The notes under the pieces are model-generated. The model was given only the letters and a program-made list of their open reading frames with translations, was not told the DNA's origin and made no database searches. Source: Acidobacteriota bacterium (lineage in GTDB: Bacteria; Acidobacteriota; Aminicenantia; UBA2199). From it: a stretch of 64,000 bases of DNA. Below are positions 1 through 64,000 of the stretch, one piece after another. A program made the translations under genes and the position numbers. The DNA lies in assembly GCA_025456205.1 (NCBI GenBank), contig JALOLA010000006.1, positions 10,713-74,712 on the forward strand, read 5' to 3'. Numbering within the stretch: position 1 is the first letter of the stretch; each line of letters starts with the position of its first letter.

Positions 1-2
1 GG

Positions 3-731
3 GCGCTGTCCTATTTCTGCGCCAGGGAGCAGATGGACATCGAGACCCTGGGCGAGAAGACGATCGCCTTCCTGTTCGCCAGGGGCTGGGTGCGCACTGT
101 GCCCGACATCTACAGCTTCGACGTCGAGCGCCTGCATGGCGAAGAGGGCTTCAAGGAAAGAAAGATCGCCCGCATCCGCGCCAGCGTGGAGGCGAGCAGG
201 AAGCAGCCTTTCGCCCGCGTGCTGGCCGCGCTGGGCTTCGAGGGCGTGGCCGCGGCCGTCGTCGCCGCCCTGATCGCCCACGGCTTCGATGACATCGACA
301 AGATCATCGCCGCGGCCGCCAGGAACGACTGGCAGGCCTTCGCCGCCGTCGAGGGCATCGGCGAGGCCACGGCGCGCCAGCTGGTCGGCCATTTCAGCGC
401 TCCTGCCAACCTTGAAACCATCGCCCGTTTGCGCGCGGCCGGACTGCAGTTCCGCGCCGAGGGCGCGGCGCCAGAACGGGTCGACGACTCGCTCGTTGGC
501 CAGGTCTGGGTGATCACCGGCTCCTTCGCGCGCTTCAACCCGCGTTCGCTGGCGGCCGACGAGATCCGCAAGCGCGGCGGCCGGGTCGCGGAAAGCGTCA
601 CGGCGCGCACCACCCACCTGCTGGCCGGCGCCAGCGCCGGCTCCAAGCTGGCCAAGGCCGAAAAGCTCGGCGTCGCCGTCGTCAGCGAGGACGAATTCCT
701 GTCGCTGCTGCGAAAGAACCAGACGAAATAA
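3..731 (+). CDS. ligA: NAD-dependent DNA ligase, C-terminal part (5' truncated by window)
   Basis: HhH repeats (MDIETLGEK, VEGIGE) and C-terminal BRCT domain (VITGSF...GSKLAKAEKLGV); frame is open to the window start. Confidence 0.93.
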   Translation, partial: ALSYFCAREQMDIETLGEKTIAFLFARGWVRTVPDIYSFDVERLHGEEGFKERKIARIRASVEASRKQPFARVLAALGFEGVAAAVVAALIAHGFDDIDKIIAAAARNDWQAFAAVEGIGEATARQLVGHFSAPANLETIARLRAAGLQFRAEGAAPERVDDSLVGQVWVITGSFARFNPRSLAADEIRKRGGRVAESVTARTTHLLAGASAGSKLAKAEKLGVAVVSEDEFLSLLRKNQTK

Positions 732-745
732 ATTTGGAGGAAGCC

Positions 746-1174
746 ATGGATGCACCCGTTTCGGTGACCGTCGACCTGGTGAACGACAAGGTGCGCTTCA
801 ACGGCTCGACCCGCGACCTGCCCGTTGTCAGCGCCGATTATTTCCCCCCGCTGGGCGATGGGCAGGGCTATACCGGCCTGGAGCTGCTGCTGCTGAGCCT
901 GGCCGCCTGCAGCGCCACGGCGATCGTTCCCATGCTGCGGCGCATGAACAAGACCGTCGCCGCTTTCCGTGTCATTGCCTCGGGGCGGCGCCGCACCCAG
1001 CATCCGACCAGCTTCGAAACGATCGCCATCGAGTTCGTGCTGACCTCGCCGGATGCCGCGCTCGCCGACCTGCAGAAGGTAGCGCGCATGGCCGAGGAGA
1101 GCATCTGCCCGGTATGGGCCATGCTCAAGAGCAACGTGGAGATCGTCCCGGCCTTCAAGATCGTCGCCGGCTGA
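746..1174 (+). CDS. OsmC family protein
   Basis: ELLLLSLAACS and CPV cysteine motifs; GGAGG before ATG 746. Confidence 0.85.
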   Translation: MDAPVSVTVDLVNDKVRFNGSTRDLPVVSADYFPPLGDGQGYTGLELLLLSLAACSATAIVPMLRRMNKTVAAFRVIASGRRRTQHPTSFETIAIEFVLTSPDAALADLQKVARMAEESICPVWAMLKSNVEIVPAFKIVAG

Positions 1175-1181
1175 GCCGCGA

Positions 1182-2621
1182 TCAGGAGTTCGGCAGCAGC
1201 GGATAGCCGCCGCCGAAATAGAGGTTGAAGACCAGGCGGAAATTGTTGCGGGGAGACAGCGATGCAACGACCGTTTCCGGGGGTGCCCCCGGGAGATGGA
1301 GGGCGTTGAGCACGCTGAGCTTCTCCGCCGGCGGCACCCGGTTGCCCTGGCGCCGGGAGCCGCGATAGCCATGGTCCGACTGCAGCAGGATCACCGGCGG
1401 CCGTCGCGATCTCTCCAGGATGGCGTCCACGGTTTCCAGCATGCGGCGGTTGACGTACTCGTATTGGGCCAGGTAGCGGCTCGGGTCGGAATGGTCCCAG
1501 ATGAGCCCGGGGTCCGCGCTGCCGCCGTCGGCCGTGAAAACGAATGGCTCGTGCGGTGAAAGGAGGTGGACGAAGACGAACTTGGGGCCCGGTTCCGCCG
1601 CGATGGCGGGTAGCTCCGCGAACACCTGCAGGACGCGCTGCCGGTAGTAGGGGAGCAGGTCGGTCTCGCGCCGCTGCCACATGTCGGGAAGGACGCGCAG
1701 CAGGGAGCGCTCGAACAGCGCCCGGTAGAAATCGTCAAAAAAGATCGATGCCCGGGACAGGTCGTAATGGATGCGCCGGTCGGCCGCCTCCAGGAAAAGG
1801 TGCTCCATGCAGGCGAAATCGACGACGCGGTAGCCCCGGTTTTTCAGCATGGCGACGACCTGGCTGCGGCGGACGGCCTTTGCCGGATCGGCGTTCCCGG
1901 GAAGTCGTCCCAGGTTCAGGATGTCGGCGATGGCCGGCTCGGTCATGGCGAAGCGCGCCCGGCTTTTTTCAGCTACGGCAAAACTACGCCGGCGCAGTCC
2001 GTCGACAAAGGGAACCGGGTCGTAGCCGAACAGGCGCTGAGCCGATGCCGGCGAAGCGTATTCGTCCAGGATGAAGCAATAGATGTCAGGGAGGACTACC
2101 GCCGCAGTCCGGGCCGGCGGGGAAATCGGCTCGCCGCCGCCGGAGGCTGCTGCCAGGGATCCCGCGACATGAGCAATTATACCGGCGGCGTTCCACGCCA
2201 GCAGCGCCAGCACCGCGACGCCCAGGATGCGGTTGGCGGCGGAGAACGACGAGCGGGAGCGGGACAGGGCAACCGCGAGCAGGGTCCAGGCGGCGACGGG
2301 AAAAAACAGAGCGAGCGCGTGGGCTGCGGGCGGCGCGAGGTCCGGGGGCAGCAGGCCGGCGATCTCCCCGTAATAGAGTCCGTAGAAGTGGAACAGCACC
2401 AGGAAGAGAAAAAGGGCCAGCGCCCGTTTTTCAAGTCGGGCGGAAACCAGCCGGGTGAGGGGCCAGGCGGCGAAGCCTATGCCCAGGGCCGCGATCGCCG
2501 CCCAGAGCGCCTGGGCCCATGAGACCTCGCGGATGTTGCGCAGATAGAGATGCAGGACGGGATAGAGGCTGAACAGGAAGGGATAGAGAAGGAGGCGCGG
2601 GCGAACTTCTGCTGCGCTCAC
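1182..2621 (-). CDS. Membrane-anchored sulfatase/alkaline-phosphatase superfamily protein
   Basis: N-terminal TM helices, then PDIYCFILDEY, FVHLLSPHEPF and QSDHG motifs; GTG 2621 overlaps the miaB stop (GTGA), so the ORF-track start at 2786 is unlikely. Confidence 0.7.
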   Translation of the reverse strand: MSAAEVRPRLLLYPFLFSLYPVLHLYLRNIREVSWAQALWAAIAALGIGFAAWPLTRLVSARLEKRALALFLFLVLFHFYGLYYGEIAGLLPPDLAPPAAHALALFFPVAAWTLLAVALSRSRSSFSAANRILGVAVLALLAWNAAGIIAHVAGSLAAASGGGEPISPPARTAAVVLPDIYCFILDEYASPASAQRLFGYDPVPFVDGLRRRSFAVAEKSRARFAMTEPAIADILNLGRLPGNADPAKAVRRSQVVAMLKNRGYRVVDFACMEHLFLEAADRRIHYDLSRASIFFDDFYRALFERSLLRVLPDMWQRRETDLLPYYRQRVLQVFAELPAIAAEPGPKFVFVHLLSPHEPFVFTADGGSADPGLIWDHSDPSRYLAQYEYVNRRMLETVDAILERSRRPPVILLQSDHGYRGSRRQGNRVPPAEKLSVLNALHLPGAPPETVVASLSPRNNFRLVFNLYFGGGYPLLPNS

Positions 2622-3909
2622 GGGGCCGATGGCGGGGTCTCCTCGCCGCGCAGCGAATGGGGGCCGGCGCCGGTGATCCTCACCCGCCTGAACTCGCCGA
2701 CCGCGGCATGCGAAGCGAAGTTGACCACGCGGTAGCTTTCGCTGCGGCCGATCATCTCGCCGGATTTTTTCGGGTGCTCTTCGCATGCCAGCACATCGAT
2801 CTCTTTCCCGAGCAGGCGGCGGTTGTTCTTCAGCTGGATGGCGGCCTGCAGCTCCTGGAGCGCGTACAGCCGCTCCCTGACCCGCTGCGCGGGAGCGCCG
2901 GCGGCCAGGGCGGCAGCCTTGGTATGCGGCCGCGGCGAATAGATGAAGGAAAAGACCGACTCGTATTCCACCTCCCTCAGCAGGGAGAGGGTGAGCTGGA
3001 AGTCGCGCTCGCTCTCGCCGGGGAAGCCGACGATGAAATCGGAGCTGAATTTCATTTCGGGCATGGCGCGGCGAAAGGCGCGCACGATCGCCAGGTATTG
3101 GGCGCGGGTATAGACGCGGTTCATCAATTTCAGGACGCGCGTCGACCCCGACTGGGCCGGGAAGTGGATGTGGCGGGCGATGTTGCGGTTCCCGGCCATG
3201 ACCTGCACCAGCTCCGGCTCGTGATAGCCGGGGTAGGAGGTGATGAAGCGGATCCAGGGCAGCGGCAGGCGGGCGAGGCGGCGCAGCAGCTCGGGGAAGC
3301 CCGCGCGCCCTCCCGGATCGCGCCAGTGGTTGACGTTCTGGCCCAGCAGCACGATCTCCTTGAAGCCGCTGGCCGCGAGGGTTTCGGCCTCGCGCACGAT
3401 GGCGGCCATGGGGCGGTGCTTCTCGCGGCCGCGGGTGAAGGGGACGATGCAGTAGGAGCAGAAATTGTCGCAGCCCTCCATGATCGAGACATAGCCGGTG
3501 ACGGCGCTGCTGCGGGCGCGGGCGGCGGGGACCAGCTCCTGCCAGCGGCGGCTGAAGCCCGCGGCGACCGCGGGGCGGCCGCCAGCCTGCAGTTCGTCGA
3601 TGATGTCGCCGATGCGGTAGAACTGGTGGGTGCCGACCACATAGTCCACCCTGGCCTTTCTGGCGAAAAGGGCCTCCCTTTCGGACTGGGCCACGCAGCC
3701 GGCGATGATGATCTTTCTGGAGGCCGGGAAGCGGCCTACATAGGAGAAGATCTTTTCCTGCGGCTTGGCGCGCACGGCGCAGCTGTTGACGATGATAACG
3801 TCGGCCTGTTCTTCGGCGGCCGTGCTCATGCCCCTGGCTTCCAGCAGGTGGCGGATCTTCTCCGAGTCGTTGACGTTCATCTGGCAGCCGAAGGTCTTGA
3901 TGAAAAAAG

Positions 3910-3913
<4 letters not shown>
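2618..3913 (-). CDS. miaB: tRNA-2-methylthio-N6-dimethylallyladenosine synthase
   Basis: TFGCQMN, NSCAVR, GCVAQ, radical SAM CDNFCSYC, DFIVGFPGE, C-terminal TRAM domain. Confidence 0.95.
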
Positions 3914-5532
<1,619 letters not shown>

Positions 5533-5595
5533 CGCATCACGATATCCGCGAAAGCCGCCGCGCCGTTGCCATCATCCGTTCTCCTTGCCTTGAAA

Positions 5596-5624
5596 AATAT
5601 ACGTGAAACGGCGGGGGAAGTCAA
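5596..5624 (-). promoter_or_regulatory. sigma70-type promoter for recN-miaB
   Basis: TTGACT-N17-TATATT on the minus strand. Confidence 0.6.
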
Positions 5625-5661
5625 ATGACGCGCATGGGCGAAACATGCTATACTGGCGGGG

Positions 5662-7494
5662 ATGGGCAAGCTAAACCTGCGCGCGCTCCTTTCGGCCTCG
5701 GCCGTGATCCTCACCCTGAACCTGCTCTTTTTCAACTACAGCCAGCACGTGATCGTGCCGTTGCTGGCGGCCCTGCTCCTGCTGTACGCCCTCGTCGGCC
5801 TTGGGGATGCCCTGGCCGCGGCGTTCAGGGTGGAAGGGCCGGGTCTTCTGGAAAAGGCGGGTTTGGGGTTGATGGCGGCCAGCGCCTATTTCTTCGTGAT
5901 CGGCTATTTCCGGCTGCTGGGTGGCTGGACCGTCCTCCTGTTCCTGGCCGGCTCCCTGGCCGTCGCCGTCTGGAGGACAGCCCGCCGCCCTCTGGCGGGC
6001 GACGGCTTCGCCGGGCTGAAATCGTTCTTTTCCCGGCCGCTGGGCGAATTCGCCCCGTTCCTCCTGCCCCTGGTCTACGCGGCGCTGCCCCCGACGTTCT
6101 ACGACTCGCTGGTCTACCACCTCGGCATCCCCAACCTCTATCTGCAGAGCGGCGGCTTCGTGGCCATGCCGCAGTTCGTTTTCGCCAATACCTTCATCTA
6201 TTACGAGATCGCGCTCATTCCCGCCGTCTTTCTCGGCGACATGGCGCCGCGGCTGTTCCACTTTTTTCTTGGCACGCTGTTCGTGCTGGCCGTGGCCGAC
6301 GAGGCGGCGGCCTCCTGGGGCGTGCGCCGGAAGCTGAATCTGGTTCTGGCGCTGGTCTCGCTGCCGATGACGCTGTTCCTGCTGGCCACCTGCAAGAACG
6401 ACCTGGCCGGCGCCATGTTCATCTTCCTGGCCCTGCAGCGCTTCCGGCGCGGGGACTGGAAGTTGTCGGCCGCTTTCTGGGGCTTCGCCGTGGGGGTCAA
6501 GATCTTCAACCTGCTGCCGCTGGCAGTCTTCGCGCTGTTCGCCTTCAAGCCCTGGAAAAGGGCCGACCTGCGCAAGCTGGCGCTCACGGCCCTGATCGTG
6601 GTCCTGGCCGTGTCGCCGCTGCTGGTCAAGAACCTGCGCTTCACCGGCAACCCGTTCTTTCCGTTCCTTTACGAGGCTTTCCCTTCCGACCATTGGGACG
6701 GCGATCGCTTCCGTTTCATGCAGGACGACGTGGGGGCGATGGCGCGCGCGCCCGCCGACGCGCTGCGCCTGCCCTACGACCTGTCCTTTTTCAATCACGG
6801 CTACGGCGGGCTGGTGGGGCCCCTGTTCCTGGTGTTCCTGCCTTTCCTGCTGCTGGGTCCGCTCAGGGAGCGGAAGTGGCTTTTCTGGGCGCTGCTGGTC
6901 CTGGCCCTGGCGCCGTTCTTCACGGCCAGCCTGCGCTTCGTCTATGTCGCGTTCGTGGTGCTGGCGATCTTCGCTACGCGGGCATATGAGACGGCGGGCG
7001 GCCGGCTGCTCAAGGCGGTCTTTCACCTGTTGATCGCGATGAATTTCATCATGGGCTTCGCCATGCTTGAAAAATTCTACCAGGCCCATTCCCTGCTGGG
7101 CGGCACGTATTCGCCCGAGCAGTACCGCGAGCGCTTCTTTCCCGCCTACCCGGCGATCGCCTACGTCAACCGGGCGGCGCCGCCCGGGGCGCAGGTGCTG
7201 GTCGTCGGCGAGACCCGCAACTTTTTCCTGAAAAGGCCCTACCGGCTCTCCTCGGCCCTGGATCACTGCATCGTGAAGAAATACCTGGGCGAAGGCCGCG
7301 GCGCGCCTGAATTCTTCGCCGCCATCCGGAGCGACGGCTTTTCCTGGCTGCTGGTCAATTTCAGCGAGCTGGAGCGCCTGCAGGCGGAATACGCCATCCT
7401 GACCGCCGCGGAGAAGGAGCGCCTGCTCTACTTCCTGAGCATGCGGGCGCCGGTTTTCCGCCAGGGCGCGACAAGCGTATATCGCCTCGACTGA
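5662..7494 (+). CDS. Polytopic membrane protein, probable GT-C (ArnT/PMT-like) glycosyltransferase
   Basis: Many TM helices; FYDSLVYHLGIP loop motif; TGNPFFP motif. Confidence 0.6.
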   Translation: MGKLNLRALLSASAVILTLNLLFFNYSQHVIVPLLAALLLLYALVGLGDALAAAFRVEGPGLLEKAGLGLMAASAYFFVIGYFRLLGGWTVLLFLAGSLAVAVWRTARRPLAGDGFAGLKSFFSRPLGEFAPFLLPLVYAALPPTFYDSLVYHLGIPNLYLQSGGFVAMPQFVFANTFIYYEIALIPAVFLGDMAPRLFHFFLGTLFVLAVADEAAASWGVRRKLNLVLALVSLPMTLFLLATCKNDLAGAMFIFLALQRFRRGDWKLSAAFWGFAVGVKIFNLLPLAVFALFAFKPWKRADLRKLALTALIVVLAVSPLLVKNLRFTGNPFFPFLYEAFPSDHWDGDRFRFMQDDVGAMARAPADALRLPYDLSFFNHGYGGLVGPLFLVFLPFLLLGPLRERKWLFWALLVLALAPFFTASLRFVYVAFVVLAIFATRAYETAGGRLLKAVFHLLIAMNFIMGFAMLEKFYQAHSLLGGTYSPEQYRERFFPAYPAIAYVNRAAPPGAQVLVVGETRNFFLKRPYRLSSALDHCIVKKYLGEGRGAPEFFAAIRSDGFSWLLVNFSELERLQAEYAILTAAEKERLLYFLSMRAPVFRQGATSVYRLD

Positions 7495-7533
7495 AGCTCC
7501 GCCGGCAGCGCTGAAAGGGAGGCGATGAAAGGA

Positions 7534-8250
7534 TCAGCCGGCGACGGCGACGGCGATCAGGCTCTGGCCGAGCGGCGGCCGCAACAGGCGTGACTCGAGC
7601 GCGTGCTGCAGCGGGAAAACAAAGCGGTCGAAGAAGCGCACGGCCACCGGGTCGAGGCCATGGCGGCGCAGCAGGCGGAAATTCCACCACCAGGCGAAAT
7701 AGCCGGCCAGGTTGAAATAGGACAGGCGCTCCACGCGGAAGCCGGCCCCCTCGAGCTTGGCCCGCAGCTCGCCGCGGCGGTAGCGGCGACAATGGCCGAA
7801 ATCGCGGTCGATCGTCCCGAAGATCTCCGGCCGCGCCGGGACGAAGAGGCAAAGCGCCCCATGGCGCCCGGCCAGGCGGGCGCGGTAGGCGGCCAGTTCC
7901 TGCCCGTCCCCGGGGATATGCTCCAGGACGTTGACGCTGAGGATGGCGTCGAACGGCCGGTCCGCGGGAACGGACGTGATCGTGCCCTGGATGAGCTCGA
8001 GGCGCGGGAACAACCCGCGCAGGCGCTCGGCGAAGCGCGGGTCGGGCTCCAGGGCGACGAGGCCCGTGATGCCGGGCTGGCGCAGGAGGAGGGCGGTGAA
8101 CTGGCCGGCGCCGGCGCCGGCCTCCAGGACGCTGCCGCGCAGCCGGGAGCGGAACTCGGCGAGCACGGCAGCGCGATAGTGGACGGCGCTCTGCAGCGCG
8201 GCGAATTCGAAGTCCGCCGCGCGGGCCGGCTGGCTGGGCGGGGCGCTCAT
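7534..8250 (-). CDS. Class I SAM-dependent methyltransferase
   Basis: VLEAGAGAG, NVLEHI, DRDFGHCRRY; ATG 8250 overlaps the upstream stop (ATGA). Confidence 0.85.
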   Translation of the reverse strand: MSAPPSQPARAADFEFAALQSAVHYRAAVLAEFRSRLRGSVLEAGAGAGQFTALLLRQPGITGLVALEPDPRFAERLRGLFPRLELIQGTITSVPADRPFDAILSVNVLEHIPGDGQELAAYRARLAGRHGALCLFVPARPEIFGTIDRDFGHCRRYRRGELRAKLEGAGFRVERLSYFNLAGYFAWWWNFRLLRRHGLDPVAVRFFDRFVFPLQHALESRLLRPPLGQSLIAVAVAG

Positions 8251-8981
8251 CGCCGCTTGAGAAAATTGTACTTGACGATGCACCAGACGGCGCGCACGCC
8301 GTCCTTCCAGCCGATCTTCTTGCCTTCGGCGTAGGTGCGCCCGTAATAGGAGACGGGCACCTCGTAGATGCGCACGCCGAGCCGGGCGACCTTGGCCGTG
8401 ACCTCGGGCTCGAAGCCGAAGCGGTCCTCGCGCAGATCGATCTTCTGGATCACCTCGCGGCGGAAGATCTTGTAGCACGTCTCCAGGTCGGTGAGGTTGA
8501 TGTTGGTGGCCATGTTCGACAGCGAGGTCAGGAACCTGTTGCCCACGGCGTGCCAGTAATAAAGCACCCTCTGGGCGTAGGCGCCCTTGAATCGCGAGCC
8601 GAAGACCACGTCGGCGCGCCCGGCGAGCAGCGGGGCCAGGAGCAAATAATACTCGGCCGGGTCATATTCCAGGTCGGCGTCCTGAACGATGACATAGGGA
8701 GCGGTGGCCTGCCTGAACCCAAGGCGCAGGGCCGCCCCCTTGCCCCGATTGGCTTCCTGCAGGAACAGGCGGATGCGCGGCTCCTTGCGCGCCAGGCGCT
8801 CCAGGATCCCGCGCGTGCCGTCCCCGGAGCCGTCGTCGACGATGATCAGCTCCTGCACGGGCCGCTGCGCCAGCACGGCGGCGACCGACTGCTCCACGGT
8901 GGCGGCCTCGTTGAAGACGGGCATCACCACCGAGAGGCAGGGGGCGATGTCGGCGTTCTGGTCAATGCGCTGCATGTTCAT
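8247..8981 (-). CDS. GT2 glycosyltransferase, polyprenol-phosphate (DPM synthase-like) type
   Basis: VMPVFNE, VDDGSGDGT, QDADLEYDP, TDLETCYK, GKKIGWKDG. Confidence 0.9.
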   Translation of the reverse strand: MNMQRIDQNADIAPCLSVVMPVFNEAATVEQSVAAVLAQRPVQELIIVDDGSGDGTRGILERLARKEPRIRLFLQEANRGKGAALRLGFRQATAPYVIVQDADLEYDPAEYYLLLAPLLAGRADVVFGSRFKGAYAQRVLYYWHAVGNRFLTSLSNMATNINLTDLETCYKIFRREVIQKIDLREDRFGFEPEVTAKVARLGVRIYEVPVSYYGRTYAEGKKIGWKDGVRAVWCIVKYNFLKRR

Positions 8982-9075
8982 GCGGATTGTAAAGGGCTGG
9001 GCGGGAAAACACAAGCCCGGCGCATCCAGGCTACAAGGAGGCAGGGAAGGATGGCGCCGGCAGGGGGGGGCGACT

Positions 9076-10338
9076 TCAGGGCGCGGGCGTTACTGCGGCC
9101 CCTTCCCGGATGGAGCGCAGGACAGCGTCCAGCCGCTCCAGGCTGGAGGGGAAGGAATAGTTCCGGATCGCTTCGGGCGCCAGGTCGGCTTCACGCAAGC
9201 GCGAGGGATCCTCGATCAGGCGCTCCAGGGCCGCCTGGATCTCCGGGGCCGAGCGCGGCGAGACCACCCAGCCGCAGCGCGTGCCCGCGACGATCTCGGC
9301 GGCGAAGGTGCGCCCGGTGAGGGCCAGGACCGGCCGCCGCGCCTGCAGGTACTCGAAAAGCTTCGTCGTGGCCACGCTGCCGCGCGCCGGCGAAGTGACC
9401 AGCAGCAGCAGGTCGGCCCGGCGCTGGAACGCCAGGGCCCGCAGCCGAGGGACGGCGCCGTGGACCAATGCTACTCCGCGCTTTTCCAGGGCGGCCAGCA
9501 GTTTCTTTTCGCGCCGCGCCAGGTCTCCCAGCAGGTGCAGGCGCAGCGTTCGTTCGAATTGCGGCCGGGCGGCGAGGAGTCCTTCCAGGGCGGCGGCCAG
9601 CGGCGCGATGTCGCAACCGGCATCGGAAAGGGCGAAGCGGCCGGTGTGCACGATATGGAAGCACTCCGGCTCGAGTTCGATCGTCGGCAGGTCTGTTGCG
9701 ACTTCATTGGGATCGAAGCCATTGGCGATGGTCTCCACGCGGGGATGGCCGTAGTTCACGCGGAAGTAGCGGCTGAGCGGCTCGGAGACGGTGACCAGCG
9801 CGGCGGCCTTGGCAACGACGCGGCGCTCGATCCCGGCGTAGGCCCGGCGCACGCAGGCGAAGCGGCGCAGGCGCTTGCTCTCGATGGGTTCGAAGAGCAG
9901 ACCATCGCGGAAATCGGCGAGGAAAGGGATGCCGCTCCGCTCCTGCAGGCGCAGGGCGATCTCCAGGGTCTCCACCGGGGGGTAGGTGGCGATGATCAGG
10001 TCGGGGCGCCAGGCGGCGACGAGCGCTTCGCCGCGGCGGATGGCCGCCCTTTTCCAGAAGCTGAATACCGAGACGCAAATGCCGATACGGTTGAGGATCT
10101 CGACGGCGGCGCGCAGGAACAGCCAGCGCCAGAAATTGCGGCCGCGGCGGTCGCGGGTGTGGCTGGGATCATAGACGGGAAAAACGTCCCCATCCTGCCG
10201 GGGGCGCTTTTGGTAGGTGGCGGCCAGCATCCGCACCTCGTGGCCGAGACGCGGCAGGTATTTCGCCATCCTGGCGGGCCGGTCCCCGCCGCCGCCGTCC
10301 AGCAGCGGGTGATAATAGGTGACGATCAGGATCTTCAT
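9076..10338 (-). CDS. GT4 glycosyltransferase
   Basis: MKILIVTYYHP, ADFRD, TKLFEYL; start taken at ATG 10338. Confidence 0.85.
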   Translation of the reverse strand: MKILIVTYYHPLLDGGGGDRPARMAKYLPRLGHEVRMLAATYQKRPRQDGDVFPVYDPSHTRDRRGRNFWRWLFLRAAVEILNRIGICVSVFSFWKRAAIRRGEALVAAWRPDLIIATYPPVETLEIALRLQERSGIPFLADFRDGLLFEPIESKRLRRFACVRRAYAGIERRVVAKAAALVTVSEPLSRYFRVNYGHPRVETIANGFDPNEVATDLPTIELEPECFHIVHTGRFALSDAGCDIAPLAAALEGLLAARPQFERTLRLHLLGDLARREKKLLAALEKRGVALVHGAVPRLRALAFQRRADLLLLVTSPARGSVATTKLFEYLQARRPVLALTGRTFAAEIVAGTRCGWVVSPRSAPEIQAALERLIEDPSRLREADLAPEAIRNYSFPSSLERLDAVLRSIREGAAVTPAP

Positions 10339-10355
10339 CGTGCGTTCCCGCGCCT

Positions 10356-11486
10356 TCAGCCCCCGGTCAGCTCGCGGGCCAGCGCCAGCAGCCGCTGGCG
10401 GTTCGCCGCGGCCGACAGCTCGCGCGCGGCCAGATGCGACCGGCCCTTGAAATATTCCACCCGCTGCCGGTCCATGCCGGCGAGGGCCGCGGCCAGGGCG
10501 CCCGGGGTGAAGTCGCTCGCGACCACGCCGCAATCCCAGCGGCGGACGATATCGGCCATTTCCGGCGAAGGGCCGCACAGGATGGCCAGGCGCGCCTGGA
10601 TGAACTCGAAGAACTTGTTGGGCAGGACATGGAGCAGGTTGAAGGTGGCCGGCTTGAAATAGCAGATGCCGATGTCATAGCGGTGGATGAAGGGGACGAT
10701 CGCCTCCAGCGGCAGCGGGTCGGGAAAGGAGATGCGCGGGTCATTGCCGGCTCGCTTTTGCAGCCGGCGGAAATAGCGGGGGAAGGTGCGCACCAGGATC
10801 AGGTCGAGGCTGCGGTCGGCCCCGGCGCCGGCCATCAGCCGGATCATGTCCTCCAGGCCGCGGTTGGGGTTGGCATTGCCGTGATGGACGAGGCGGATGC
10901 GCCCGGGGTCGGGCGGCGACGGCGCCAGGTCGCTGAATTCGCAGCTGTTGGTGATCACCTCGACCGGCACGCCGAAATTCTCCCGATAGGCCGCGGCGAT
11001 GCCCGCGGATACGGTGAGCACCTGGTCGCAGCGCGGCAGGTAGGTCCGGCACAGGTAGAGGTTGAAGCCGCCGAACAGGAAATTCCAGCGCCGATCGTTC
11101 TCCCATTGGCTCGGTGCATACTCGTGGGCGTCGAGCATGACCCTGGCGCCGCGGGCGACGCGGAGCGCCAGGGGCAGGGCGATCACGTCGTTGGCGATGA
11201 CCAGGTCGAAGCGACTGCCGGACAGCGCCGCCAGCGGCCGCTCGTAATCGTACAGGCTCCAGTACAGCCGATCGTAGCAACCCAGCTTGTAGGCCGCCGC
11301 GCGCAGCAGCCGGAGCGGAGGGGAATGGCGCCGCCTTTGGATGGGGACGAAGCGCACGCCGGGCAAGCAAGGGTCCCCTGTCCCCAGGGCCGAGACCTCG
11401 TAGTCATCGCTGAGGAAGCGGATCTGGCGGTTGACGCGCGGGTCGCTCTTCAGGTCGGAAAAAGAGATGACCAGTACCCGCTTCAT
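10356..11486 (-). CDS. GT4-like glycosyltransferase (capsule biosynthesis type)
   Basis: SDPRVNRQI, DAHEY, LPNKFFEFIQARL. Confidence 0.85.
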   Translation of the reverse strand: MKRVLVISFSDLKSDPRVNRQIRFLSDDYEVSALGTGDPCLPGVRFVPIQRRRHSPPLRLLRAAAYKLGCYDRLYWSLYDYERPLAALSGSRFDLVIANDVIALPLALRVARGARVMLDAHEYAPSQWENDRRWNFLFGGFNLYLCRTYLPRCDQVLTVSAGIAAAYRENFGVPVEVITNSCEFSDLAPSPPDPGRIRLVHHGNANPNRGLEDMIRLMAGAGADRSLDLILVRTFPRYFRRLQKRAGNDPRISFPDPLPLEAIVPFIHRYDIGICYFKPATFNLLHVLPNKFFEFIQARLAILCGPSPEMADIVRRWDCGVVASDFTPGALAAALAGMDRQRVEYFKGRSHLAARELSAAANRQRLLALARELTGG

Positions 11487-11719
11487 TACCAGGCCTCCTT
11501 GGCCGGCAGGTCGAAGATGCTGTGATGGTTGACGATTTTTGAAGGCTGGTTGGCGTGCTCTGAGATTTCAGGGCTCTGGATCGCCACGAGGTGGATAGGG
11601 GTGACCTCGAGATAGCGTTCCATGGTCCGCGCGATCCTTAAAATGCGGCTTTCGTGAGTGAGATCGGATGGATGGATATGAATGTCCTGGGCGGCGGTTG
11701 GGAATGAGCCATGATTCAT
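11486..11719 (-). pseudogene. Probable internally deleted glycosyltransferase remnant (77 aa)
   Basis: HIHPSDLTHESRILRIA resembles a GT4 N-terminus; the ORF overlaps both neighbours. Confidence 0.45.
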
Positions 11720-12942
11720 TTTATTGGCGCGATTGACCGGTACAGCGTTTCGATTTGTCCGCTTACGGCCTTTTTGGAGAACGCTTCCAGGCAGCGGCCG
11801 CGGATGACCGCGCCATCGAATCGGACCAAGCCGCGGAATCGCAAATCCAATGCCTTTGCCAGTTCGCCGGGGTCTTTGGCCGGCACCAACAAGCCGTTCT
11901 CCGGAGTTACCATTGATTCGGGCCCACCGCAGCGAGTGGCGATGACCGGCTTGCCGCAGGCCAGGGCTTCCAGCAGCGCCATGCCGAAGGACTCCAGATG
12001 GCTGGGCAGCACGAAGCAGTCGCAGCGCCGATGAGCTTCCATTGCCTGGGAGCGACTCAACGGGCCCAACCAGCGCAGCCAGGGGTCGATCCCCATCTCT
12101 TTGCCCAATTCCCTGAATTCTTCTGCATCCACGCCCTTTCCGCCGATCTGGAATTCGACCCTGCTTTGTTCCGGGGCATTCAGTCCACCCAGGAAAATGG
12201 CCGCGGCTTGCAGCAGGTCGCGGATGCCCTTATCGATCCTGAGGGTGCCCAGCGAAAAAAAGACGAATTTGTCCGCGTTCCCACTTCCTGTAGCGCCGGG
12301 ATTGAAAAAATCCTCATCCACCATGTTGGGGATGACGTGCGGTTTGGGAAAGCCGCAGGCGGCGATGCGCTCAGCTTGGGAGGGGCTTACGGCGATGACC
12401 GCCTGGGCGCGGCGCAGCGGCTCGCTGATGGTTTCCTTTATGGTGCCATTGGCGTTGCGGAATTCAACAAAGGGAAAATCCCCCATATGCTCGGTGATTA
12501 GGTAGGGAAGCTGGAAAAGCAGGCTCAGCTTCATGGCGATCCAACCGCCGGGAAAAGTTACATGTGCGTGAATGAGATCCACATGGCCGAAATCGATGCG
12601 GACGCGCCGCAGGATCTTGCGACAGGCCCGCTCCTGACCCAGGATGTTCCCCATTTTCCATTTTTTAGACCATTCAATCGTCGGCCGGCGGTATTCGCAG
12701 ACGTTGGGCGACAAAAAGTGCTTTTTGGCCTTGAACTGCGAAAAAAGAAAATCGGCCAGCACCGCCGCGGTTTTCAACGGATTACTCGCGGAAAGAGTGT
12801 AGCGGCGCTGCCCCCAGACGGCGACGGCGATCTTCCAGCCTGGACGCATCTGTCCAAGACCGATGGCCTGCTCTTTGATGAAGATCCCTCGAAGGGATTC
12901 TCCTGGCCAGGGATACCACGAAGGGATGATGAGGATGTTCAT
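11716..12942 (-). CDS. GT4 glycosyltransferase
   Basis: MNILIIPSWYP, IHAH, ITEH, ESFGMALLEALACG; ATG 12942 overlaps the upstream stop. Confidence 0.9.
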   Translation of the reverse strand: MNILIIPSWYPWPGESLRGIFIKEQAIGLGQMRPGWKIAVAVWGQRRYTLSASNPLKTAAVLADFLFSQFKAKKHFLSPNVCEYRRPTIEWSKKWKMGNILGQERACRKILRRVRIDFGHVDLIHAHVTFPGGWIAMKLSLLFQLPYLITEHMGDFPFVEFRNANGTIKETISEPLRRAQAVIAVSPSQAERIAACGFPKPHVIPNMVDEDFFNPGATGSGNADKFVFFSLGTLRIDKGIRDLLQAAAIFLGGLNAPEQSRVEFQIGGKGVDAEEFRELGKEMGIDPWLRWLGPLSRSQAMEAHRRCDCFVLPSHLESFGMALLEALACGKPVIATRCGGPESMVTPENGLLVPAKDPGELAKALDLRFRGLVRFDGAVIRGRCLEAFSKKAVSGQIETLYRSIAPIK

Positions 12943-13952
12943 GCCCCACCGCCCCTGTTGCGCTTCCATCCAAGTGCCAGAGCGAGATTGGCCAAAAAAT
13001 GAACGGCGCTCACGCGGATTCTTTGCAGGTGATGATACAACGGCATCAGCTTGTTCAGCAGCAGATAAAGGCGGGCGGGATTTTTGGCTGACGGCCATAT
13101 GGCCATGGCTTTTTTCAAGTGCGTGTCCCCCATGCCGTACCAGCCCCGGCCGCGGCTTACGACACGGCCAAACCAGATGTGGCGGTGAGCCAACCTTTTG
13201 CTGGCATTGGCGGTCCATCCCGCATCATCCAGTAGGCCCTTGCTGCCAAGCTCAAGGAAAAGCTGCGCCAGAACTGTCTGGGCTTCTTTTTGGTGGGGCC
13301 CCGCTTTTTGGCTTCCCTGCCCGGGATGGATTCGCCATCCGGCGAGAGGCAAAGGCACGCGGCCGAATTCGTAGCGCTGCAACAGGCGAAACCACATCTC
13401 CATGTCCTGGGAATACCGCAACTCCTCGTTAAAAAGCCCGACTGAATCGAAGCATGCGCGCCTGACCATCAATGTGGAGCCGTTGATGTACTGGCGGCCG
13501 AACAGCGCCTTCAGCGCTTCGTGCCGGGGCAGCCAGGGGGTGGCGACCTTGCCGGTTATCGCGCCAACGGCATCGATGAGGAAATAATCGGCATAGCAGG
13601 CGGCGATGTCTTTGCCGCCCAGCAACGTTTCGGCCTGTAGTGCGGTCTTTTCGGGCAGGAAGATGTCATCGTGGCTCAGCCAGGAGAAATAGGCGCCACG
13701 CATCTCCCTCAGCCCGAGGTTGAGGGCGCTGGCCACGCCGCCGTTTTCCTTGGCGAAGTAGCGAATGCGCTCCCCGTAGGCAAGGGCGATCTTCGCGGTT
13801 TCGCCGCCGTCGTTGGAACCGTCATTGACGACCAGCACCTCGATCTGGGGATAGGTCTGGGCCAGGGCGCTGTCGATGGCTTCCCGCAAATAGTTGCTGC
13901 CATTGTAAACGGGGATGACGATGGAGACCAGCGGAGTGTTTCTGCTATTCAT
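12939..13952 (-). CDS. GT2 glycosyltransferase
   Basis: VIPVYNG, VNDGSND, WLSHDD. Confidence 0.9.
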   Translation of the reverse strand: MNSRNTPLVSIVIPVYNGSNYLREAIDSALAQTYPQIEVLVVNDGSNDGGETAKIALAYGERIRYFAKENGGVASALNLGLREMRGAYFSWLSHDDIFLPEKTALQAETLLGGKDIAACYADYFLIDAVGAITGKVATPWLPRHEALKALFGRQYINGSTLMVRRACFDSVGLFNEELRYSQDMEMWFRLLQRYEFGRVPLPLAGWRIHPGQGSQKAGPHQKEAQTVLAQLFLELGSKGLLDDAGWTANASKRLAHRHIWFGRVVSRGRGWYGMGDTHLKKAMAIWPSAKNPARLYLLLNKLMPLYHHLQRIRVSAVHFLANLALALGWKRNRGGGA

Positions 13953-13965
13953 TTCCCAGGGTCAT

Positions 13966-15225
13966 TCATCCAGGCATTCGCTCCTTGTGCCGCGCAATCG
14001 CATCCTGGTAAAACTGCAAATTGCGCATGACGTACAAGGGAAAGGAATATTCCTCTTCGGCGATCTTGCGTCCCTGCTGCCCCATCGTTATCCTCAGGTC
14101 GTCTTCTTCAAGCAATCTGGATATGGCTGCGGCCAGCGCCTCGCTGTTCATCGCCGGGACGGTCAATCCCCCGCGTGGCGCCTGGATTATTTCTGGCAGG
14201 GCGGTGCCGTCGCATACGATGACTGGAGTTCCGCATGCCAATGCTTCCACTGCCATCAGTCCAAATGCCTCTTGAATCGACGGCATTACGAACAGGTCCG
14301 CTGCACTCAAAGCGTCCACGAGGTTCTCGCCATCGAGCCAGCCGCGATCGTAGACCCGGAATTTTGGTTCCAAGCTGGAAAATTCGGAACCATCTTGTAG
14401 GATCAATAAACTGGCGGGTTTTTGCGTTTCGATAAGATCCAAGGCCTCCTTGAGCCAGCGCATGCCTTTATATAGATATTGGTCAGATCCTGACTTGATG
14501 CCTCTGAAAGCGATTATTTTTTGCTCGGGGGCCAGGCCCAATCGCTTGCGCGATTCCTGCTTGGAACGAGGAGTGAATGCCTGCAAATCGATGCCAAAAG
14601 GAATAAGCCGGCAGGGGAATCGATTGAGCAACGGACTCTTTTTGACCCGTTCGAATGTCCATTTTGAAGCAACGACCAGATTTAAATCAGCGTGTCCGTA
14701 GATTTTCTTTTTGATGCGCCAGTGCATGGCCGGGATATGGTGGCGAAACACGGAGTGGCCTCTCGGATGAGGGCAACGGCCCCGACAGCCAGTCAGCCAC
14801 TTGTCGCACTCAAATGAATGAAGGCACATTCCCGTCAGGGCCCAACTATCATGGATGGTCCAAACAATAGGCTTTAATCGGGACAACCGGGGCAAGGATA
14901 ATATGCTGAAGAACGCATCATTTTGAATGAGTTGAAGATGGATGACGTCCGAGCGGTGGAAATATGATTGATCGGAGAGTATTGAACCCCCTATGCCAGT
15001 GAGCCCATCCAAGCCCAGTCGGGTGTCAAACTGCCTGGCAATATTGTCCCATAACCAAAGTGGGCTCGGCTTTAGGGGGCGCAAGCCGTGGATGTGCGGC
15101 TGATCTGACGTTCGCCTCCAAACCGCCATTTCGGCATGGTCGTCATTGGCAAGGAAACGATTCATGTAGAATCCGGTGAACCTCCCGCCTAACAGATCCG
15201 TGTTGCTCACATGCAGGATGTTCAA
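13966..15225 (-). CDS. GT4 glycosyltransferase (WcaC-like)
   Basis: VWTIHDSWALTGMC..C...C..CP, EAFGLMAVEALACG; start uncertain (TTG 15225 or GTG 15273). Confidence 0.85.
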   Translation of the reverse strand: MNILHVSNTDLLGGRFTGFYMNRFLANDDHAEMAVWRRTSDQPHIHGLRPLKPSPLWLWDNIARQFDTRLGLDGLTGIGGSILSDQSYFHRSDVIHLQLIQNDAFFSILSLPRLSRLKPIVWTIHDSWALTGMCLHSFECDKWLTGCRGRCPHPRGHSVFRHHIPAMHWRIKKKIYGHADLNLVVASKWTFERVKKSPLLNRFPCRLIPFGIDLQAFTPRSKQESRKRLGLAPEQKIIAFRGIKSGSDQYLYKGMRWLKEALDLIETQKPASLLILQDGSEFSSLEPKFRVYDRGWLDGENLVDALSAADLFVMPSIQEAFGLMAVEALACGTPVIVCDGTALPEIIQAPRGGLTVPAMNSEALAAAISRLLEEDDLRITMGQQGRKIAEEEYSFPLYVMRNLQFYQDAIARHKERMPG

Positions 15226-15238
15226 TGCCTTTGCCTGA

Positions 15239-16060
15239 TCAGTCTGATTTTCGTCCTGGATGCTTGGCCACAAAAAAACCGCGCGAACTAGAATTGTGTT
15301 CGGTTTGAATCATGCTCATTTCATAGCCGTATCGATAGAGGAATTTTTGTACGTTGAACATCATGGCAATGTTGTGGATCTCGATGAATAGGATGGGTTT
15401 CTCTGATAACAGCAGCTCCGAACTGCCTTTCAAAACAGCTTGCTCGGCGCCCTCCACGTCGATTTTGATCGCAGAAGGAATCGGTGCAAGATTGTCGAGG
15501 ATCATGGTGTCTGCTTTGATGGTGCGGACTTGAATCTGCGCAAATGATCGATAGGCATTCGCGTTTTCAGGTGGGATGATCCTATCTAAGTGGCTTCCGG
15601 AACTTCGGCCATTGTCCACTTCGGGACTGAAGATGAATGTTTCTTCTCCATCCGAATCAGACAGTGCATAGTTGAATGTGGTGACTCGTTGCGCCAGAGC
15701 GGGATTCTTCTCCAAGTTCTTTCGAAAACGTGCAAGGTTGTAAGGGTTGGGTTCAAATGCAACAACGCGTCCGGAGAGCCCAACCAATGAAGCGAAGGCA
15801 AGCGAATGGTAGCCGATATGTGCGCCCACGTCCCATATGGTGCTCGATTCGATCCCACCCAACTTCCTGATTGCCTGAAAAAAGAAAGAGTCGTAGCCGC
15901 CTTCCATCATCTCCCGGTTCCAGGATGCGGAAGACTTGGAAGCAAGAAACAGCGAGTGCCCGCGCAGCGGCCCTGCGGAAACCTCGACCCAATCAGGCCC
16001 CGAAGTCTCTTTTCTTGCTCTTAATTTAGAACACCAGCGATGCAAAAGATTTTTTTTCAT
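15239..16060 (-). CDS. FkbM family methyltransferase
   Basis: WDVGAHIG, FEPNP, IKIDVEGAE. Confidence 0.9.
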   Translation of the reverse strand: MKKNLLHRWCSKLRARKETSGPDWVEVSAGPLRGHSLFLASKSSASWNREMMEGGYDSFFFQAIRKLGGIESSTIWDVGAHIGYHSLAFASLVGLSGRVVAFEPNPYNLARFRKNLEKNPALAQRVTTFNYALSDSDGEETFIFSPEVDNGRSSGSHLDRIIPPENANAYRSFAQIQVRTIKADTMILDNLAPIPSAIKIDVEGAEQAVLKGSSELLLSEKPILFIEIHNIAMMFNVQKFLYRYGYEMSMIQTEHNSSSRGFFVAKHPGRKSD

Positions 16061-16082
16061 TTAGAGAGAATTCATTTTAATT

Positions 16083-17921
16083 TCAATCCAATACTCGCCT
16101 GAACCAAAAACTGGAGGGCCATACGTCAGGGTAAAACGGATAATCTTTTCCCAAGTCCCGAAACGCGGGAAAGACCTTTTCCAAAGCAGCGGGATAATTT
16201 ACATGCATGAAGCTGCTTCCCCACAGGACTTCAAAGGCTGGATTGAAGCTCAAGAAAGCCTGCAAAATATATTGTTCGGTCCAAAAAAAACGATCTTTAA
16301 ATGTCCATTTTTTGGGGTATTCCCTGGGGATAAAAATATCATGGATGTGAATGATCACTCCTTTTTTCAGTCGCGGAATGATCTCGAGAAAAATGTAGTT
16401 GACGTCGCCGCCGATCTGAATGACATGCGTTGAGTCAATAAAAAGGATGTCATTTGCCCTCAACTTTGAGAAGTAATCGAGATCCACGTCTTGCAGCTTT
16501 TTTTCCATCAAACCGGATAGCCCTTGAAAACCTGATCGGACAATTTTATTCGGATGTGGGTCTATTGAGAATAATTCCGTTTTGACCTGGTTTTTTCCCC
16601 AATTCATGAGGCATGCCCGTGCCGCCAAATACGTGGTCGATCCTGATCCGACTTCGATTATTGTTTTGGGTTTAAAGTAGCGAATCATGCAGTGGAATAC
16701 TTCAGCGTCCACTGTCAGGAAAGCGCCATTTTTTCGGTAGAATTCGTGGGCAATGGCTGTCTGTTCCCGGGGGAACCCCCATTCTTCCGTGAACGGGGGG
16801 AATTTTTCGGTCAGAAGTTCATGCTGTTTCTTTATGTTCATGTCAATGCCGACAAGTTCCGATGTCTTTTTCCAGATCTCATCTCCAAGCGTTCTGGTGT
16901 CGGGAATCGGCTGATGGAAATGAACGGGGACGATATGGAACCCCAAATTCTGCCAGTGGTCAAAATTTTGGGTCTCCTTAGCTATCCTTGGAAGGCAAAA
17001 TGTTGCCATCTGGCGGAAGAAAGAATTTTTTTTGTGCGTAACGCCTTGCAGCAAAGTGCGACCCATTTTAATGCAAAATCCGAGTCCCCTGCGGAAGGGA
17101 TTATTCTGGCGACGGCGGGACATGTCTCGAGAAAATGCATATTCAAAACGCTCGGGCTGTGTTTGGGCAGAGGGGAGAACCGGAAATCCCATTGTGAAGG
17201 CGTTGGTCCATGCGTCATTGCTTTCTTCCAAAGAAGTTGACATGGGAAGGGCTGGAACAAAAAAGTGTCCCCCAATGGCTAGAAACCCGCAATCCTTCAT
17301 GTAATTATGCAGCGACTGGCTTGTATAGCGATTGCAATGCATTCCGGATGTTTCTTCGTATTCATCACTGGTATCTCTGGCCCTCGGATTTAATCCATCG
17401 CGAATCACATCATTGTCTATTGGATATATCGGGGTATTGATGACGATAATTGCCCGGGCCGCCAGAACATCGTGCATCCGTTTCAATATCTCAGTCAGCT
17501 CTGAGCGCGGGACATGCTCAATAAAATCCAGCATCAATACGATATCGAAACTTTTATTATCCTCTTCTTTTGCATAGGATTTGAAAAAGTGAAGAGCATC
17601 ATCACAATAAAGATCAGCGGCTACTTGGTAATGGTTTAGAAATTCTTTGGCGATCGCATGGGCGTCGGGAGAAAAATCAACTCCAACGACTTTGGCGGCC
17701 CCTCTTTCTTTGGCATACTTGATCATTGCTCCCCGCCCATGCCCAAGATCAAGAACCGTCTTCCCGCTGAAATCCACACGCTGGAGAATATTCAAGTCGA
17801 ATTCACGAACCTTGCCTTTTTTAAATTCTTCAACCCCCTCGGCGCCATAAAGGGTTGGATTGCCCAAGGGGTCTTTTTTTAGGAAGTATGCCTTGGTATA
17901 CTTGTGCCTCACGAAACCCAT
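16083..17921 (-). CDS. Two-domain class I SAM methyltransferase fusion
   Basis: N domain VLDLGHGRG...DFIEHV; C domain IEVGSG, FIDSTH, IHIHDIF, WTEQY. Confidence 0.8.
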   Translation of the reverse strand: MGFVRHKYTKAYFLKKDPLGNPTLYGAEGVEEFKKGKVREFDLNILQRVDFSGKTVLDLGHGRGAMIKYAKERGAAKVVGVDFSPDAHAIAKEFLNHYQVAADLYCDDALHFFKSYAKEEDNKSFDIVLMLDFIEHVPRSELTEILKRMHDVLAARAIIVINTPIYPIDNDVIRDGLNPRARDTSDEYEETSGMHCNRYTSQSLHNYMKDCGFLAIGGHFFVPALPMSTSLEESNDAWTNAFTMGFPVLPSAQTQPERFEYAFSRDMSRRRQNNPFRRGLGFCIKMGRTLLQGVTHKKNSFFRQMATFCLPRIAKETQNFDHWQNLGFHIVPVHFHQPIPDTRTLGDEIWKKTSELVGIDMNIKKQHELLTEKFPPFTEEWGFPREQTAIAHEFYRKNGAFLTVDAEVFHCMIRYFKPKTIIEVGSGSTTYLAARACLMNWGKNQVKTELFSIDPHPNKIVRSGFQGLSGLMEKKLQDVDLDYFSKLRANDILFIDSTHVIQIGGDVNYIFLEIIPRLKKGVIIHIHDIFIPREYPKKWTFKDRFFWTEQYILQAFLSFNPAFEVLWGSSFMHVNYPAALEKVFPAFRDLGKDYPFYPDVWPSSFWFRRVLD

Positions 17922-17934
17922 GCAGCCTCGTCTC

Positions 17935-19230
17935 CTATAGTTTATCCTCGTCTAAAAGACTTGTCGCCCAGGCAAATTTTGGCCGGACAACCCCCGCCCA
18001 TCCTTTTGAATATTCCTTTTTCATTTCCCCGGTTTCATGGACCGCAAAAAAAATAACCCCATTGCCCTGGATGTCCTGCCATTCATCCCGGGTATTGGCA
18101 ATACCGACATCGACTGAATAACCTTCATTGTTTAAGAAATTGGCGGGAATTTTGCATGTGGACCTATACAGGCCTTTAGGGCGTGGTTTCCCCGCCCATT
18201 CGTCTTTTAACAGATTCGCCGACGGCCAGTTGACGGAAACAAAGACGATCGAATTCAATTTGTCACGCAATTGAATGCCTACATATAGAGGTTGGCCTTG
18301 CTTAAGATTCCAATAATCAATTTCAATTTCAATTTCCTTGTCAATAAGTACATTGGCTGACACTTCACCGGCACTTCTGATCCGTACGGCTTTTATGTGC
18401 ACATTCTCGTTACCTGGAGACGATTCAATGTCCGTCCAGGCCATTTCTCCCTGGGATTTGGCGCCTTGCGAAACATACTTCGATATGGCTTCATGGCTGT
18501 TGCCCGAAAAAGCCATCTTCCCCTTGTCAAGCCAAATGGCATGAGAACAGAGATTGGCTATGGCGCCCATATTGTGGCTGATAAAAAGAATGGTTCGTCC
18601 TTGCTTGGCCACGTCACCCATTTTGCCCAGGCACTTTTTTTGAAATTCGGCATCCCCTACGGCCAGGACTTCGTCGATGAGAAGAATTTCCGGCTCCAGG
18701 TGAGCGGCCACTGAGAAGGCCAGGCGAACGTACATGCCTGAGGAATAGCGTTTGACCGGGGTGTCGAGAAATTTCTCCACTTCCGCGAAAGCCACGATCT
18801 CATCGAACTTGCGGCGGATCTCGGCGCGGCGCATGCCCAGGATGGCGCCGTTGAGAAAAATGTTCTCCCGGCCGGTCAGTTCGGGATGGAACCCTGTGCC
18901 CACTTCGAGCAGGCTGGCCACGCGGCCGCGGATCTCCGCCCGGCCCTCGCTGGGCTCGGTGATGCGGCTGAGGATCTTCAGCAGCGTGGTCTTGCCGGCG
19001 CCGTTGCGGCCGATGATGCCGAGTTTGTCGCCGGGCTTCACCTCGAACGAAATATCGCGCAGGGCCCAGAATTCTTCCCTTTTAGGTGCGGTGGCTTTTT
19101 GCAGCAGCCGCTTGGCATTGCCGGCCAGCATGTCGCGCAGCGTCTCGTAGCGCGGCCGCGACTGGTGGCGCAACAGGTATTTCTTGCCCAGCCCGTTGGC
19201 GCGGATGATCGGTTCCGTTTCAGATGACAT
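17935..19230 (-). CDS. wzt: Polysaccharide ABC transporter ATPase with C-terminal Wzt_C domain
   Basis: GRNGAGKTT, YSSGMYVRLAF, DEVLAVGD, plus a long C-terminal extension. Confidence 0.92.
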   Translation of the reverse strand: MSSETEPIIRANGLGKKYLLRHQSRPRYETLRDMLAGNAKRLLQKATAPKREEFWALRDISFEVKPGDKLGIIGRNGAGKTTLLKILSRITEPSEGRAEIRGRVASLLEVGTGFHPELTGRENIFLNGAILGMRRAEIRRKFDEIVAFAEVEKFLDTPVKRYSSGMYVRLAFSVAAHLEPEILLIDEVLAVGDAEFQKKCLGKMGDVAKQGRTILFISHNMGAIANLCSHAIWLDKGKMAFSGNSHEAISKYVSQGAKSQGEMAWTDIESSPGNENVHIKAVRIRSAGEVSANVLIDKEIEIEIDYWNLKQGQPLYVGIQLRDKLNSIVFVSVNWPSANLLKDEWAGKPRPKGLYRSTCKIPANFLNNEGYSVDVGIANTRDEWQDIQGNGVIFFAVHETGEMKKEYSKGWAGVVRPKFAWATSLLDEDKL

Positions 19231-20062
19231 CGGCGAAATAGCGCTCGGTGCGGCGGAAATAAATAAGGCCGGAGGCGAAAACCAGCAGTATCAGCAGGAG
19301 CGACAACCAGAAGCCGGCCCAGTAGATCTCCGCCTTCCCGCGCAGCAGTGACCAGCGGAAGCCGTCGATGATGCCCACCAGCGGGTTCAGTGAATACAAA
19401 AGCCGCCAGCGCTCGGGGATGACGGCGCTGCTGAATCCGACCGGTGAGATATACAAGCCGAACTGGACGACGAAAGGGACGATGTAGCGGAAATCACGGT
19501 ACTTGACGTTCAGGGCCGAGAACCAGAAGCCGCAGCCAAGGGCCAGCAGCAGGGCCAGGAGCAGGAAGATGGGAACAAAGAGGATACGCGCATCCGGAAG
19601 ATACCCGTACCCGGCCATCAGGACCAGCAGCAGCGCCAGGGAAATGAGGAAGTCCAGCAGGTTGACCATGACCGAGGAGACAGGGATGATCAGTCGTGGA
19701 AAATAGATCTTGGAGATCAGGTGGGTGTTCCCCAACAGACTGTTGCTGCTGTCTCCCAGGGCGCCAGCAAAGAGCTGCCAGGGCAGCATGGCCGCGAAAA
19801 CCAAGACCGGGTAAGGGATGCCCGCCGACGGCAGCTTGGCCAGCCGCCCGAACACCAGCGAAAAGACCGCGATGGTCAGCAGTGGTCGCAGCAGGCTCCA
19901 AGCCATTCCCAGCACGGCCTGCTTGTAGCGAACCAGGATGTCGCGCCAGGAGAGGAACAGGAAGAGCTCGCGGTAGTTCCACAGGTCGCGGAAGAACTGC
20001 CGGCGGCCCTTGCCGGCCTCGATGATCAGCAGTGGAGTCGTCCTAGCGCTGGCGGCTGCCAT
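19220..20062 (-). CDS. wzm: Polysaccharide ABC transporter permease
   Basis: RDILVRYKQ, KIYFPR, YRDFRY, LNPLVG; start at ATG 20062. Confidence 0.92.
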   Translation of the reverse strand: MAAASARTTPLLIIEAGKGRRQFFRDLWNYRELFLFLSWRDILVRYKQAVLGMAWSLLRPLLTIAVFSLVFGRLAKLPSAGIPYPVLVFAAMLPWQLFAGALGDSSNSLLGNTHLISKIYFPRLIIPVSSVMVNLLDFLISLALLLVLMAGYGYLPDARILFVPIFLLLALLLALGCGFWFSALNVKYRDFRYIVPFVVQFGLYISPVGFSSAVIPERWRLLYSLNPLVGIIDGFRWSLLRGKAEIYWAGFWLSLLLILLVFASGLIYFRRTERYFADVI

Positions 20063-20915
20063 TTTTATCGGCCAGGACGATGTCCTGGGAAGAGAGAAAG
20101 TGGCCGCGCCCGCTCCAGGAGCCATAGCGGACAGGCTCGCGGATAACCAGGCCGGCTTCGTGGTACATGGTGCGGATCGTGGCTTCCTCGTGGGCGATGC
20201 TGGCCTCGGGCAGCTTGGGGTCGATGGCCAGGCTGGAGCCGAAGGGATGGCGGAAACGGCTGTTCATTTTTTCCAGGCGCCCGCGCGTTTCCCCGTCCAG
20301 CAGGAAATAGGTCGTCAGCAGCCGGCCGCCGGGCCGCAGGACCCGCGATATCTCCCGGAGATAATTCTCGATGTCCTGGATCAGCATGTGGGTGAACACG
20401 GAGGTGAGAAAAACGAAGTCGAACTGTTCGCCGGCGAAGGGGAGGCGGAAGGACGCGGCTGCCAGCCGCCCCCCGGGGTTGGTCTGTTGGTTGAGCACGT
20501 CGACATGCTGGAAATTGAAGCGCGGGAAGCGGGGGGTGATGTTCTTCCGGCACCAGGCCACTTCAGCCGGCGCGATGTCGAAGCCCTCGTAGCTTCCCGT
20601 ATCATCGAGATAGGTGGTCAACGGGATGGCCATGCGGCCGACGCCGCAGCCGACCTCCAGCACTTTCTCGGCGGGGCGCAGATGGCCGAGCTCGATGAAG
20701 TATTGGAGGAACTCGCGGCCGATGGCCGCGAAATCGCCGTCGCCCACCGTCATCAGCGAGCGGGGCGGTTGCAGGCCGTCCCTGCCCGGGCGCAGGAGAA
20801 CCGCCAAGTCTTGGGGAAGATAGTACAGCCGCCGCAGCAGCGGGAAGCGATAATAGCCCCGGCGCAGGAGCGACTGCATCCCGGCCGGGAGATATTTTCG
20901 CGCCAGCCTCTTCAT
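20043..20915 (-). CDS. Class I SAM-dependent methyltransferase
   Basis: VLEVGCGVGR, SVFTHM, LRPGG. Confidence 0.88.
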   Translation of the reverse strand: MKRLARKYLPAGMQSLLRRGYYRFPLLRRLYYLPQDLAVLLRPGRDGLQPPRSLMTVGDGDFAAIGREFLQYFIELGHLRPAEKVLEVGCGVGRMAIPLTTYLDDTGSYEGFDIAPAEVAWCRKNITPRFPRFNFQHVDVLNQQTNPGGRLAAASFRLPFAGEQFDFVFLTSVFTHMLIQDIENYLREISRVLRPGGRLLTTYFLLDGETRGRLEKMNSRFRHPFGSSLAIDPKLPEASIAHEEATIRTMYHEAGLVIREPVRYGSWSGRGHFLSSQDIVLADKNGSRQR

Positions 20916-22024
20916 TTGCAGCTGGAGATGATCGCGGCGATCCTTTCCTGGTCGGCTTTTTCGATATAGGGGTGCATGGGCAGGCTGAATATCTCCCCGG
21001 CGATCCTTTCGGCAACGGGGAAATCGCCCTCGCGGTAGCCCAGGTGGGAGAACGCCTCCTGCAGGTGCAGGGGGATGGGGTAGTAGATGGCGGTGGGGAT
21101 GCCGTTCTCGCGCAGCCTGCGGATGACTTCGTCGCGGCGGGGGTGCAGCACCGAGTACTGGGCCCAGGCGGAGACATTCCCGGGCAGGATCCTGGGAGTT
21201 TTCACGGCCCCGACCAGAAGTTGGTCATAGCGGGCGGCCGCTTCCTGGCGCATGCCGATCTCCTCAGGGAAGATCTCCATCTTGGCCAGCAGCACCGCTG
21301 CCTGCAGCGAGTCCATGCGGCCGTTGATGCCGACGCGCACGTTGGTGTACTTGTCGGCGCCCTGGCCGTGCACGCGGATGGAGAGCAGGCGTTCGAGGGT
21401 GTCCTTGTCGCTGGTGAAGATCATGCCGCCGTCGCCATAGCAGCCCAGGGGCTTGGCCGGGAAAAAACTGGTGCCGGCGACACGGGCCAGGGCGCCCGCC
21501 TTCCTGCCCTCCTGGCTGGAGCCGAAGCTCTGGGCGGCGTCCTCAAGAACAAACAGCCGATGCTTGTCGGCGATGGCCTGGATGGCCTTGTAGTCGGCGG
21601 GCTGGCCGAAAAGGTCGACAGGCATGATCCCCCGCGGCGTGAGCTTTTTTGCGGCAATGGTTTTTTGGACCGCTTTCTCGAGACTTGCCGGGTCGATGTT
21701 GAACGTTTCCGGATCGATGTCGACGAATACCGGCGTCGCCCCGGTGAGGGCGACGGCGCCGGCGCTGGCGATGAACGTGAACGTGGGGACGAAAACGGCG
21801 TCGCCCGGGCCCGTTTTTTCGGCCATCAGGGGCATGAGCAGGGCGTCGGTGCCGCTGGCGACCGAAACCGCATGGGGCATGCCGACATAGGCGGCGAGCT
21901 TCTGCTCGATCTCCTGGATCTCCGGGCCCAGGATATACTGGCCATGGTCCAGGATCTTCCGGAACCCGGCCTCGATCTGGGCGCGGATCCGCTTCTGCTG
22001 TGCCGCCAGGTCGATGAATTGCAT
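20912..22024 (-). CDS. DegT/DnrJ/EryC1/StrS sugar aminotransferase (WbpE-like)
   Basis: MQFIDL, EDAAQSFG, SFFPAKPLGCYGDGG. Confidence 0.92.
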   Translation of the reverse strand: MQFIDLAAQQKRIRAQIEAGFRKILDHGQYILGPEIQEIEQKLAAYVGMPHAVSVASGTDALLMPLMAEKTGPGDAVFVPTFTFIASAGAVALTGATPVFVDIDPETFNIDPASLEKAVQKTIAAKKLTPRGIMPVDLFGQPADYKAIQAIADKHRLFVLEDAAQSFGSSQEGRKAGALARVAGTSFFPAKPLGCYGDGGMIFTSDKDTLERLLSIRVHGQGADKYTNVRVGINGRMDSLQAAVLLAKMEIFPEEIGMRQEAAARYDQLLVGAVKTPRILPGNVSAWAQYSVLHPRRDEVIRRLRENGIPTAIYYPIPLHLQEAFSHLGYREGDFPVAERIAGEIFSLPMHPYIEKADQERIAAIISSCK

Positions 22025-22239
22025 GGTCTGTCTCCTTAGTTGGTCGATCGCTTCGCTGTCACGCCGCGCCTGGCGGCCTGGAGCGTTTTCATCCTAAGCT
22101 GCCGCCGCTGAGCATTGCCGGTCCGACGAATAGGCATGCTGAAACATTGGCTCAAGCCGGTCCGCAAAGATGATACCTTATTTGGCCGGGCTTGGCAATT
22201 TGGCTTGGGCCGTGATCGGGACCGGCCGGAGGGGGATTT

Positions 22240-23226
22240 TCACTGCTGGGGTTTTTGGAAAACAGCGAGAACATAGTCGCTGGAGATCTCGCCGCTGGCC
22301 ATGAGCTGGTCTTCCCTGGCGAAGCATGCGCTCAGGATCCCGCTGGCGGTTTCGTCCTCCTGCAGGTAGTGGTGGGCGATGCCGTGAAACACCAAACAGG
22401 AGAGGGTGCCGCCCTTCTCCCTGATCTCCAGCGGCAGGAACATTTCCTTGAGCAACGGCAGGATGAGCGAGGATTCGGCCGCCTCGGAGGGATCGGCCAG
22501 CAGCATGCGCAGACGCCCCGGGGCATCGATCCTTTTCTTGACCCTGCCGTCCTCCCAGCGCCGCCGGTAGGCCTCCGGGATCGCGCCCAGCAGTTCATTG
22601 GCCGCCCGCAGCTGTTGCCGTGTCCATTGGAAGCGGGAGGGGCCGACGAACTCGTTGATGACCAGCAGGCCGCCGGGCTTGAGCATGTCCCGTATCCCTG
22701 CCAGCGCCCGGCGCATGGGATAGAAGTGATGGAGCGCTCCTTCGGTGATCACCAGGTCGTAGGCGCCGGCCACGGCCATGGAGCCCATGTTGCCCACCTG
22801 GAAGTTCAGGATGCCCTCCAGGCCTTCTTTCCCGGCCGCCTGGCGCGCAACGTCGATGCGCGGCGCCGAAAGGTCGCAGGCGTCGATGCGCCGGAAGAGG
22901 CCGGTGCGGGCCCAGCGCATCTCGTTGCCGCCGCAGCCGCAGCCGGGAGAGAATGCGGTCAGCCCCGCCTTTTCCTGCAGAAAGCGGCGGCGGATGTATT
23001 CGACATGGTCGATCCCTCCGTCCCCGGAGATCCTCTGGTTCCAGCGCCGCCGCAACTGGGGGATGTTCCAGGCGTTCAGCGGCGGTCCCTGGGTGTGCTG
23101 CCAGGCGCAACGGGTCCGCTCGCGGGCGTTGCGCCCCACCTGCCGCAGGGCCCGGCGCCACTCGCCATGCATGAGCTTGTCCCAGAGCCGCAGCAGGTCG
23201 TGGAAGCCGATCCAGTTATTAAACAT
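22240..23226 (-). CDS. Class I SAM-dependent methyltransferase
   Basis: SPGCGCG, ALHH, LKPGG, EFVGPSRFQW, DPSEA. Confidence 0.85.
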   Translation of the reverse strand: MFNNWIGFHDLLRLWDKLMHGEWRRALRQVGRNARERTRCAWQHTQGPPLNAWNIPQLRRRWNQRISGDGGIDHVEYIRRRFLQEKAGLTAFSPGCGCGGNEMRWARTGLFRRIDACDLSAPRIDVARQAAGKEGLEGILNFQVGNMGSMAVAGAYDLVITEGALHHFYPMRRALAGIRDMLKPGGLLVINEFVGPSRFQWTRQQLRAANELLGAIPEAYRRRWEDGRVKKRIDAPGRLRMLLADPSEAAESSLILPLLKEMFLPLEIREKGGTLSCLVFHGIAHHYLQEDETASGILSACFAREDQLMASGEISSDYVLAVFQKPQQ

Positions 23227-23371
23227 TACCCTAATATACTAACAAAACGAGAAATCATTGGCAAACAGCCCTGAAGATGCCCGGCGACAAAAAATGTCAC
23301 TTTGAATGACTTTTATTGGCACAAATACTGGCAGCGCCGGCCAAGGTGGCGGGATAATCAGGGTATACGCT

Positions 23372-23387
23372 TGGCATTAAAATTGCT
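23372..23387 (+). promoter_or_regulatory. sigma54 (-24/-12) promoter of pilin 1
   Basis: TGGCATT-AAAA-TTGCT 30 nt before the ATG. Confidence 0.75.
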
Positions 23388-23417
23388 TCATTATATTGAA
23401 TCCTTAAGGAGGTTTTC

Positions 23418-23885
23418 ATGAACAAAAAAGGTTTTACGCTCATCGAATTGCTGATCGTCGTTGCCATCATCGGCATCATCGCCGCGATCGCAATTCCCAA
23501 CCTTCTGGTTGCCCTGCAGAAAGGCAAACAGAAAGCGACCATGGGTGACATGAAGTCGATCGGCAGTTCCATCGAATCCTACATCACCGACTGGTCGTTT
23601 GCTCCCCAGATAGGTGCAGGTCCCATTTCTGCTCTCGCGGCTAACTGGTTCCAGCCCTTCTACATCAAGATCCTGCCGCAAACCGATGGCTGGGGTACGG
23701 TGTTTCAGTATGATAACAGCGATATCGCTGTTGGCGGCGACTTGTATTCGGTCATTTCCTATGGCCGTGACAAGGGTGACTCCGGCACGACCGGCCTGTA
23801 CAACGTCGCTTCTCTTTCCGATTTCAACAACGACATCTACTTCTCCAACGGCATCTACACCGTAGGTCCGCAGGTCAAGAGATAA
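23418..23885 (+). CDS. Type IV pilin / GspG-like prepilin 1
   Basis: KKG|FTLIE class III signal peptide; DGWG...Y.V.SYGRD GspG-like head; AAGGAGG SD. Confidence 0.9.
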   Translation: MNKKGFTLIELLIVVAIIGIIAAIAIPNLLVALQKGKQKATMGDMKSIGSSIESYITDWSFAPQIGAGPISALAANWFQPFYIKILPQTDGWGTVFQYDNSDIAVGGDLYSVISYGRDKGDSGTTGLYNVASLSDFNNDIYFSNGIYTVGPQVKR

Positions 23886-23904
23886 CCACCCTGGACCGGT
23901 TCAG

Positions 23905-23943
23905 CAAAAGCGGCTGGAAGCTCATTCCGGCCGCTTTTTTTTT
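23905..23943 (+). terminator. Intrinsic terminator after pilin 1
   Basis: AAAAGCGGCTGGAA-gctca-TTCCGGCCGC followed by a T run. Confidence 0.8.
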
Positions 23944-23944
23944 A

Positions 23945-25348
23945 TTGCTGAATTTTTCGGTGAGCGAGGCCAGGGGGCTGTTTTTTTCGCGCCTGGCCTT
24001 TTTCTCCCTTTTGCTGGCCTTGTTCGCGCTCTGCCGCCGCGTGCCGCTGGAAAGGATCCTGGCCCCGATCAGCGGCGGCATCGCCCTGATCCTGTTCACC
24101 TACGGCATCATCCAGAAATTCCTCATTTTCCCCATGATCCTGGAACAGCTCGCCGCCGGGCCTTCCTTTTATGCCCATGCACTGCGCGTACGCGTCGCCT
24201 CAGGGAGGATTTTCTCCATATTCCCGCTGCCCACTCTCTATGCCATGGTGTGCGGACTGTTGTTGATTTTTATCATTCATTTCCTTTACCTTTCCCGGGG
24301 GGTGGCGCGGTTGTTCTGGGGAGGGTTGTTCATCCTTGGCGCCTTCAACCTGGTCCTGACCCAGTCTTTCGGCGGCATTCTTTTTTTCACGGTCGGCGTC
24401 CTGTTTTATCTTTTCACCCTGCGCAAGTTCAGCGCCAGGCTCCTGGCGCCCCTGCTCATGCTCCTGGCCCTCGTCCTTTTCCTGGTCACAGCCCTGCGTT
24501 TTTCCGATGCCCGGGAATTGACCCCGGCCAGGCTGCGCTTCGCCAACTGGGCGCAGGCCGGCCGCCTGATCGCCCAGTCCCCATTGCTGGGCGTGGGGCT
24601 GGGCAATTATGAAACTTCGATCACCCCCCTGGTGCGTCCCGACGAGCCCCCATCCATTTACGCCCATAATTTTTTCCTGCAGATGGCCGCCGAGACGGGG
24701 GTGCCCATGTTCCTCCTGCTGGCCGGCCTATGCCTGCCCTGGCTGAAGGCCAACCTGCCCCGCTTCGTGAAGCCCGAGAACGCGCTGTTCGCGGCGGCCT
24801 GCGTCCTGCTCCTGTTCTTCAACCTGTTCGATGTGGGCAACTACTTTTTCGCGGCCGGGATCAGCTTCGCGGTGGTTTTTTCCCAGGTCGCCCGCAGCGA
24901 AGCCCGGATAAGGCCCTTTCATGTCGTTGCCGTTTCCCTGCTGGCTGTGGTGCTGCTGCTCCAGGCCACTGCCGCGGGCCGGCAGCGGGCCGGCGATGTA
25001 GCGCTCCACCGCAATGAAGCCCAGCGGGCGGAAAACCTCTACCGCGCTTCCCTGAAGCTCGATCCCTTTTCTTATCGGCCTTGGCTCGGTCTGGCGCAGA
25101 TCGCCTGGGAGAAGAACGATATTGCCGCCGTGGAGGCGCACCTGGCGCATGTCCTGCGCATCCATCCCGGCCAGGCGTTCGCCAATTACCGCGTTTCACA
25201 GATCGCCCAGCGCCGCGGCGCCTACCTGACCGCCCTGGCGCACGCCCGCCGGGCGGCCCTCGCCAACAAGAGGAACAGTGAGTACCAGAGGTGGCATGAC
25301 CATATTCAAGGCAATCTCGCCCAGCAGCCAGCGCTTTCAGGAAATTGA
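23945..25348 (+). CDS. O-antigen ligase (Wzy_C)/oligosaccharyltransferase-like membrane protein with TPR-like C-terminus
   Basis: LTQSFGG, R..NW, GVGLGNY, YAHNFFLQ..AETG; the true start may be CTG 23891. Confidence 0.8.
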   Translation: MLNFSVSEARGLFFSRLAFFSLLLALFALCRRVPLERILAPISGGIALILFTYGIIQKFLIFPMILEQLAAGPSFYAHALRVRVASGRIFSIFPLPTLYAMVCGLLLIFIIHFLYLSRGVARLFWGGLFILGAFNLVLTQSFGGILFFTVGVLFYLFTLRKFSARLLAPLLMLLALVLFLVTALRFSDARELTPARLRFANWAQAGRLIAQSPLLGVGLGNYETSITPLVRPDEPPSIYAHNFFLQMAAETGVPMFLLLAGLCLPWLKANLPRFVKPENALFAAACVLLLFFNLFDVGNYFFAAGISFAVVFSQVARSEARIRPFHVVAVSLLAVVLLLQATAAGRQRAGDVALHRNEAQRAENLYRASLKLDPFSYRPWLGLAQIAWEKNDIAAVEAHLAHVLRIHPGQAFANYRVSQIAQRRGAYLTALAHARRAALANKRNSEYQRWHDHIQGNLAQQPALSGN

Positions 25349-27119
25349 GTTTTCCCTCCTCCTGGGCTGGGCCCTGCTGTACCCCGCCAAGATAGGGCAT
25401 TCCTATTATTTCGGGTTCATGTGCCTGCTGGCCGCTTTTGCGCTGACAAAGGCGTTCGCCCTGAAGAATATCGCCCTTAATCGCTTTTCCCTGTTTCTCC
25501 TGGCCTGCAATTCCGTTTTCATCTTCGCCGCTTATTTTTCCCCCTATCCGTACAGATCACTCCTTTTTGTCGCCGATATCGTGATGCTCTCGCTCTGGGC
25601 CGTTCTTCTCTTCCTGGAAAGGAGTGATACCGGGCGCTACCTGCGCCTGGCGGCGTGGATCATCTCCATTTCTTCGCTGGCAGTGACAATAGCCTTTGCC
25701 CTGCGGGGCGGGATGCTGCCGGCATCGCCCTGCTTCAGGAACCCCATCCTGCAGGGCATCGCCTCGGCAATGGCCGTGCTGGTCTTCCTTCATGCCCTGT
25801 TGAAGCGCTACCGCCATGCCGATGCTTCCCTGCTGGCGCTCAACCTGGCCGCCGTGGTCATCAGCGTCTCCAAGGCGGCTTTTCTGGGCCTGGCCGTCTT
25901 CGCCGCGGCCATGGTCCTCCATTCGCGGCGCCGCTGGCTGCCCTGGCTGGGCGCCCTGCTGCTTCTCCTGGCGCTGGTCCCCAATCCCCTGCGGCGCGCG
26001 GTGACCCATTCCCTGAGCCACGACCCCTATGTTTTCGATCGCCTGGACATCTGGAGCATGTCGGCGCGCATGTATCGCGATGAGCCGCTGACCGGCATCG
26101 GCCCCGACCTCTTCAGCGCCGCGGCGCCGCGCTTCAATTTCGCCCAGGACAAGGGGGCGTCGCGCTATGGCAAGGTCCCGGAATCGCCGCACAGCGACTT
26201 CTGGAAGGTCATCGTCGAAAACGGGCTGCCCGGGCTGCTCATGGTACTGGCCGGGCTGTTCCTCGCCATCCGCGCCATGCTCTCGCCGTCCTGGTTCGAG
26301 CTGCCCAGGTTGCTGCTGGCGTTCCTGCTGGCCCAGATGCTGCTCTTCAATTTTGTCTTCAACCCGTTTTTTCTGCTGCTCTTCTTCCTGCTCCTGCGCG
26401 ATCTTCTGCCGGCCAGGCAGAGGTTCGTCTCTCCGTCTCCCCTGGCGCGGCTCGCTTTCGCGCTCCTGCTCCTGTTCGCGCTGGTCGTGCTGTACCTGTG
26501 CCCCCTGGTCGCGGATCGCTGCCTCGAAAAGGCGGCGGCGGAGACGGACATCGCGCGCCGCTTCGCCCTGCTGCAGCAGGCGGAATTGTTCAGCCCGCTG
26601 GCGGAACGGCCGCCCCTGGCCAAGGCCGAGGTCCTGCGCGTCTTTGCCGCCAGGACCGGGAACATCGGGGCCTGGGCCGATGCCCTGGAGAGCGCGCGCC
26701 GCGGCCAGCGCCTGAACCGCTACGGCATCGATGCCCTGGTCGCGGAATCCACCCTGCTGCGGGAGTTCTTGGGGGAAAGGGTCCGCTACCCGGCCCTGGG
26801 AGAAGAGATCCTGGCGCCGTTGCGCCGCGCCGAAAAGCTCAACCCCTTCAATCCGTTCATCCGCCTGCAGCAGGCCGCTGTATTGCGCGAGTTCGGCCGC
26901 ACCGCCGAGGCCCGCCGGCTGGCGCAGGCAGCGCTGGACCTGGAGCCGGATTACGCGGCAGCGCTCGTGTTCCGGCACGAATTGGCCGGGCTCGCGGCGG
27001 ATGACCCGGCGCTGCAACAGCGGCTCGCTGCGATCCGGGAAAAGGGAAAGCGCCTGCGTAGCCGCCCCGGTTCTTACCTGTTCAACCTCTACCGGCTGCC
27101 GGAGGGGAGCGGACGATGA
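25296..27119 (+). CDS. Second O-antigen ligase (Wzy_C)/OTase-like membrane protein with TPR-like C-terminus
   Basis: SKAAFLG, RLDIW, GIGPDLF, PHSDFW...ENG; GAGGTGG before ATG 25296. Confidence 0.8.
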   Translation: MTIFKAISPSSQRFQEIEFSLLLGWALLYPAKIGHSYYFGFMCLLAAFALTKAFALKNIALNRFSLFLLACNSVFIFAAYFSPYPYRSLLFVADIVMLSLWAVLLFLERSDTGRYLRLAAWIISISSLAVTIAFALRGGMLPASPCFRNPILQGIASAMAVLVFLHALLKRYRHADASLLALNLAAVVISVSKAAFLGLAVFAAAMVLHSRRRWLPWLGALLLLLALVPNPLRRAVTHSLSHDPYVFDRLDIWSMSARMYRDEPLTGIGPDLFSAAAPRFNFAQDKGASRYGKVPESPHSDFWKVIVENGLPGLLMVLAGLFLAIRAMLSPSWFELPRLLLAFLLAQMLLFNFVFNPFFLLLFFLLLRDLLPARQRFVSPSPLARLAFALLLLFALVVLYLCPLVADRCLEKAAAETDIARRFALLQQAELFSPLAERPPLAKAEVLRVFAARTGNIGAWADALESARRGQRLNRYGIDALVAESTLLREFLGERVRYPALGEEILAPLRRAEKLNPFNPFIRLQQAAVLREFGRTAEARRLAQAALDLEPDYAAALVFRHELAGLAADDPALQQRLAAIREKGKRLRSRPGSYLFNLYRLPEGSGR

Positions 27120-27143
27120 TCCGGGCACGGCAAGGCGGGGGTT

Positions 27144-27159
27144 TGGCAGGAATTATGCT
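27144..27159 (+). promoter_or_regulatory. sigma54 (-24/-12) promoter of pilin 2
   Basis: TGGCAGG-AATT-ATGCT 30 nt before the ATG. Confidence 0.65.
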
Positions 27160-27189
27160 TAATAAATCATGGATGCATAGGGGGTCCCG

Positions 27190-27657
27190 ATGAAGACTAA
27201 AGGTTTTACTCTGATCGAGTTGCTGATCGTCGTTGCGATCATAGGGATAATTGCCGCTATAGCTATCCCCAATCTTTTGGTGGCTATGCAAAAAGGACGC
27301 CAGAAGTCCACCATGGCCGACATGACCTCGATCGGGGGCGCCATCGAATCCTACCTGGTCGACTGGGCCATCGCCCCCGCCTCCGGGGCCACCGATGTCA
27401 CGGCTTTGAACCAGAGCTGGTTCTGCCCTTTCTACATCAAGCTTTTCCCCTTGCAGGACGGCTGGAACACCACCTTCGCCTACCAGGCCGGGGAAGGGAT
27501 GGATTTCGATTTCTACTCGGTGATGTCCTGGGGGAAGAACAAATTCGATGACGGCATGGCGGCCGGTGAATACCCGGTTCTGACTTTATCCGACTTCAAC
27601 AACGATCTCATTTATTGCAATGGCCGCTTCACCTTGTCGCCCATCGTTAAGAGATAG
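27190..27657 (+). CDS. Type IV pilin / GspG-like prepilin 2 (paralog of pilin 1)
   Basis: KG|FTLIE; 29 residues identical to pilin 1 at the N-terminus; same length and shared LSDFNND motif. Confidence 0.9.
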   Translation: MKTKGFTLIELLIVVAIIGIIAAIAIPNLLVAMQKGRQKSTMADMTSIGGAIESYLVDWAIAPASGATDVTALNQSWFCPFYIKLFPLQDGWNTTFAYQAGEGMDFDFYSVMSWGKNKFDDGMAAGEYPVLTLSDFNNDLIYCNGRFTLSPIVKR

Positions 27658-27721
27658 CGATTAAAAAAAGTCGCCCTGGCGGGTGGTCCGGCGCGCCCGT
27701 TGGTTTCGCTACCGCCGCTGG

Positions 27722-28399
27722 TCAGTCGATCTCGGCCTCCAAACGAACGAAAATATAGGGCGAGCGATAGTCGTTGGTGCGGATCTTGACCATGTTGTTG
27801 AACGTCCCTTTTTCGAACGGGGTGAAGGTGAGGATGATCTCGGTGCTCTGCCTGGCACCGACGGCGTTGGTCTTGAAGGCCAGCGACACTTCCGGGCTGC
27901 TGCTCACCTCGAGGATGCGCAGGTCGAGGTTGCCGAGGTTGCTCAGGTTGAGCTTGCGCACGTAGGCCTTGCCGCTGGCGACTGCACCGAAGGGGATGTG
28001 GCCGGGCTTCATGTCGGCCTGGGCGAAGTCCTTGACGAAGACGGTGCCGCTGACGGCCAGGCGCGTCTCCGCCATGTCGGGGTCGTTGCTGTTGACGGTG
28101 ATGGTCTTGATGACCTTGCCGTTGTAGCCGCTGGTGTTGAACTTGCCCGCGATCGTCCCTTTCTCGCCGGGCTTGTATTCCTTCTTGGCCAGCGCCGCCG
28201 TGGTGCAGCCGCAGGCCGGGATGATGTTCTTGATGATCAGCACCTCGTCGCCGCTGTTCTCGAATTCGAAAACGATGTCGATGGTCTTGCCGCTGGCCAC
28301 CTGCCCGAAATCGAAGGTGGTGCTCTTGAACTTGATGGCCGGCTTGGCGAACAGGGCGGTGGAAGCCAGTAAGAGAGCGATGATCATGATCTTTTTCAT
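27722..28399 (-). CDS. Secreted protein with two DUF1573-like Ig domains
   Basis: Signal peptide; FDFG...FEFENSG..L.I...PACGCT motif repeated degenerately; ATG 28399. Confidence 0.8.
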
Positions 28400-29418
28400 T
28401 TTTCCTCCATTTTTGCGATCTTTTTCTCGAGCAGCCGCAATTTTTCCCGCATGGCCGCCAGGTTCCTGGCCAGGACCATGTTCTTGCGCCATTCGCCGAT
28501 CTCCTGGTGTGGGATGCCGGCAACGATCGTCCTGGACTTGATCGTGCCGGTGACGCCCGACTTGGCGGCGATCATCACGCCGTCGGCGATGCGGATATGG
28601 TCGGCGACGCCGACCTGGCCGCCCATGATCACCTGGGCGCCGACGTGCGTCGAGCCGGAGATGCCGGTCTGCGCCGATATGGCGCTGTCGCGGCCGATGT
28701 GCACGTTGTGGCCTATCTGCACCAGGTTGTCCAGCTTGACATTGTCCTCCAGCACCGTCTCCTCGATGGTCGAGCGGTCGATGCAGGTGTTGGCGCCGAT
28801 CTCGCAGCCGTTGCCGATGATCACCCGGCCCACCTGCGGCACCTTCACCGCGGCGCCCTCGGCGGTGCGCCCGAAGCCGAAGCCGTCGGCGCCGATGACC
28901 GCGCCGGGGTGGATGATGACGTTGTCGCCGATCGCCACGTTCTCGCGGATGACGGCATTGGCGTAGATGAGGCAATCGCGGCCGATGACCACGTCGTGGT
29001 AAATGACCGCGCCGGAATGGATCTCGCTGCCGGCGCCGACGCGGCTGCGCTCGCCGACGAAGGCGCAGGGACCGATGCTGACGCCGGCGCCCATCTCGGC
29101 CGTGGCGGCGACGCAGGCGCTGGCGGCGATCCCCTGCCAGAAGGGGCGCCGCGGATGGAAATGGGCCAGCAGGCGGGCGAAGGCCAGGTGCGGGTCGGCG
29201 ACAAGGACGAGGTTGGCGTAGGCGATGGAGCTGTCCGCGGCCACGATCAGCGCCCCGGCGCGCAGCGCGGAAACGTCCGCGTCCGCGCGGCCCCTGGCGA
29301 CAAAAGCGATATCGTGCGGCCCGGCCCGGTGCAGGGCCTGGATGCCGCTGATTTCCAGGGCGCCGTCGCCCCGCCATTCACCGCCGACCAGGGCGGCGAT
29401 CTCTTTCAGTTCAGGCAT
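28396..29418 (-). CDS. lpxD: UDP-3-O-acylglucosamine N-acyltransferase
   Basis: [27 protein letters not shown], hexapeptide repeats. Confidence 0.95.
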
Positions 29419-30280
29419 GTTCCTCCTTGTCGAGCAGGAAGGTCAGCTTGGCGCCATAGAGCATGATGCCCATGGTGACCTCCATCCAGAACCCGAAGAG
29501 GATGATGGCCACGATCGGGTCCTGCATCTTCTTCAGCAGCGAGATGTTCACCAGGTAATAGGTGTAGGCCCGCTTGACCAGTTCCCAGAGCAGGGCCGAG
29601 AACAGCGAGGCGACCAGCGCCGCCATGCCCCCGACCTTCTTTTCCGGTATCCACTTGAACAGGATATAGAAGAAGAGGAAGGTGATCAGGAAGGGCAGGA
29701 CGTACCTGACCAGGAAGCCGTTGACGGCGCGCACCACGGCGGGGTCGATCGGGGCCCGGGTGGCCAGGTCCTGTTCGACCATGGTGGTGATGGTCGAGGT
29801 CAGGCCGGTGGCCAGGAAGGAGGCCACGATCAGGATGACGACGATGAAGAGCAGGCCGAACTCCTTGAGGCGCTTGCCGAAAAACGCGCGCGTGATGTCG
29901 ATGAAGAACATGTCGTTGATGAACTGCACCATCTTCTTGAAGACCAGGATGCCCAGGAAGAGGAATAGGCCCAGGCCCAAGAGGCCCATGTCGCCGATGC
30001 GCGAGGTCAGGTCGGCGGCGTCCTGGAAGAACACCGGGGCGATCTGCTGGAAAAAATCGGGAGAGAACGGGTAGACGTTCTGCAGGGCGCTGTCCGCGGC
30101 GCCGAAGATGCCGGCGAACAGGTAGAAGAAGAAGATCAGCAGGAAGAACGAGGAAAAGATGGAGTAATAGGCCAGGATGGAGGCCTTGTCGATGCCGCCT
30201 TCACCCAGGAACTGCACCAGCGCCCTGCCCGTGCTCTTCAGCAGATTCCAGGGCGCCATGATGTTCGCTTTGCTCTTCAT
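29411..30280 (-). CDS. YihY/virulence factor BrkB family membrane protein
   Basis: [23 protein letters not shown] motifs. Confidence 0.8.
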
Positions 30281-30327
30281 CGGCCGCAGAGGGGGGAAGA
30301 CGCGCGCCTTCCCCTGTCAGGCACGGG

Positions 30328-30669
30328 CTACTTGACCGTGTAGTTGCCCCACTTGACGAAGAAGAGGATGAGGTCGATGAGCAGGACGTAGATGACCAGG
30401 GATTCCATCAGGGCCAGGGCGATGATCAGCAGGCCGCGGATGGAGTCGGCCGAGGCCGGGTTGCGGGCGATGTTGTCCGAGGCGGTGCAGAACGCCTTGG
30501 ACTGGCCGAGGATGCCGACAATGGCGGCCACGGTCAGGCAGACGCTGCCGATGAGGATGGTCCAGAAGAACAGCGACGTCACGGGCATGGTCTTGTCCGG
30601 GCTCTGGGCCGGCAGCGCCGCCGTCAGGGCGAGCAGTCCGGCGATGAGCAGCAGGGTTTTTTTACTCAT
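30328..30669 (-). CDS. atpE: ATP synthase F0 subunit c with N-terminal signal-like extension
   Basis: ARNP loop, ESLVIY carboxylate motif; follows atpB. Confidence 0.9.
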   Translation of the reverse strand: MSKKTLLLIAGLLALTAALPAQSPDKTMPVTSLFFWTILIGSVCLTVAAIVGILGQSKAFCTASDNIARNPASADSIRGLLIIALALMESLVIYVLLIDLILFFVKWGNYTVK

Positions 30670-30688
30670 GGTTGAGTCACTCCTTTTA

Positions 30689-31402
30689 TTAGTGTTCCGA
30701 AGCGATGGCGCCGGCCAGGTAGACCGACGACAGCATGATAAATATGTACGCTTGCAGAAGGGAAGTGAAGATGGCCATGGCCATCATGGGCAGCGGCGCC
30801 ACGAAAGGGACCAGCGACACGATGATGATGATCACCAGGTCCTCGCCGAAGATGTTGCAGAATAGACGGACGGTCAGGGACATGGGGCGGGAGAAGTGCG
30901 AGATGAACTCAATGGGGAAAAAAAGCCAGCTCAGCCACCATTTCGGACCGGCGAAGGTCTTCAGGTAGCCGAAAAAACCGTGCTTTTTCACGCCCTGGGC
31001 GTGGTAGTAGAGGAAAATGAAGATGGCGCATCCGGCCGGGACGTTCAGGTTGGCCGTGGGCGAGGCCATCTCCGGCAGCAGCCCCAGCAGGTTGCAGGAG
31101 GCGATGAACAGGCCCAGCGTGCCCAGCACCGGGATGAACTTTCGGCCCTCGTGGCCGATCATGTCGTCGACGGTGGAGCGGAAGAAAAGATAGATCGACT
31201 CCAGCATGGCCTGCATCCTGGCCGGGAACAGCGACAGGTTCTTGACGGTCAGCTTGAAGAACAGCACCAGGGCCAGGGTGGCGATGAAGGCCATGATGAC
31301 ATGGGCCGGCAGGGGGTCGCCATGGACGCGGATGCCGGCGAGGCCGGCAACCGAGCGCAGCAGCCCGTTGATCCAGACGGCGAACAGCGGGTTATGTTCC
31401 AT
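30689..31402 (-). CDS. atpB: ATP synthase F0 subunit a
   Basis: NLLGLLP, PTANLN, SRPMSLTVRLFCNI, LQAYIF. Confidence 0.95.
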   Translation of the reverse strand: MEHNPLFAVWINGLLRSVAGLAGIRVHGDPLPAHVIMAFIATLALVLFFKLTVKNLSLFPARMQAMLESIYLFFRSTVDDMIGHEGRKFIPVLGTLGLFIASCNLLGLLPEMASPTANLNVPAGCAIFIFLYYHAQGVKKHGFFGYLKTFAGPKWWLSWLFFPIEFISHFSRPMSLTVRLFCNIFGEDLVIIIIVSLVPFVAPLPMMAMAIFTSLLQAYIFIMLSSVYLAGAIASEH

Positions 31403-31777
31403 GACGGCCGCTGCCCGGCATCTGCCGCAGGCCGGCGCTGACGATGCCCAGGTAGATCATCGACAGTCCCTGGATGAGGAAGAGGACGCCCTTCCCGGCC
31501 ACGAGGCTGGCAGCGAAAAAGATCCCGGCGATGACCAGGAGTTTTGCCAAGCCCGTCATGAAGAACATCGTTTTTCCCTTGCCTTTTTCCAGGATCCGCT
31601 CAGCCTGCCGTACCAGTACGTGAAAACCAGCGATACCGGCGGCGGCGCCGGCAAGGGAAATTATACAATACTTGGCGTTTTTTGTAAAAAAAAAATAAGC
31701 AGCAGCGCCAGCGCCTCGGCGATGACCGTGTCGCGGACGATGCCGGCGGGCAGGCCGCGGCTATTTTTTTCCGTCAT
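31392..31777 (-). pseudogene. atpI: ATP synthase protein I (4-TM), frameshifted at a T10 homopolymer
   Basis: ATG 31777 to TAA 31392 spans 386 nt; one extra T in the run at 31686-31695 restores a 128-aa membrane protein (..LAKLLVIAGIFF..) overlapping the atpB start; absent from the ORF track. Confidence 0.7.
31660..31688 (-). promoter_or_regulatory. Internal sigma70 promoter within atpI directed at atpB-atpE
   Basis: TTTACA-N17-TATAAT in an AT-rich patch. Confidence 0.65.
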
Positions 31778-31985
31778 GGCGTCTCGTCTGCGCGAACAGG
31801 TTGTAAAAACCGGCCAGGATGCCGTAGAGGATGAAGGCCATGGTGAGCCAGGGATCGGTCTTCAGCCAGCGGTCCAGGAAATGGCCGATGACGAAGCCGA
31901 CCACGATGGAGGCGGGGAACATCAGGCCGACCGAGGAGTATTCCAGCCATTTGCTCCTGCCTTCCTTCAGGGGTGGGGCGGCCAC
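31761..31985 (-). CDS. AtpZ/AtpI family (ATPase gene 1) small membrane protein
   Basis: SSVGL...IVVG..IG..LDRWL.T.PW motif upstream of the atp genes. Confidence 0.88.
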   Translation of the reverse strand: MAAPPLKEGRSKWLEYSSVGLMFPASIVVGFVIGHFLDRWLKTDPWLTMAFILYGILAGFYNLFAQTRRHDGKK

Positions 31986-32019
31986 CGCTTACGCCGCCGG
32001 CACGGCAGCGCGGCGCCGT

Positions 32020-32376
32020 TCAGTAGTCCTCGTCCTCTTCGTCATCTTTGAGGTCGAAGCCGTCCAGGTCCTCTTCGGACTCCTCGTCGCCGAAATTCTC
32101 CTCTTCCTCGTAGTAGTTGGCGGCGTCGAAATCCTCCTCGCCGAACTCGTTCTTGCGGGTTTCGATGGTCTTGAAGAATTCGTCCTCGTCCTCGAAATGG
32201 CGGATGAAGTTCGTATCGAGCTCGCTGTAGAACAGCTCCAGATAGTCGTCCTCGATGTAGCAGAACACCGACATGTGCTCGTCGCTGTCCAGGTCGCCGA
32301 CCACTTCCACGATCTTGGTGGCCGCCGCTTTCAGCGTGTCGAGCGTCTGCCACGAGATGATTTCCAATTGTTCCAT
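32020..32376 (-). CDS. Highly acidic hypothetical protein
   Basis: AAGGAG SD, high-GC codon usage, over a third Asp/Glu. Confidence 0.75.
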   Translation of the reverse strand: MEQLEIISWQTLDTLKAAATKIVEVVGDLDSDEHMSVFCYIEDDYLELFYSELDTNFIRHFEDEDEFFKTIETRKNEFGEEDFDAANYYEEEENFGDEESEEDLDGFDLKDDEEDEDY

Positions 32377-32435
32377 CGGCGCGCACTCCTTCGAGATTTT
32401 TTATTGTCTTTATTTAAGTGGTTATAATCTTTTTG

Positions 32436-35096
32436 TCAAGTGTTTTTCAAATATTTTTTGAGATGACGGCCGGTGGGCGAGCCGCCCCGCGCCAGCAGCT
32501 GCCGCGGCGTGCCGCTGAACAGCAAGAGCCCGCCGCCGGCGCCCCCCTCGGGGCCCAGCTCGACCACGTGGTCGGCGGAGCTGATCATGGCCAAGTTGTG
32601 CTCGACGGCCACCACGGTGTTGCGCCTGGCCAGCAGCCGGCCGATGAGCTGCTGGATCACTTCGATGTCGAAAGGGTGCAGGCCGAAGGATGGCTCGTCG
32701 AGCAGGAACAGCATGCCCGAGCGCTCCTCGTTGAGGTACTTGATCAGCTTGAGCTTCTGCAGCTCGCCCGTGGAAAGGCGGGCCAGCTTCTCGCCCAGGC
32801 GCAGGTAGCCCATGCCGTTGTCGCGCAGGCCCTGCAGGGCGGAGGCGGCGGCGGGGACGTCGGCGGCGAATTCGGCGCAGAAGCCGTCGACGCTCATGGC
32901 GAGGATGTCGGCGATGCTGCGCCCGCGCTGGGTGATCTTCAGAACGTCGGGGGCGAAGCCGCTGCCGCGGCAGTGGCCGCAGGTGGAGCGCACCGCCGGC
33001 AGGAACTGCATCTCGATCTCCTGGAAGCCGCGGCCCTTGCATTCCGGGCAGCGCCCCAGGGGCGAATGGAAGGAGAAATGCCCTGCCTGGTAGCCCAGCA
33101 GGCGGCTGGGCTTGAGGGCGGCGAAGAAGTCGCGGATCGGCGCCGAGGCGTCCAGGAAGCCGGCGAGGTTGGTGTTGGCGCGCAGGGAGCGGACGCCGGG
33201 GTCGATGTGCACCTTCTCGAGGGTGCCTGAACCCTGGGGTGACGGGTGCTTAAGGAACATTTCGTCGTACAGCAGCGAGCTCTTGCCGGCGCCGCTGACG
33301 CCGACGATGACCGTCAGCGCCTGGCGGGGGATGCGCAGGTCAAAATGCTTCAGGTTATGGGCGCAGGCGTCGCTGAATTCCATAAAGCCGGCGGCGCTCT
33401 TCCTGGGGGCCCCGGGCCGGGGCCGGCGCTGGAAATGATCCTGGGTGATGGTGTCGCGCCCGGCGAAGAACGCGTCGCGGCCGCCGCTGAAGATGACGCG
33501 CCCGCCCTCGCTCCCGGCCCCCGGGCCCAGCTCGATCACCTGGTCGGCGCAGCGCACCAGCTGCGGGTTGTGCTCGACGAGGACGATGGTGTTGCCGTTG
33601 TCCTTCAGGCGGCGCAGAAAGCGGTCCATCTTGTCGTAATCGGCCGGGTGCAAGTCGGCCGAGGGCTGGTCGATGATCAGCAGGGAATCGGACAGGGTGG
33701 AGCCCATGATGAACGCCAGGTTGATGCGCTGGTGCTCGCCGCGGGACAGGGTGAATGTCGGCCGGTCCAGCTGGACGTAGTGCAGGCTGTTCTGGATCAG
33801 GAATTGCAGTTTGGCGGCGATCTCGTGAAAAACGTCGGGGGCGATGCGGTTGAGGTAATGTCGCGGGTCCAGGGCGCGGATGAAAGCGTCGGCCTCGCCG
33901 ATGGTCATGGCCAGGAAATCGGCGATGGTCCGGCCCTGGACGCGGAAGGAAAGGACCAAAGGGTTGAAGCGGCTGCCGCCGCAGGCCGGGCAGGCATGAT
34001 AGGAGGTGAAGCGGCTGAGGAAGGTGCGCGCCTGGACGCGGTACGATTTTTTGCGCAGATAGGCGAAAAGTCCTTCCAGTCCCGGGAAGCGCCCCGCGCC
34101 CCGGAGCAGGAACTCCTTGTCCGCGGCGCTGAACTCGCGCAGCGGCCGCTGCAGGTCCATGCCGGCTTTGGCGGCGTTCTTCAGGAAATAGTCGCGGTAC
34201 TCGCGGTTGGCCGGGGTGTTCAGGGGCAGGACCGCGCCCGCGGCCAGCGAGAGGCCCTCGTCGAAGACCAGGCCGGGGTCGATGGCCGTCACGTCGCCAA
34301 AGCCCTTGCATTGCGGGCAGGCGCCGCGGGCGCTGTTGAAGGAGAACAGGTTCTCGTCGGGGCTTTCATACTCCCGGCGGCAGTGCGGGCAGTACAGCGA
34401 AAAGGGGAAGGCCAGCTTTTCGCGGCCCAGGAATACGGTGAGGATGTTGCGGCTCAGGGCGATGGCGCTGTCGATGGCCTCGAATATGCGGGCGCGCTCC
34501 CCGGGGGCGTTCTCCAGCTCGTCGACAAGGACCAGCAGGGGCTTGCCCTTGCTGCCGGCATCGATGCCAACCTTTTCGCCGTCGCGAACCTGGAAGCGGT
34601 AGCCGCGGTTGGCCAGGAAGGCGATATCGCCCTGGTAAGCGAAGCAGACGCGCAGGAGGCCGCGCGGGCGCGCCAGCAGGTCCTGTACGACCTCGTCGAT
34701 GCTGAACTTGCGCACTTCATCGCCGCAGCCCGGGCAATGGAAATCGGAGATCTTGGCATAGAGGATGCGCAGGTAATCGAAGATGTCGGACGCTGTGGCC
34801 ACGATGGAGCGCGGGTTCTTGTGCGGTTTTTTCTGGCGGAAGGCGATGGCCGGCGGCAGGTTGTCGATGTGGTCGATGTCGGGCTTCTCGATCTGGTCCA
34901 AAAACTGGCGGATATAGGGCGAGATCGACTCGATATAGCGGATGTAGCCCTCCGCGTAAAGGGTGTGAAATGCCAGCGACGACTTGCCGGCGCCGCTGAC
35001 CCCGACCAGGGCCGTGATCTTTCCCAGCGGGATGGAGACGTCGATGTTCTTCAGGTTGTTGGTGCGGATGCCCTTGAGAATGATGTTTTTTTCCAT
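32436..35096 (-). CDS. uvrA: UvrA-like protein (divergent paralog)
   Basis: NNLKNIDV, two GVSGAGKS Walker A motifs, FSFNS..GACP.C.G.G zinc fingers; real start ATG 35096. Confidence 0.8.
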   Translation of the reverse strand: MEKNIILKGIRTNNLKNIDVSIPLGKITALVGVSGAGKSSLAFHTLYAEGYIRYIESISPYIRQFLDQIEKPDIDHIDNLPPAIAFRQKKPHKNPRSIVATASDIFDYLRILYAKISDFHCPGCGDEVRKFSIDEVVQDLLARPRGLLRVCFAYQGDIAFLANRGYRFQVRDGEKVGIDAGSKGKPLLVLVDELENAPGERARIFEAIDSAIALSRNILTVFLGREKLAFPFSLYCPHCRREYESPDENLFSFNSARGACPQCKGFGDVTAIDPGLVFDEGLSLAAGAVLPLNTPANREYRDYFLKNAAKAGMDLQRPLREFSAADKEFLLRGAGRFPGLEGLFAYLRKKSYRVQARTFLSRFTSYHACPACGGSRFNPLVLSFRVQGRTIADFLAMTIGEADAFIRALDPRHYLNRIAPDVFHEIAAKLQFLIQNSLHYVQLDRPTFTLSRGEHQRINLAFIMGSTLSDSLLIIDQPSADLHPADYDKMDRFLRRLKDNGNTIVLVEHNPQLVRCADQVIELGPGAGSEGGRVIFSGGRDAFFAGRDTITQDHFQRRPRPGAPRKSAAGFMEFSDACAHNLKHFDLRIPRQALTVIVGVSGAGKSSLLYDEMFLKHPSPQGSGTLEKVHIDPGVRSLRANTNLAGFLDASAPIRDFFAALKPSRLLGYQAGHFSFHSPLGRCPECKGRGFQEIEMQFLPAVRSTCGHCRGSGFAPDVLKITQRGRSIADILAMSVDGFCAEFAADVPAAASALQGLRDNGMGYLRLGEKLARLSTGELQKLKLIKYLNEERSGMLFLLDEPSFGLHPFDIEVIQQLIGRLLARRNTVVAVEHNLAMISSADHVVELGPEGGAGGGLLLFSGTPRQLLARGGSPTGRHLKKYLKNT

Positions 35097-35143
35097 GAAT
35101 GGGGGACCCGCGGCGATTATACCATGAAAGAACTCGCTGAACT

Positions 35144-35178
35144 CGGCGTGGGGCGAAGGGCGCAAGGCGTAGGGCAGA
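35144..35178 (+). repeat. Heptamer array (GGGCGNA-like, 5 units)
   Basis: cggcgtg gggcgaa gggcgca aggcgta gggcaga. Confidence 0.7.
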
Positions 35179-35179
35179 A

Positions 35180-35357
35180 AAACACTAAATTCCAAGCACC
35201 AAATCCCAAATTTCAAATAAATTCCAATTTCCAAATTCCAATGACCAAAACAAAGACCCGGCTCCATGCTGATTTCGGAGGAGCGCTTTTGTTTGGGTCA
35301 TTTGGTTATTGGTGCTTGGAGCTTGTTTGGAATTTGGTGCTTGGGATTTGGGATTTT
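35180..35357. repeat. Imperfect ~180 bp palindrome built from AAATYCC/AAGCACC heptamers
   Basis: Left arm aaattcc aagcacc aaatccc aaatttc aaat aaattcc... mirrored by ggtgctt ggagctt gttt ggaattt ggtgctt gggattt gggattt. Confidence 0.88.
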
Positions 35358-35367
35358 ATTCTTACTT

Positions 35368-35388
35368 GTCACGCGTTACGCGTCACAA
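35368..35388. repeat. Heptamer array GTYACGC (3 units)
   Basis: gtcacgc gttacgc gtcacaa; 19 nt identical to the array at 52749. Confidence 0.75.
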
Positions 35389-35393
35389 AGCGC

Positions 35394-35744
35394 TTATTTT
35401 ATTGTGAAATCGCGGTCGGAGAAATCGTTGATGCGCAGGTCGCGGAGCGAGCAGATGCGCAGGCGGTAGCGGCCGTCAACGGGCAGGCTCGCCGCTACGG
35501 TCCACTGGAATTGGCCGCTGTCCGGAACGCTGGCCGCGATGACGGCGTGCTGCTCGCCGCCCTTGAACAAAAGGATGGCCAGGCTGCCCTCGATGCCCAG
35601 GGTGCGCCACTGCACCGCCACCCGGCTGCCGCGGGCCAGCACTTCGCCGCCGTTGGGGAACTCGATGCGGATGGAGCGCTCGCCTGCGGAGAGGAGCAGG
35701 GAGAGCATGGCCAGCACGACGAACCTTCGCATGATCATCGCCAT
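35394..35744 (-). CDS. Small secreted Ig-like protein (Kre9/KNH1-like, Ser-Thr-rich GPI-anchored family domain)
   Basis: Signal peptide; PNGGE...G....W, G.F.W.V, YRLRI, D.SD..FTI. Confidence 0.7.
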   Translation of the reverse strand: MAMIMRRFVVLAMLSLLLSAGERSIRIEFPNGGEVLARGSRVAVQWRTLGIEGSLAILLFKGGEQHAVIAASVPDSGQFQWTVAASLPVDGRYRLRICSLRDLRINDFSDRDFTIK

Positions 35745-35799
35745 TAAATAAAAGATGCCTTTTTGCTATCTCACGTTTTTAAATTTTTCCCAAAAAAAA

Positions 35800-35881
35800 T
35801 ACGCCCGGAGAGACTCGAACTCCCAACGCGCAGCTTCGAAGGCTTCGAAGGCTGCCGCTCTATCCTTTGAGCTACGGGCGC
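35800..35881 (-). tRNA. tRNA-Arg(TCG) with a 9-nt duplication in the anticodon loop (possible pseudo-tRNA)
   Basis: GCGCCCG acceptor, GCTC/GAGC D stem, GCAGC-CTTCGAA-GCCTTCGAA-GCTGC anticodon arm, GGGAG-TTCGAGT-CTCTC T arm; no encoded CCA. Confidence 0.85.
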
Positions 35882-35949
35882 TTGCGCCGCTGCATTATAG
35901 CCGGATCCGCCGGCTGCGGCAATAAGCGGGGATGTGCTATAATCCACGC

Positions 35950-36816
35950 ATGCCCAAGCAAACCCCTTTCGGCCGGCCGGTGACCGAGCTGGCCAGGAAA
36001 CGCTTTTCGTGCCGCAGCTTCGACGGCCGCGGCCTGGAGCCGGAACAGCTGGAGGCCCTGGCGAATTTTCCCGTTGGCCTGGATCTGCCCTTTGCCAGCC
36101 GCCTGCGCTTCGGCGTGATCGACAGGGAGAAGGTCAGGGCGGAAAACCTGTTCTCCACCGGCAGCTACGGCATGATCAAGGGCGCGCGCTTCTACCTGGC
36201 CGCCCTGGTCGCCACGGACGCGCCGCGCCCCTGGGAGGACATCGGCTTCGCCCTGGAGACGGCGGTCCTTTACGCCACGGCGCTCGATCTGGGCAGTTGC
36301 TGGATCGGCGGCATCTTCGACCGCAAGAATTTCGCCAGGGCGCTCGCCATGAAGGCAAACGAGATGCTGCCGGCCGTGGTGGCCCTTGGCCGCCCGGCAA
36401 CCCGCCCATCCCTGCGCGACCGCCTGGTGCGCTGGAGCGCCAGGGGCAACCTGCGCAAGGATCCCGCCGGCCTTTTCTTTGCCGGCGCCTGGGGCGCGCC
36501 CTTGCCGCTCGCTGCGGCGGACCCTTGGAGCCGCGTGCTGGACTGCGTCCGCCTGGCGCCCTCGGCCTCCAACAAGCAGCCATGGCGCATCGTCCGCCAG
36601 GGCAGCGCTTTTCATTTCTTTCTCCACCGCGACAAAGCCTATGGCAAATTGATGCCTCTCGCCGACCTGCAGCGCATCGACATGGGCATCGCCATGTGCC
36701 ATTTCCAGTTCAGCGCCGCCGAGCGCGGCCTTGAAGGCGGCTGGGCCGACAATGACCCGCGGCTGCCGGATACGCCGGGCAATTTCGAATATATCGCGAG
36801 CTTTGTGGCCCGCTAG
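35950..36816 (+). CDS. Nitroreductase family protein (two domains)
   Basis: RFSCRSF, LGSCWIGG, RLAPSASNKQPW, IDMGIAMCHF. Confidence 0.9.
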   Translation: MPKQTPFGRPVTELARKRFSCRSFDGRGLEPEQLEALANFPVGLDLPFASRLRFGVIDREKVRAENLFSTGSYGMIKGARFYLAALVATDAPRPWEDIGFALETAVLYATALDLGSCWIGGIFDRKNFARALAMKANEMLPAVVALGRPATRPSLRDRLVRWSARGNLRKDPAGLFFAGAWGAPLPLAAADPWSRVLDCVRLAPSASNKQPWRIVRQGSAFHFFLHRDKAYGKLMPLADLQRIDMGIAMCHFQFSAAERGLEGGWADNDPRLPDTPGNFEYIASFVAR

Positions 36817-36851
36817 AACGGTCGGACCGTGTTTGCCGCCGCGCGGGCGTT

Positions 36852-36880
36852 TTGACACCCGCTTGGCCGGTCTTTATAAT
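36852..36880 (+). promoter_or_regulatory. Consensus sigma70 promoter
   Basis: TTGACA-N17-TATAAT, 8 nt before ATG 36889. Confidence 0.8.
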
Positions 36881-36888
36881 GGGACGGC

Positions 36889-38715
36889 ATGATCCAGTTG
36901 CATAAAGCCCCGGTTACCGGCTTGGCTGATGATCGACGCTTCGCCCGCGTCCTGGCCCTTTCGTTCCTTTTTTCCGCCCTGTATTTTACCCTCACCCACT
37001 TTAACAGCGTGGATTGCTGGTGGCACATGCGCGGCGCGGAATATTTCTGGCAGCATGGAGCGCCGCTGCTCAACGACACGCTCGCCATCCCCGGCGAAGC
37101 CCCGCTCCTGGCCCTTTACCCGAACCTGCTGCCCGGGACGATGTTCCTGCTGGCCTTCAGCGCCGGCTCGTTCCTGGGCTTGAACCTGCTGCGCATCGCC
37201 GTGTTCATGATTTTTTTAGCCGTGCTGACCTGGTCGATCTTCCGCAGGCGGAAGGATCCTTCATTGTTGCTGAGCGCCGTGGCCGTGCTGGTGCTGGCCA
37301 TGGCCGGCATGGTGGTGCTGCGTCCCGACCTGTTCAATTACGCCTATCTCGTTCTCTGGCTGCTGCTGCTCGAGCAGGCCCGGCGCCGGCCGCAGCGACT
37401 GGGGCCGCTGGCCGGCCTGGCCGTGGTGGAAATCCTGTGGGTAAACAGCCATCCCTTGTTCTTTTATTATGGATTGGGGCTCGGGCTCTTTTCGGCTTTC
37501 TTCATCGCCGGGGGGGCGAAGGTCACATTGCCCCGGTTCCGGGGCGTGCAGGTCCCCAGCCGCCTGCTCTTCCTGGCGGTGATCGGGTTGGGCTGGCTGC
37601 TGAACCCGCTGGGGTGGCAGGTGCTGCAGGGGCTGCCGGTGAACATGCTCCGCGCCGATTATGCCGCCGGCTCGATGCGCTCGACGGCCGCGGCCCTGGT
37701 CAGCGTGAACACCGCCCTCTTTTTCCTGCTTGCCATTGCGCTCCTGGCCGCCCGCCCCTGGCGGCGCCTGGCCTCCCGCGCGGACCGTCTGTGGTTTTTT
37801 GGTGCATTGCTGCTGGTGGCGGTGCCGGCGCTGCTCTACCAGCGCGCCCTGCCGTTCCTGCCGATCTTTCTCATTGTCGCCTCGGCCCTGGCCCCCGAAC
37901 CCCGGTCGCTCAACGAGCGACCGCGGCGCCGGCTGTGGGCACAGGCGCTGCTGGCCGGCCTCTGCGTCTTCCTGATGCTGGAGCGCCTGTACCTGCTCTC
38001 CCCGCGCCTAATAGGCCGGATCAACAGCGCCCTGCACGTGCAGCTGGCGGAGGAGTTCCTGCCTGCCGGCATCGGGGTCACGGCGGTCCTGCCGGAGGAG
38101 CAGGTCCGCGAGGTCGAGATCCTCAACGCCCTCGGCTGCCGCGGCAACCTGGTCAGCAACCATTTGGGCCTCTGCAGCGCCGTTACCTGGCTGGCCCGGG
38201 GACTGACCCCGTACTGGTATGGCCATGCCGCGCTGATCAACGCCCGCAGCGAGGAACTGCGCGCCTTCTTCATCGCCCTGGAAAGCAGCGATGACGCGGT
38301 CGCAAGGCGCTTCATCGACCGCTACCGCATCGACGTGGTCGCCTTGACCAACTATACCTCCCGATTCCTGGCGGCGCCCGCGCGCTTCCTGGAGCACCTG
38401 GTCCCCGTTTATTTCGACCCCTACCTCACCGTCTGCGTTCCCCGGGGCCGGCTGCGGGATGAAACACGGCGGGAACTGGGCCGTTTCTTCAGCGCCTTCT
38501 CGCCGGGAGAAAGGGACCGCCAGGCGTTCGACCCGGTCCGGCAAGTGGAGCAATACAAGCTGTTATGGCTTTCAGCGCGGATGCACGGGCTGGACGGGGA
38601 GCGCTTCCTCTTGCCGCTGCGCCGGGCGATTTCCATGGAGGAATGGCGCTCGTTCCGCCGGCAGGCCGATCCGCTGATCGAAGCCGTGCGTCGGCTGCAG
38701 CCGGAACGGGACTGA
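36889..38715 (+). CDS. Polytopic membrane protein, probable GT-C type glycosyltransferase
   Basis: DCWWHM..G, RPDLF, LWVNSH, LLNPLG motifs; many TM helices. Confidence 0.6.
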   Translation: MIQLHKAPVTGLADDRRFARVLALSFLFSALYFTLTHFNSVDCWWHMRGAEYFWQHGAPLLNDTLAIPGEAPLLALYPNLLPGTMFLLAFSAGSFLGLNLLRIAVFMIFLAVLTWSIFRRRKDPSLLLSAVAVLVLAMAGMVVLRPDLFNYAYLVLWLLLLEQARRRPQRLGPLAGLAVVEILWVNSHPLFFYYGLGLGLFSAFFIAGGAKVTLPRFRGVQVPSRLLFLAVIGLGWLLNPLGWQVLQGLPVNMLRADYAAGSMRSTAAALVSVNTALFFLLAIALLAARPWRRLASRADRLWFFGALLLVAVPALLYQRALPFLPIFLIVASALAPEPRSLNERPRRRLWAQALLAGLCVFLMLERLYLLSPRLIGRINSALHVQLAEEFLPAGIGVTAVLPEEQVREVEILNALGCRGNLVSNHLGLCSAVTWLARGLTPYWYGHAALINARSEELRAFFIALESSDDAVARRFIDRYRIDVVALTNYTSRFLAAPARFLEHLVPVYFDPYLTVCVPRGRLRDETRRELGRFFSAFSPGERDRQAFDPVRQVEQYKLLWLSARMHGLDGERFLLPLRRAISMEEWRSFRRQADPLIEAVRRLQPERD

Positions 38716-38750
38716 TCGAGCGCGGTGAAATAATGATCCTGAAAATCATT

Positions 38751-38872
38751 GGTAAACGGTTCACGGTGAACGGTTGACGGTCAGGAAAACATACCAGGTA
38801 TTCATGTAAGCTCTATGAGATCGGTTTCAGGAGGTTCTCCTTCCGTACACCGTCTACCTTCTACCTTCTACC
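38751..38872. repeat. Two facing heptamer arrays (GGTNNAN) between convergent genes
   Basis: Plus: ggtaaac ggttcac ggtgaac ggttgac ggtcagg; minus: ggtagaa ggtagaa ggtagac ggtgtac ggaagga. Confidence 0.8.
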
Positions 38873-38883
38873 GAGTTCAGCTT

Positions 38884-39996
<1,113 letters not shown>

Positions 39997-40099
39997 GTCT
40001 GTGGATCCTTGTCGTTGGTTTTTGCCATTATAGCGGGGTTGCGCAGAAAAATCCAGAGCCTCGCCCGCGGCGGGCCGGCCCCGGCAGTGGGGAAACGGA

Positions 40100-40128
40100 T
40101 TGACAGCCGGGGGCATATACTATAAAAT
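40100..40128 (+). promoter_or_regulatory. sigma70 promoter of tRNA-His
   Basis: TTGACA-N17-TAAAAT. Confidence 0.8.
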
Positions 40129-40138
40129 GCAGGGGCGC

Positions 40139-40214
40139 GGTGAGTGTAGCTCAATGGTAGAGTATCAGACTGTGGATCTGACCGCTGCGGGTTCAAGTCC
40201 CGTCACTCACCCCA
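40139..40214 (+). tRNA. tRNA-His(GTG)
   Basis: G-1, GTGAGTG/CACTCAC acceptor, TCAGA-CTGTGGA-TCTGA anticodon arm, GTTCAAGTCC, C73 and encoded CCA. Confidence 0.97.
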
Positions 40215-40315
40215 CTTCCCGCCTGCCTTTCCGGGCCTTCCCCCTCCTCCTTAGTCTGAATGGGTGTATGTTGGAGCGGGCCGGCTTTTGCCCTGAGCTT
40301 ACTTAATCGCACCGC

Positions 40316-41407
40316 TCATTCGGCGATGATGTCCACTTTTGTCGGCCGCCCGAAACGGCCGAGCATGTTGACCGGCGCCACCCACAGCGAGCTGTTCCCG
40401 CCTGCCAGCGGGACCGACAGGCTGTCGGCGCACGGCCTCCAGCTCTTTCCCCTGTCCAGGCTCAGGGCGAAGCGGTCGAAGTTGAACATGGAGCCTTCGC
40501 TGGTAAAGGTAAAAAAAGCCTGCCTTGCCTTCTTGTCGATGCGGTGCTCCACCCGGACATAATTGCAGTCGAAATAAATGTCCTCCACCCTCGATGTGAC
40601 ATGGGAATAGGGGATGCGGCCGTTGAAGGCGCCGGGGTCGATCCTTTCGTCCCTGAAGAAGAGGAACATGGCGAAGCGGTCGCCGACGGTGAGCGGCCGG
40701 GTCGAGCGCATGAGGTCCGAGCGCAGGCTCACGGCGAAATTGGCGTAGAGGTGCAGCTTATGCCGGCCGCGTTCGGCACGGGGCTCGCCGGCGGCGCGGG
40801 CCGTGGCCGGCCCCGCTCCCAGCAGGGCGGAGCGGACCTCCAGGGCGGAGGCCGGCACGCCCAACCCGGGGATCTCATAATAAATGTTCTCGGCCGGGTC
40901 GAGGACCAGCCATTTGCCGAACTGGTCCGACCAGGCCTCGACCACGAAATGGCTTTCTCCCGTGGCGCTCCACAGTTCAACGTAGCGGACGGCGAAAAAA
41001 CCCATGGCCTTAAGGACATCGGCGAGGACATAGGCGTACTGGCCGCAGAACCCGCCGGTTTTCCCCGAGCGGATGTCCGCCAGGATGTCCACGGCGTTGC
41101 TGAGGGGATAGGGGTCGGGGATGGATGTCCGCCATTGGCGATGGGTCCAGTCGCAGAGCTTCAGGAAGAGGTCAAGCTGGTCGCTGAAGCGCAGGTCCTT
41201 GAAATTTTCATCACGGCGCAGCTGCTGCAGCTTGGCTTCCCGCCAATGCTCGGGGATGAAATGGAAGTTGCTCTTTTTGGCGCTGACAGGGCTGACGTCG
41301 ATATGGATCCCCGTCTGAAAGGCCTTTCGGGATAGAAACAGGGCCGCCAGGAGCAACACCGCCGCCAGGGGCAGCAGGAGTTCAACGAAATATTTCTTCT
41401 GCTTCAT
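40316..41407 (-). CDS. Transglutaminase-like domain protein, membrane anchored
   Basis: N-terminal TM helix; GFCGQYA, SHFVVEAW, WLVLDP Cys-His-Asp triad. Confidence 0.75.
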   Translation of the reverse strand: MKQKKYFVELLLPLAAVLLLAALFLSRKAFQTGIHIDVSPVSAKKSNFHFIPEHWREAKLQQLRRDENFKDLRFSDQLDLFLKLCDWTHRQWRTSIPDPYPLSNAVDILADIRSGKTGGFCGQYAYVLADVLKAMGFFAVRYVELWSATGESHFVVEAWSDQFGKWLVLDPAENIYYEIPGLGVPASALEVRSALLGAGPATARAAGEPRAERGRHKLHLYANFAVSLRSDLMRSTRPLTVGDRFAMFLFFRDERIDPGAFNGRIPYSHVTSRVEDIYFDCNYVRVEHRIDKKARQAFFTFTSEGSMFNFDRFALSLDRGKSWRPCADSLSVPLAGGNSSLWVAPVNMLGRFGRPTKVDIIAE

Positions 41408-41524
41408 GTGTCCGCCGCCATGTCAGGAAGGGCGGCAGGCAATCACTATAGCGCATCCGCATTTTATTAGCAAAGCCCGGGCGGCTCGCGGCCGCCACGG
41501 TCCGTCGCGCTTTCCGGCCGGGGG

Positions 41525-41749
41525 CTAGAACACCAGCGGCCATTTTTTCTTGATGGCCGCCAGGTCCTTCTCCTTGGCGACGAAGCTCTGCACGTAGCCG
41601 CACTGGCCGCAGACGAAGTTGTCCAGGGCCGCGGCCCGGAAGAGCGAGACCGGGATGCAGTTGCTGTCGTGCATCCCCGATTTCCCTTTCACGCCGGCGC
41701 CGCTATAGATTTCCTTGCCGCCGCACAGCGGGCAGGTTCCGTTCATCAT
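41525..41749 (-). CDS. Small zinc-ribbon protein (74 aa)
   Basis: CPLCG...VCGQCGY; GGAGG SD before ATG 41749. Confidence 0.75.
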   Translation of the reverse strand: MMNGTCPLCGGKEIYSGAGVKGKSGMHDSNCIPVSLFRAAALDNFVCGQCGYVQSFVAKEKDLAAIKKKWPLVF

Positions 41750-41778
41750 GGTCTTCCTCCTCGTTTCGCCGATCGGGT

Positions 41779-41895
41779 TCATTGCGTCCGCCATTCCCTG
41801 GGGGCGTTGTCCCCGGTCTTCCCGGGAGCGGCGTCCGCCGCGGGCATGGCCATCAGCAGCAAGAAAAGAATGATCAGGAAAATCAGTTTTTTCAT
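41779..41895 (-). CDS. 38-aa ORF consisting mostly of a signal peptide (small secreted peptide or gene remnant)
   Basis: [38 protein letters not shown]; ATGA overlap with the upstream gene. Confidence 0.5.
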   Translation of the reverse strand: MKKLIFLIILFLLLMAMPAADAAPGKTGDNAPREWRTQ

Positions 41896-42104
41896 GGTTT
41901 CCCCCCGTCTGCGGGCGTTCCGCCTTCGCCCGCCCCGCCTGCCGCCGGGGCCGCCGGCGCTTTTTTACGGCGCCGGCTGATGGCCTCGTGCAGGATGGAC
42001 TCGATCTGGCCGTTGACGCTGCGGAAATCGTCGGCCGCCCATCGTTCCAGCTCTTCCCACATCTCGGGGCTGAGCCGCAGCAGGAATGCTTTTTTGGCGG
42101 GCAT
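41892..42104 (-). CDS. Arc-like ribbon-helix-helix DNA-binding protein
   Basis: [10 protein letters not shown]...[17 protein letters not shown]; directly follows an SPFH gene. Confidence 0.85.
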
Positions 42105-42117
42105 GGGCCAGGGACGC

Positions 42118-43014
42118 TTACTTGTACAGCGTGCCGGCGTTGATCACGGGCTGGGCCTCGGCCTCGCCGCACAGGACGACCAGCAGGTTGCTGACCATGG
42201 CGGCCTTGCGCTCCTCGTCCAGGTCGACGACATTCTTGCTCTTCAGGTCGTCCAGCGCCATCTCGACCATGGACACCGCGCCGTGCACGATCTTGCGCCG
42301 GGCGGCGATGATGGCCTCGGCCTGCTGGCGGCGCAGCATGGCATTGGCGATCTCCGGGGCATAGGCCAGGTGGGTGAGGCGCGTCTCCTCGACCTGCACG
42401 CCGGCTTTCTGCAGCCGTTCCTGGAGTTCCTTTTTCAGGACCAGTGCCACTTCGTCCATGCCGCTGCGCAGCGTCATCTCCTCTTCCTCCTCGCCGTGGT
42501 CATAGGGATAGCAGTTGGCCAGGTGGCGCAGGGCGGCGTCGCTCTGGATCTTGACGTAATGCTCGTAGTGGTCGACGTCAAAGAGGGCGTGGGCAGTGTC
42601 GACCACGCGCCAGACCACCACGGCGGCGATCTCGATGGGGTTGCCGCGCTTGTCATTGACCTTCAGCTTGTCGATCTCGAAGTTGCGGATGCGCCGCGAC
42701 ACCGTGTACTTCGCACGCGGCACGGCCAGTGCCAGCGGATTGGTCCAATGGAAGCCGTCATCGTTGATCGTGCCCTTGTACTTGCCGAAGAGGACCAGCA
42801 CCTTGGCCTCGTTGGGCTGCAGGGTGAAGTAGCCCGGAGGCAGGATGCCGGCCACCACGACCAGCAGGCCTGTGAGCAGCAATACCTGGGCGAGCGACCA
42901 GTGCACATTGTTCGCTCCCTCGAGGAAAACCATGACAATGGCCAGGATCAGCAGTGCATGGATGGCGGCGACGGCCCAGCCTTTGAATGATCGCCCTTGC
43001 TTTTCTTTAGTCAT
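42118..43014 (-). CDS. SPFH/band 7 domain membrane protein
   Basis: [46 protein letters not shown]. Confidence 0.92.
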
Positions 43015-43028
43015 TCGAACCTCCTAAT

Positions 43029-43078
43029 TGCTATCGAAATGATATCAAAAATATAGCATCACTTTTTGCCGCTGTCAA
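43029..43078 (-). promoter_or_regulatory. sigma70 promoter with candidate RHH operator
   Basis: TTGACA-N17-TATATT followed by TGATATCA-ttt-CGATAGCA just before the SD. Confidence 0.7.
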
Positions 43079-43248
43079 CAAAAAAATTTTCTTTTGAGAT
43101 CAAACTTGTTATCTGTATAACATTTACCCGGGAATGTCTTTCGCTGTCTTCTAAAAAAAAGTGGTTTTCCCGGTTGTTTTACTATAATTGATGGCATTTT
43201 CCCCGATATTCCAGATCGCCGTGCAGCGTCCGCGCAGCAAGCTGTGAT

Positions 43249-43264
43249 TGGCATGGGGTTTGCT
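43249..43264 (+). promoter_or_regulatory. sigma54 (-24/-12) promoter of the PilZ gene
   Basis: TGGCATG-GGGT-TTGCT. Confidence 0.7.
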
Positions 43265-43308
43265 ATTGCTTTTTTGTAGGCGTGCGTCTAAATTGTTGAC
43301 AGGTGGCC

Positions 43309-43662
43309 ATGAAAAAGCGCAAGGAAGCCAGGATCCAAAAGAGCTTGCTGGTCGAGATCAGCAGGAAGGGACTCGAGCAGATGGGCGTCACGCTGAACAT
43401 CTCCCGCCGCGGCATGTGCATCGCCACGACCGGGGTCGTCCGCAAGAGCAGCCGGCTGCAGATCCTCCTGGCGGCAGCCGACGACATCTATGCCGTCACC
43501 GGCCTGGTGGTGTGGAAAAAAAAGAAGCAGAACCCCCAGGGCGAGGAAGCCCCGGTCGGCCTGGGCATCCAGATCGAAAAAGCGCCCCGGGCCTACTTGA
43601 AATATCTTAATGCCGCCGGGGGCGGCTCCCCGCCCTCCGCGAAAGGCCGGAATCGCAGCTGA
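43309..43662 (+). CDS. PilZ domain protein
   Basis: RKEAR (RxxxR) and NISRRG (D/NxSxxG) motifs, G.VVW, GLGIQI. Confidence 0.85.
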   Translation: MKKRKEARIQKSLLVEISRKGLEQMGVTLNISRRGMCIATTGVVRKSSRLQILLAAADDIYAVTGLVVWKKKKQNPQGEEAPVGLGIQIEKAPRAYLKYLNAAGGGSPPSAKGRNRS

Positions 43663-43757
43663 GCATCCCGGGATCTCCCTTTCCTTTACAATAAAGAGGT
43701 TTTGATATAAAATCTGGGTTCCGAAGTTCGTTTTCTCCGCCATCCCGAGGAAAAAAG

Positions 43758-44738
43758 ATGAACGATAAAAAGCGCTACGATAGCCTTGTAGATGTCATCG
43801 GCAATACCCCGATGGTGCGGCTGAACCACGTGGCCGACGATATTCCCGGAGAAGTGTTCGCCAAGCTGGAATTCCTGAATCCCATGGGCAGCTGCAAGGA
43901 CCGCATTGCCCGCTATATGATCGAAAAGGCGGAGAAAGAGGGAAAGATCAGGAAGGGCGACCTGATCATCGAGAATTCCTCGGGCAATACCGCCATGGGC
44001 CTGGCCCTGATCGCCATCCAGAAAGGCTATCGCCTGAAGGTCGTGGTCCGCGACCGCATCAGCCGCGAGAAGCTCGACCAGCTGAAGGCCCTCGGCGTCG
44101 AGATCCACATGGTGGACGCCTCCCTGCCGCCGGAGCATCCCGACAGCTACAACAACATCACGCCGCGGCTGGCCCGGGAGACGCCCAACTGCTTTTTTCC
44201 CGACCAGCACAACAACCGCGATAACAATGAGGCCCATTACCTGGGCACCGGCCCCGAGATCTGGGAGCAAATGGAGGGGCGCATCGACTATTTCGTGGCC
44301 GGCATCGGCACCGGCGGCACCATCGGCGGCACCGCCCGCTTCCTGAAGGAGAAGGATCCCGCCATCCAGGTGGTGGCCGTGGATCCCGTGGGCTCGGTTT
44401 TTTATGAATATTTCCGCTCCAAGAAAATGGTCAGGCCCGGGCCGTACCTGCTCGAGGGATTGGGCGACGAGTTCCTGATCCGCTGCGCCGATTTCAGCGT
44501 CATCGACGACATGTTCCAGGTGACCGATCGCGAGGCGTTCCACACGGCCAGGGAGCTGGCGCTGCGCGAGGGCATCCTGGCCGGCGGCTCGAGCGGCGCC
44601 GCCCTGTGGGCGGTGCGCCAGCTGGCCAGGAAGGTCCGCCGCCCGGCGCGGTTCGTCACCGTATTCCCCGACGGCGCTTCCCGCTACCTGAGCACGATCT
44701 ACAACGACGACTGGCTCGATGAAAAGGGCCTGAAATAA
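43758..44738 (+). CDS. Cysteine synthase / cystathionine beta-synthase family PLP enzyme
   Basis: IGNTPMV, NPMGSCKDR, SSGNTA, GIGTGGT; upstream TTTACA-N17-TAAAAT. Confidence 0.92.
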   Translation: MNDKKRYDSLVDVIGNTPMVRLNHVADDIPGEVFAKLEFLNPMGSCKDRIARYMIEKAEKEGKIRKGDLIIENSSGNTAMGLALIAIQKGYRLKVVVRDRISREKLDQLKALGVEIHMVDASLPPEHPDSYNNITPRLARETPNCFFPDQHNNRDNNEAHYLGTGPEIWEQMEGRIDYFVAGIGTGGTIGGTARFLKEKDPAIQVVAVDPVGSVFYEYFRSKKMVRPGPYLLEGLGDEFLIRCADFSVIDDMFQVTDREAFHTARELALREGILAGGSSGAALWAVRQLARKVRRPARFVTVFPDGASRYLSTIYNDDWLDEKGLK

Positions 44739-44839
44739 ATAAAAACGCCGTTTCTTCCCCGTTTCCGCTCCTTTCTGCAAGGTCGCAGAACTTTTTTTGT
44801 TTTTCCTGCGTAATTAAGGCATACCGCTGGAGGCGTCCG

Positions 44840-46393
44840 ATGAAAAAAACAGTCGCGATCAGTATGATGCTCCTTGTTCTGGGCCTGACCGGCCTGGCCC
44901 AGGACCCGCCGACACGTTCCCTGACCCTGGCCGACGTGATCGAGCAGACCCTGAAGAACAACCTCGACCTGCAGATAGAGATGTCCAATCCCGAGATCGC
45001 CCGGGCGCTCAAGAACAAGAGCCAGTCGATCTTCATTCCCACCCTTTCCGTCAATTACAACCGCACGTCGACTTCCACTCCTAGTTCCAGCATCTTCACC
45101 GGAGCCGACATCGAAAAGGCCGACGCCGGCTCGCTGAATTTCACGCTGTCGCAGCGGCTGCTGCTCGGCGGCAACCTGGACATCACCCTGGACAACTCCC
45201 GCAGCTCGACCAACTCGCGCTTCACGCAGATCAACCCGCGCTACAATTCCCAGATGCGCTTCAACCTCACCCAGCCGCTGCTGAAGGATTTCGGCCTCAC
45301 GGCCACCAAGAGGAACATCTACCTCGCCCGCAACAACCAGGGCCGGTCGATCTTCGCCCTGAAGCAGCAGGTGATCGACCTGATCTACCAGACCGAGGAG
45401 GCGTATTGGAACCTCGTCTACTCGCACCAGAACATGGCCGTCAAGGAGAAATCGCTGCAGCTGGCCAAGGACCTGCTGAAGCAGAACGAGATCCAGGTCA
45501 AGGTCGGCGTCTCGGCACCGATGGACATCCTCACCGCCCAGGCCGAGGTGGCAGCCCGCGAAAGCGAGACGCTGCAGGCGCGCAGCCAGATCCAGACCTA
45601 TGAGGAGAACCTGCGCCGCATCCTGAACATCAGCCAAATGCCCGAGGCCATCGTGCCCCAGGACCAGCCGCTGTTCAACCCGGTCCAGGCGGACCTGAAC
45701 GACTTCCTGCAGACCGCCCTGGAAAAACGCCCCGATATCGAACAGGTGCGCCTCGACCTGAAGAGCAAGAACATCGACGTCCGCTACTACCGCAACCAGC
45801 TGCTTCCCGACCTGCAGCTCACCGCCTCCTATTATACCAAGGGCCTGAGCGGCACGCCGCAGGACGTGGACATCATCCTCATTGCCGACGGCGGCAACGG
45901 GGCCGGCGCCATCGGTGGCAACCTCAGCGATGCCCTGCGCGACGTGCTGAAGAGCCTCTACAAGAACTACGCCATCGGCCTGCAGCTGTCCATCCCGGTG
46001 GTCAACACCTCCGGGCGCGCCGACCTGGTGCAGGCGCGGCTCAACCTCGAGCAGTCGATGCTGACGCTGAAGAAGACCGAGAGCACGATCTATTCCGAGG
46101 TCAAGCAGATCATCATGGACCTGGAGACCAACGCCAAGATCGTCGAAGCCAACCGCATCTCCCGCGAGCTGGCCGACCAGAAGCTGGCCGCCGAGCAGAA
46201 AAAGCTGTCGGTCGGGCTCTCGACCAACTACCTGGTCCTGCAGTACCAGCGGGACTTCGCCAACGCCCAGATCGCCGAGCTGAAGTCGCTGATCGACTAC
46301 AACCTGGCCCTTTCGCGAGTCGACAGGGTGCTGGGCACGACCCTGGAGAAGCACCACCTCGAATTCGCCGATTTCCTGGCGGGCAATAAATAA
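44840..46393 (+). CDS. TolC family outer membrane efflux protein
   Basis: Signal peptide, NNLDL, QPLLKDFG, AYWNL, RPDI..., LLPDL. Confidence 0.88.
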   Translation: MKKTVAISMMLLVLGLTGLAQDPPTRSLTLADVIEQTLKNNLDLQIEMSNPEIARALKNKSQSIFIPTLSVNYNRTSTSTPSSSIFTGADIEKADAGSLNFTLSQRLLLGGNLDITLDNSRSSTNSRFTQINPRYNSQMRFNLTQPLLKDFGLTATKRNIYLARNNQGRSIFALKQQVIDLIYQTEEAYWNLVYSHQNMAVKEKSLQLAKDLLKQNEIQVKVGVSAPMDILTAQAEVAARESETLQARSQIQTYEENLRRILNISQMPEAIVPQDQPLFNPVQADLNDFLQTALEKRPDIEQVRLDLKSKNIDVRYYRNQLLPDLQLTASYYTKGLSGTPQDVDIILIADGGNGAGAIGGNLSDALRDVLKSLYKNYAIGLQLSIPVVNTSGRADLVQARLNLEQSMLTLKKTESTIYSEVKQIIMDLETNAKIVEANRISRELADQKLAAEQKKLSVGLSTNYLVLQYQRDFANAQIAELKSLIDYNLALSRVDRVLGTTLEKHHLEFADFLAGNK

Positions 46394-46416
46394 ATAGGGC
46401 CAATTTCCTCCCCTTG

Positions 46417-46445
46417 TTTACAAGGGTATTCTTTTCTGGTAAAAT
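46417..46445 (+). promoter_or_regulatory. sigma70 promoter of rpsO-pnp
   Basis: TTTACA-N17-TAAAAT with extended -10 TG. Confidence 0.7.
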
Positions 46446-46479
46446 ATGTTCTAATCTCGCACAATAACAGGAGGAAATT

Positions 46480-46749
46480 GTGAGCATCACCAAGGAAACC
46501 AAGCAGAACTTGATCGGCCGGTTTCAGATAAATGACAAGGACACGGGTTCGTCCGAAGTTCAGATATCGATTTTGACCGAAAGGATCCGCAGCCTGACCG
46601 AGCATTTCAAGACGCACCAGAAGGACAACCATTCGCGCAAGGGCCTGCTGACCATGGTCTCGACGCGCAAGAAGCTGTTGAATTACCTGCGCAAGACCGA
46701 CTATGACAAATATCTGAAGATCATCCAGGAACTGGAACTCAGGAAGTAA
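46480..46749 (+). CDS. rpsO: 30S ribosomal protein S15
   Basis: [23 protein letters not shown]. Confidence 0.97.
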
Positions 46750-46768
46750 TTTTTCTCAGGAGACATAC

Positions 46769-48850
46769 ATGCAAAAATCAATCCAGATCGCAATAGAGGG
46801 TTCTACCCTTAAAATCGACATCCACCGCTGGGCCCGCCAGTCCAACGGCTCGGCCCTGCTCACCTACAAGGACAACATGATCCTGGTCACCGCCAACATG
46901 CGGGACGAGGCGAAAGAGGGGCAGGATTTCCTGCCGCTCATGGTCGATTTCCGCGAGAACACGTACTCTGCCGGCAAGATCCCCGGCGGTTTCTTCAAGC
47001 GCGAGGGCAAGCCCTCTGAAAAGGAAGTGCTGCTCTCCCGCCTGATCGACCGTCCCATCCGCCCCCTGTTCCCCGAGAACTACCACCACGACACCCAGGT
47101 GATCGCCATGCTGCTCTCGGCTGACTTCAGCATCGATTACGACGCCATGGGCATCATCGGCGCCTCCGCCGCCCTGCTCTCCTCGACCATCCCCTTCACC
47201 ACCCCGCTGGCCGCCGTCAAGATCGGCTGGAAGGCCGGGCAGTATGTCATCAATCCCGGCCTGGACATGCGCAAGGAACTGGACATGATCCTGCTGGTGG
47301 CCGGCACGGAGAGCGAGGTGGTCATGCTCGAGGCCGGCGGCAACGAGTTCTCCGACCAGGTGTTCCTGGAAGGGCTGCGCCGGGCCAAGGAAGTGATCTC
47401 CGCCATCTGCCAGGCGCAGAAGGAGCTGATCAATCCCGATAAAATGGCCCTCACTCCCAAGCCGGAGACGGCCGCCCTGGCCGCCGATATCCGCGGGAGA
47501 TTCTCCGCCCAGATCCGCGACGCCATCTTCACCCAGGACCGCGTGCTGCGCCGCCTCAAGATCAAGGCCATCATGGAGGAGATCCAGCAGGGCAAGGACG
47601 ACCCGGCGGAGATCAGCCGCATCAAGGGCGCCTTCGAGGCCGTCGAAGCCCAGGTCTTTCGCGAGACGCTCCTGAAGGAAAAGCGGCGCACCGACAACCG
47701 CTCCTACACCGAGATCCGCCCGATCTCCATCGAGCTGGGCATCCTGCCGCGCGTCCACGGCTCGGCTGTCTTCACCCGCGGCGAGACCCAGTCGCTTTCG
47801 ACCGTCACCCTGGGCTCCGAGGACGATGCCCAGCGCCTGGACCTTCTCAGCGGCGAGGATTTCAAGAAGAAGTTCCTCCTGCACTATAACTTCCCGCCCT
47901 TTTCGGTGGGCGAGGTCAGCTTCCTCAGGGGAGCGGGCCGCCGCGAGATCGGGCATGGCAACCTGGCCGAGAAGGCCCTGAAGCAGATCATCCCGGACAA
48001 TGAAGCGTTCCCCTACACCATCCGCGTGGTCTCCGACATCCTGGAATCGAACGGTTCCTCCTCCATGGCCACGGTCTGCGGCGGCACGCTGGCCCTGATG
48101 AACGCCGGCGTGCCCATCAAGGCGCCGGTGGCCGGCATCGCCATGGGCCTGGTCAAGGAGGGCAACGAATTCGCCGTCCTGACCGACATCGCCGGCTACG
48201 AGGACCATTTCGGCGACATGGACTTCAAGGTCGCGGGCACCGAAAAGGGCATCACCGCCATCCAGCTGGACATCAAGATCGGCGGCCTGACCGACGAGGT
48301 CATCCGCCGCACCATCGAGGACGCCCGCGCCGCCTACCTGGCCATCCTGGCCAAGATGAAGCAGGCCATTCCCGCGCCGTCGACAAAGCTGTCCGAGTAC
48401 GCCCCGGTGATCCTGACCATGATGATCAACGTCGACAAGATCCGCGACCTGATCGGCCCGGGCGGCAAGACCATCAAGGAGCTCGTGGCCACCTTCAACG
48501 CCAAGATCAACGTCGAGGACGATGGCAAGGTCTCCATCGCCGCCGCCAACCGCGAGCTGGGGGAGAGGGTGATGGCCCGCATCGAGGAGCTGACCGGCTC
48601 TCCCGAGGTCGACAAGGTCTACAACGGCAAGATCAACCGCATCGAGGATTACGGCCTGTTCGTGGAGATCATGCCCGGCGTCACCGGGCTGCTGCACGTT
48701 TCCGAGGTCTCCCAGCGCCGCATCCGCGATGTCCGCCAGGAATACAAGCTGGGCGACATGATCGAGGTCAAAGTGATGTCCCTGGACCGCGACGGCAAGA
48801 TGAAGCTGAGCCACAAGGTCCTGGAGAACAGCTCGCGCAGCGGGGAATGA
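46769..48850 (+). CDS. pnp: Polyribonucleotide nucleotidyltransferase
   Basis: IPGGFFKREG, RREIGHG, ESNGSSSMA, GDMDFKVAG, KH and S1 domains. Confidence 0.97.
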   Translation: MQKSIQIAIEGSTLKIDIHRWARQSNGSALLTYKDNMILVTANMRDEAKEGQDFLPLMVDFRENTYSAGKIPGGFFKREGKPSEKEVLLSRLIDRPIRPLFPENYHHDTQVIAMLLSADFSIDYDAMGIIGASAALLSSTIPFTTPLAAVKIGWKAGQYVINPGLDMRKELDMILLVAGTESEVVMLEAGGNEFSDQVFLEGLRRAKEVISAICQAQKELINPDKMALTPKPETAALAADIRGRFSAQIRDAIFTQDRVLRRLKIKAIMEEIQQGKDDPAEISRIKGAFEAVEAQVFRETLLKEKRRTDNRSYTEIRPISIELGILPRVHGSAVFTRGETQSLSTVTLGSEDDAQRLDLLSGEDFKKKFLLHYNFPPFSVGEVSFLRGAGRREIGHGNLAEKALKQIIPDNEAFPYTIRVVSDILESNGSSSMATVCGGTLALMNAGVPIKAPVAGIAMGLVKEGNEFAVLTDIAGYEDHFGDMDFKVAGTEKGITAIQLDIKIGGLTDEVIRRTIEDARAAYLAILAKMKQAIPAPSTKLSEYAPVILTMMINVDKIRDLIGPGGKTIKELVATFNAKINVEDDGKVSIAAANRELGERVMARIEELTGSPEVDKVYNGKINRIEDYGLFVEIMPGVTGLLHVSEVSQRRIRDVRQEYKLGDMIEVKVMSLDRDGKMKLSHKVLENSSRSGE

Positions 48851-48890
48851 GCAGAGGGGCGGTCCACCCGCCCGCTCGGGAGGCGTGACC

Positions 48891-49400
48891 ATGCAAGCTA
48901 GCCGCCGGGCCGCAGCGGGCGCCGTCCCGCCGCTTCGTGCCGGCGGGAAGCGCGGCTTCACCCTGATCGAGGTCATCACCGTCACCGTCATCATCGGCGT
49001 CCTGGCCGCGGCCGCCCTGCCCCTGGCCCACAACGCCTTCCAGCGCGAGAAAGAGATCGAGCTGCGCCGCGCCCTGCGCCTGCTGCGCACCGCCATCGAC
49101 GACTACAAGAAGTTCGTCGAGGACTTCAAGCTCGAGGTGGACGAGGACACCTACGGTTACCCCGAGAAGCTGGACATCCTGGTCAAGGGCGTCGAGTACA
49201 AGGACAAGAAGGGCAAGACCCGCATCATGAAGTTCCTGCGCCGCATCCCGGTCGACCCGTTCAGCGGCTCCGGCGAATGGGGCCTGCGCTCCTACCAGGA
49301 CAAGCTCGGCTCGCGCCGCTGGGGCGGGCAGAACGTCTGGGACGTCTACTGCGATTCCGACAAGAAGGCGCTCGACGGCACCGACTTCCGCGACTGGTGA
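48891..49400 (+). CDS. Type II secretion pseudopilin (PulG/GspG-like)
   Basis: RG|FTLIE, REKEIELR, GYP, FLRRIPVDP, WGLRSYQD. Confidence 0.85.
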   Translation: MQASRRAAAGAVPPLRAGGKRGFTLIEVITVTVIIGVLAAAALPLAHNAFQREKEIELRRALRLLRTAIDDYKKFVEDFKLEVDEDTYGYPEKLDILVKGVEYKDKKGKTRIMKFLRRIPVDPFSGSGEWGLRSYQDKLGSRRWGGQNVWDVYCDSDKKALDGTDFRDW

Positions 49401-49414
49401 GCGGCGCCGGGGTG

Positions 49415-51604
49415 CTACAGGCTCAGGCTCAGTCCCATGGAGAGGTCAATGCCCCGGGCCAGGGGAATGTCGGGATCGCCGTTGGCGTAATACGCGCGGT
49501 TGAACACGTTGGCGATCTTGGCGAACAGCAGCACGCGGCTGGAGAAATAGCAGCCGGCCTTGAGATCGCAGACCTGAAAGGCGGGAACGGCGCTCTCTGC
49601 CGGGCCCGGCCGGCGTTGCGCCGTCGCGGCCAGCCAGTCCACCTCGGCCCAAAGCCGGCCCAGCCATAGCTTCGTTCCCAGGAACAGCCGGGCGCTGGGG
49701 ACGTCGTTCAGCGCGCCGCCGCCGCCGCTGCTGCCGCGATAATAAAAGCCGTTGCCGAAGATCTCCAGTTTTTGCAGGGGGTAATATTGGAACTCCAGCT
49801 CCAGGCCGCGGACGCGGCCGCTCTCGATGTTGGCGTAGGTATATGCCGTGCCGCCCAAGGGAAATTTCTCGATCATGCCGCGGATGGAGCATTGAAAAAG
49901 AGCGGCGGCGATAAAAAGGTCGCGGCCATGGACCTTGACGCCGGCGTCGAGGTTGAGGCTTTTTTCCGGCTCCAGGCCCGGATTGCCGACGATCGTGCTG
50001 CGGCCGGTGATGCCGGTATAGAATGATTCGCTCAGGGAAGGCTGGCGGAAGGCCGTGCCGGCGTTGACGAAAAGGGTCAGGCTGTTCCTTATCCTGCGGG
50101 TGGCCCCCAGGAAAAACGCCGGCGCCAGCGAGCGGCTTTCCAGGAAAACCCCGGAAGACCGGGCGCTGCGGCAAAACGATCCCAGGCGAACCCCGGCGAG
50201 CCAGTCAAGGCCGTGCGGGGACTGCCAGGAAAGCGTGGAATAGAGCCCCAGGTCGCCGCGCCGGCCGTCGGCCAGCGGCACGGCAGCCTCGCTCAGAACG
50301 CCCTGCTGCCAGGTTTCGTTCACCATCTCCACGCCGCCGCGGCCGTAGTAATCGATGCCGGATTGCAGGGAGAGCCTTTCGGAAAAACGCTTCTTCAAAA
50401 AGGCGCGGAAGCCGAAGTCGAGGGCATCGTTCCGCGACACCTCCTTCTGGCGCACGGCCGGCCTGACCTTGTTCAGCTCGTAATCGCTGGCGTTGACGAA
50501 CAAGGCGATATTCAGCGAGCCGGCCGCCGGCCAGCCGTCTTCGCGATAGGAGAAGTTCAGCAGGCGCGTGTTCTCCTCGGGATAGAAGGAGGACACGGCA
50601 AGGTCGTTGGCGCGGTCGGGCTTGCCGACGTCCCGCCCGGCCGAGCCCAGGAAGCGCAGGCGGAAGCCGCGCTTTTCCGTGTCGTAGCCGATGTCCAATG
50701 ACCCGGAATAATAGCGATAGCCGGAGTTCAGCACCGTTCCCTTTCCCGAAGCGTAATTGCCGGCCTGCGCGACCTGGGCGGCAACGAGCCAGGAAAGACC
50801 GCCCGCCTTGCCGCGCAGGGAGATGCCACCGTTGAGCTTCTCGTCAGCGGAATGACCGCTGAGGTTCAGGGTGCAGAACCCGGGCTCGGGATCGCCGCCG
50901 GCGCGGGAAAACACCTGGATCACGCCGCCGATGGCATCGGAGCCGTAAAGGACCGACGAAGCGGAACGGGAGACCTCGACCTGGCGGACCAGCTCCGGGG
51001 GGAAGAAATGGCCGGAGGTGCCGGCACTGCGATCGCTGGTAATGCGCGCCCCGTCGACCAGGAACAGGACGCGCCGCCGCGCCAGGCCGCGGATGCTCGG
51101 CGTGACCGCGATGCCGCCCTTGCCGATGAAATGGACCCCGGGCGAATTCTGGACCGCCTGGGTGACCGATTCGGGCAGTTCCTCGCGCAGCGTCATGCCG
51201 CTGATGACCTTCTGGGCCGCCGGGACGGCAATGGCTTTCTCGGCGCTGTTCATGGCGGTGACGGCCACGTCCTCCTTGAGCTGGCGGACGGGGATCAGGT
51301 ACACCTTCATGCGCACGGCGGCGCCTCTGAGGGAGATGACCCTTTTCTCCAGGTGGAACTGGGTGGAAACGAAATGAAGAGTCAGAAAAGGGATGGCTTC
51401 ATCGACGCTGAAGGCGAAGGCGCCGTCGGCGTCGGTGACGACGGCGTGCTCACCGTCGGCGACCTTGACGACGATCCCGGCCAGCGGCCGGTCGTGAATG
51501 TCGCGCACCGTGCCGCGCACCTCCAGCGCCGCCAGCGGCATGGCGAGCGTTGTCAGCAGGCAGGCGAGGTAAAGGGATCGGCGCTTTTTTTTTCTTAAGG
51601 CCAT
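49415..51604 (-). CDS. TonB-dependent receptor with N-terminal carboxypeptidase-regulatory-like domain
   Basis: GTVRD..G..TDADG.F, SIRG, SVLYGSDAIGGVI, GNPGLEPE. Confidence 0.9.
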   Translation of the reverse strand: MALRKKKRRSLYLACLLTTLAMPLAALEVRGTVRDIHDRPLAGIVVKVADGEHAVVTDADGAFAFSVDEAIPFLTLHFVSTQFHLEKRVISLRGAAVRMKVYLIPVRQLKEDVAVTAMNSAEKAIAVPAAQKVISGMTLREELPESVTQAVQNSPGVHFIGKGGIAVTPSIRGLARRRVLFLVDGARITSDRSAGTSGHFFPPELVRQVEVSRSASSVLYGSDAIGGVIQVFSRAGGDPEPGFCTLNLSGHSADEKLNGGISLRGKAGGLSWLVAAQVAQAGNYASGKGTVLNSGYRYYSGSLDIGYDTEKRGFRLRFLGSAGRDVGKPDRANDLAVSSFYPEENTRLLNFSYREDGWPAAGSLNIALFVNASDYELNKVRPAVRQKEVSRNDALDFGFRAFLKKRFSERLSLQSGIDYYGRGGVEMVNETWQQGVLSEAAVPLADGRRGDLGLYSTLSWQSPHGLDWLAGVRLGSFCRSARSSGVFLESRSLAPAFFLGATRRIRNSLTLFVNAGTAFRQPSLSESFYTGITGRSTIVGNPGLEPEKSLNLDAGVKVHGRDLFIAAALFQCSIRGMIEKFPLGGTAYTYANIESGRVRGLELEFQYYPLQKLEIFGNGFYYRGSSGGGGALNDVPSARLFLGTKLWLGRLWAEVDWLAATAQRRPGPAESAVPAFQVCDLKAGCYFSSRVLLFAKIANVFNRAYYANGDPDIPLARGIDLSMGLSLSL

Positions 51605-51694
51605 TCACCCTGTGTACGTCCTGAGACGCCGTTTGTTTCGGGCGGCGGTTGCCTGCGCTGTCGTGATTTGCTATCATGGGCGCCAGGAGGGGGA

Positions 51695-52732
51695 GTGTAC
51701 GTCCTGGGCATCGAAACCTCGTGCGACGAGACGGCCGTGGCCGTGATCGAGAGGGGCGACAATAACGCCGTTCTTGCCGAGGCGATCAAGTCGCAGGACG
51801 AGCTGCACGCGCCCTTCGGCGGCATTGTCCCCGAGATCGCCGCCCGCAGCCATTACGAGGTCATCGACCGCCTCTGCCGCCAGGCGCTGCGCCAGGCCCG
51901 GGTCGATATCGACGAGATCGAGCTCCTGGCCGTTACGCTGGGGCCGGGGCTGGTCGGCTCCCTGCTGGTCGGCCTGGCGTTCGCCAAGGGGCTGGCCATG
52001 GCCCATGAGCTGCCCCTGGTCGCTGTCGACCATATCGCGGCCCATGTCGAGGCGCCGTTCATCAGCCACAAGCACATCGCCTACCCGCTGCTGGCTCTGG
52101 TCGTTTCGGGAGGGCACACCTCGCTGTTTTACCAGGAGGAGAAGTTCGGCGGCCGGGTGATCGCCAAGACCCGGGATGATGCCGCCGGCGAGGTGATGGA
52201 CAAGGTGGCCAAGCATTTCGGACTGGGGTATCCCGGCGGACCGCTGCTGGACGCCCTGTATGAAAAGGGCGATGCCGGGCGCTTCCAGTTCACGCGGCCG
52301 CGCATGAGCGACGGCGGCGATGATTTTTCCTTTTCCGGCTACAAGTCGGCGCTGCTCCGCCAGGCCCAGGAGTTGGGGGTGCAGCCGGGGAGCAAGGACT
52401 TTCATGACCTCCTGTCGTCCTTTCTGGCCGCCCTGGTCGACTACCTGCTGGCCAAGACGCTGGAGGCCGCCGCGCGCCTCCCCGTGCGCTCGCTGCTCGT
52501 GTCGGGAGGCGTCAGCCGCAACTCGCTGCTGCGCCGGCGCTTCGCCGACGCCTGCGCCGCCGCAGGCTTGCCGCTGCACCTGCCCGAACCCCGCTACTGC
52601 ACCGACAACGCCGCCATGATCGCCTGGCTGGGCTATGAGAAATATCTGGCCTTTCCCAACATGAATTATTACGACCTTTTCCTCAATTCCTATTCCCGGG
52701 CGTCATTCAGGGCGAGCCAGCGGCACCGGTAG
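51695..52732 (+). CDS. tsaD: tRNA N6-threonylcarbamoyltransferase
   Basis: LGIETSCDET, GGIVPEIA, HIAAH, VSGGHT, DDAAGE, CTDNAAMI; GTG 51695 after AGGAGG. Confidence 0.95.
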   Translation: MYVLGIETSCDETAVAVIERGDNNAVLAEAIKSQDELHAPFGGIVPEIAARSHYEVIDRLCRQALRQARVDIDEIELLAVTLGPGLVGSLLVGLAFAKGLAMAHELPLVAVDHIAAHVEAPFISHKHIAYPLLALVVSGGHTSLFYQEEKFGGRVIAKTRDDAAGEVMDKVAKHFGLGYPGGPLLDALYEKGDAGRFQFTRPRMSDGGDDFSFSGYKSALLRQAQELGVQPGSKDFHDLLSSFLAALVDYLLAKTLEAAARLPVRSLLVSGGVSRNSLLRRRFADACAAAGLPLHLPEPRYCTDNAAMIAWLGYEKYLAFPNMNYYDLFLNSYSRASFRASQRHR

Positions 52733-52748
52733 CTCGAAGGGGGCCTTC

Positions 52749-52769
52749 GTCACGCGTTACGCGTCACGA
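52749..52769. repeat. Heptamer array GTYACGC between convergent tsaD and pckA
   Basis: gtcacgc gttacgc gtcacga; 19 nt identical to 35368-35386. Confidence 0.75.
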
Positions 52770-52783
52770 TAGTTCGTTGAGGC

Positions 52784-54427
<1,644 letters not shown>

Positions 54428-54544
54428 GGCTTTCTCCTTTTGTTAAGGGAGAAATTATAAGACATCGCGGGCATAAAATCAATCCGCGCGCCCTGGAAGC
54501 TGAAGCCCGGCCCAGGCTTCCTGGGGCGCGGCAGGCGCGGCGCA

Positions 54545-54574
54545 TTGACAAGCATAACCGAAAAATGCTACAAT
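54545..54574 (+). promoter_or_regulatory. sigma70 promoter of rpmE-prfA-prmC
   Basis: TTGACA-N18-TACAAT with extended -10 TG. Confidence 0.7.
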
Positions 54575-54592
54575 CCGACCTGCGGAGGAACC

Positions 54593-54799
54593 ATGAAGAA
54601 AGACATCCATCCCAAATATATGGAATGCACCGTGGTCTGCGCCTGCGGCAACACGTTCAAGACCCGGTCCACCCTGCCCAAGATTGAAGTGGAGATCTGT
54701 TCTTCCTGCCATCCCTTTTTCACCGGCAAGCAGAAGTATGTCGACACCGAAGGCCGGATAGAGAAATTCAAGAAAAAGTATGGCTACAAGGAACAGTGA
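54593..54799 (+). CDS. rpmE: 50S ribosomal protein L31 (Zn-binding type)
   Basis: [21 protein letters not shown]. Confidence 0.97.
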
Positions 54800-55886
54800 A
54801 AAGATATTTTCCTATCTCCAGAAGATCCACGACCGCTTTGAGCAGATCAGCGCCGAACTGAGCCAGCCCGAAACCGCCCAGCAGCAAAAAAAATTCCGCG
54901 ATCTTTCCAGGGAACTTTTCTCCCTCAAGCCGCTGGAGGAAAAATTCCATCCGCTGCGCAGGCTGCTGGAGCGCCGGCGTGACGCCGAGGGATTGCTGGC
55001 CGCCGCCGACGAGAAGGAAATGACCGACCTGGTGCAGGAGGAGATCTCGGCCCTGGACGGGGAGGAAGCGGCGCTGGTCGCCGAGGTCGAGGTGCTGATG
55101 GTCTCGGACCGCGAAGAGGACAGCCGCAACGCTTTTCTGGAGATCCGCGCCGGCGCCGGCGGCGACGAAGCGTCGCTTTTCGCCGGCGACCTGCTGCGCA
55201 TGTACATGCGCGTGGCCGAGAGGAAAAAATGGAAGGCCGAGGTCATCTCCACCACCTATTCGGGCATCGGCGGCATCAAGGAGGTCATCCTCTACGTCAA
55301 GGGCACCGAGGTGAACAAGTTCCTCAAGTTCGAGAGCGGCGTGCACCGCGTGCAGCGCGTCCCGGCGACGGAAGCCTCGGGCCGCATCCATACCTCGACC
55401 GTGACCGTGGCCGTGCTGCCCGAGGTCGAGGACGTCGAGGTCGACTTCAATCCCAAGGACATCCGCATCGACACCTACGCAGCCTCGGGCCCCGGCGGCC
55501 AGCATGTCAACAAGACCGAGTCGGCCATCCGCGTCACCCACACCCCCTCCGGCATCGTGGTCACCTGCCAGGACGAGAAATCGCAGCACAAGAACAAGGA
55601 AAAAGCGCTCAAGGTCCTGAAGGCCAGGCTTTACGAGCACGAGAAGAGCAAGCAGAACGAATCGATCGCCCAGAGCCGCAAGTCCCAGGTGGGCTCGGGC
55701 GAGCGCTCGGAGAAGATCCGCACCTACAATTTCCCCCAGAATCGCGTGACCGACCACCGCGTCAGCGGCCGCAACTTCAACGTCGGCTTCATCATCGACG
55801 GCGACCTGGACGCCCTGGTGGCCGACCTGACCGAAAGCCACGTGCGCGCCCGCATCGACGAGAAGATCAAGAGCCTGATCGCCTAG
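54780..55886 (+). CDS. prfA: Peptide chain release factor 1
   Basis: PAT anticodon tripeptide, [12 protein letters not shown]. Confidence 0.96.
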
Positions 55887-56719
55887 TGCTCTACTCCGAC
55901 CTCTTCGCCTGGGCCCTGCGCCGATGCGCCGGGAACGAGCTGCCCACCGCCATCGAGGTCCTGATCGAGGACTCTTTCTCCCTCAGCCGCAGCCGCTTCT
56001 GGATCCAGAAGAACCAGGTCATCCGCGACGCCAAAGGCGTGCGCCGCTTCCGGCGCCGGCTGCGGCGCCTGCTCGCCGGCGAGCCGCTGGCCTACATCCT
56101 GCGCGAGAAGGAATTCTTCGGCCACGCCTTCGCCGTGTCCCCGGCCGTGCTCGTCCCCAGGCCGGAGACCGAGCTGCTGGTCGAAAAGGCCCTGGAGCTC
56201 CTGGGCGGGAAGGCGGCTCGCGTCCTGGATATCGGCGCCGGCAGCGGCTGCATTGCCATCTCCATCGCCCTGCATGCGCCGGTGGCGGTCACAGCCCTGG
56301 AAAAGAGCCGGCCGGCGCTGCGCGTCCTCAAGAGGAACATCGAACGCTTCAAGCTGCTGGAAAGGGTGCACCCGCAGGCGGGCGACCTCTTTCCCCCTGC
56401 CGGCGAGCCCTATGAAATGATCGTCGCCAATCCCCCCTATCTCTCGCGGGGCGACTTGCGGCAGGCGCCGCGCAGCGTCCGCTTCTTCGAGCCGGCAGAA
56501 GCGCTGGTGGCGGGCGCGAAAGGCACCGAGGCGCTCGAGCGGATCATCGCCGGAGCCCCGCGCCAACTGGCCCCGGGCGGCCGTCTTCTGCTCGAGATCG
56601 GCCAGGGTCAGCGTCGCTCGGTGAGTGCTTTCCTGAAAGCCGCGGGGTTGCGCGAGGTCGAATGTGTTCGTGACTATGCCGGCATCGAGCGGGTGATTGT
56701 CGCTCAAAAAGACCGTTAA
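55886..56719 (+). CDS. prmC: Release factor glutamine methyltransferase
   Basis: EPLAYI, PRPETE, LDIGAGSG, NPPY, EIG; GTG start overlapping the prfA stop. Confidence 0.92.
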   Translation: MLYSDLFAWALRRCAGNELPTAIEVLIEDSFSLSRSRFWIQKNQVIRDAKGVRRFRRRLRRLLAGEPLAYILREKEFFGHAFAVSPAVLVPRPETELLVEKALELLGGKAARVLDIGAGSGCIAISIALHAPVAVTALEKSRPALRVLKRNIERFKLLERVHPQAGDLFPPAGEPYEMIVANPPYLSRGDLRQAPRSVRFFEPAEALVAGAKGTEALERIIAGAPRQLAPGGRLLLEIGQGQRRSVSAFLKAAGLREVECVRDYAGIERVIVAQKDR

Positions 56720-56729
56720 GCTGGCTTTT

Positions 56730-56764
56730 CTTCAACTTCGAACTTCGAACCTTGAACGCCGAAC
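56730..56764 (-). repeat. Heptamer array GTTCRRN immediately after the glmU-like stop
   Basis: Minus strand: taa gttcggc gttcaag gttcgaa gttcgaa gttgaag. Confidence 0.7.
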
Positions 56765-57850
56765 TTATTTCTTTCTTTTTCTTAAAACCCAGCCCTTGAT
56801 GTTCTTCTGGCGCATGCGGGCAACGGCCAACGCGTGGCGAGGCACGTCCTCGGTGATGGTGGATCCGGCGCCGACATAGCTGTCGCTATTGACGGTCAGC
56901 GGGGCGACCAGTTCCGTGCCCGAGCCGATGAAGACGTTGTCGCCGATGCGCGTGGGGTTCTTTTTCCGGCCGTCGTAGTTGCAGGTGATGGTGCCGGCAC
57001 CGATATTGACCTTGCGGCCCACGGTGGCGTCGCCGATGTAGGATAGGTGCATGGCCTTGGAGCCCCGGCCCAGCACGCTCTTTTTCATTTCGACGAAATT
57101 GCCCATCTTGGCGCCCCGGCGGACCAGCGAGCCGTTGCGCAGGTGGCAGTAAGGGCCCAGCTGCACGTCTTTTTCCAGGGCGGAATCGCGGATGACCGAA
57201 CCGGGCAGGATGACGCAGCCGTCGTCTATGCGGGAATTTTCGATGAAGCAATTGGGGTAGAGGATGACGTTCCTGCCGATACGGCATTCGCCCCTGATGA
57301 CGACGCCGGAGGCGATCAGGCAACCCCTGCCGATGACTGGCAGCCCCTCCAGGTAAAAATTGCCGCGGTTCTCGACGCGCACGCCGTTGTTCTGCAGCCA
57401 GCGGAGCTGCATGCCGGTCACGGCGGCCTCGATCGCCAGCGGTTCGTGCCGCGGATCGAGGAGGGTGATCCCCGCTCTTATTTCCAGGGGGCGAACGGCG
57501 GGCAGGGCGCGCAGCCTGGCAAAGACCCCCGCTTTCAGCCCGAGGCCGTTTTTCTTCAGGAAATCCGGAGAAACGATGAAAAATGGCTTGCCGGAAGGGG
57601 AATAACAGGCGTCGGTGCCGCAGTCGAGGTTGCGGACGCGGCGCTGCAGCTCGCGTCTGCCGGCATCGTCAAGAAGCGGCAGCATGTTGCCCGAGAAGAT
57701 AAATACCAGCGTAAGGCGGCGGATGGGGCGGGGATGGCTCGCAAAACGGCAAAAGGGAAAAGCCTGCTCGAGCCAGAAGGCCAGGTCCCTGCCGCGGAAC
57801 AGATCGTTGCCGGCGCGGGGCCGGGAATGGTCGACGAAAGCGGCGTTCAT
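56765..57850 (-). CDS. glmU: GlmU-like protein: intact acetyltransferase beta-helix, unrecognisable N-terminal domain
   Basis: [37 protein letters not shown]; no LAAGxGTRM motif; ATG 57850. Confidence 0.7.
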
Positions 57851-58356
57851 TCCACCAGTTTCAGGAAATCCGGGTTCTGGTGCAGGGGCTCGAAATCGGG
57901 CTCGTTGTAGATGAGCACCTTGTAGCTTTCGTCCTTTTTCAGGCATTTATCGACGTAGCGCAGGGCGCCGGCCGTATCCTCCTGGCGCAGGTAGGCGGCG
58001 GCCATGAGGTAGTAGAGAAAGGCGTCGCGGCAGTTGTTCTTTTCGGCGTGGGCGAAGTGTTCCTGGGCTTTCTCGACGTGGCCGGCATTCAGCTGAAAAA
58101 CGCCTTCCCAGACGTGATCCTGGGCGCTTTCCAGCTTGAGCTTCACGGGATGGGCCTGGGCATGGGCGATGCTCTGGAAAACCTTGGCCCTGGTCTGGAT
58201 CTCCAGCACGCTGTAGAATTCAGAGTCCTTATAGGCGTCGACGACCTTGGTGAAGCCATCGCCGGCCTTGACATAGTTCTTTTTATGGAAGGACTGCAGC
58301 GCCTTCTCGAATTCTTCGCTGATGGCCTGCAATTCCTTTTCTTCTTTCAGTTTCAT
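57847..58356 (-). CDS. TPR-like helical protein
   Basis: TPR-like helices ending [12 protein letters not shown]; ATG 58356. Confidence 0.7.
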
Positions 58357-58487
58357 GGCTGGGTGAACCTCCGGGGCCCTATTGTACATCTTTCCGGCAT
58401 TATTTTCAACTGTTGCCGATCCAGCGGCAAAATCGGGGATAAAACGCTCCCCGGCGTACGAGGCAGGGAAGGAAGCGGGAGATGGGG

Positions 58488-58907
58488 CTAGTTGCCGCTC
58501 TTGTAGCGCTCGGGAATGACGCCGAGGACCTCGATGCCCGCGCCCTTGGCGATGTCGATGATGCGCAGCACGTCCTGGTAGTTGAGGGTCTCGTCAGCGC
58601 GGATGAAGATGGTCTTGTCGGTGCGGGTCTGGTAGAGGTCGCGGAGGGTGTTTTCCAGCAGGGTCATTTCAACCTGGTCCTGGTTGATCTTGACGGTGCG
58701 GTCGCTTTCAAGGGTCAGCACGATGCCGCGCGAGTCACCGCCGCCGCCCTCGCCGGCCTGCTGGGTCTCGGGGAGCTTGACATCGATCCCTTTCTGCATG
58801 ACGGGGGTGATGACCATGAAAATGATCAGCAGCACGAGCAGGATATCGCAAAGGGGAACAACGTTGGGTTCGTATTTTTGTTTGCTGGCACCAATGTCAA
58901 CACTCAT
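58488..58907 (-). CDS. exbD: Biopolymer transporter ExbD/TolR
   Basis: NVVPLCDILLVLLIIFMV, FIRAD, AG; own TTGACA-N17-TACATT promoter at 58933-58961. Confidence 0.88.
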   Translation of the reverse strand: MSVDIGASKQKYEPNVVPLCDILLVLLIIFMVITPVMQKGIDVKLPETQQAGEGGGGDSRGIVLTLESDRTVKINQDQVEMTLLENTLRDLYQTRTDKTIFIRADETLNYQDVLRIIDIAKGAGIEVLGVIPERYKSGN

Positions 58908-59052
58908 GCGGACCTCCTCGATTGTAGAGTGTAATGTAGCAAAGAAAAAGAATGTTGTCAAGTGTCCATGTTAAAATATCGTCCCGGACCCGGCCAACAG
59001 GGGCGTGCCGGGAAAATTTGGAAAATTTTGTTTTTTAGGTTATATTGGTCAC

Positions 59053-60747
59053 ATGGCACGCAATACATTCCTCAAGGAAAACACGATCAATTGCCTTTTG
59101 GAGACCAGCGTCGAGCGCTTTGGAACGCGCCCCGCCCTGGGCATGGCCCTGGAAACGCCGCTGTCCTACAGCGAGCTTTTCTCCCAGGTCAGCAACATGG
59201 CCGCGGTGCTGAAAAAGCAGGGGGTGCGCAAGGGGGACCGGGTGGCCATCCTCGGCGAGAATTCCCCCAACTGGTGCATCGCCTGCCTGGCATCGATGCG
59301 CATCGGTGCCATCGTCGTGCCGGTCCTTCCCGATTTCCCCGAGGCCGACATTCACCACATCCTCCTCGATTCGGAGGCCAAGATCCTTTTCACCACCCAG
59401 CGGCAAGTGGAAAAGGTGCTGGGCCTACGCGAGCACAAGCTGCTGGCGGTGATCACCCTCGACGACTTCAGTGCCGAATCGGACCTGCTGACCGTGGAGC
59501 CCATCTCCAAGTTCGTCGAGAAGGCGCGGAATTTCCTGCGCCAGATCCCCGACAAGATCGGCCTGAAATCGACAGCCGTCGGCGCCGACGACGTGGCCTC
59601 CATCATCTACACCTCGGGGACGTCAGGGCATTCCAAGGCCGTCCTGCTCACCCATGGGAATTTCATCGCCAACGTACTGACCACCTCCAACTACCTGCTC
59701 GAGATCCAGCCCGGCTGGACCTTCCTCTCCATCCTGCCCCTCTCCCACACCTATGAGTTCACCCTGGGCTTCCTCTTCCCCCTGCTCAACGGCTCGCGCA
59801 TCGCCTACGTGGGGAAGACCCCGACCCCGAGCATCCTGGAAAAGATCTGCAAGGTGGAAAAGCCAGAGGTCATCGCGGCCGTGCCGCTGATCATGGAGAA
59901 GATCTACAAGAAAAAGGTGCTGGCCGCCTTCGAAAAAAAATTCATCCTCAAGCTCATCGCCAAGGTCCCGGGCCTGAAGCTGCGGATCTACCGCAAGATC
60001 GCCGACAAGCTGGTGGAATTCTTCGGCGGCGAGCTGAAGACCATGGCCATCGGCGGCGCGGCGATCAACCGCGAGGCGGAGATGTTCCTGAAGAAGTCGG
60101 GCTTCCCCTACCTGATCGGCTACGGCCTGACCGAGTCGGCGCCGCTGCTGGCCGGCGGCCCCTGGGCCGACCCGACCATCGCCGTGGGCTCGACCGGCAA
60201 GCCTATCCCCGGGGTGGAGATCCGCATCGCCGACCCCGATCCCAAGACGGGCATCGGCGAGATCCTGGCCCGCGGGCCCAACATCATGCAGGGCTACTAC
60301 AACAACCCCCAGGCCACGCGCGAGGCGCTGGATGACGAAGGCTGGCTCCATACCGGCGACCTGGGCAACTTCGACAAGGCGAACAACCTCTTTATCCGCG
60401 GCCGCTCCAAGAACATGATCCTGAAGTCCAACGGCGAGAACATCTATCCCGAGGCCATCGAGGACAAGATCAATTCCTGCATCCACGTGATGGAATCGCT
60501 GGTCATGGAGGTCAACGGGCAGCTGGAGGCCTGGGTCTACCTGGACTATGACCTGATCGACGAGGAGACCCGGGGCCGCAACCAGCAGCAGAAACTGGAA
60601 TACATCGATGAGGTGCTGCTGCGGCTCAAGGAGACCATCAATCCCCAGTTGTCGGCCTTTGCGCAGATCGGGCGCTTCGTCGAGCACAAGGAGCCGTTCG
60701 AGAAGACCGCCACCAGCAAGATCAAGCGCTACCTCTACGCCCACTGA
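59053..60747 (+). CDS. Long-chain acyl-CoA synthetase (AMP-binding)
   Basis: YTSGTSG..K, GYGLTE, GWLHTGDLG, GENIYPE. Confidence 0.92.
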   Translation: MARNTFLKENTINCLLETSVERFGTRPALGMALETPLSYSELFSQVSNMAAVLKKQGVRKGDRVAILGENSPNWCIACLASMRIGAIVVPVLPDFPEADIHHILLDSEAKILFTTQRQVEKVLGLREHKLLAVITLDDFSAESDLLTVEPISKFVEKARNFLRQIPDKIGLKSTAVGADDVASIIYTSGTSGHSKAVLLTHGNFIANVLTTSNYLLEIQPGWTFLSILPLSHTYEFTLGFLFPLLNGSRIAYVGKTPTPSILEKICKVEKPEVIAAVPLIMEKIYKKKVLAAFEKKFILKLIAKVPGLKLRIYRKIADKLVEFFGGELKTMAIGGAAINREAEMFLKKSGFPYLIGYGLTESAPLLAGGPWADPTIAVGSTGKPIPGVEIRIADPDPKTGIGEILARGPNIMQGYYNNPQATREALDDEGWLHTGDLGNFDKANNLFIRGRSKNMILKSNGENIYPEAIEDKINSCIHVMESLVMEVNGQLEAWVYLDYDLIDEETRGRNQQQKLEYIDEVLLRLKETINPQLSAFAQIGRFVEHKEPFEKTATSKIKRYLYAH

Positions 60748-60815
60748 CCCGAACGGGCCAGCCGCCGCTCCTGCGCCGGCTAGCGGCCCGGCGCACCCCC
60801 CGGTCAATTCCCGCC

Positions 60816-61394
60816 CTATTTCTTGATGCGGATGCTCAGCTTGCCGTTCTGCTTGCTGAAGGTGACCCGGGCCTCCACCAGGTTGTTGGTAAGCATCTTG
60901 GCCTTGATGCTCTCGATGATCGCGTCCCGCTCCTTGGCGGACTTGCCGCTTTCCGGGATGAACTCCCGGTACGCGGCGGCGAAGCGCTCGAAGGTCTCCT
61001 CGTCGTTCAGTGTCAGGTAGATCTCGCGCGGGCCGCTTTCGGCCTTGCCGGTCGCGGGCGCCGCGGCCTGGGAGCGCTTCTTTTTCTGCTGCGCCGGCGT
61101 GCCGCATTCCAGTTCGTTCAGCTTTTTCAGCCACATGTTGTTGTAGAGGCTGAAGCGCTGGGCCAGGTTCTGGATGATCATGTCCATCCGGGCCGTTTTG
61201 GAGCCGCCGTAGACCATTTTGCGCACGGCTTTTTCCAGGTCCTCGCGCTTTTTTTCCGGGGGCAGCTTGGTATCGCCGTTGAAGAAAAGGATGTATTCGG
61301 CTTTCAGGTCGTCGATCTTTTTTTCCAGGTCGGCGATCTGCTTCTCGGTGGTGGTCGAGCCCGGGTTCAAGCGGTCATCCAGAGGCATGTTCAC
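60816..61394 (-). CDS. MXAN_5187 C-terminal-domain-like protein
   Basis: L..LK.EY..FF.G..K.PP, RF..Y...W.K.L.E.E.G and terminal V.F....GK..I pattern recognised by eye. Confidence 0.55.
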   Translation of the reverse strand: MNMPLDDRLNPGSTTTEKQIADLEKKIDDLKAEYILFFNGDTKLPPEKKREDLEKAVRKMVYGGSKTARMDMIIQNLAQRFSLYNNMWLKKLNELECGTPAQQKKKRSQAAAPATGKAESGPREIYLTLNDEETFERFAAAYREFIPESGKSAKERDAIIESIKAKMLTNNLVEARVTFSKQNGKLSIRIKK

Positions 61395-61440
61395 CTGCCT
61401 CGGCCCGATCCGTCCCGGCTGGCGCCTTTTTATCTTTCAT

Positions 61441-62508
61441 TCAATAGGTTCTGGCCGCTTCCTGGCCGTCCAGGACCCGGCGGACGCCCTCGGCCAGGGC
61501 CTGCATTTCGTCCTCTCCCGGATACACGTGGACCGGGGCGATGAAGCCGACGCGGCGGCGGATCAACTCGGTGAAGAACTCATTGAAGGCGATGCCGCCG
61601 GTGATGATGATGGCGTCGACCTTGCCCTCGGCCACGGTGGCCAGCCCGCCGGCCTCCTTGGCCACCTGGTAGGCCATGGCCTGAACCACCTCCATGGTCT
61701 GGGCATCGCCCGCCAGGTACTTCTCCCTGATCTTCAGGAAATCCTTGGAGCCCAGGTAGGAGAACAGGCCGCCGTTGCCGAAGACCATTTTTTCGAATTC
61801 CTTGAACTCCAGGCGCTGATCGCAGATATAGCGCGCCACCTGCAGCAGGGGCAAGCCGCCGCTGCGGTCCATGGAAAAGGGGCCCTCCTCGGAGGGGTTC
61901 ACGGCGTCGATCATGCGGCCGTTGCGGTGCAGCGAGAGCGAGTTGCCCGTCCCCAGGTGGATGACCAGCAGCGTGACCGCCTCATAGCGCAGTTTCTGCT
62001 CGGCGCAGAAGCGCTTGGCCACGGCCTTCATGTTCAGGGCATGGGTGAGCATCACCCGGCTGAACAGGCGGTGGCCGGAATAGCGCGCCAGGGGCTCGGC
62101 CTCGTCCACCGACACCGGGTCGACGATATAGCAGGTGATGCCCAGCCTGGTCCCCAGGGAGAAGCCGATCTGGGCGGCCAGGTTGGAGGCGTGCGATCCC
62201 TGCCGGGCCGCGACCAGGTCGTCGACCATCCTCTGGTCGACGACATAGGTGCCGCTGGCCAGGGGCTTGAGCAGGCCGCCGCGGGCGGCCACGGCGCGAA
62301 TGGCGCCGGGATCGATCGCCTTGTCGTGCAGGAAATCGAGGATGAGGCCCTCGCGGAAATCCTTCTGCGCATTGATGTCGGGAAAGCGCGAAAGCTCTTC
62401 GTCGGCATGCTTGATCGCCGCCGCGCAGACGGGAGCCGTGCCGTCGTAGACCGCCACCTTCGTCGAGGTGTTGCCGGGATTGATGACCAGGATGAGTTGC
62501 TGTGGCAT
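61441..62508 (-). CDS. buk: Butyrate kinase
   Basis: INPGNTSTK, RGGLLKP, HASNL, DPVSVDE, HALN, YPGEDEM. Confidence 0.93.
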   Translation of the reverse strand: MPQQLILVINPGNTSTKVAVYDGTAPVCAAAIKHADEELSRFPDINAQKDFREGLILDFLHDKAIDPGAIRAVAARGGLLKPLASGTYVVDQRMVDDLVAARQGSHASNLAAQIGFSLGTRLGITCYIVDPVSVDEAEPLARYSGHRLFSRVMLTHALNMKAVAKRFCAEQKLRYEAVTLLVIHLGTGNSLSLHRNGRMIDAVNPSEEGPFSMDRSGGLPLLQVARYICDQRLEFKEFEKMVFGNGGLFSYLGSKDFLKIREKYLAGDAQTMEVVQAMAYQVAKEAGGLATVAEGKVDAIIITGGIAFNEFFTELIRRRVGFIAPVHVYPGEDEMQALAEGVRRVLDGQEAARTY

Positions 62509-62515
62509 CGTGACC

Positions 62516-63391
62516 TCAGATGCGGGACTGGATGTATTTGCCGATGATGAGTTCCAGCTTTTTGTAGGTCCGCTCCGGGATCATGATCGGGGCGGTGATG
62601 ATGGAGGCGGCCAGGGCGCTGGCGCAGGCGCAGGCGTCCCGCTGCCGCGGCAGCTCGCGGATGATGCCGGGCAGCAGCTGCTGGATGCGGGCCATGCCCT
62701 TGTTGAGGTTGGCGATGACCATTTCCACGCTGACCGACTCCTCGCTCTGGTGCCAGCAGTCATAGTCGGTGACGAAGGCCAGGGGCAGGAAGCACATCTC
62801 CAGCTCGCGGGCCAGCTTGGCCTCCAGCGCCTGGGTCATGCCGATCAGCGCATGGCCCATCTGGCGGTTGGCCAGCGACTCGGCGCGGCTGGAGAACTGC
62901 GGTCCCTCCATGTTGCAATAGGTGCCTCCCAGGTGAGCGACCAGTCCCGCTTCGCGGGACAGGCGATAGGCGAGCCGGCCGAGGACGGGGCAGGTGGGGT
63001 CCGCCAGCGCCACGTGGGCCACGATGCCGTCCGCGAAGAACGTCTTCTCGCGCTTGAAGGTCTGGTCGACATACTGGTCGGGAATGACCAGCTCCCCCGG
63101 CTTCAGTTCCTCCTTGAGGGAACCCACGGCGGTGATGGAGATGAGGTGCTCCACCTTCAGCTTCTTCATGGCGAAGAGGTTGGCCCGATAATTCACTTCA
63201 GAGGGATTCAGGCGATGGCCATGGCCGTGGCGCGACAAAAATGCCACCGAGCGGCCGTGCAGCTTGCCCAGCATGAGCTTTTCCGAAGGGGCGCCGAACG
63301 GGGTGCGCAGCTGGACGGCATGGGCTCCCTCCAGCCCCTCCAGCTCATAGAAGCCGCTGCCGCCGATGATGCCGATTTCCGCGTATTCCAT
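62516..63391 (-). CDS. mtnP: S-methyl-5'-thioadenosine phosphorylase
   Basis: IGIIGGSG, RHG..H, EGPQFS, GMT, VTDYDCW. Confidence 0.93.
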   Translation of the reverse strand: MEYAEIGIIGGSGFYELEGLEGAHAVQLRTPFGAPSEKLMLGKLHGRSVAFLSRHGHGHRLNPSEVNYRANLFAMKKLKVEHLISITAVGSLKEELKPGELVIPDQYVDQTFKREKTFFADGIVAHVALADPTCPVLGRLAYRLSREAGLVAHLGGTYCNMEGPQFSSRAESLANRQMGHALIGMTQALEAKLARELEMCFLPLAFVTDYDCWHQSEESVSVEMVIANLNKGMARIQQLLPGIIRELPRQRDACACASALAASIITAPIMIPERTYKKLELIIGKYIQSRI

Positions 63392-63604
63392 GTCATCTCC
63401 TATAAAGCCCGAAGGTTCCCGCCACAGGGATCGTGCCCGCCCTGATTATCAGAAAAACCGCCGCGAATGTCAACTGCCTTCCGGGCAATCGCCGACGCTC
63501 CGCCGTCTAACCGGTTGCGGCGGCAGGGGGGCGCGGCATGCAGCTGGTTTTTACGGAAAGCCTTGTTCTTTCGCAGAAAACGGGAGTGAAGTTCGTTCGC
63601 CTGC

Positions 63605-63635
63605 TTGACAGGCGGCGGGTGTTACTGGGTATAAT
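63605..63635 (+). promoter_or_regulatory. sigma70 promoter of the ECF sigma gene (probably leaderless)
   Basis: TTGACA-N19-TATAAT, 7 nt before ATG 63643. Confidence 0.65.
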
Positions 63636-63642
63636 CGGGGTC

Positions 63643-64000
63643 ATGAAGTTGTTCCGCGACAGCGATGAACGCCTGGTGGCCGCCGTACTGGCCGGCGATA
63701 CCGCAGCCTGGCAGAAGTTCATCCTGGAGTATTCGCGCTTCATTTACAGCGCCATTGTCAGGTATACCGACGACTACGACGAAAAGATGGCCGTGTACCT
63801 GCATGTCTTGGAAAAGTTGCGCCAGGACCGTTTCGAGCGCCTGCGCCGCTTTTCTTTCCAGGCCAAGCTTTCCACCTGGCTGACCGTCGTGGCCCGGCGC
63901 CTGGCCATCGATTTCCTGCGCGCGCGCTACGGCCGCGACTTTGAACTGAAAAAAGTCCGCGTCGTCTCCATCGACGACGGGAGCGGATACGGGCGGCTGC
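63643..64000 (+). CDS. ECF-type RNA polymerase sigma factor (3' truncated by window)
   Basis: Translated by hand: MKLFRDSDERLVAAVLAGDTAAW...KLSTWLTVVARRLAIDFLR (sigma region 2); absent from the ORF track. Confidence 0.88.
   Translation, partial: MKLFRDSDERLVAAVLAGDTAAWQKFILEYSRFIYSAIVRYTDDYDEKMAVYLHVLEKLRQDRFERLRRFSFQAKLSTWLTVVARRLAIDFLRARYGRDFELKKVRVVSIDDGSGYGRL

Follow-up and report, generated by a model that had tools for sequence, protein, structure and literature searches.

Reports of tandem heptamer arrays go back decades and cover cyanobacteria, Xanthomonas, Geobacter and Beggiatoaceae; we know of no agreed origin for them. To our knowledge, the TIGR02436 proteins of rRNA intervening sequences (IVSs), a very large family, likewise have no known function. 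We take TIGR02436/PF05635, the 'rRNA intervening sequence' protein, to be related to the DGR factor Avd. The cyanobacterial heptamer repeats (STRR) were reportedly described by Mazel in 1990. REP/REPIN elements are hairpin-forming inverted doublets found past stop codons, and their solo copies are decay products. The Foldback transposons of eukaryotes have terminal inverted repeats built of short tandem units, unequal arms and heterogeneous loops.

The following comparisons draw on parts of the cited papers. Rehm et al. 2015 (PMC4692102) describe heptamer repeats of GGGAATC in Xanthomonas and GGGGA(C/T)T in Nostoc. These are intergenic tandem arrays at most 50 bp from stop codons and rare between divergent genes, and each Xanthomonas genome has 70-75 inverted pairs. 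In Geobacter metallireducens, paired sites consist of three to five tandem units of 7-9 nt and occur as opposite-strand pairs at variable spacing, in several classes absent from the sister species (Aklujkar et al. 2009, PMC2700814). The TAACTGA arrays of marine Beggiatoaceae are abundant, intergenic, two to six units long and phyletically patchy (MacGregor 2015, PMC4679880); the same paper summarises the work of Mrazek 2007 on heptanucleotide long simple-sequence repeats in prokaryotes. ORF-bearing 23S rRNA IVSs with S23p/PF05635 are bounded by hairpins of terminal inverted repeats, and the 28-bp stem of the Coxiella IVS is as long as four heptamers (Warrier et al. 2016, PMC4990558).

The arrays that we analyzed lie in a 64,000-nucleotide stretch of DNA (the window) from an Aminicenantes genome (the host genome; 2.59 Mb, 87% complete). 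They resemble the Xanthomonas and Nostoc repeats in the features listed above. In contrast to the single G-rich unit per genome in those organisms, read as G-quadruplex-forming, there are at least ten unit families here, most of them unable to form such structures, and we see nesting and turnover between congeners where Rehm et al. report raised locus stability (PMC4692102). The Geobacter sites are alike in unit number, pairing and classes, but were interpreted as IHF/HU-type binding sites, and the parts of that paper used here make no link to a gene cassette (PMC2700814). The Beggiatoaceae repeat is a single unit, almost only direct and located just upstream of start codons (PMC4679880). STRR and other heptanucleotide repeats are described, in the accounts we draw on, as plain tandem arrays without the paired, polar and nested build or the cassette link found here. 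The likeness to 23S rRNA IVSs extends to arms shared with cassettes that carry the same protein family, although the elements in the window have no gene, lie in spacers and have arms that are visibly tandem heptamers. The likeness to REP/REPIN elements covers inverted doublets, hairpins, position past stop codons and solo decay copies, but the element arms here are not GTAG-type palindromes. Foldback transposons are alike in form only, being far longer, eukaryotic and tied to known transposases.

Period-7 arrays in the genome

We found that the host genome has a large excess of period-7 repeats. TRF gave 520 rows of period 7 genome-wide, compared to 95, 106 and 122 rows for periods 8, 10 and 11, and 446 of the 520 were in non-coding DNA, which makes up 9% of the genome. 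In spacers only, there were 435 rows of period 7 versus a mean of 5.6 in five dinucleotide shuffles; for period 8 the corresponding numbers were 32 and 9.8. With a stricter detector, period 7 gave 66 intergenic and 3 coding arrays, and every other period between 4 and 15 had 7 intergenic arrays at most. An earlier reading of the window from its letters alone (the sequence-only reading) had proposed such a scan, and had noted that the period is conserved while the unit varies and that cyanobacterial STRR are comparable. All of this was borne out. The units form 27 clusters, 11 of them with at least six arrays each, and as with STRR, head-to-tail 7-nt units are in excess, mostly in non-coding DNA, with several unit types in one genome. 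Four units is the commonest array length (212 of 432 arrays). Because most of these units are not of the G-quadruplex type, G-quadruplexes are not required for the four-unit preference known from Xanthomonas. The excess is not a constant of the genus, since the congener G037 has only 19 period-7 rows in 400 kb. A search against Rfam placed two tRNAs alone above gathering scores and gave no match at E<=5 for the array loci.

The arrays are located near gene ends, as the sequence-only reading had suspected: the median distance is 15 nt from a stop codon versus 78 nt from a start codon. Among spacers of 100-200 nt, arrays were present in 31 of 60 between convergent genes, 45 of 221 between tandem genes and 4 of 122 between divergent genes. 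Paired elements numbered 92 and averaged 152 nt in length, and 10 of these were between divergent genes. Insertions just past stop codons probably do the least harm, which may be why most arrays are found there.

Most outer arms would include a stop triplet, which the 7-nt period would shift across all three frames. Every frame is closed in 140 of 376 arrays when these are read inward, compared to 32 of 376 read outward and 34% for shuffled units, numbers that may reflect merely the purine-rich 5' arms and that come from array families that are not independent. Solitary arrays in co-directional spacers had a weak orientation bias (39 vs 26).

Arrays as arms of foldback elements

The arrays form the arms of small, palindromic repeat elements of the 'foldback' type, and their layout is common to at least ten unit families. 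An outer motif is followed by about four heptamers ('U') and a purine-rich RAAGAAA linker; past a variable centre come the complement of this linker and then about four complementary heptamers ('U-prime'). Neighbouring arrays were cognate and inverted in 74 of 265 pairs, compared to ~5% expected by chance. An inverted partner was present for 209 of 432 arrays versus 12 of 309 in the control, and it was on the expected side in 186 of 188 cases. The polarity was uniform. In 108 of 108 spacers with at least two arrays, the U forms were all 5' of the U-prime forms, and by-eye counts in relatives gave 14, 16 and 21 nearby +/- pairs and none reversed.

The boundaries of the arrays are fixed. One family ends as (AGACGTT)n-AG-CAAGAAA, another has the stereotyped array and boundary CGTGACG CGTAACG CGTGACG CGTGACG CG-AAAGAA, and the GTTCGAN family ends as GTTCGAN...GTTGAAGAA. 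In the families tested, a similar centre was present elsewhere for 7 of 24, 4 of 15 and 0 of 10 centres. Centres are thus unique in most families, indicating that whole-element copies are rare in the host genome; one diverged whole-element pair was found. Elements nest within each other, and they probably decay into solo arms or short palindromes. Like MITEs, they are small, have terminal inverted repeats and occur in many copies, and as in IVS-type cassettes, their terminal inverted repeats can form stems.

Every array that the sequence-only reading had listed is present in the window, with coordinates exact or within 2 nt. Most were said to start 0-35 nt from a stop codon; we measured 0-36 nt. 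Three of the four loci (B, C and D) are between convergent genes according to our own gene calls, from which all gene context in the window was taken, and locus A is between the minus-strand ORF117 and uvrA.

At locus A, five GGCGNAR heptamers (35144-35178, + strand) read as a half-element of the GGCGTAR family, which has 35 arrays genome-wide. They have the outward-facing 5'-arm ('U') form on the + strand, adjoin the uvrA promoter region and were not scored in the TRF scan; relatives retain a decayed ...CGCCGAGTTC end at the equivalent site. The adjacent 179 nt (35179-35357) are a foldback element of the AAATYCC/AAGCACC family, recognized by its inverted repeats and fold. These units had been described as a single array at 35180-35357. 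The units are there, but they form an imperfect palindrome, with AAATYCC/AAGCACC units as the left arm (~35179-35250), their complement as the right arm (~35300-35357) and an inner hairpin (35240-35302); the DNA fold is -53.5 kcal/mol (z -5.6). This element is resembled by 42 loci on 34 contigs, and its family is the sole one with a conserved centre (centres alike in 11 of 11) and is usually innermost in nests. The outer half-element of the spacer (35368-35386, minus strand) has 2.7 units of the CGTGACG family, GTGACGCGTAACGCGTGAC, assigned from sequence and congener comparison, and begins 7 nt past the stop codon of the minus-strand ORF 35394-35744. L002 has a matching left part, running from a CGTGACG array through aagtaagaata to AAATCCC. 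One 19-mer, GTCACGCGTTACGCGTCAC, occurs unchanged at both 35368-35386 and 52749-52767.

Locus B (38751-38872) is an inverted GGTNNAC pair. Its 5' arm (38751-38785, + strand; GGTAAAC GGTTCAC GGTGAAC GGTTGAC GGTCAGG) starts 36 nt past the stop codon of gene 36889-38715, its centre (38786-38837) is unique and AT-rich, and its 3' arm (38838-38872, given on the + strand), the complement of 38751-38785, ends 11 nt short of the stop codon of the minus-strand gene 38884-39951. Locus C (52747-52769) is a near-palindrome, CGTCACGCGTTACGCGTCACG, between the convergent genes 51695-52732 and 52784-54427. Full pairs of 221-227 nt in L055 and L057 have matching outer flanks, suggesting that locus C is a collapsed CGTGACG pair. 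Locus D (56730-56764, minus strand; GTTCGGC GTTCAAG GTTCGAA GTTCGAA GTTGAAG) is a solo GTTCGAN arm directly past the stop codon of gene 56765-57850 and ends in the GTTGAAGAA boundary of its family. The same spacer has a full pair in L047, and the right arm is shared with L059 and L058. Loci C and D are likely decay remnants of elements.

Turnover among congeners and arms shared with gene cassettes

The elements are dispersed, and there is rapid gain, loss and replacement between congeneric species. We compared spacer C in 21 genomes. It is 3-4 nt long in five and 20 nt in one, contains CGTGACG in three in addition to the remnant in the window, AGTGACG pairs in three, AGTGAAA pairs in three and GGCGTAC-type pairs in four, and has a gene insert in one. 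Between the orthologous elements of L055 and L057, the arms are conserved and the centre drifts. Spacer B is empty (~30 nt) in G011; in G003 it has a GTTCGAN array on its own, and in G007 a relic of two GGCRTAC units. Both filled and empty states, which the sequence-only reading had suggested looking for, are thus found at orthologous spacers, together with replacement of one family by another. One filled/empty pair is precise: L017 reads ...cacata|tagatcc... where L015, L014 and L001 have an AGTGAAA pair. Insertion and hairpin deletion account for this pair equally well. No clear target-site duplication was seen at the cacata|tagatcc pair, and the flanks at spacer C are ambiguous.

Copy numbers burst in particular species. 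Among 28 congeners, CGTGACG copies ranged from 0 (G037) to 329 (G007), and GTTCGAN copies among congeners ranged from 0 to 157. The GTTCGAN family was present in 16 of 18 congeners, in 0 of 32 genomes from other genera of the same taxonomic family and in 1 of 70 elsewhere in the class. Contigs of four public DNA runs, compared with 34900-54899, revealed no informative case of insertion or excision. Locus B is spanned by one X2 contig with one differing letter, and the joints 35256/35362 and 35365/52748 in the public runs resemble other copies of the same families. Of the two origins that the sequence-only reading had offered, the footprint of a non-autonomous mobile element agrees with these data: the families are dispersed, boundaries are fixed, elements are present or absent at orthologous sites, copy numbers burst, and arms and linkers are shared with gene cassettes.

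In the genus, 20 of 24 ORFs for four-helix-bundle proteins (PF05635/TIGR02436, rRNA-IVS-type) were flanked by arrays on both sides, and 16 of 24 had cognate inverted arms. In a control of 2100 genes of the array-rich host genome, 90 were flanked on both sides and 15 had cognate arms (Fisher p 3e-26; several of the genus cassettes are orthologous copies and therefore not independent). Among metagenome loci, taken from the best 80 of 599 and all having one peptide motif in common, 42 of 64 had arrays on both sides and 28 of 64 had cognate arms, 22 of these heptamers and 6 octamers. The alignable stretch of the paralogues L105/L126 and L112/L128, 530 and 552 nt long, runs from one array to the other and no further. 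The non-coding parts of cassettes match the host genome many times, and the ORF has no match there. The upstream and downstream parts are joined to each other in the host genome at 17 places for L127, 10 for L110, 9 for L116, 7 for L132 and 5 for L126. XCC0516 is the nearest solved relative, and a published GGGAATC array of four units overlaps its start.

We found no PF05635 gene and no gene remnant in the window or the host genome (87% complete), and a tblastn search of that genome for four-helix-bundle remnants gave three weak matches, all inside other genes. The host genome also has no reverse transcriptase. The number of four-helix-bundle genes was not correlated with the CGTGACG count in 28 congeners (rho 0.015, p 0.94). 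Locus C alone among the window loci had a BLAST match to a cassette, with 93-100% identity over 22-31 nt to the arms of L105, L110, L126 and L127. The GGTNNAC and GTTCGAN arms resemble cassettes (L133, L188) by unit type only, and no gene-bearing counterpart of the AAATYCC and GGCGNAR families was present among the loci examined. The same-arm partners in congeners encode a four-helix-bundle protein, not a known transposase. A search for autonomous copies in the host genome found 19 long-range cognate pairs, which enclose ordinary unrelated genes; in G007, a 1251-nt pair surrounds a gene that by eye is ketopantoate-reductase-like. In viral contigs, the AGACGTT boundary had no exact match. A candidate viral carrier of CGTGACG was rejected: its one exact array match was in high-GC coding DNA of an unrelated contig.

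Possible origins of the arrays

Based on these results we infer, with a probability of about 0.6, that the arrays are arms of fast-turnover foldback elements that are gene-less, MITE-like relatives of TIGR02436/PF05635 cassettes. The shared arms and linkers suggest this derivation, as the same arms enclose the TIGR02436/PF05635 gene in the cassettes, and the gene-bearing cassettes appear to have the same build as ORF-bearing 23S rRNA IVSs. Copying would proceed from arm to arm, as a hairpin-bounded unit, and a survival bias would keep arrays mainly directly 3' of stop codons.

It is also conceivable that the arrays serve the host as RNA structures at 3' ends, that is, as 3' UTR stems that block exonucleases or act as RNase III sites or terminators and are kept for that function. 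The position near stop codons, the enrichment in convergent spacers and the conservation of arms around a drifting centre in L055 and L057 are consistent with this, as are, in the parts of the papers used here, the cutting of 23S rRNA IVS stems by RNase III (PMC4990558) and the transcription of most Xanthomonas heptamer arrays (PMC4692102). However, for 39 paired elements in co-directional spacers the sense RNA had the better fold in 19 and the poorer one in 20 (Wilcoxon p 0.77). Pairs are also found between divergent genes (10/92), orthologous spacers can be as short as 3-4 nt (5 of 21 genomes), a family can have anywhere from 0 to 329 copies in a congener, and the fold of locus B is weak (z -2.05). 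Of 30 consensus sites for intrinsic terminators (a short GC-rich hairpin and a T run) in 34900-35900 and 38000-57900, none was at an array locus. A host-serving role at RNA 3' ends therefore seems unlikely, and the proposal in the sequence-only reading that the arrays are primarily 3'-end signals for a periodic RNA-binding protein was not supported. There may be a secondary effect at the RNA level, for example RNase III cutting of the stems.

Binding of double-stranded DNA by a protein that reads heptads, with one dimer or subunit per 7 bp, could give the arrays a global regulatory, nucleoid or centromere-like role. The RHH protein Omega of pSM19035 binds contiguous 7-bp WATCACW sites and needs at least four of them, according to the portion of PMC9499535 used here; the commonest array here has four units, in line with this four-or-more rule for Omega/ParB. 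Four families have a GTGA/TCAC core, one unit being AATCACG, and Aklujkar et al. regard the similar paired arrays of G. metallireducens as global-regulator sites (PMC2700814, in part). Such a role is nevertheless improbable: the host genome has 0 matches to Omega_Repress (PF07764) at E<=1 and 2 to RHH_1, ten or more unit families would require equally many readers, sites are missing or replaced at orthologous spacers, and the bursts in copy number are specific to species. The host genome encodes one Y1_Tnp protein, and REPINs are inverted doublets located past stop codons, so that mobilization of REPIN/REP-type elements by a host-encoded RAYT (Y1, HUH) transposase might be considered. Within that gene and on either side of it are GC-rich hairpins of the GTAG type (GTAGGGGCGGGTTT.AAACCCGCCC; the flanking ones read GTAGGGG(C/A)GGGTTT.AAACCC), not heptamers. 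Among 28 congeners, Y1 matches did not track CGTGACG counts (rho -0.30, p 0.12); G007, with 329 CGTGACG matches, has 0 Y1, and G037, with none, has seven. We give a REP/REPIN identity very little credence. Polymerase slippage in place, without dispersal, would account for the difference in unit number between arms (14.6 vs 3 in C37) and between species, and was proposed by Mrazek et al. for the general heptanucleotide excess (summary in PMC4679880). It is highly improbable here, given that dozens of sites combine the same units with the same motifs at their inner and outer boundaries, cognate inverted partners are far above chance, the G/A variants follow one another in a stereotyped order in CGTGACG arrays, and the arms are common to gene-bearing cassettes.

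We thus prefer foldback elements related to gene-bearing cassettes as the source of the arrays. In the literature, mostly that outside subscription journals, we found no paper linking heptamer arrays to four-helix-bundle cassettes, and the link between the two is a new lead here. It is possible, though doubtful, that bacterial heptamer repeats generally (STRR-type, Xanthomonas GGGAATC) belong to a single, widespread class of cassettes bounded by hairpins, as their arms and decay products. Full members of this class would carry a TIGR02436/PF05635 gene, and the encoded protein would recognize or protect its own ~28-nt heptad arms and so help in copying. Arrays are dense in the host genome and belong to many unit families. 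Compared across 27 congeners, they behave as separate foldback elements that nest and turn over fast, and their arms are found again flanking four-helix-bundle genes there. The origin of the arrays and the function of the four-helix-bundle protein, two questions until now, become one testable question. If the general proposal is true, it would provide the first function for both heptamer repeats and the TIGR02436/PF05635 family.

Heptamer arrays in the window and across the genome

We found in the sequence every array that the sequence-only reading had listed. Locus A begins with five GGCGNAR units (35144-35178, from reading the sequence), followed at 35179-35357 by an imperfect palindrome with AAATYCC/AAGCACC units in its left arm and their complement in its right, as seen from the inverted repeats (DNA fold z -5.6). 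A 19-mer then occupies 35368-35386, with an exact second copy at 52749-52767 in locus C. Locus B contains complementary GGTNNAC arrays at 38751-38785 and 38838-38872, and locus D is a GTTCGAN array on the minus strand (56730-56764). Our own gene calls put loci B, C and D in convergent spacers, in agreement with the three of four proposed, and locus A has a minus-strand gene on either side.

Several other features lie nearby. A TATAAT-like box (catggtataatcg; 35098-35135) sits ~25 nt ahead of the uvrA start and is kept in every relative we compared, with the repeat elements always ending just upstream of it. There are tRNA genes just past locus A (35800-35881, minus strand; Rfam 51.6 bits) and at 40140-40211 (plus strand; Rfam 67.6 bits). 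A 730-aa gene at 49415-51604 (minus strand) falls within a stretch (query 11401-13667) uncovered by any relative's alignment and is probably a variable gene amid otherwise conserved synteny.

The arrays had been proposed to be a dispersed family with a preference for gene ends, and a genome-wide scan bore this out. The source genome (G000) is an assembly of 2.59 Mb in 124 contigs with 63% G+C, for which we called 2338 genes (91% coding). The window spans 10713-74712 of its contig C49 (G000:C49), and relatives of uvrA assign the organism to Candidatus Aminicenantes, Acidobacteriota. TRF gave 520 period-7 rows in the whole genome, compared to 95 of period 8, 106 of period 10 and 122 of period 11, and the non-coding 9% of the genome contained 446 of the 520. 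Within spacers only, there were 435 period-7 rows, where five dinucleotide shuffles averaged 5.6; for period 8 there were 32 rows against 9.8. The heptamer-array feature is real and genome-wide. Of the spacers between convergent genes, 78 of 258 contained arrays, compared with 117 of 1088 between co-directional and 38 of 283 between divergent genes, and in spacers matched for length (100-200 nt) the counts were 31/60, 45/221 and 4/122. The median distance from an array was 15 nt to a stop codon and 78 nt to a start codon, and 34 of 193 stop-facing arrays touched or contained the stop codon.

Foldback units and their turnover

The arrays belong to discrete foldback units of fixed polarity that nest. 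Neighbouring array pairs (n=265) were cognate and inverted in 74 cases and direct in 14, with ~5% of each expected by chance. A more sensitive partner search found an inverted partner for 209 of 432 arrays and for 12 of 309 controls. We call the unit as read on the 5' arm U and the complementary reading on the 3' arm U-prime. In 186 of 188 cases the partner lay on the 3' side of a U or the 5' side of a U-prime, and in 108 of the 108 spacers with at least two arrays every U came before every U-prime, indicating that elements nest and are never in tandem. Relatives showed this order too, with 14, 16 and 21 close pairs counted by eye and none of them reversed. Families followed a loose order, with CGTGACG, GTTCGAA and AGACGTT/GGTNNAC outer and GGCGTAA, AAAAGGC and AAATTCC inner.

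Boundary sequences were also constant within individual families, namely (AGACGTT)n-AG-CAAGAAA, a stereotyped block of four CGTGACG units with AAAGAA after it, and GTTCGAN...GTTGAAGAA. The modal array length was four units (212/432). Centres were unique in most families, and only the 179-nt AAATYCC hairpin had kept its centre (42 loci). All three reading frames were closed by stop triplets in 140 of 376 arrays inward and in 32 outward, compared to 34% for shuffled units. Elsewhere in the genome, a 36-nt unit (an AGACGTT array end plus a CAAGAAAATCAACGGATGACT linker) is present in tandem triplicate at G000:C114:7274-7400, indicating duplication above the heptamer scale. Two GTTCGAC elements 1.3 kb apart (G000:C107:38504-38700 and 39873-40026) flank one gene and have centres that match each other in inverted orientation (81% across 91 nt), the sole whole-element copy detected in G000.

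Foldback units have been gained, lost and replaced between species. We compared the spacers containing the four loci among 27 congeners, and both filled and empty sites were seen at spacers A, B and C. In spacer A, one relative (L017) reads cacata followed directly by tagatcc at the exact site of an AGTGAAA pair in three others (L015, L014 and L001); this comparison showed no clear target duplication. Spacer B was empty (~30 nt) in G011; in G003 it had a GTTCGAN array standing alone, and in G007 a relic of two units. Spacer C, compared in 21 genomes including G000, was 3-4 nt in five and 20 nt in one. It contained CGTGACG, AGTGACG or AGTGAAA pairs in three genomes each, and GGCGTAC-type pairs in four, one of these with a nested AAATCCC hairpin. 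In G013 (L074) it had a 1.26-kb gene insert with a single reverse-strand ORF, which by eye looks like an AAA-type ATPase. The window's own spacer C (51 nt) retains the outer flanks that surround complete CGTGACG pairs in two relatives (L055 and L057) and has lost the part between the arms; that is, locus C is a collapsed remnant of a CGTGACG pair. Between L055 and L057 themselves, the arms are well kept and the centres are homologous but diverged.

Spacer D was compared in 16 genomes. In the window it contains a lone right arm of a GTTCGAN pair. The complete pair is present in L047 and the right arm is partly preserved in L059 and L058; elsewhere there are CGTGACG, GGTNNAC or GGCGTAA elements or an additional gene. 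The extra ORF, in L030, L065, L066, L069 and L071, is ~1.05-1.37 kb and is without arrays. Copy numbers varied widely: CGTGACG spanned 0-329 across 28 congeners, and GTTCGAN spanned 0-157. GTTCGAN was present in 16 of 18 congeners, in none of 32 genomes from other genera of the family and in 1 of 70 genomes from the rest of the class. The counts of these two families followed each other only loosely (rho 0.41, p 0.09, n 19). One genome, G037, had just 19 period-7 rows in 400 kb.

Four-helix-bundle cassettes with the same arms

A search of the richest congener for long-range cognate pairs turned up two paired CGTGACG arrays 532 nt apart with a 122-aa ORF between them. The ORF encodes a TIGR02436 four-helix-bundle protein (PF05635, 23S_rRNA_IVP), of the type found in rRNA intervening sequences (IVSs), and the closest relative with a solved structure is Xanthomonas campestris XCC0516 (2GSC, E 6e-37). 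Rehm et al. (PMC4692102; supplement file 2) list a four-unit GGGAATC array that overlaps the XCC0516 start. Such genes occur in 21 of the 28 genus genomes. We looked for arrays of period 5-10 within 260 nt of those with enough flank (n=24). There were arrays on both sides of 20, on one side of three and on neither side of one, and 16 had cognate inverted arms. Among all 2100 testable genes of the array-rich G000, taken as a control, 90 had arrays on both sides and 15 had cognate arms (Fisher p 3e-26). Arm units varied and included AGACGTT, CGTGACG, AGTGACR, AGTGAAA, GGTNNAC, AGGGTAT and GGAGACC. We also retained 80 metagenome loci from 599 relatives with the SIPSNIAE motif. In the 64 with enough flank, arrays were on both sides in 42, on one side in 18 and absent in 4, and 28 had cognate arms (22 heptamer, 6 octamer). 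In L129 (G012), the AAGTGAA array beside a four-helix-bundle gene (1180-1379) runs to 25.6 units and 200 nt, well beyond the four units that are usual.

Gene-bearing units duplicate arm to arm. The paralogous cassettes L105 and L126 of one genome gave a single alignment strictly from array to array (530 nt, 82%), as did L112 and L128, which are 3.2 kb apart (552 nt, 84%); flanks were unrelated in both cases.

Arms and linkers are common to gene-bearing and gene-less units. In G000 we found neither a four-helix-bundle gene nor a remnant of such a gene, and also no reverse transcriptase. The non-coding parts of the congeners' cassettes matched it often (upstream/downstream hits: L110, 70/73; L127, 82/65; L116, 41/35), and the two parts were joined in order at 17 places for L127, 10 for L110, 9 for L116, 7 for L132 and 5 for L126. 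In sequence, this is the picture that internal-deletion (MITE-like) derivatives would give. Window locus C had arm matches of 93-100% to four cassettes; loci B and D resemble cassettes L133 and L188 by unit type only. None of the loci examined was a gene-bearing counterpart of the AAATYCC or GGCGNAR families. Against the link, four-helix-bundle gene number and CGTGACG count were uncorrelated (rho 0.015, p 0.94).

Origin and persistence of the arrays

The sequence-only reading had offered two explanations, 3'-end RNA signals or footprints of a mobile element. The second is favored by gain and loss and by the copy-number range of 0-329. The first fared poorly: in 39 co-directional spacers the sense and antisense strands folded equally well (19 vs 20, p 0.77), which argues against strand-specific RNA selection, and none of 30 consensus terminator-like sites was within an array locus. 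Mobilization by a RAYT is also disfavored. G000 has a single Y1_Tnp (RAYT-like) gene, with classical GTAG-type REP hairpins as its flanks, and Y1 matches do not track array counts (rho -0.30, p 0.12). We found no Omega-type repressor gene in G000, where RHH_1 gave just two matches, and Rfam, viral contigs and public sequencing runs yielded nothing useful on the arrays.

The RAYT-like gene (177 aa; G000:C109, L021 1385-2054) is flanked and interrupted in sequence by five hairpins, GTAGGGG(C/A)GGGTTT.AAACCC; a strict GTAGGGGMGGGTT pattern had 5 matches genome-wide and a looser hairpin-core pattern had 12. This cluster lies in the spacer upstream of an MNY(V/I)PLR... gene, and in three congeners (L115, L116 and L132) that spacer contains a four-helix-bundle cassette with AGACGTT arms. 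The spacer looks like a landing place common to different selfish elements.

Parts of this picture have precedents in the literature. Heptamer arrays, the four-unit preference and inverted pairs (PMC4692102), and paired multi-class arrays in Geobacter (PMC2700814), are already published, and the idea that ORF-bearing IVSs may be mobile elements is given in PMC4990558, which cites Ralph and McClelland for it. The stem of the Coxiella IVS is given as 28 bp in the latter source, and the functional module of the elements described here may be the four-unit arm (~28 nt). PF05635 is described in another report (PMC10053308) as resembling the DGR factor Avd, but we found no reverse transcriptase in G000. 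In a literature search that mostly lay outside subscription journals, we found nothing joining heptamer arrays to four-helix-bundle cassettes.

The present analysis adds the bridge, with controls, from abundant gene-less arrays to the cassettes. The best reading, to which we give a probability of roughly 0.6, is that the arrays are selfish foldback elements related to IVS-type cassettes. The arrays in the window would then be gene-less or decayed members of the cassette class, and the elements may persist after stop codons because insertions are tolerated there.
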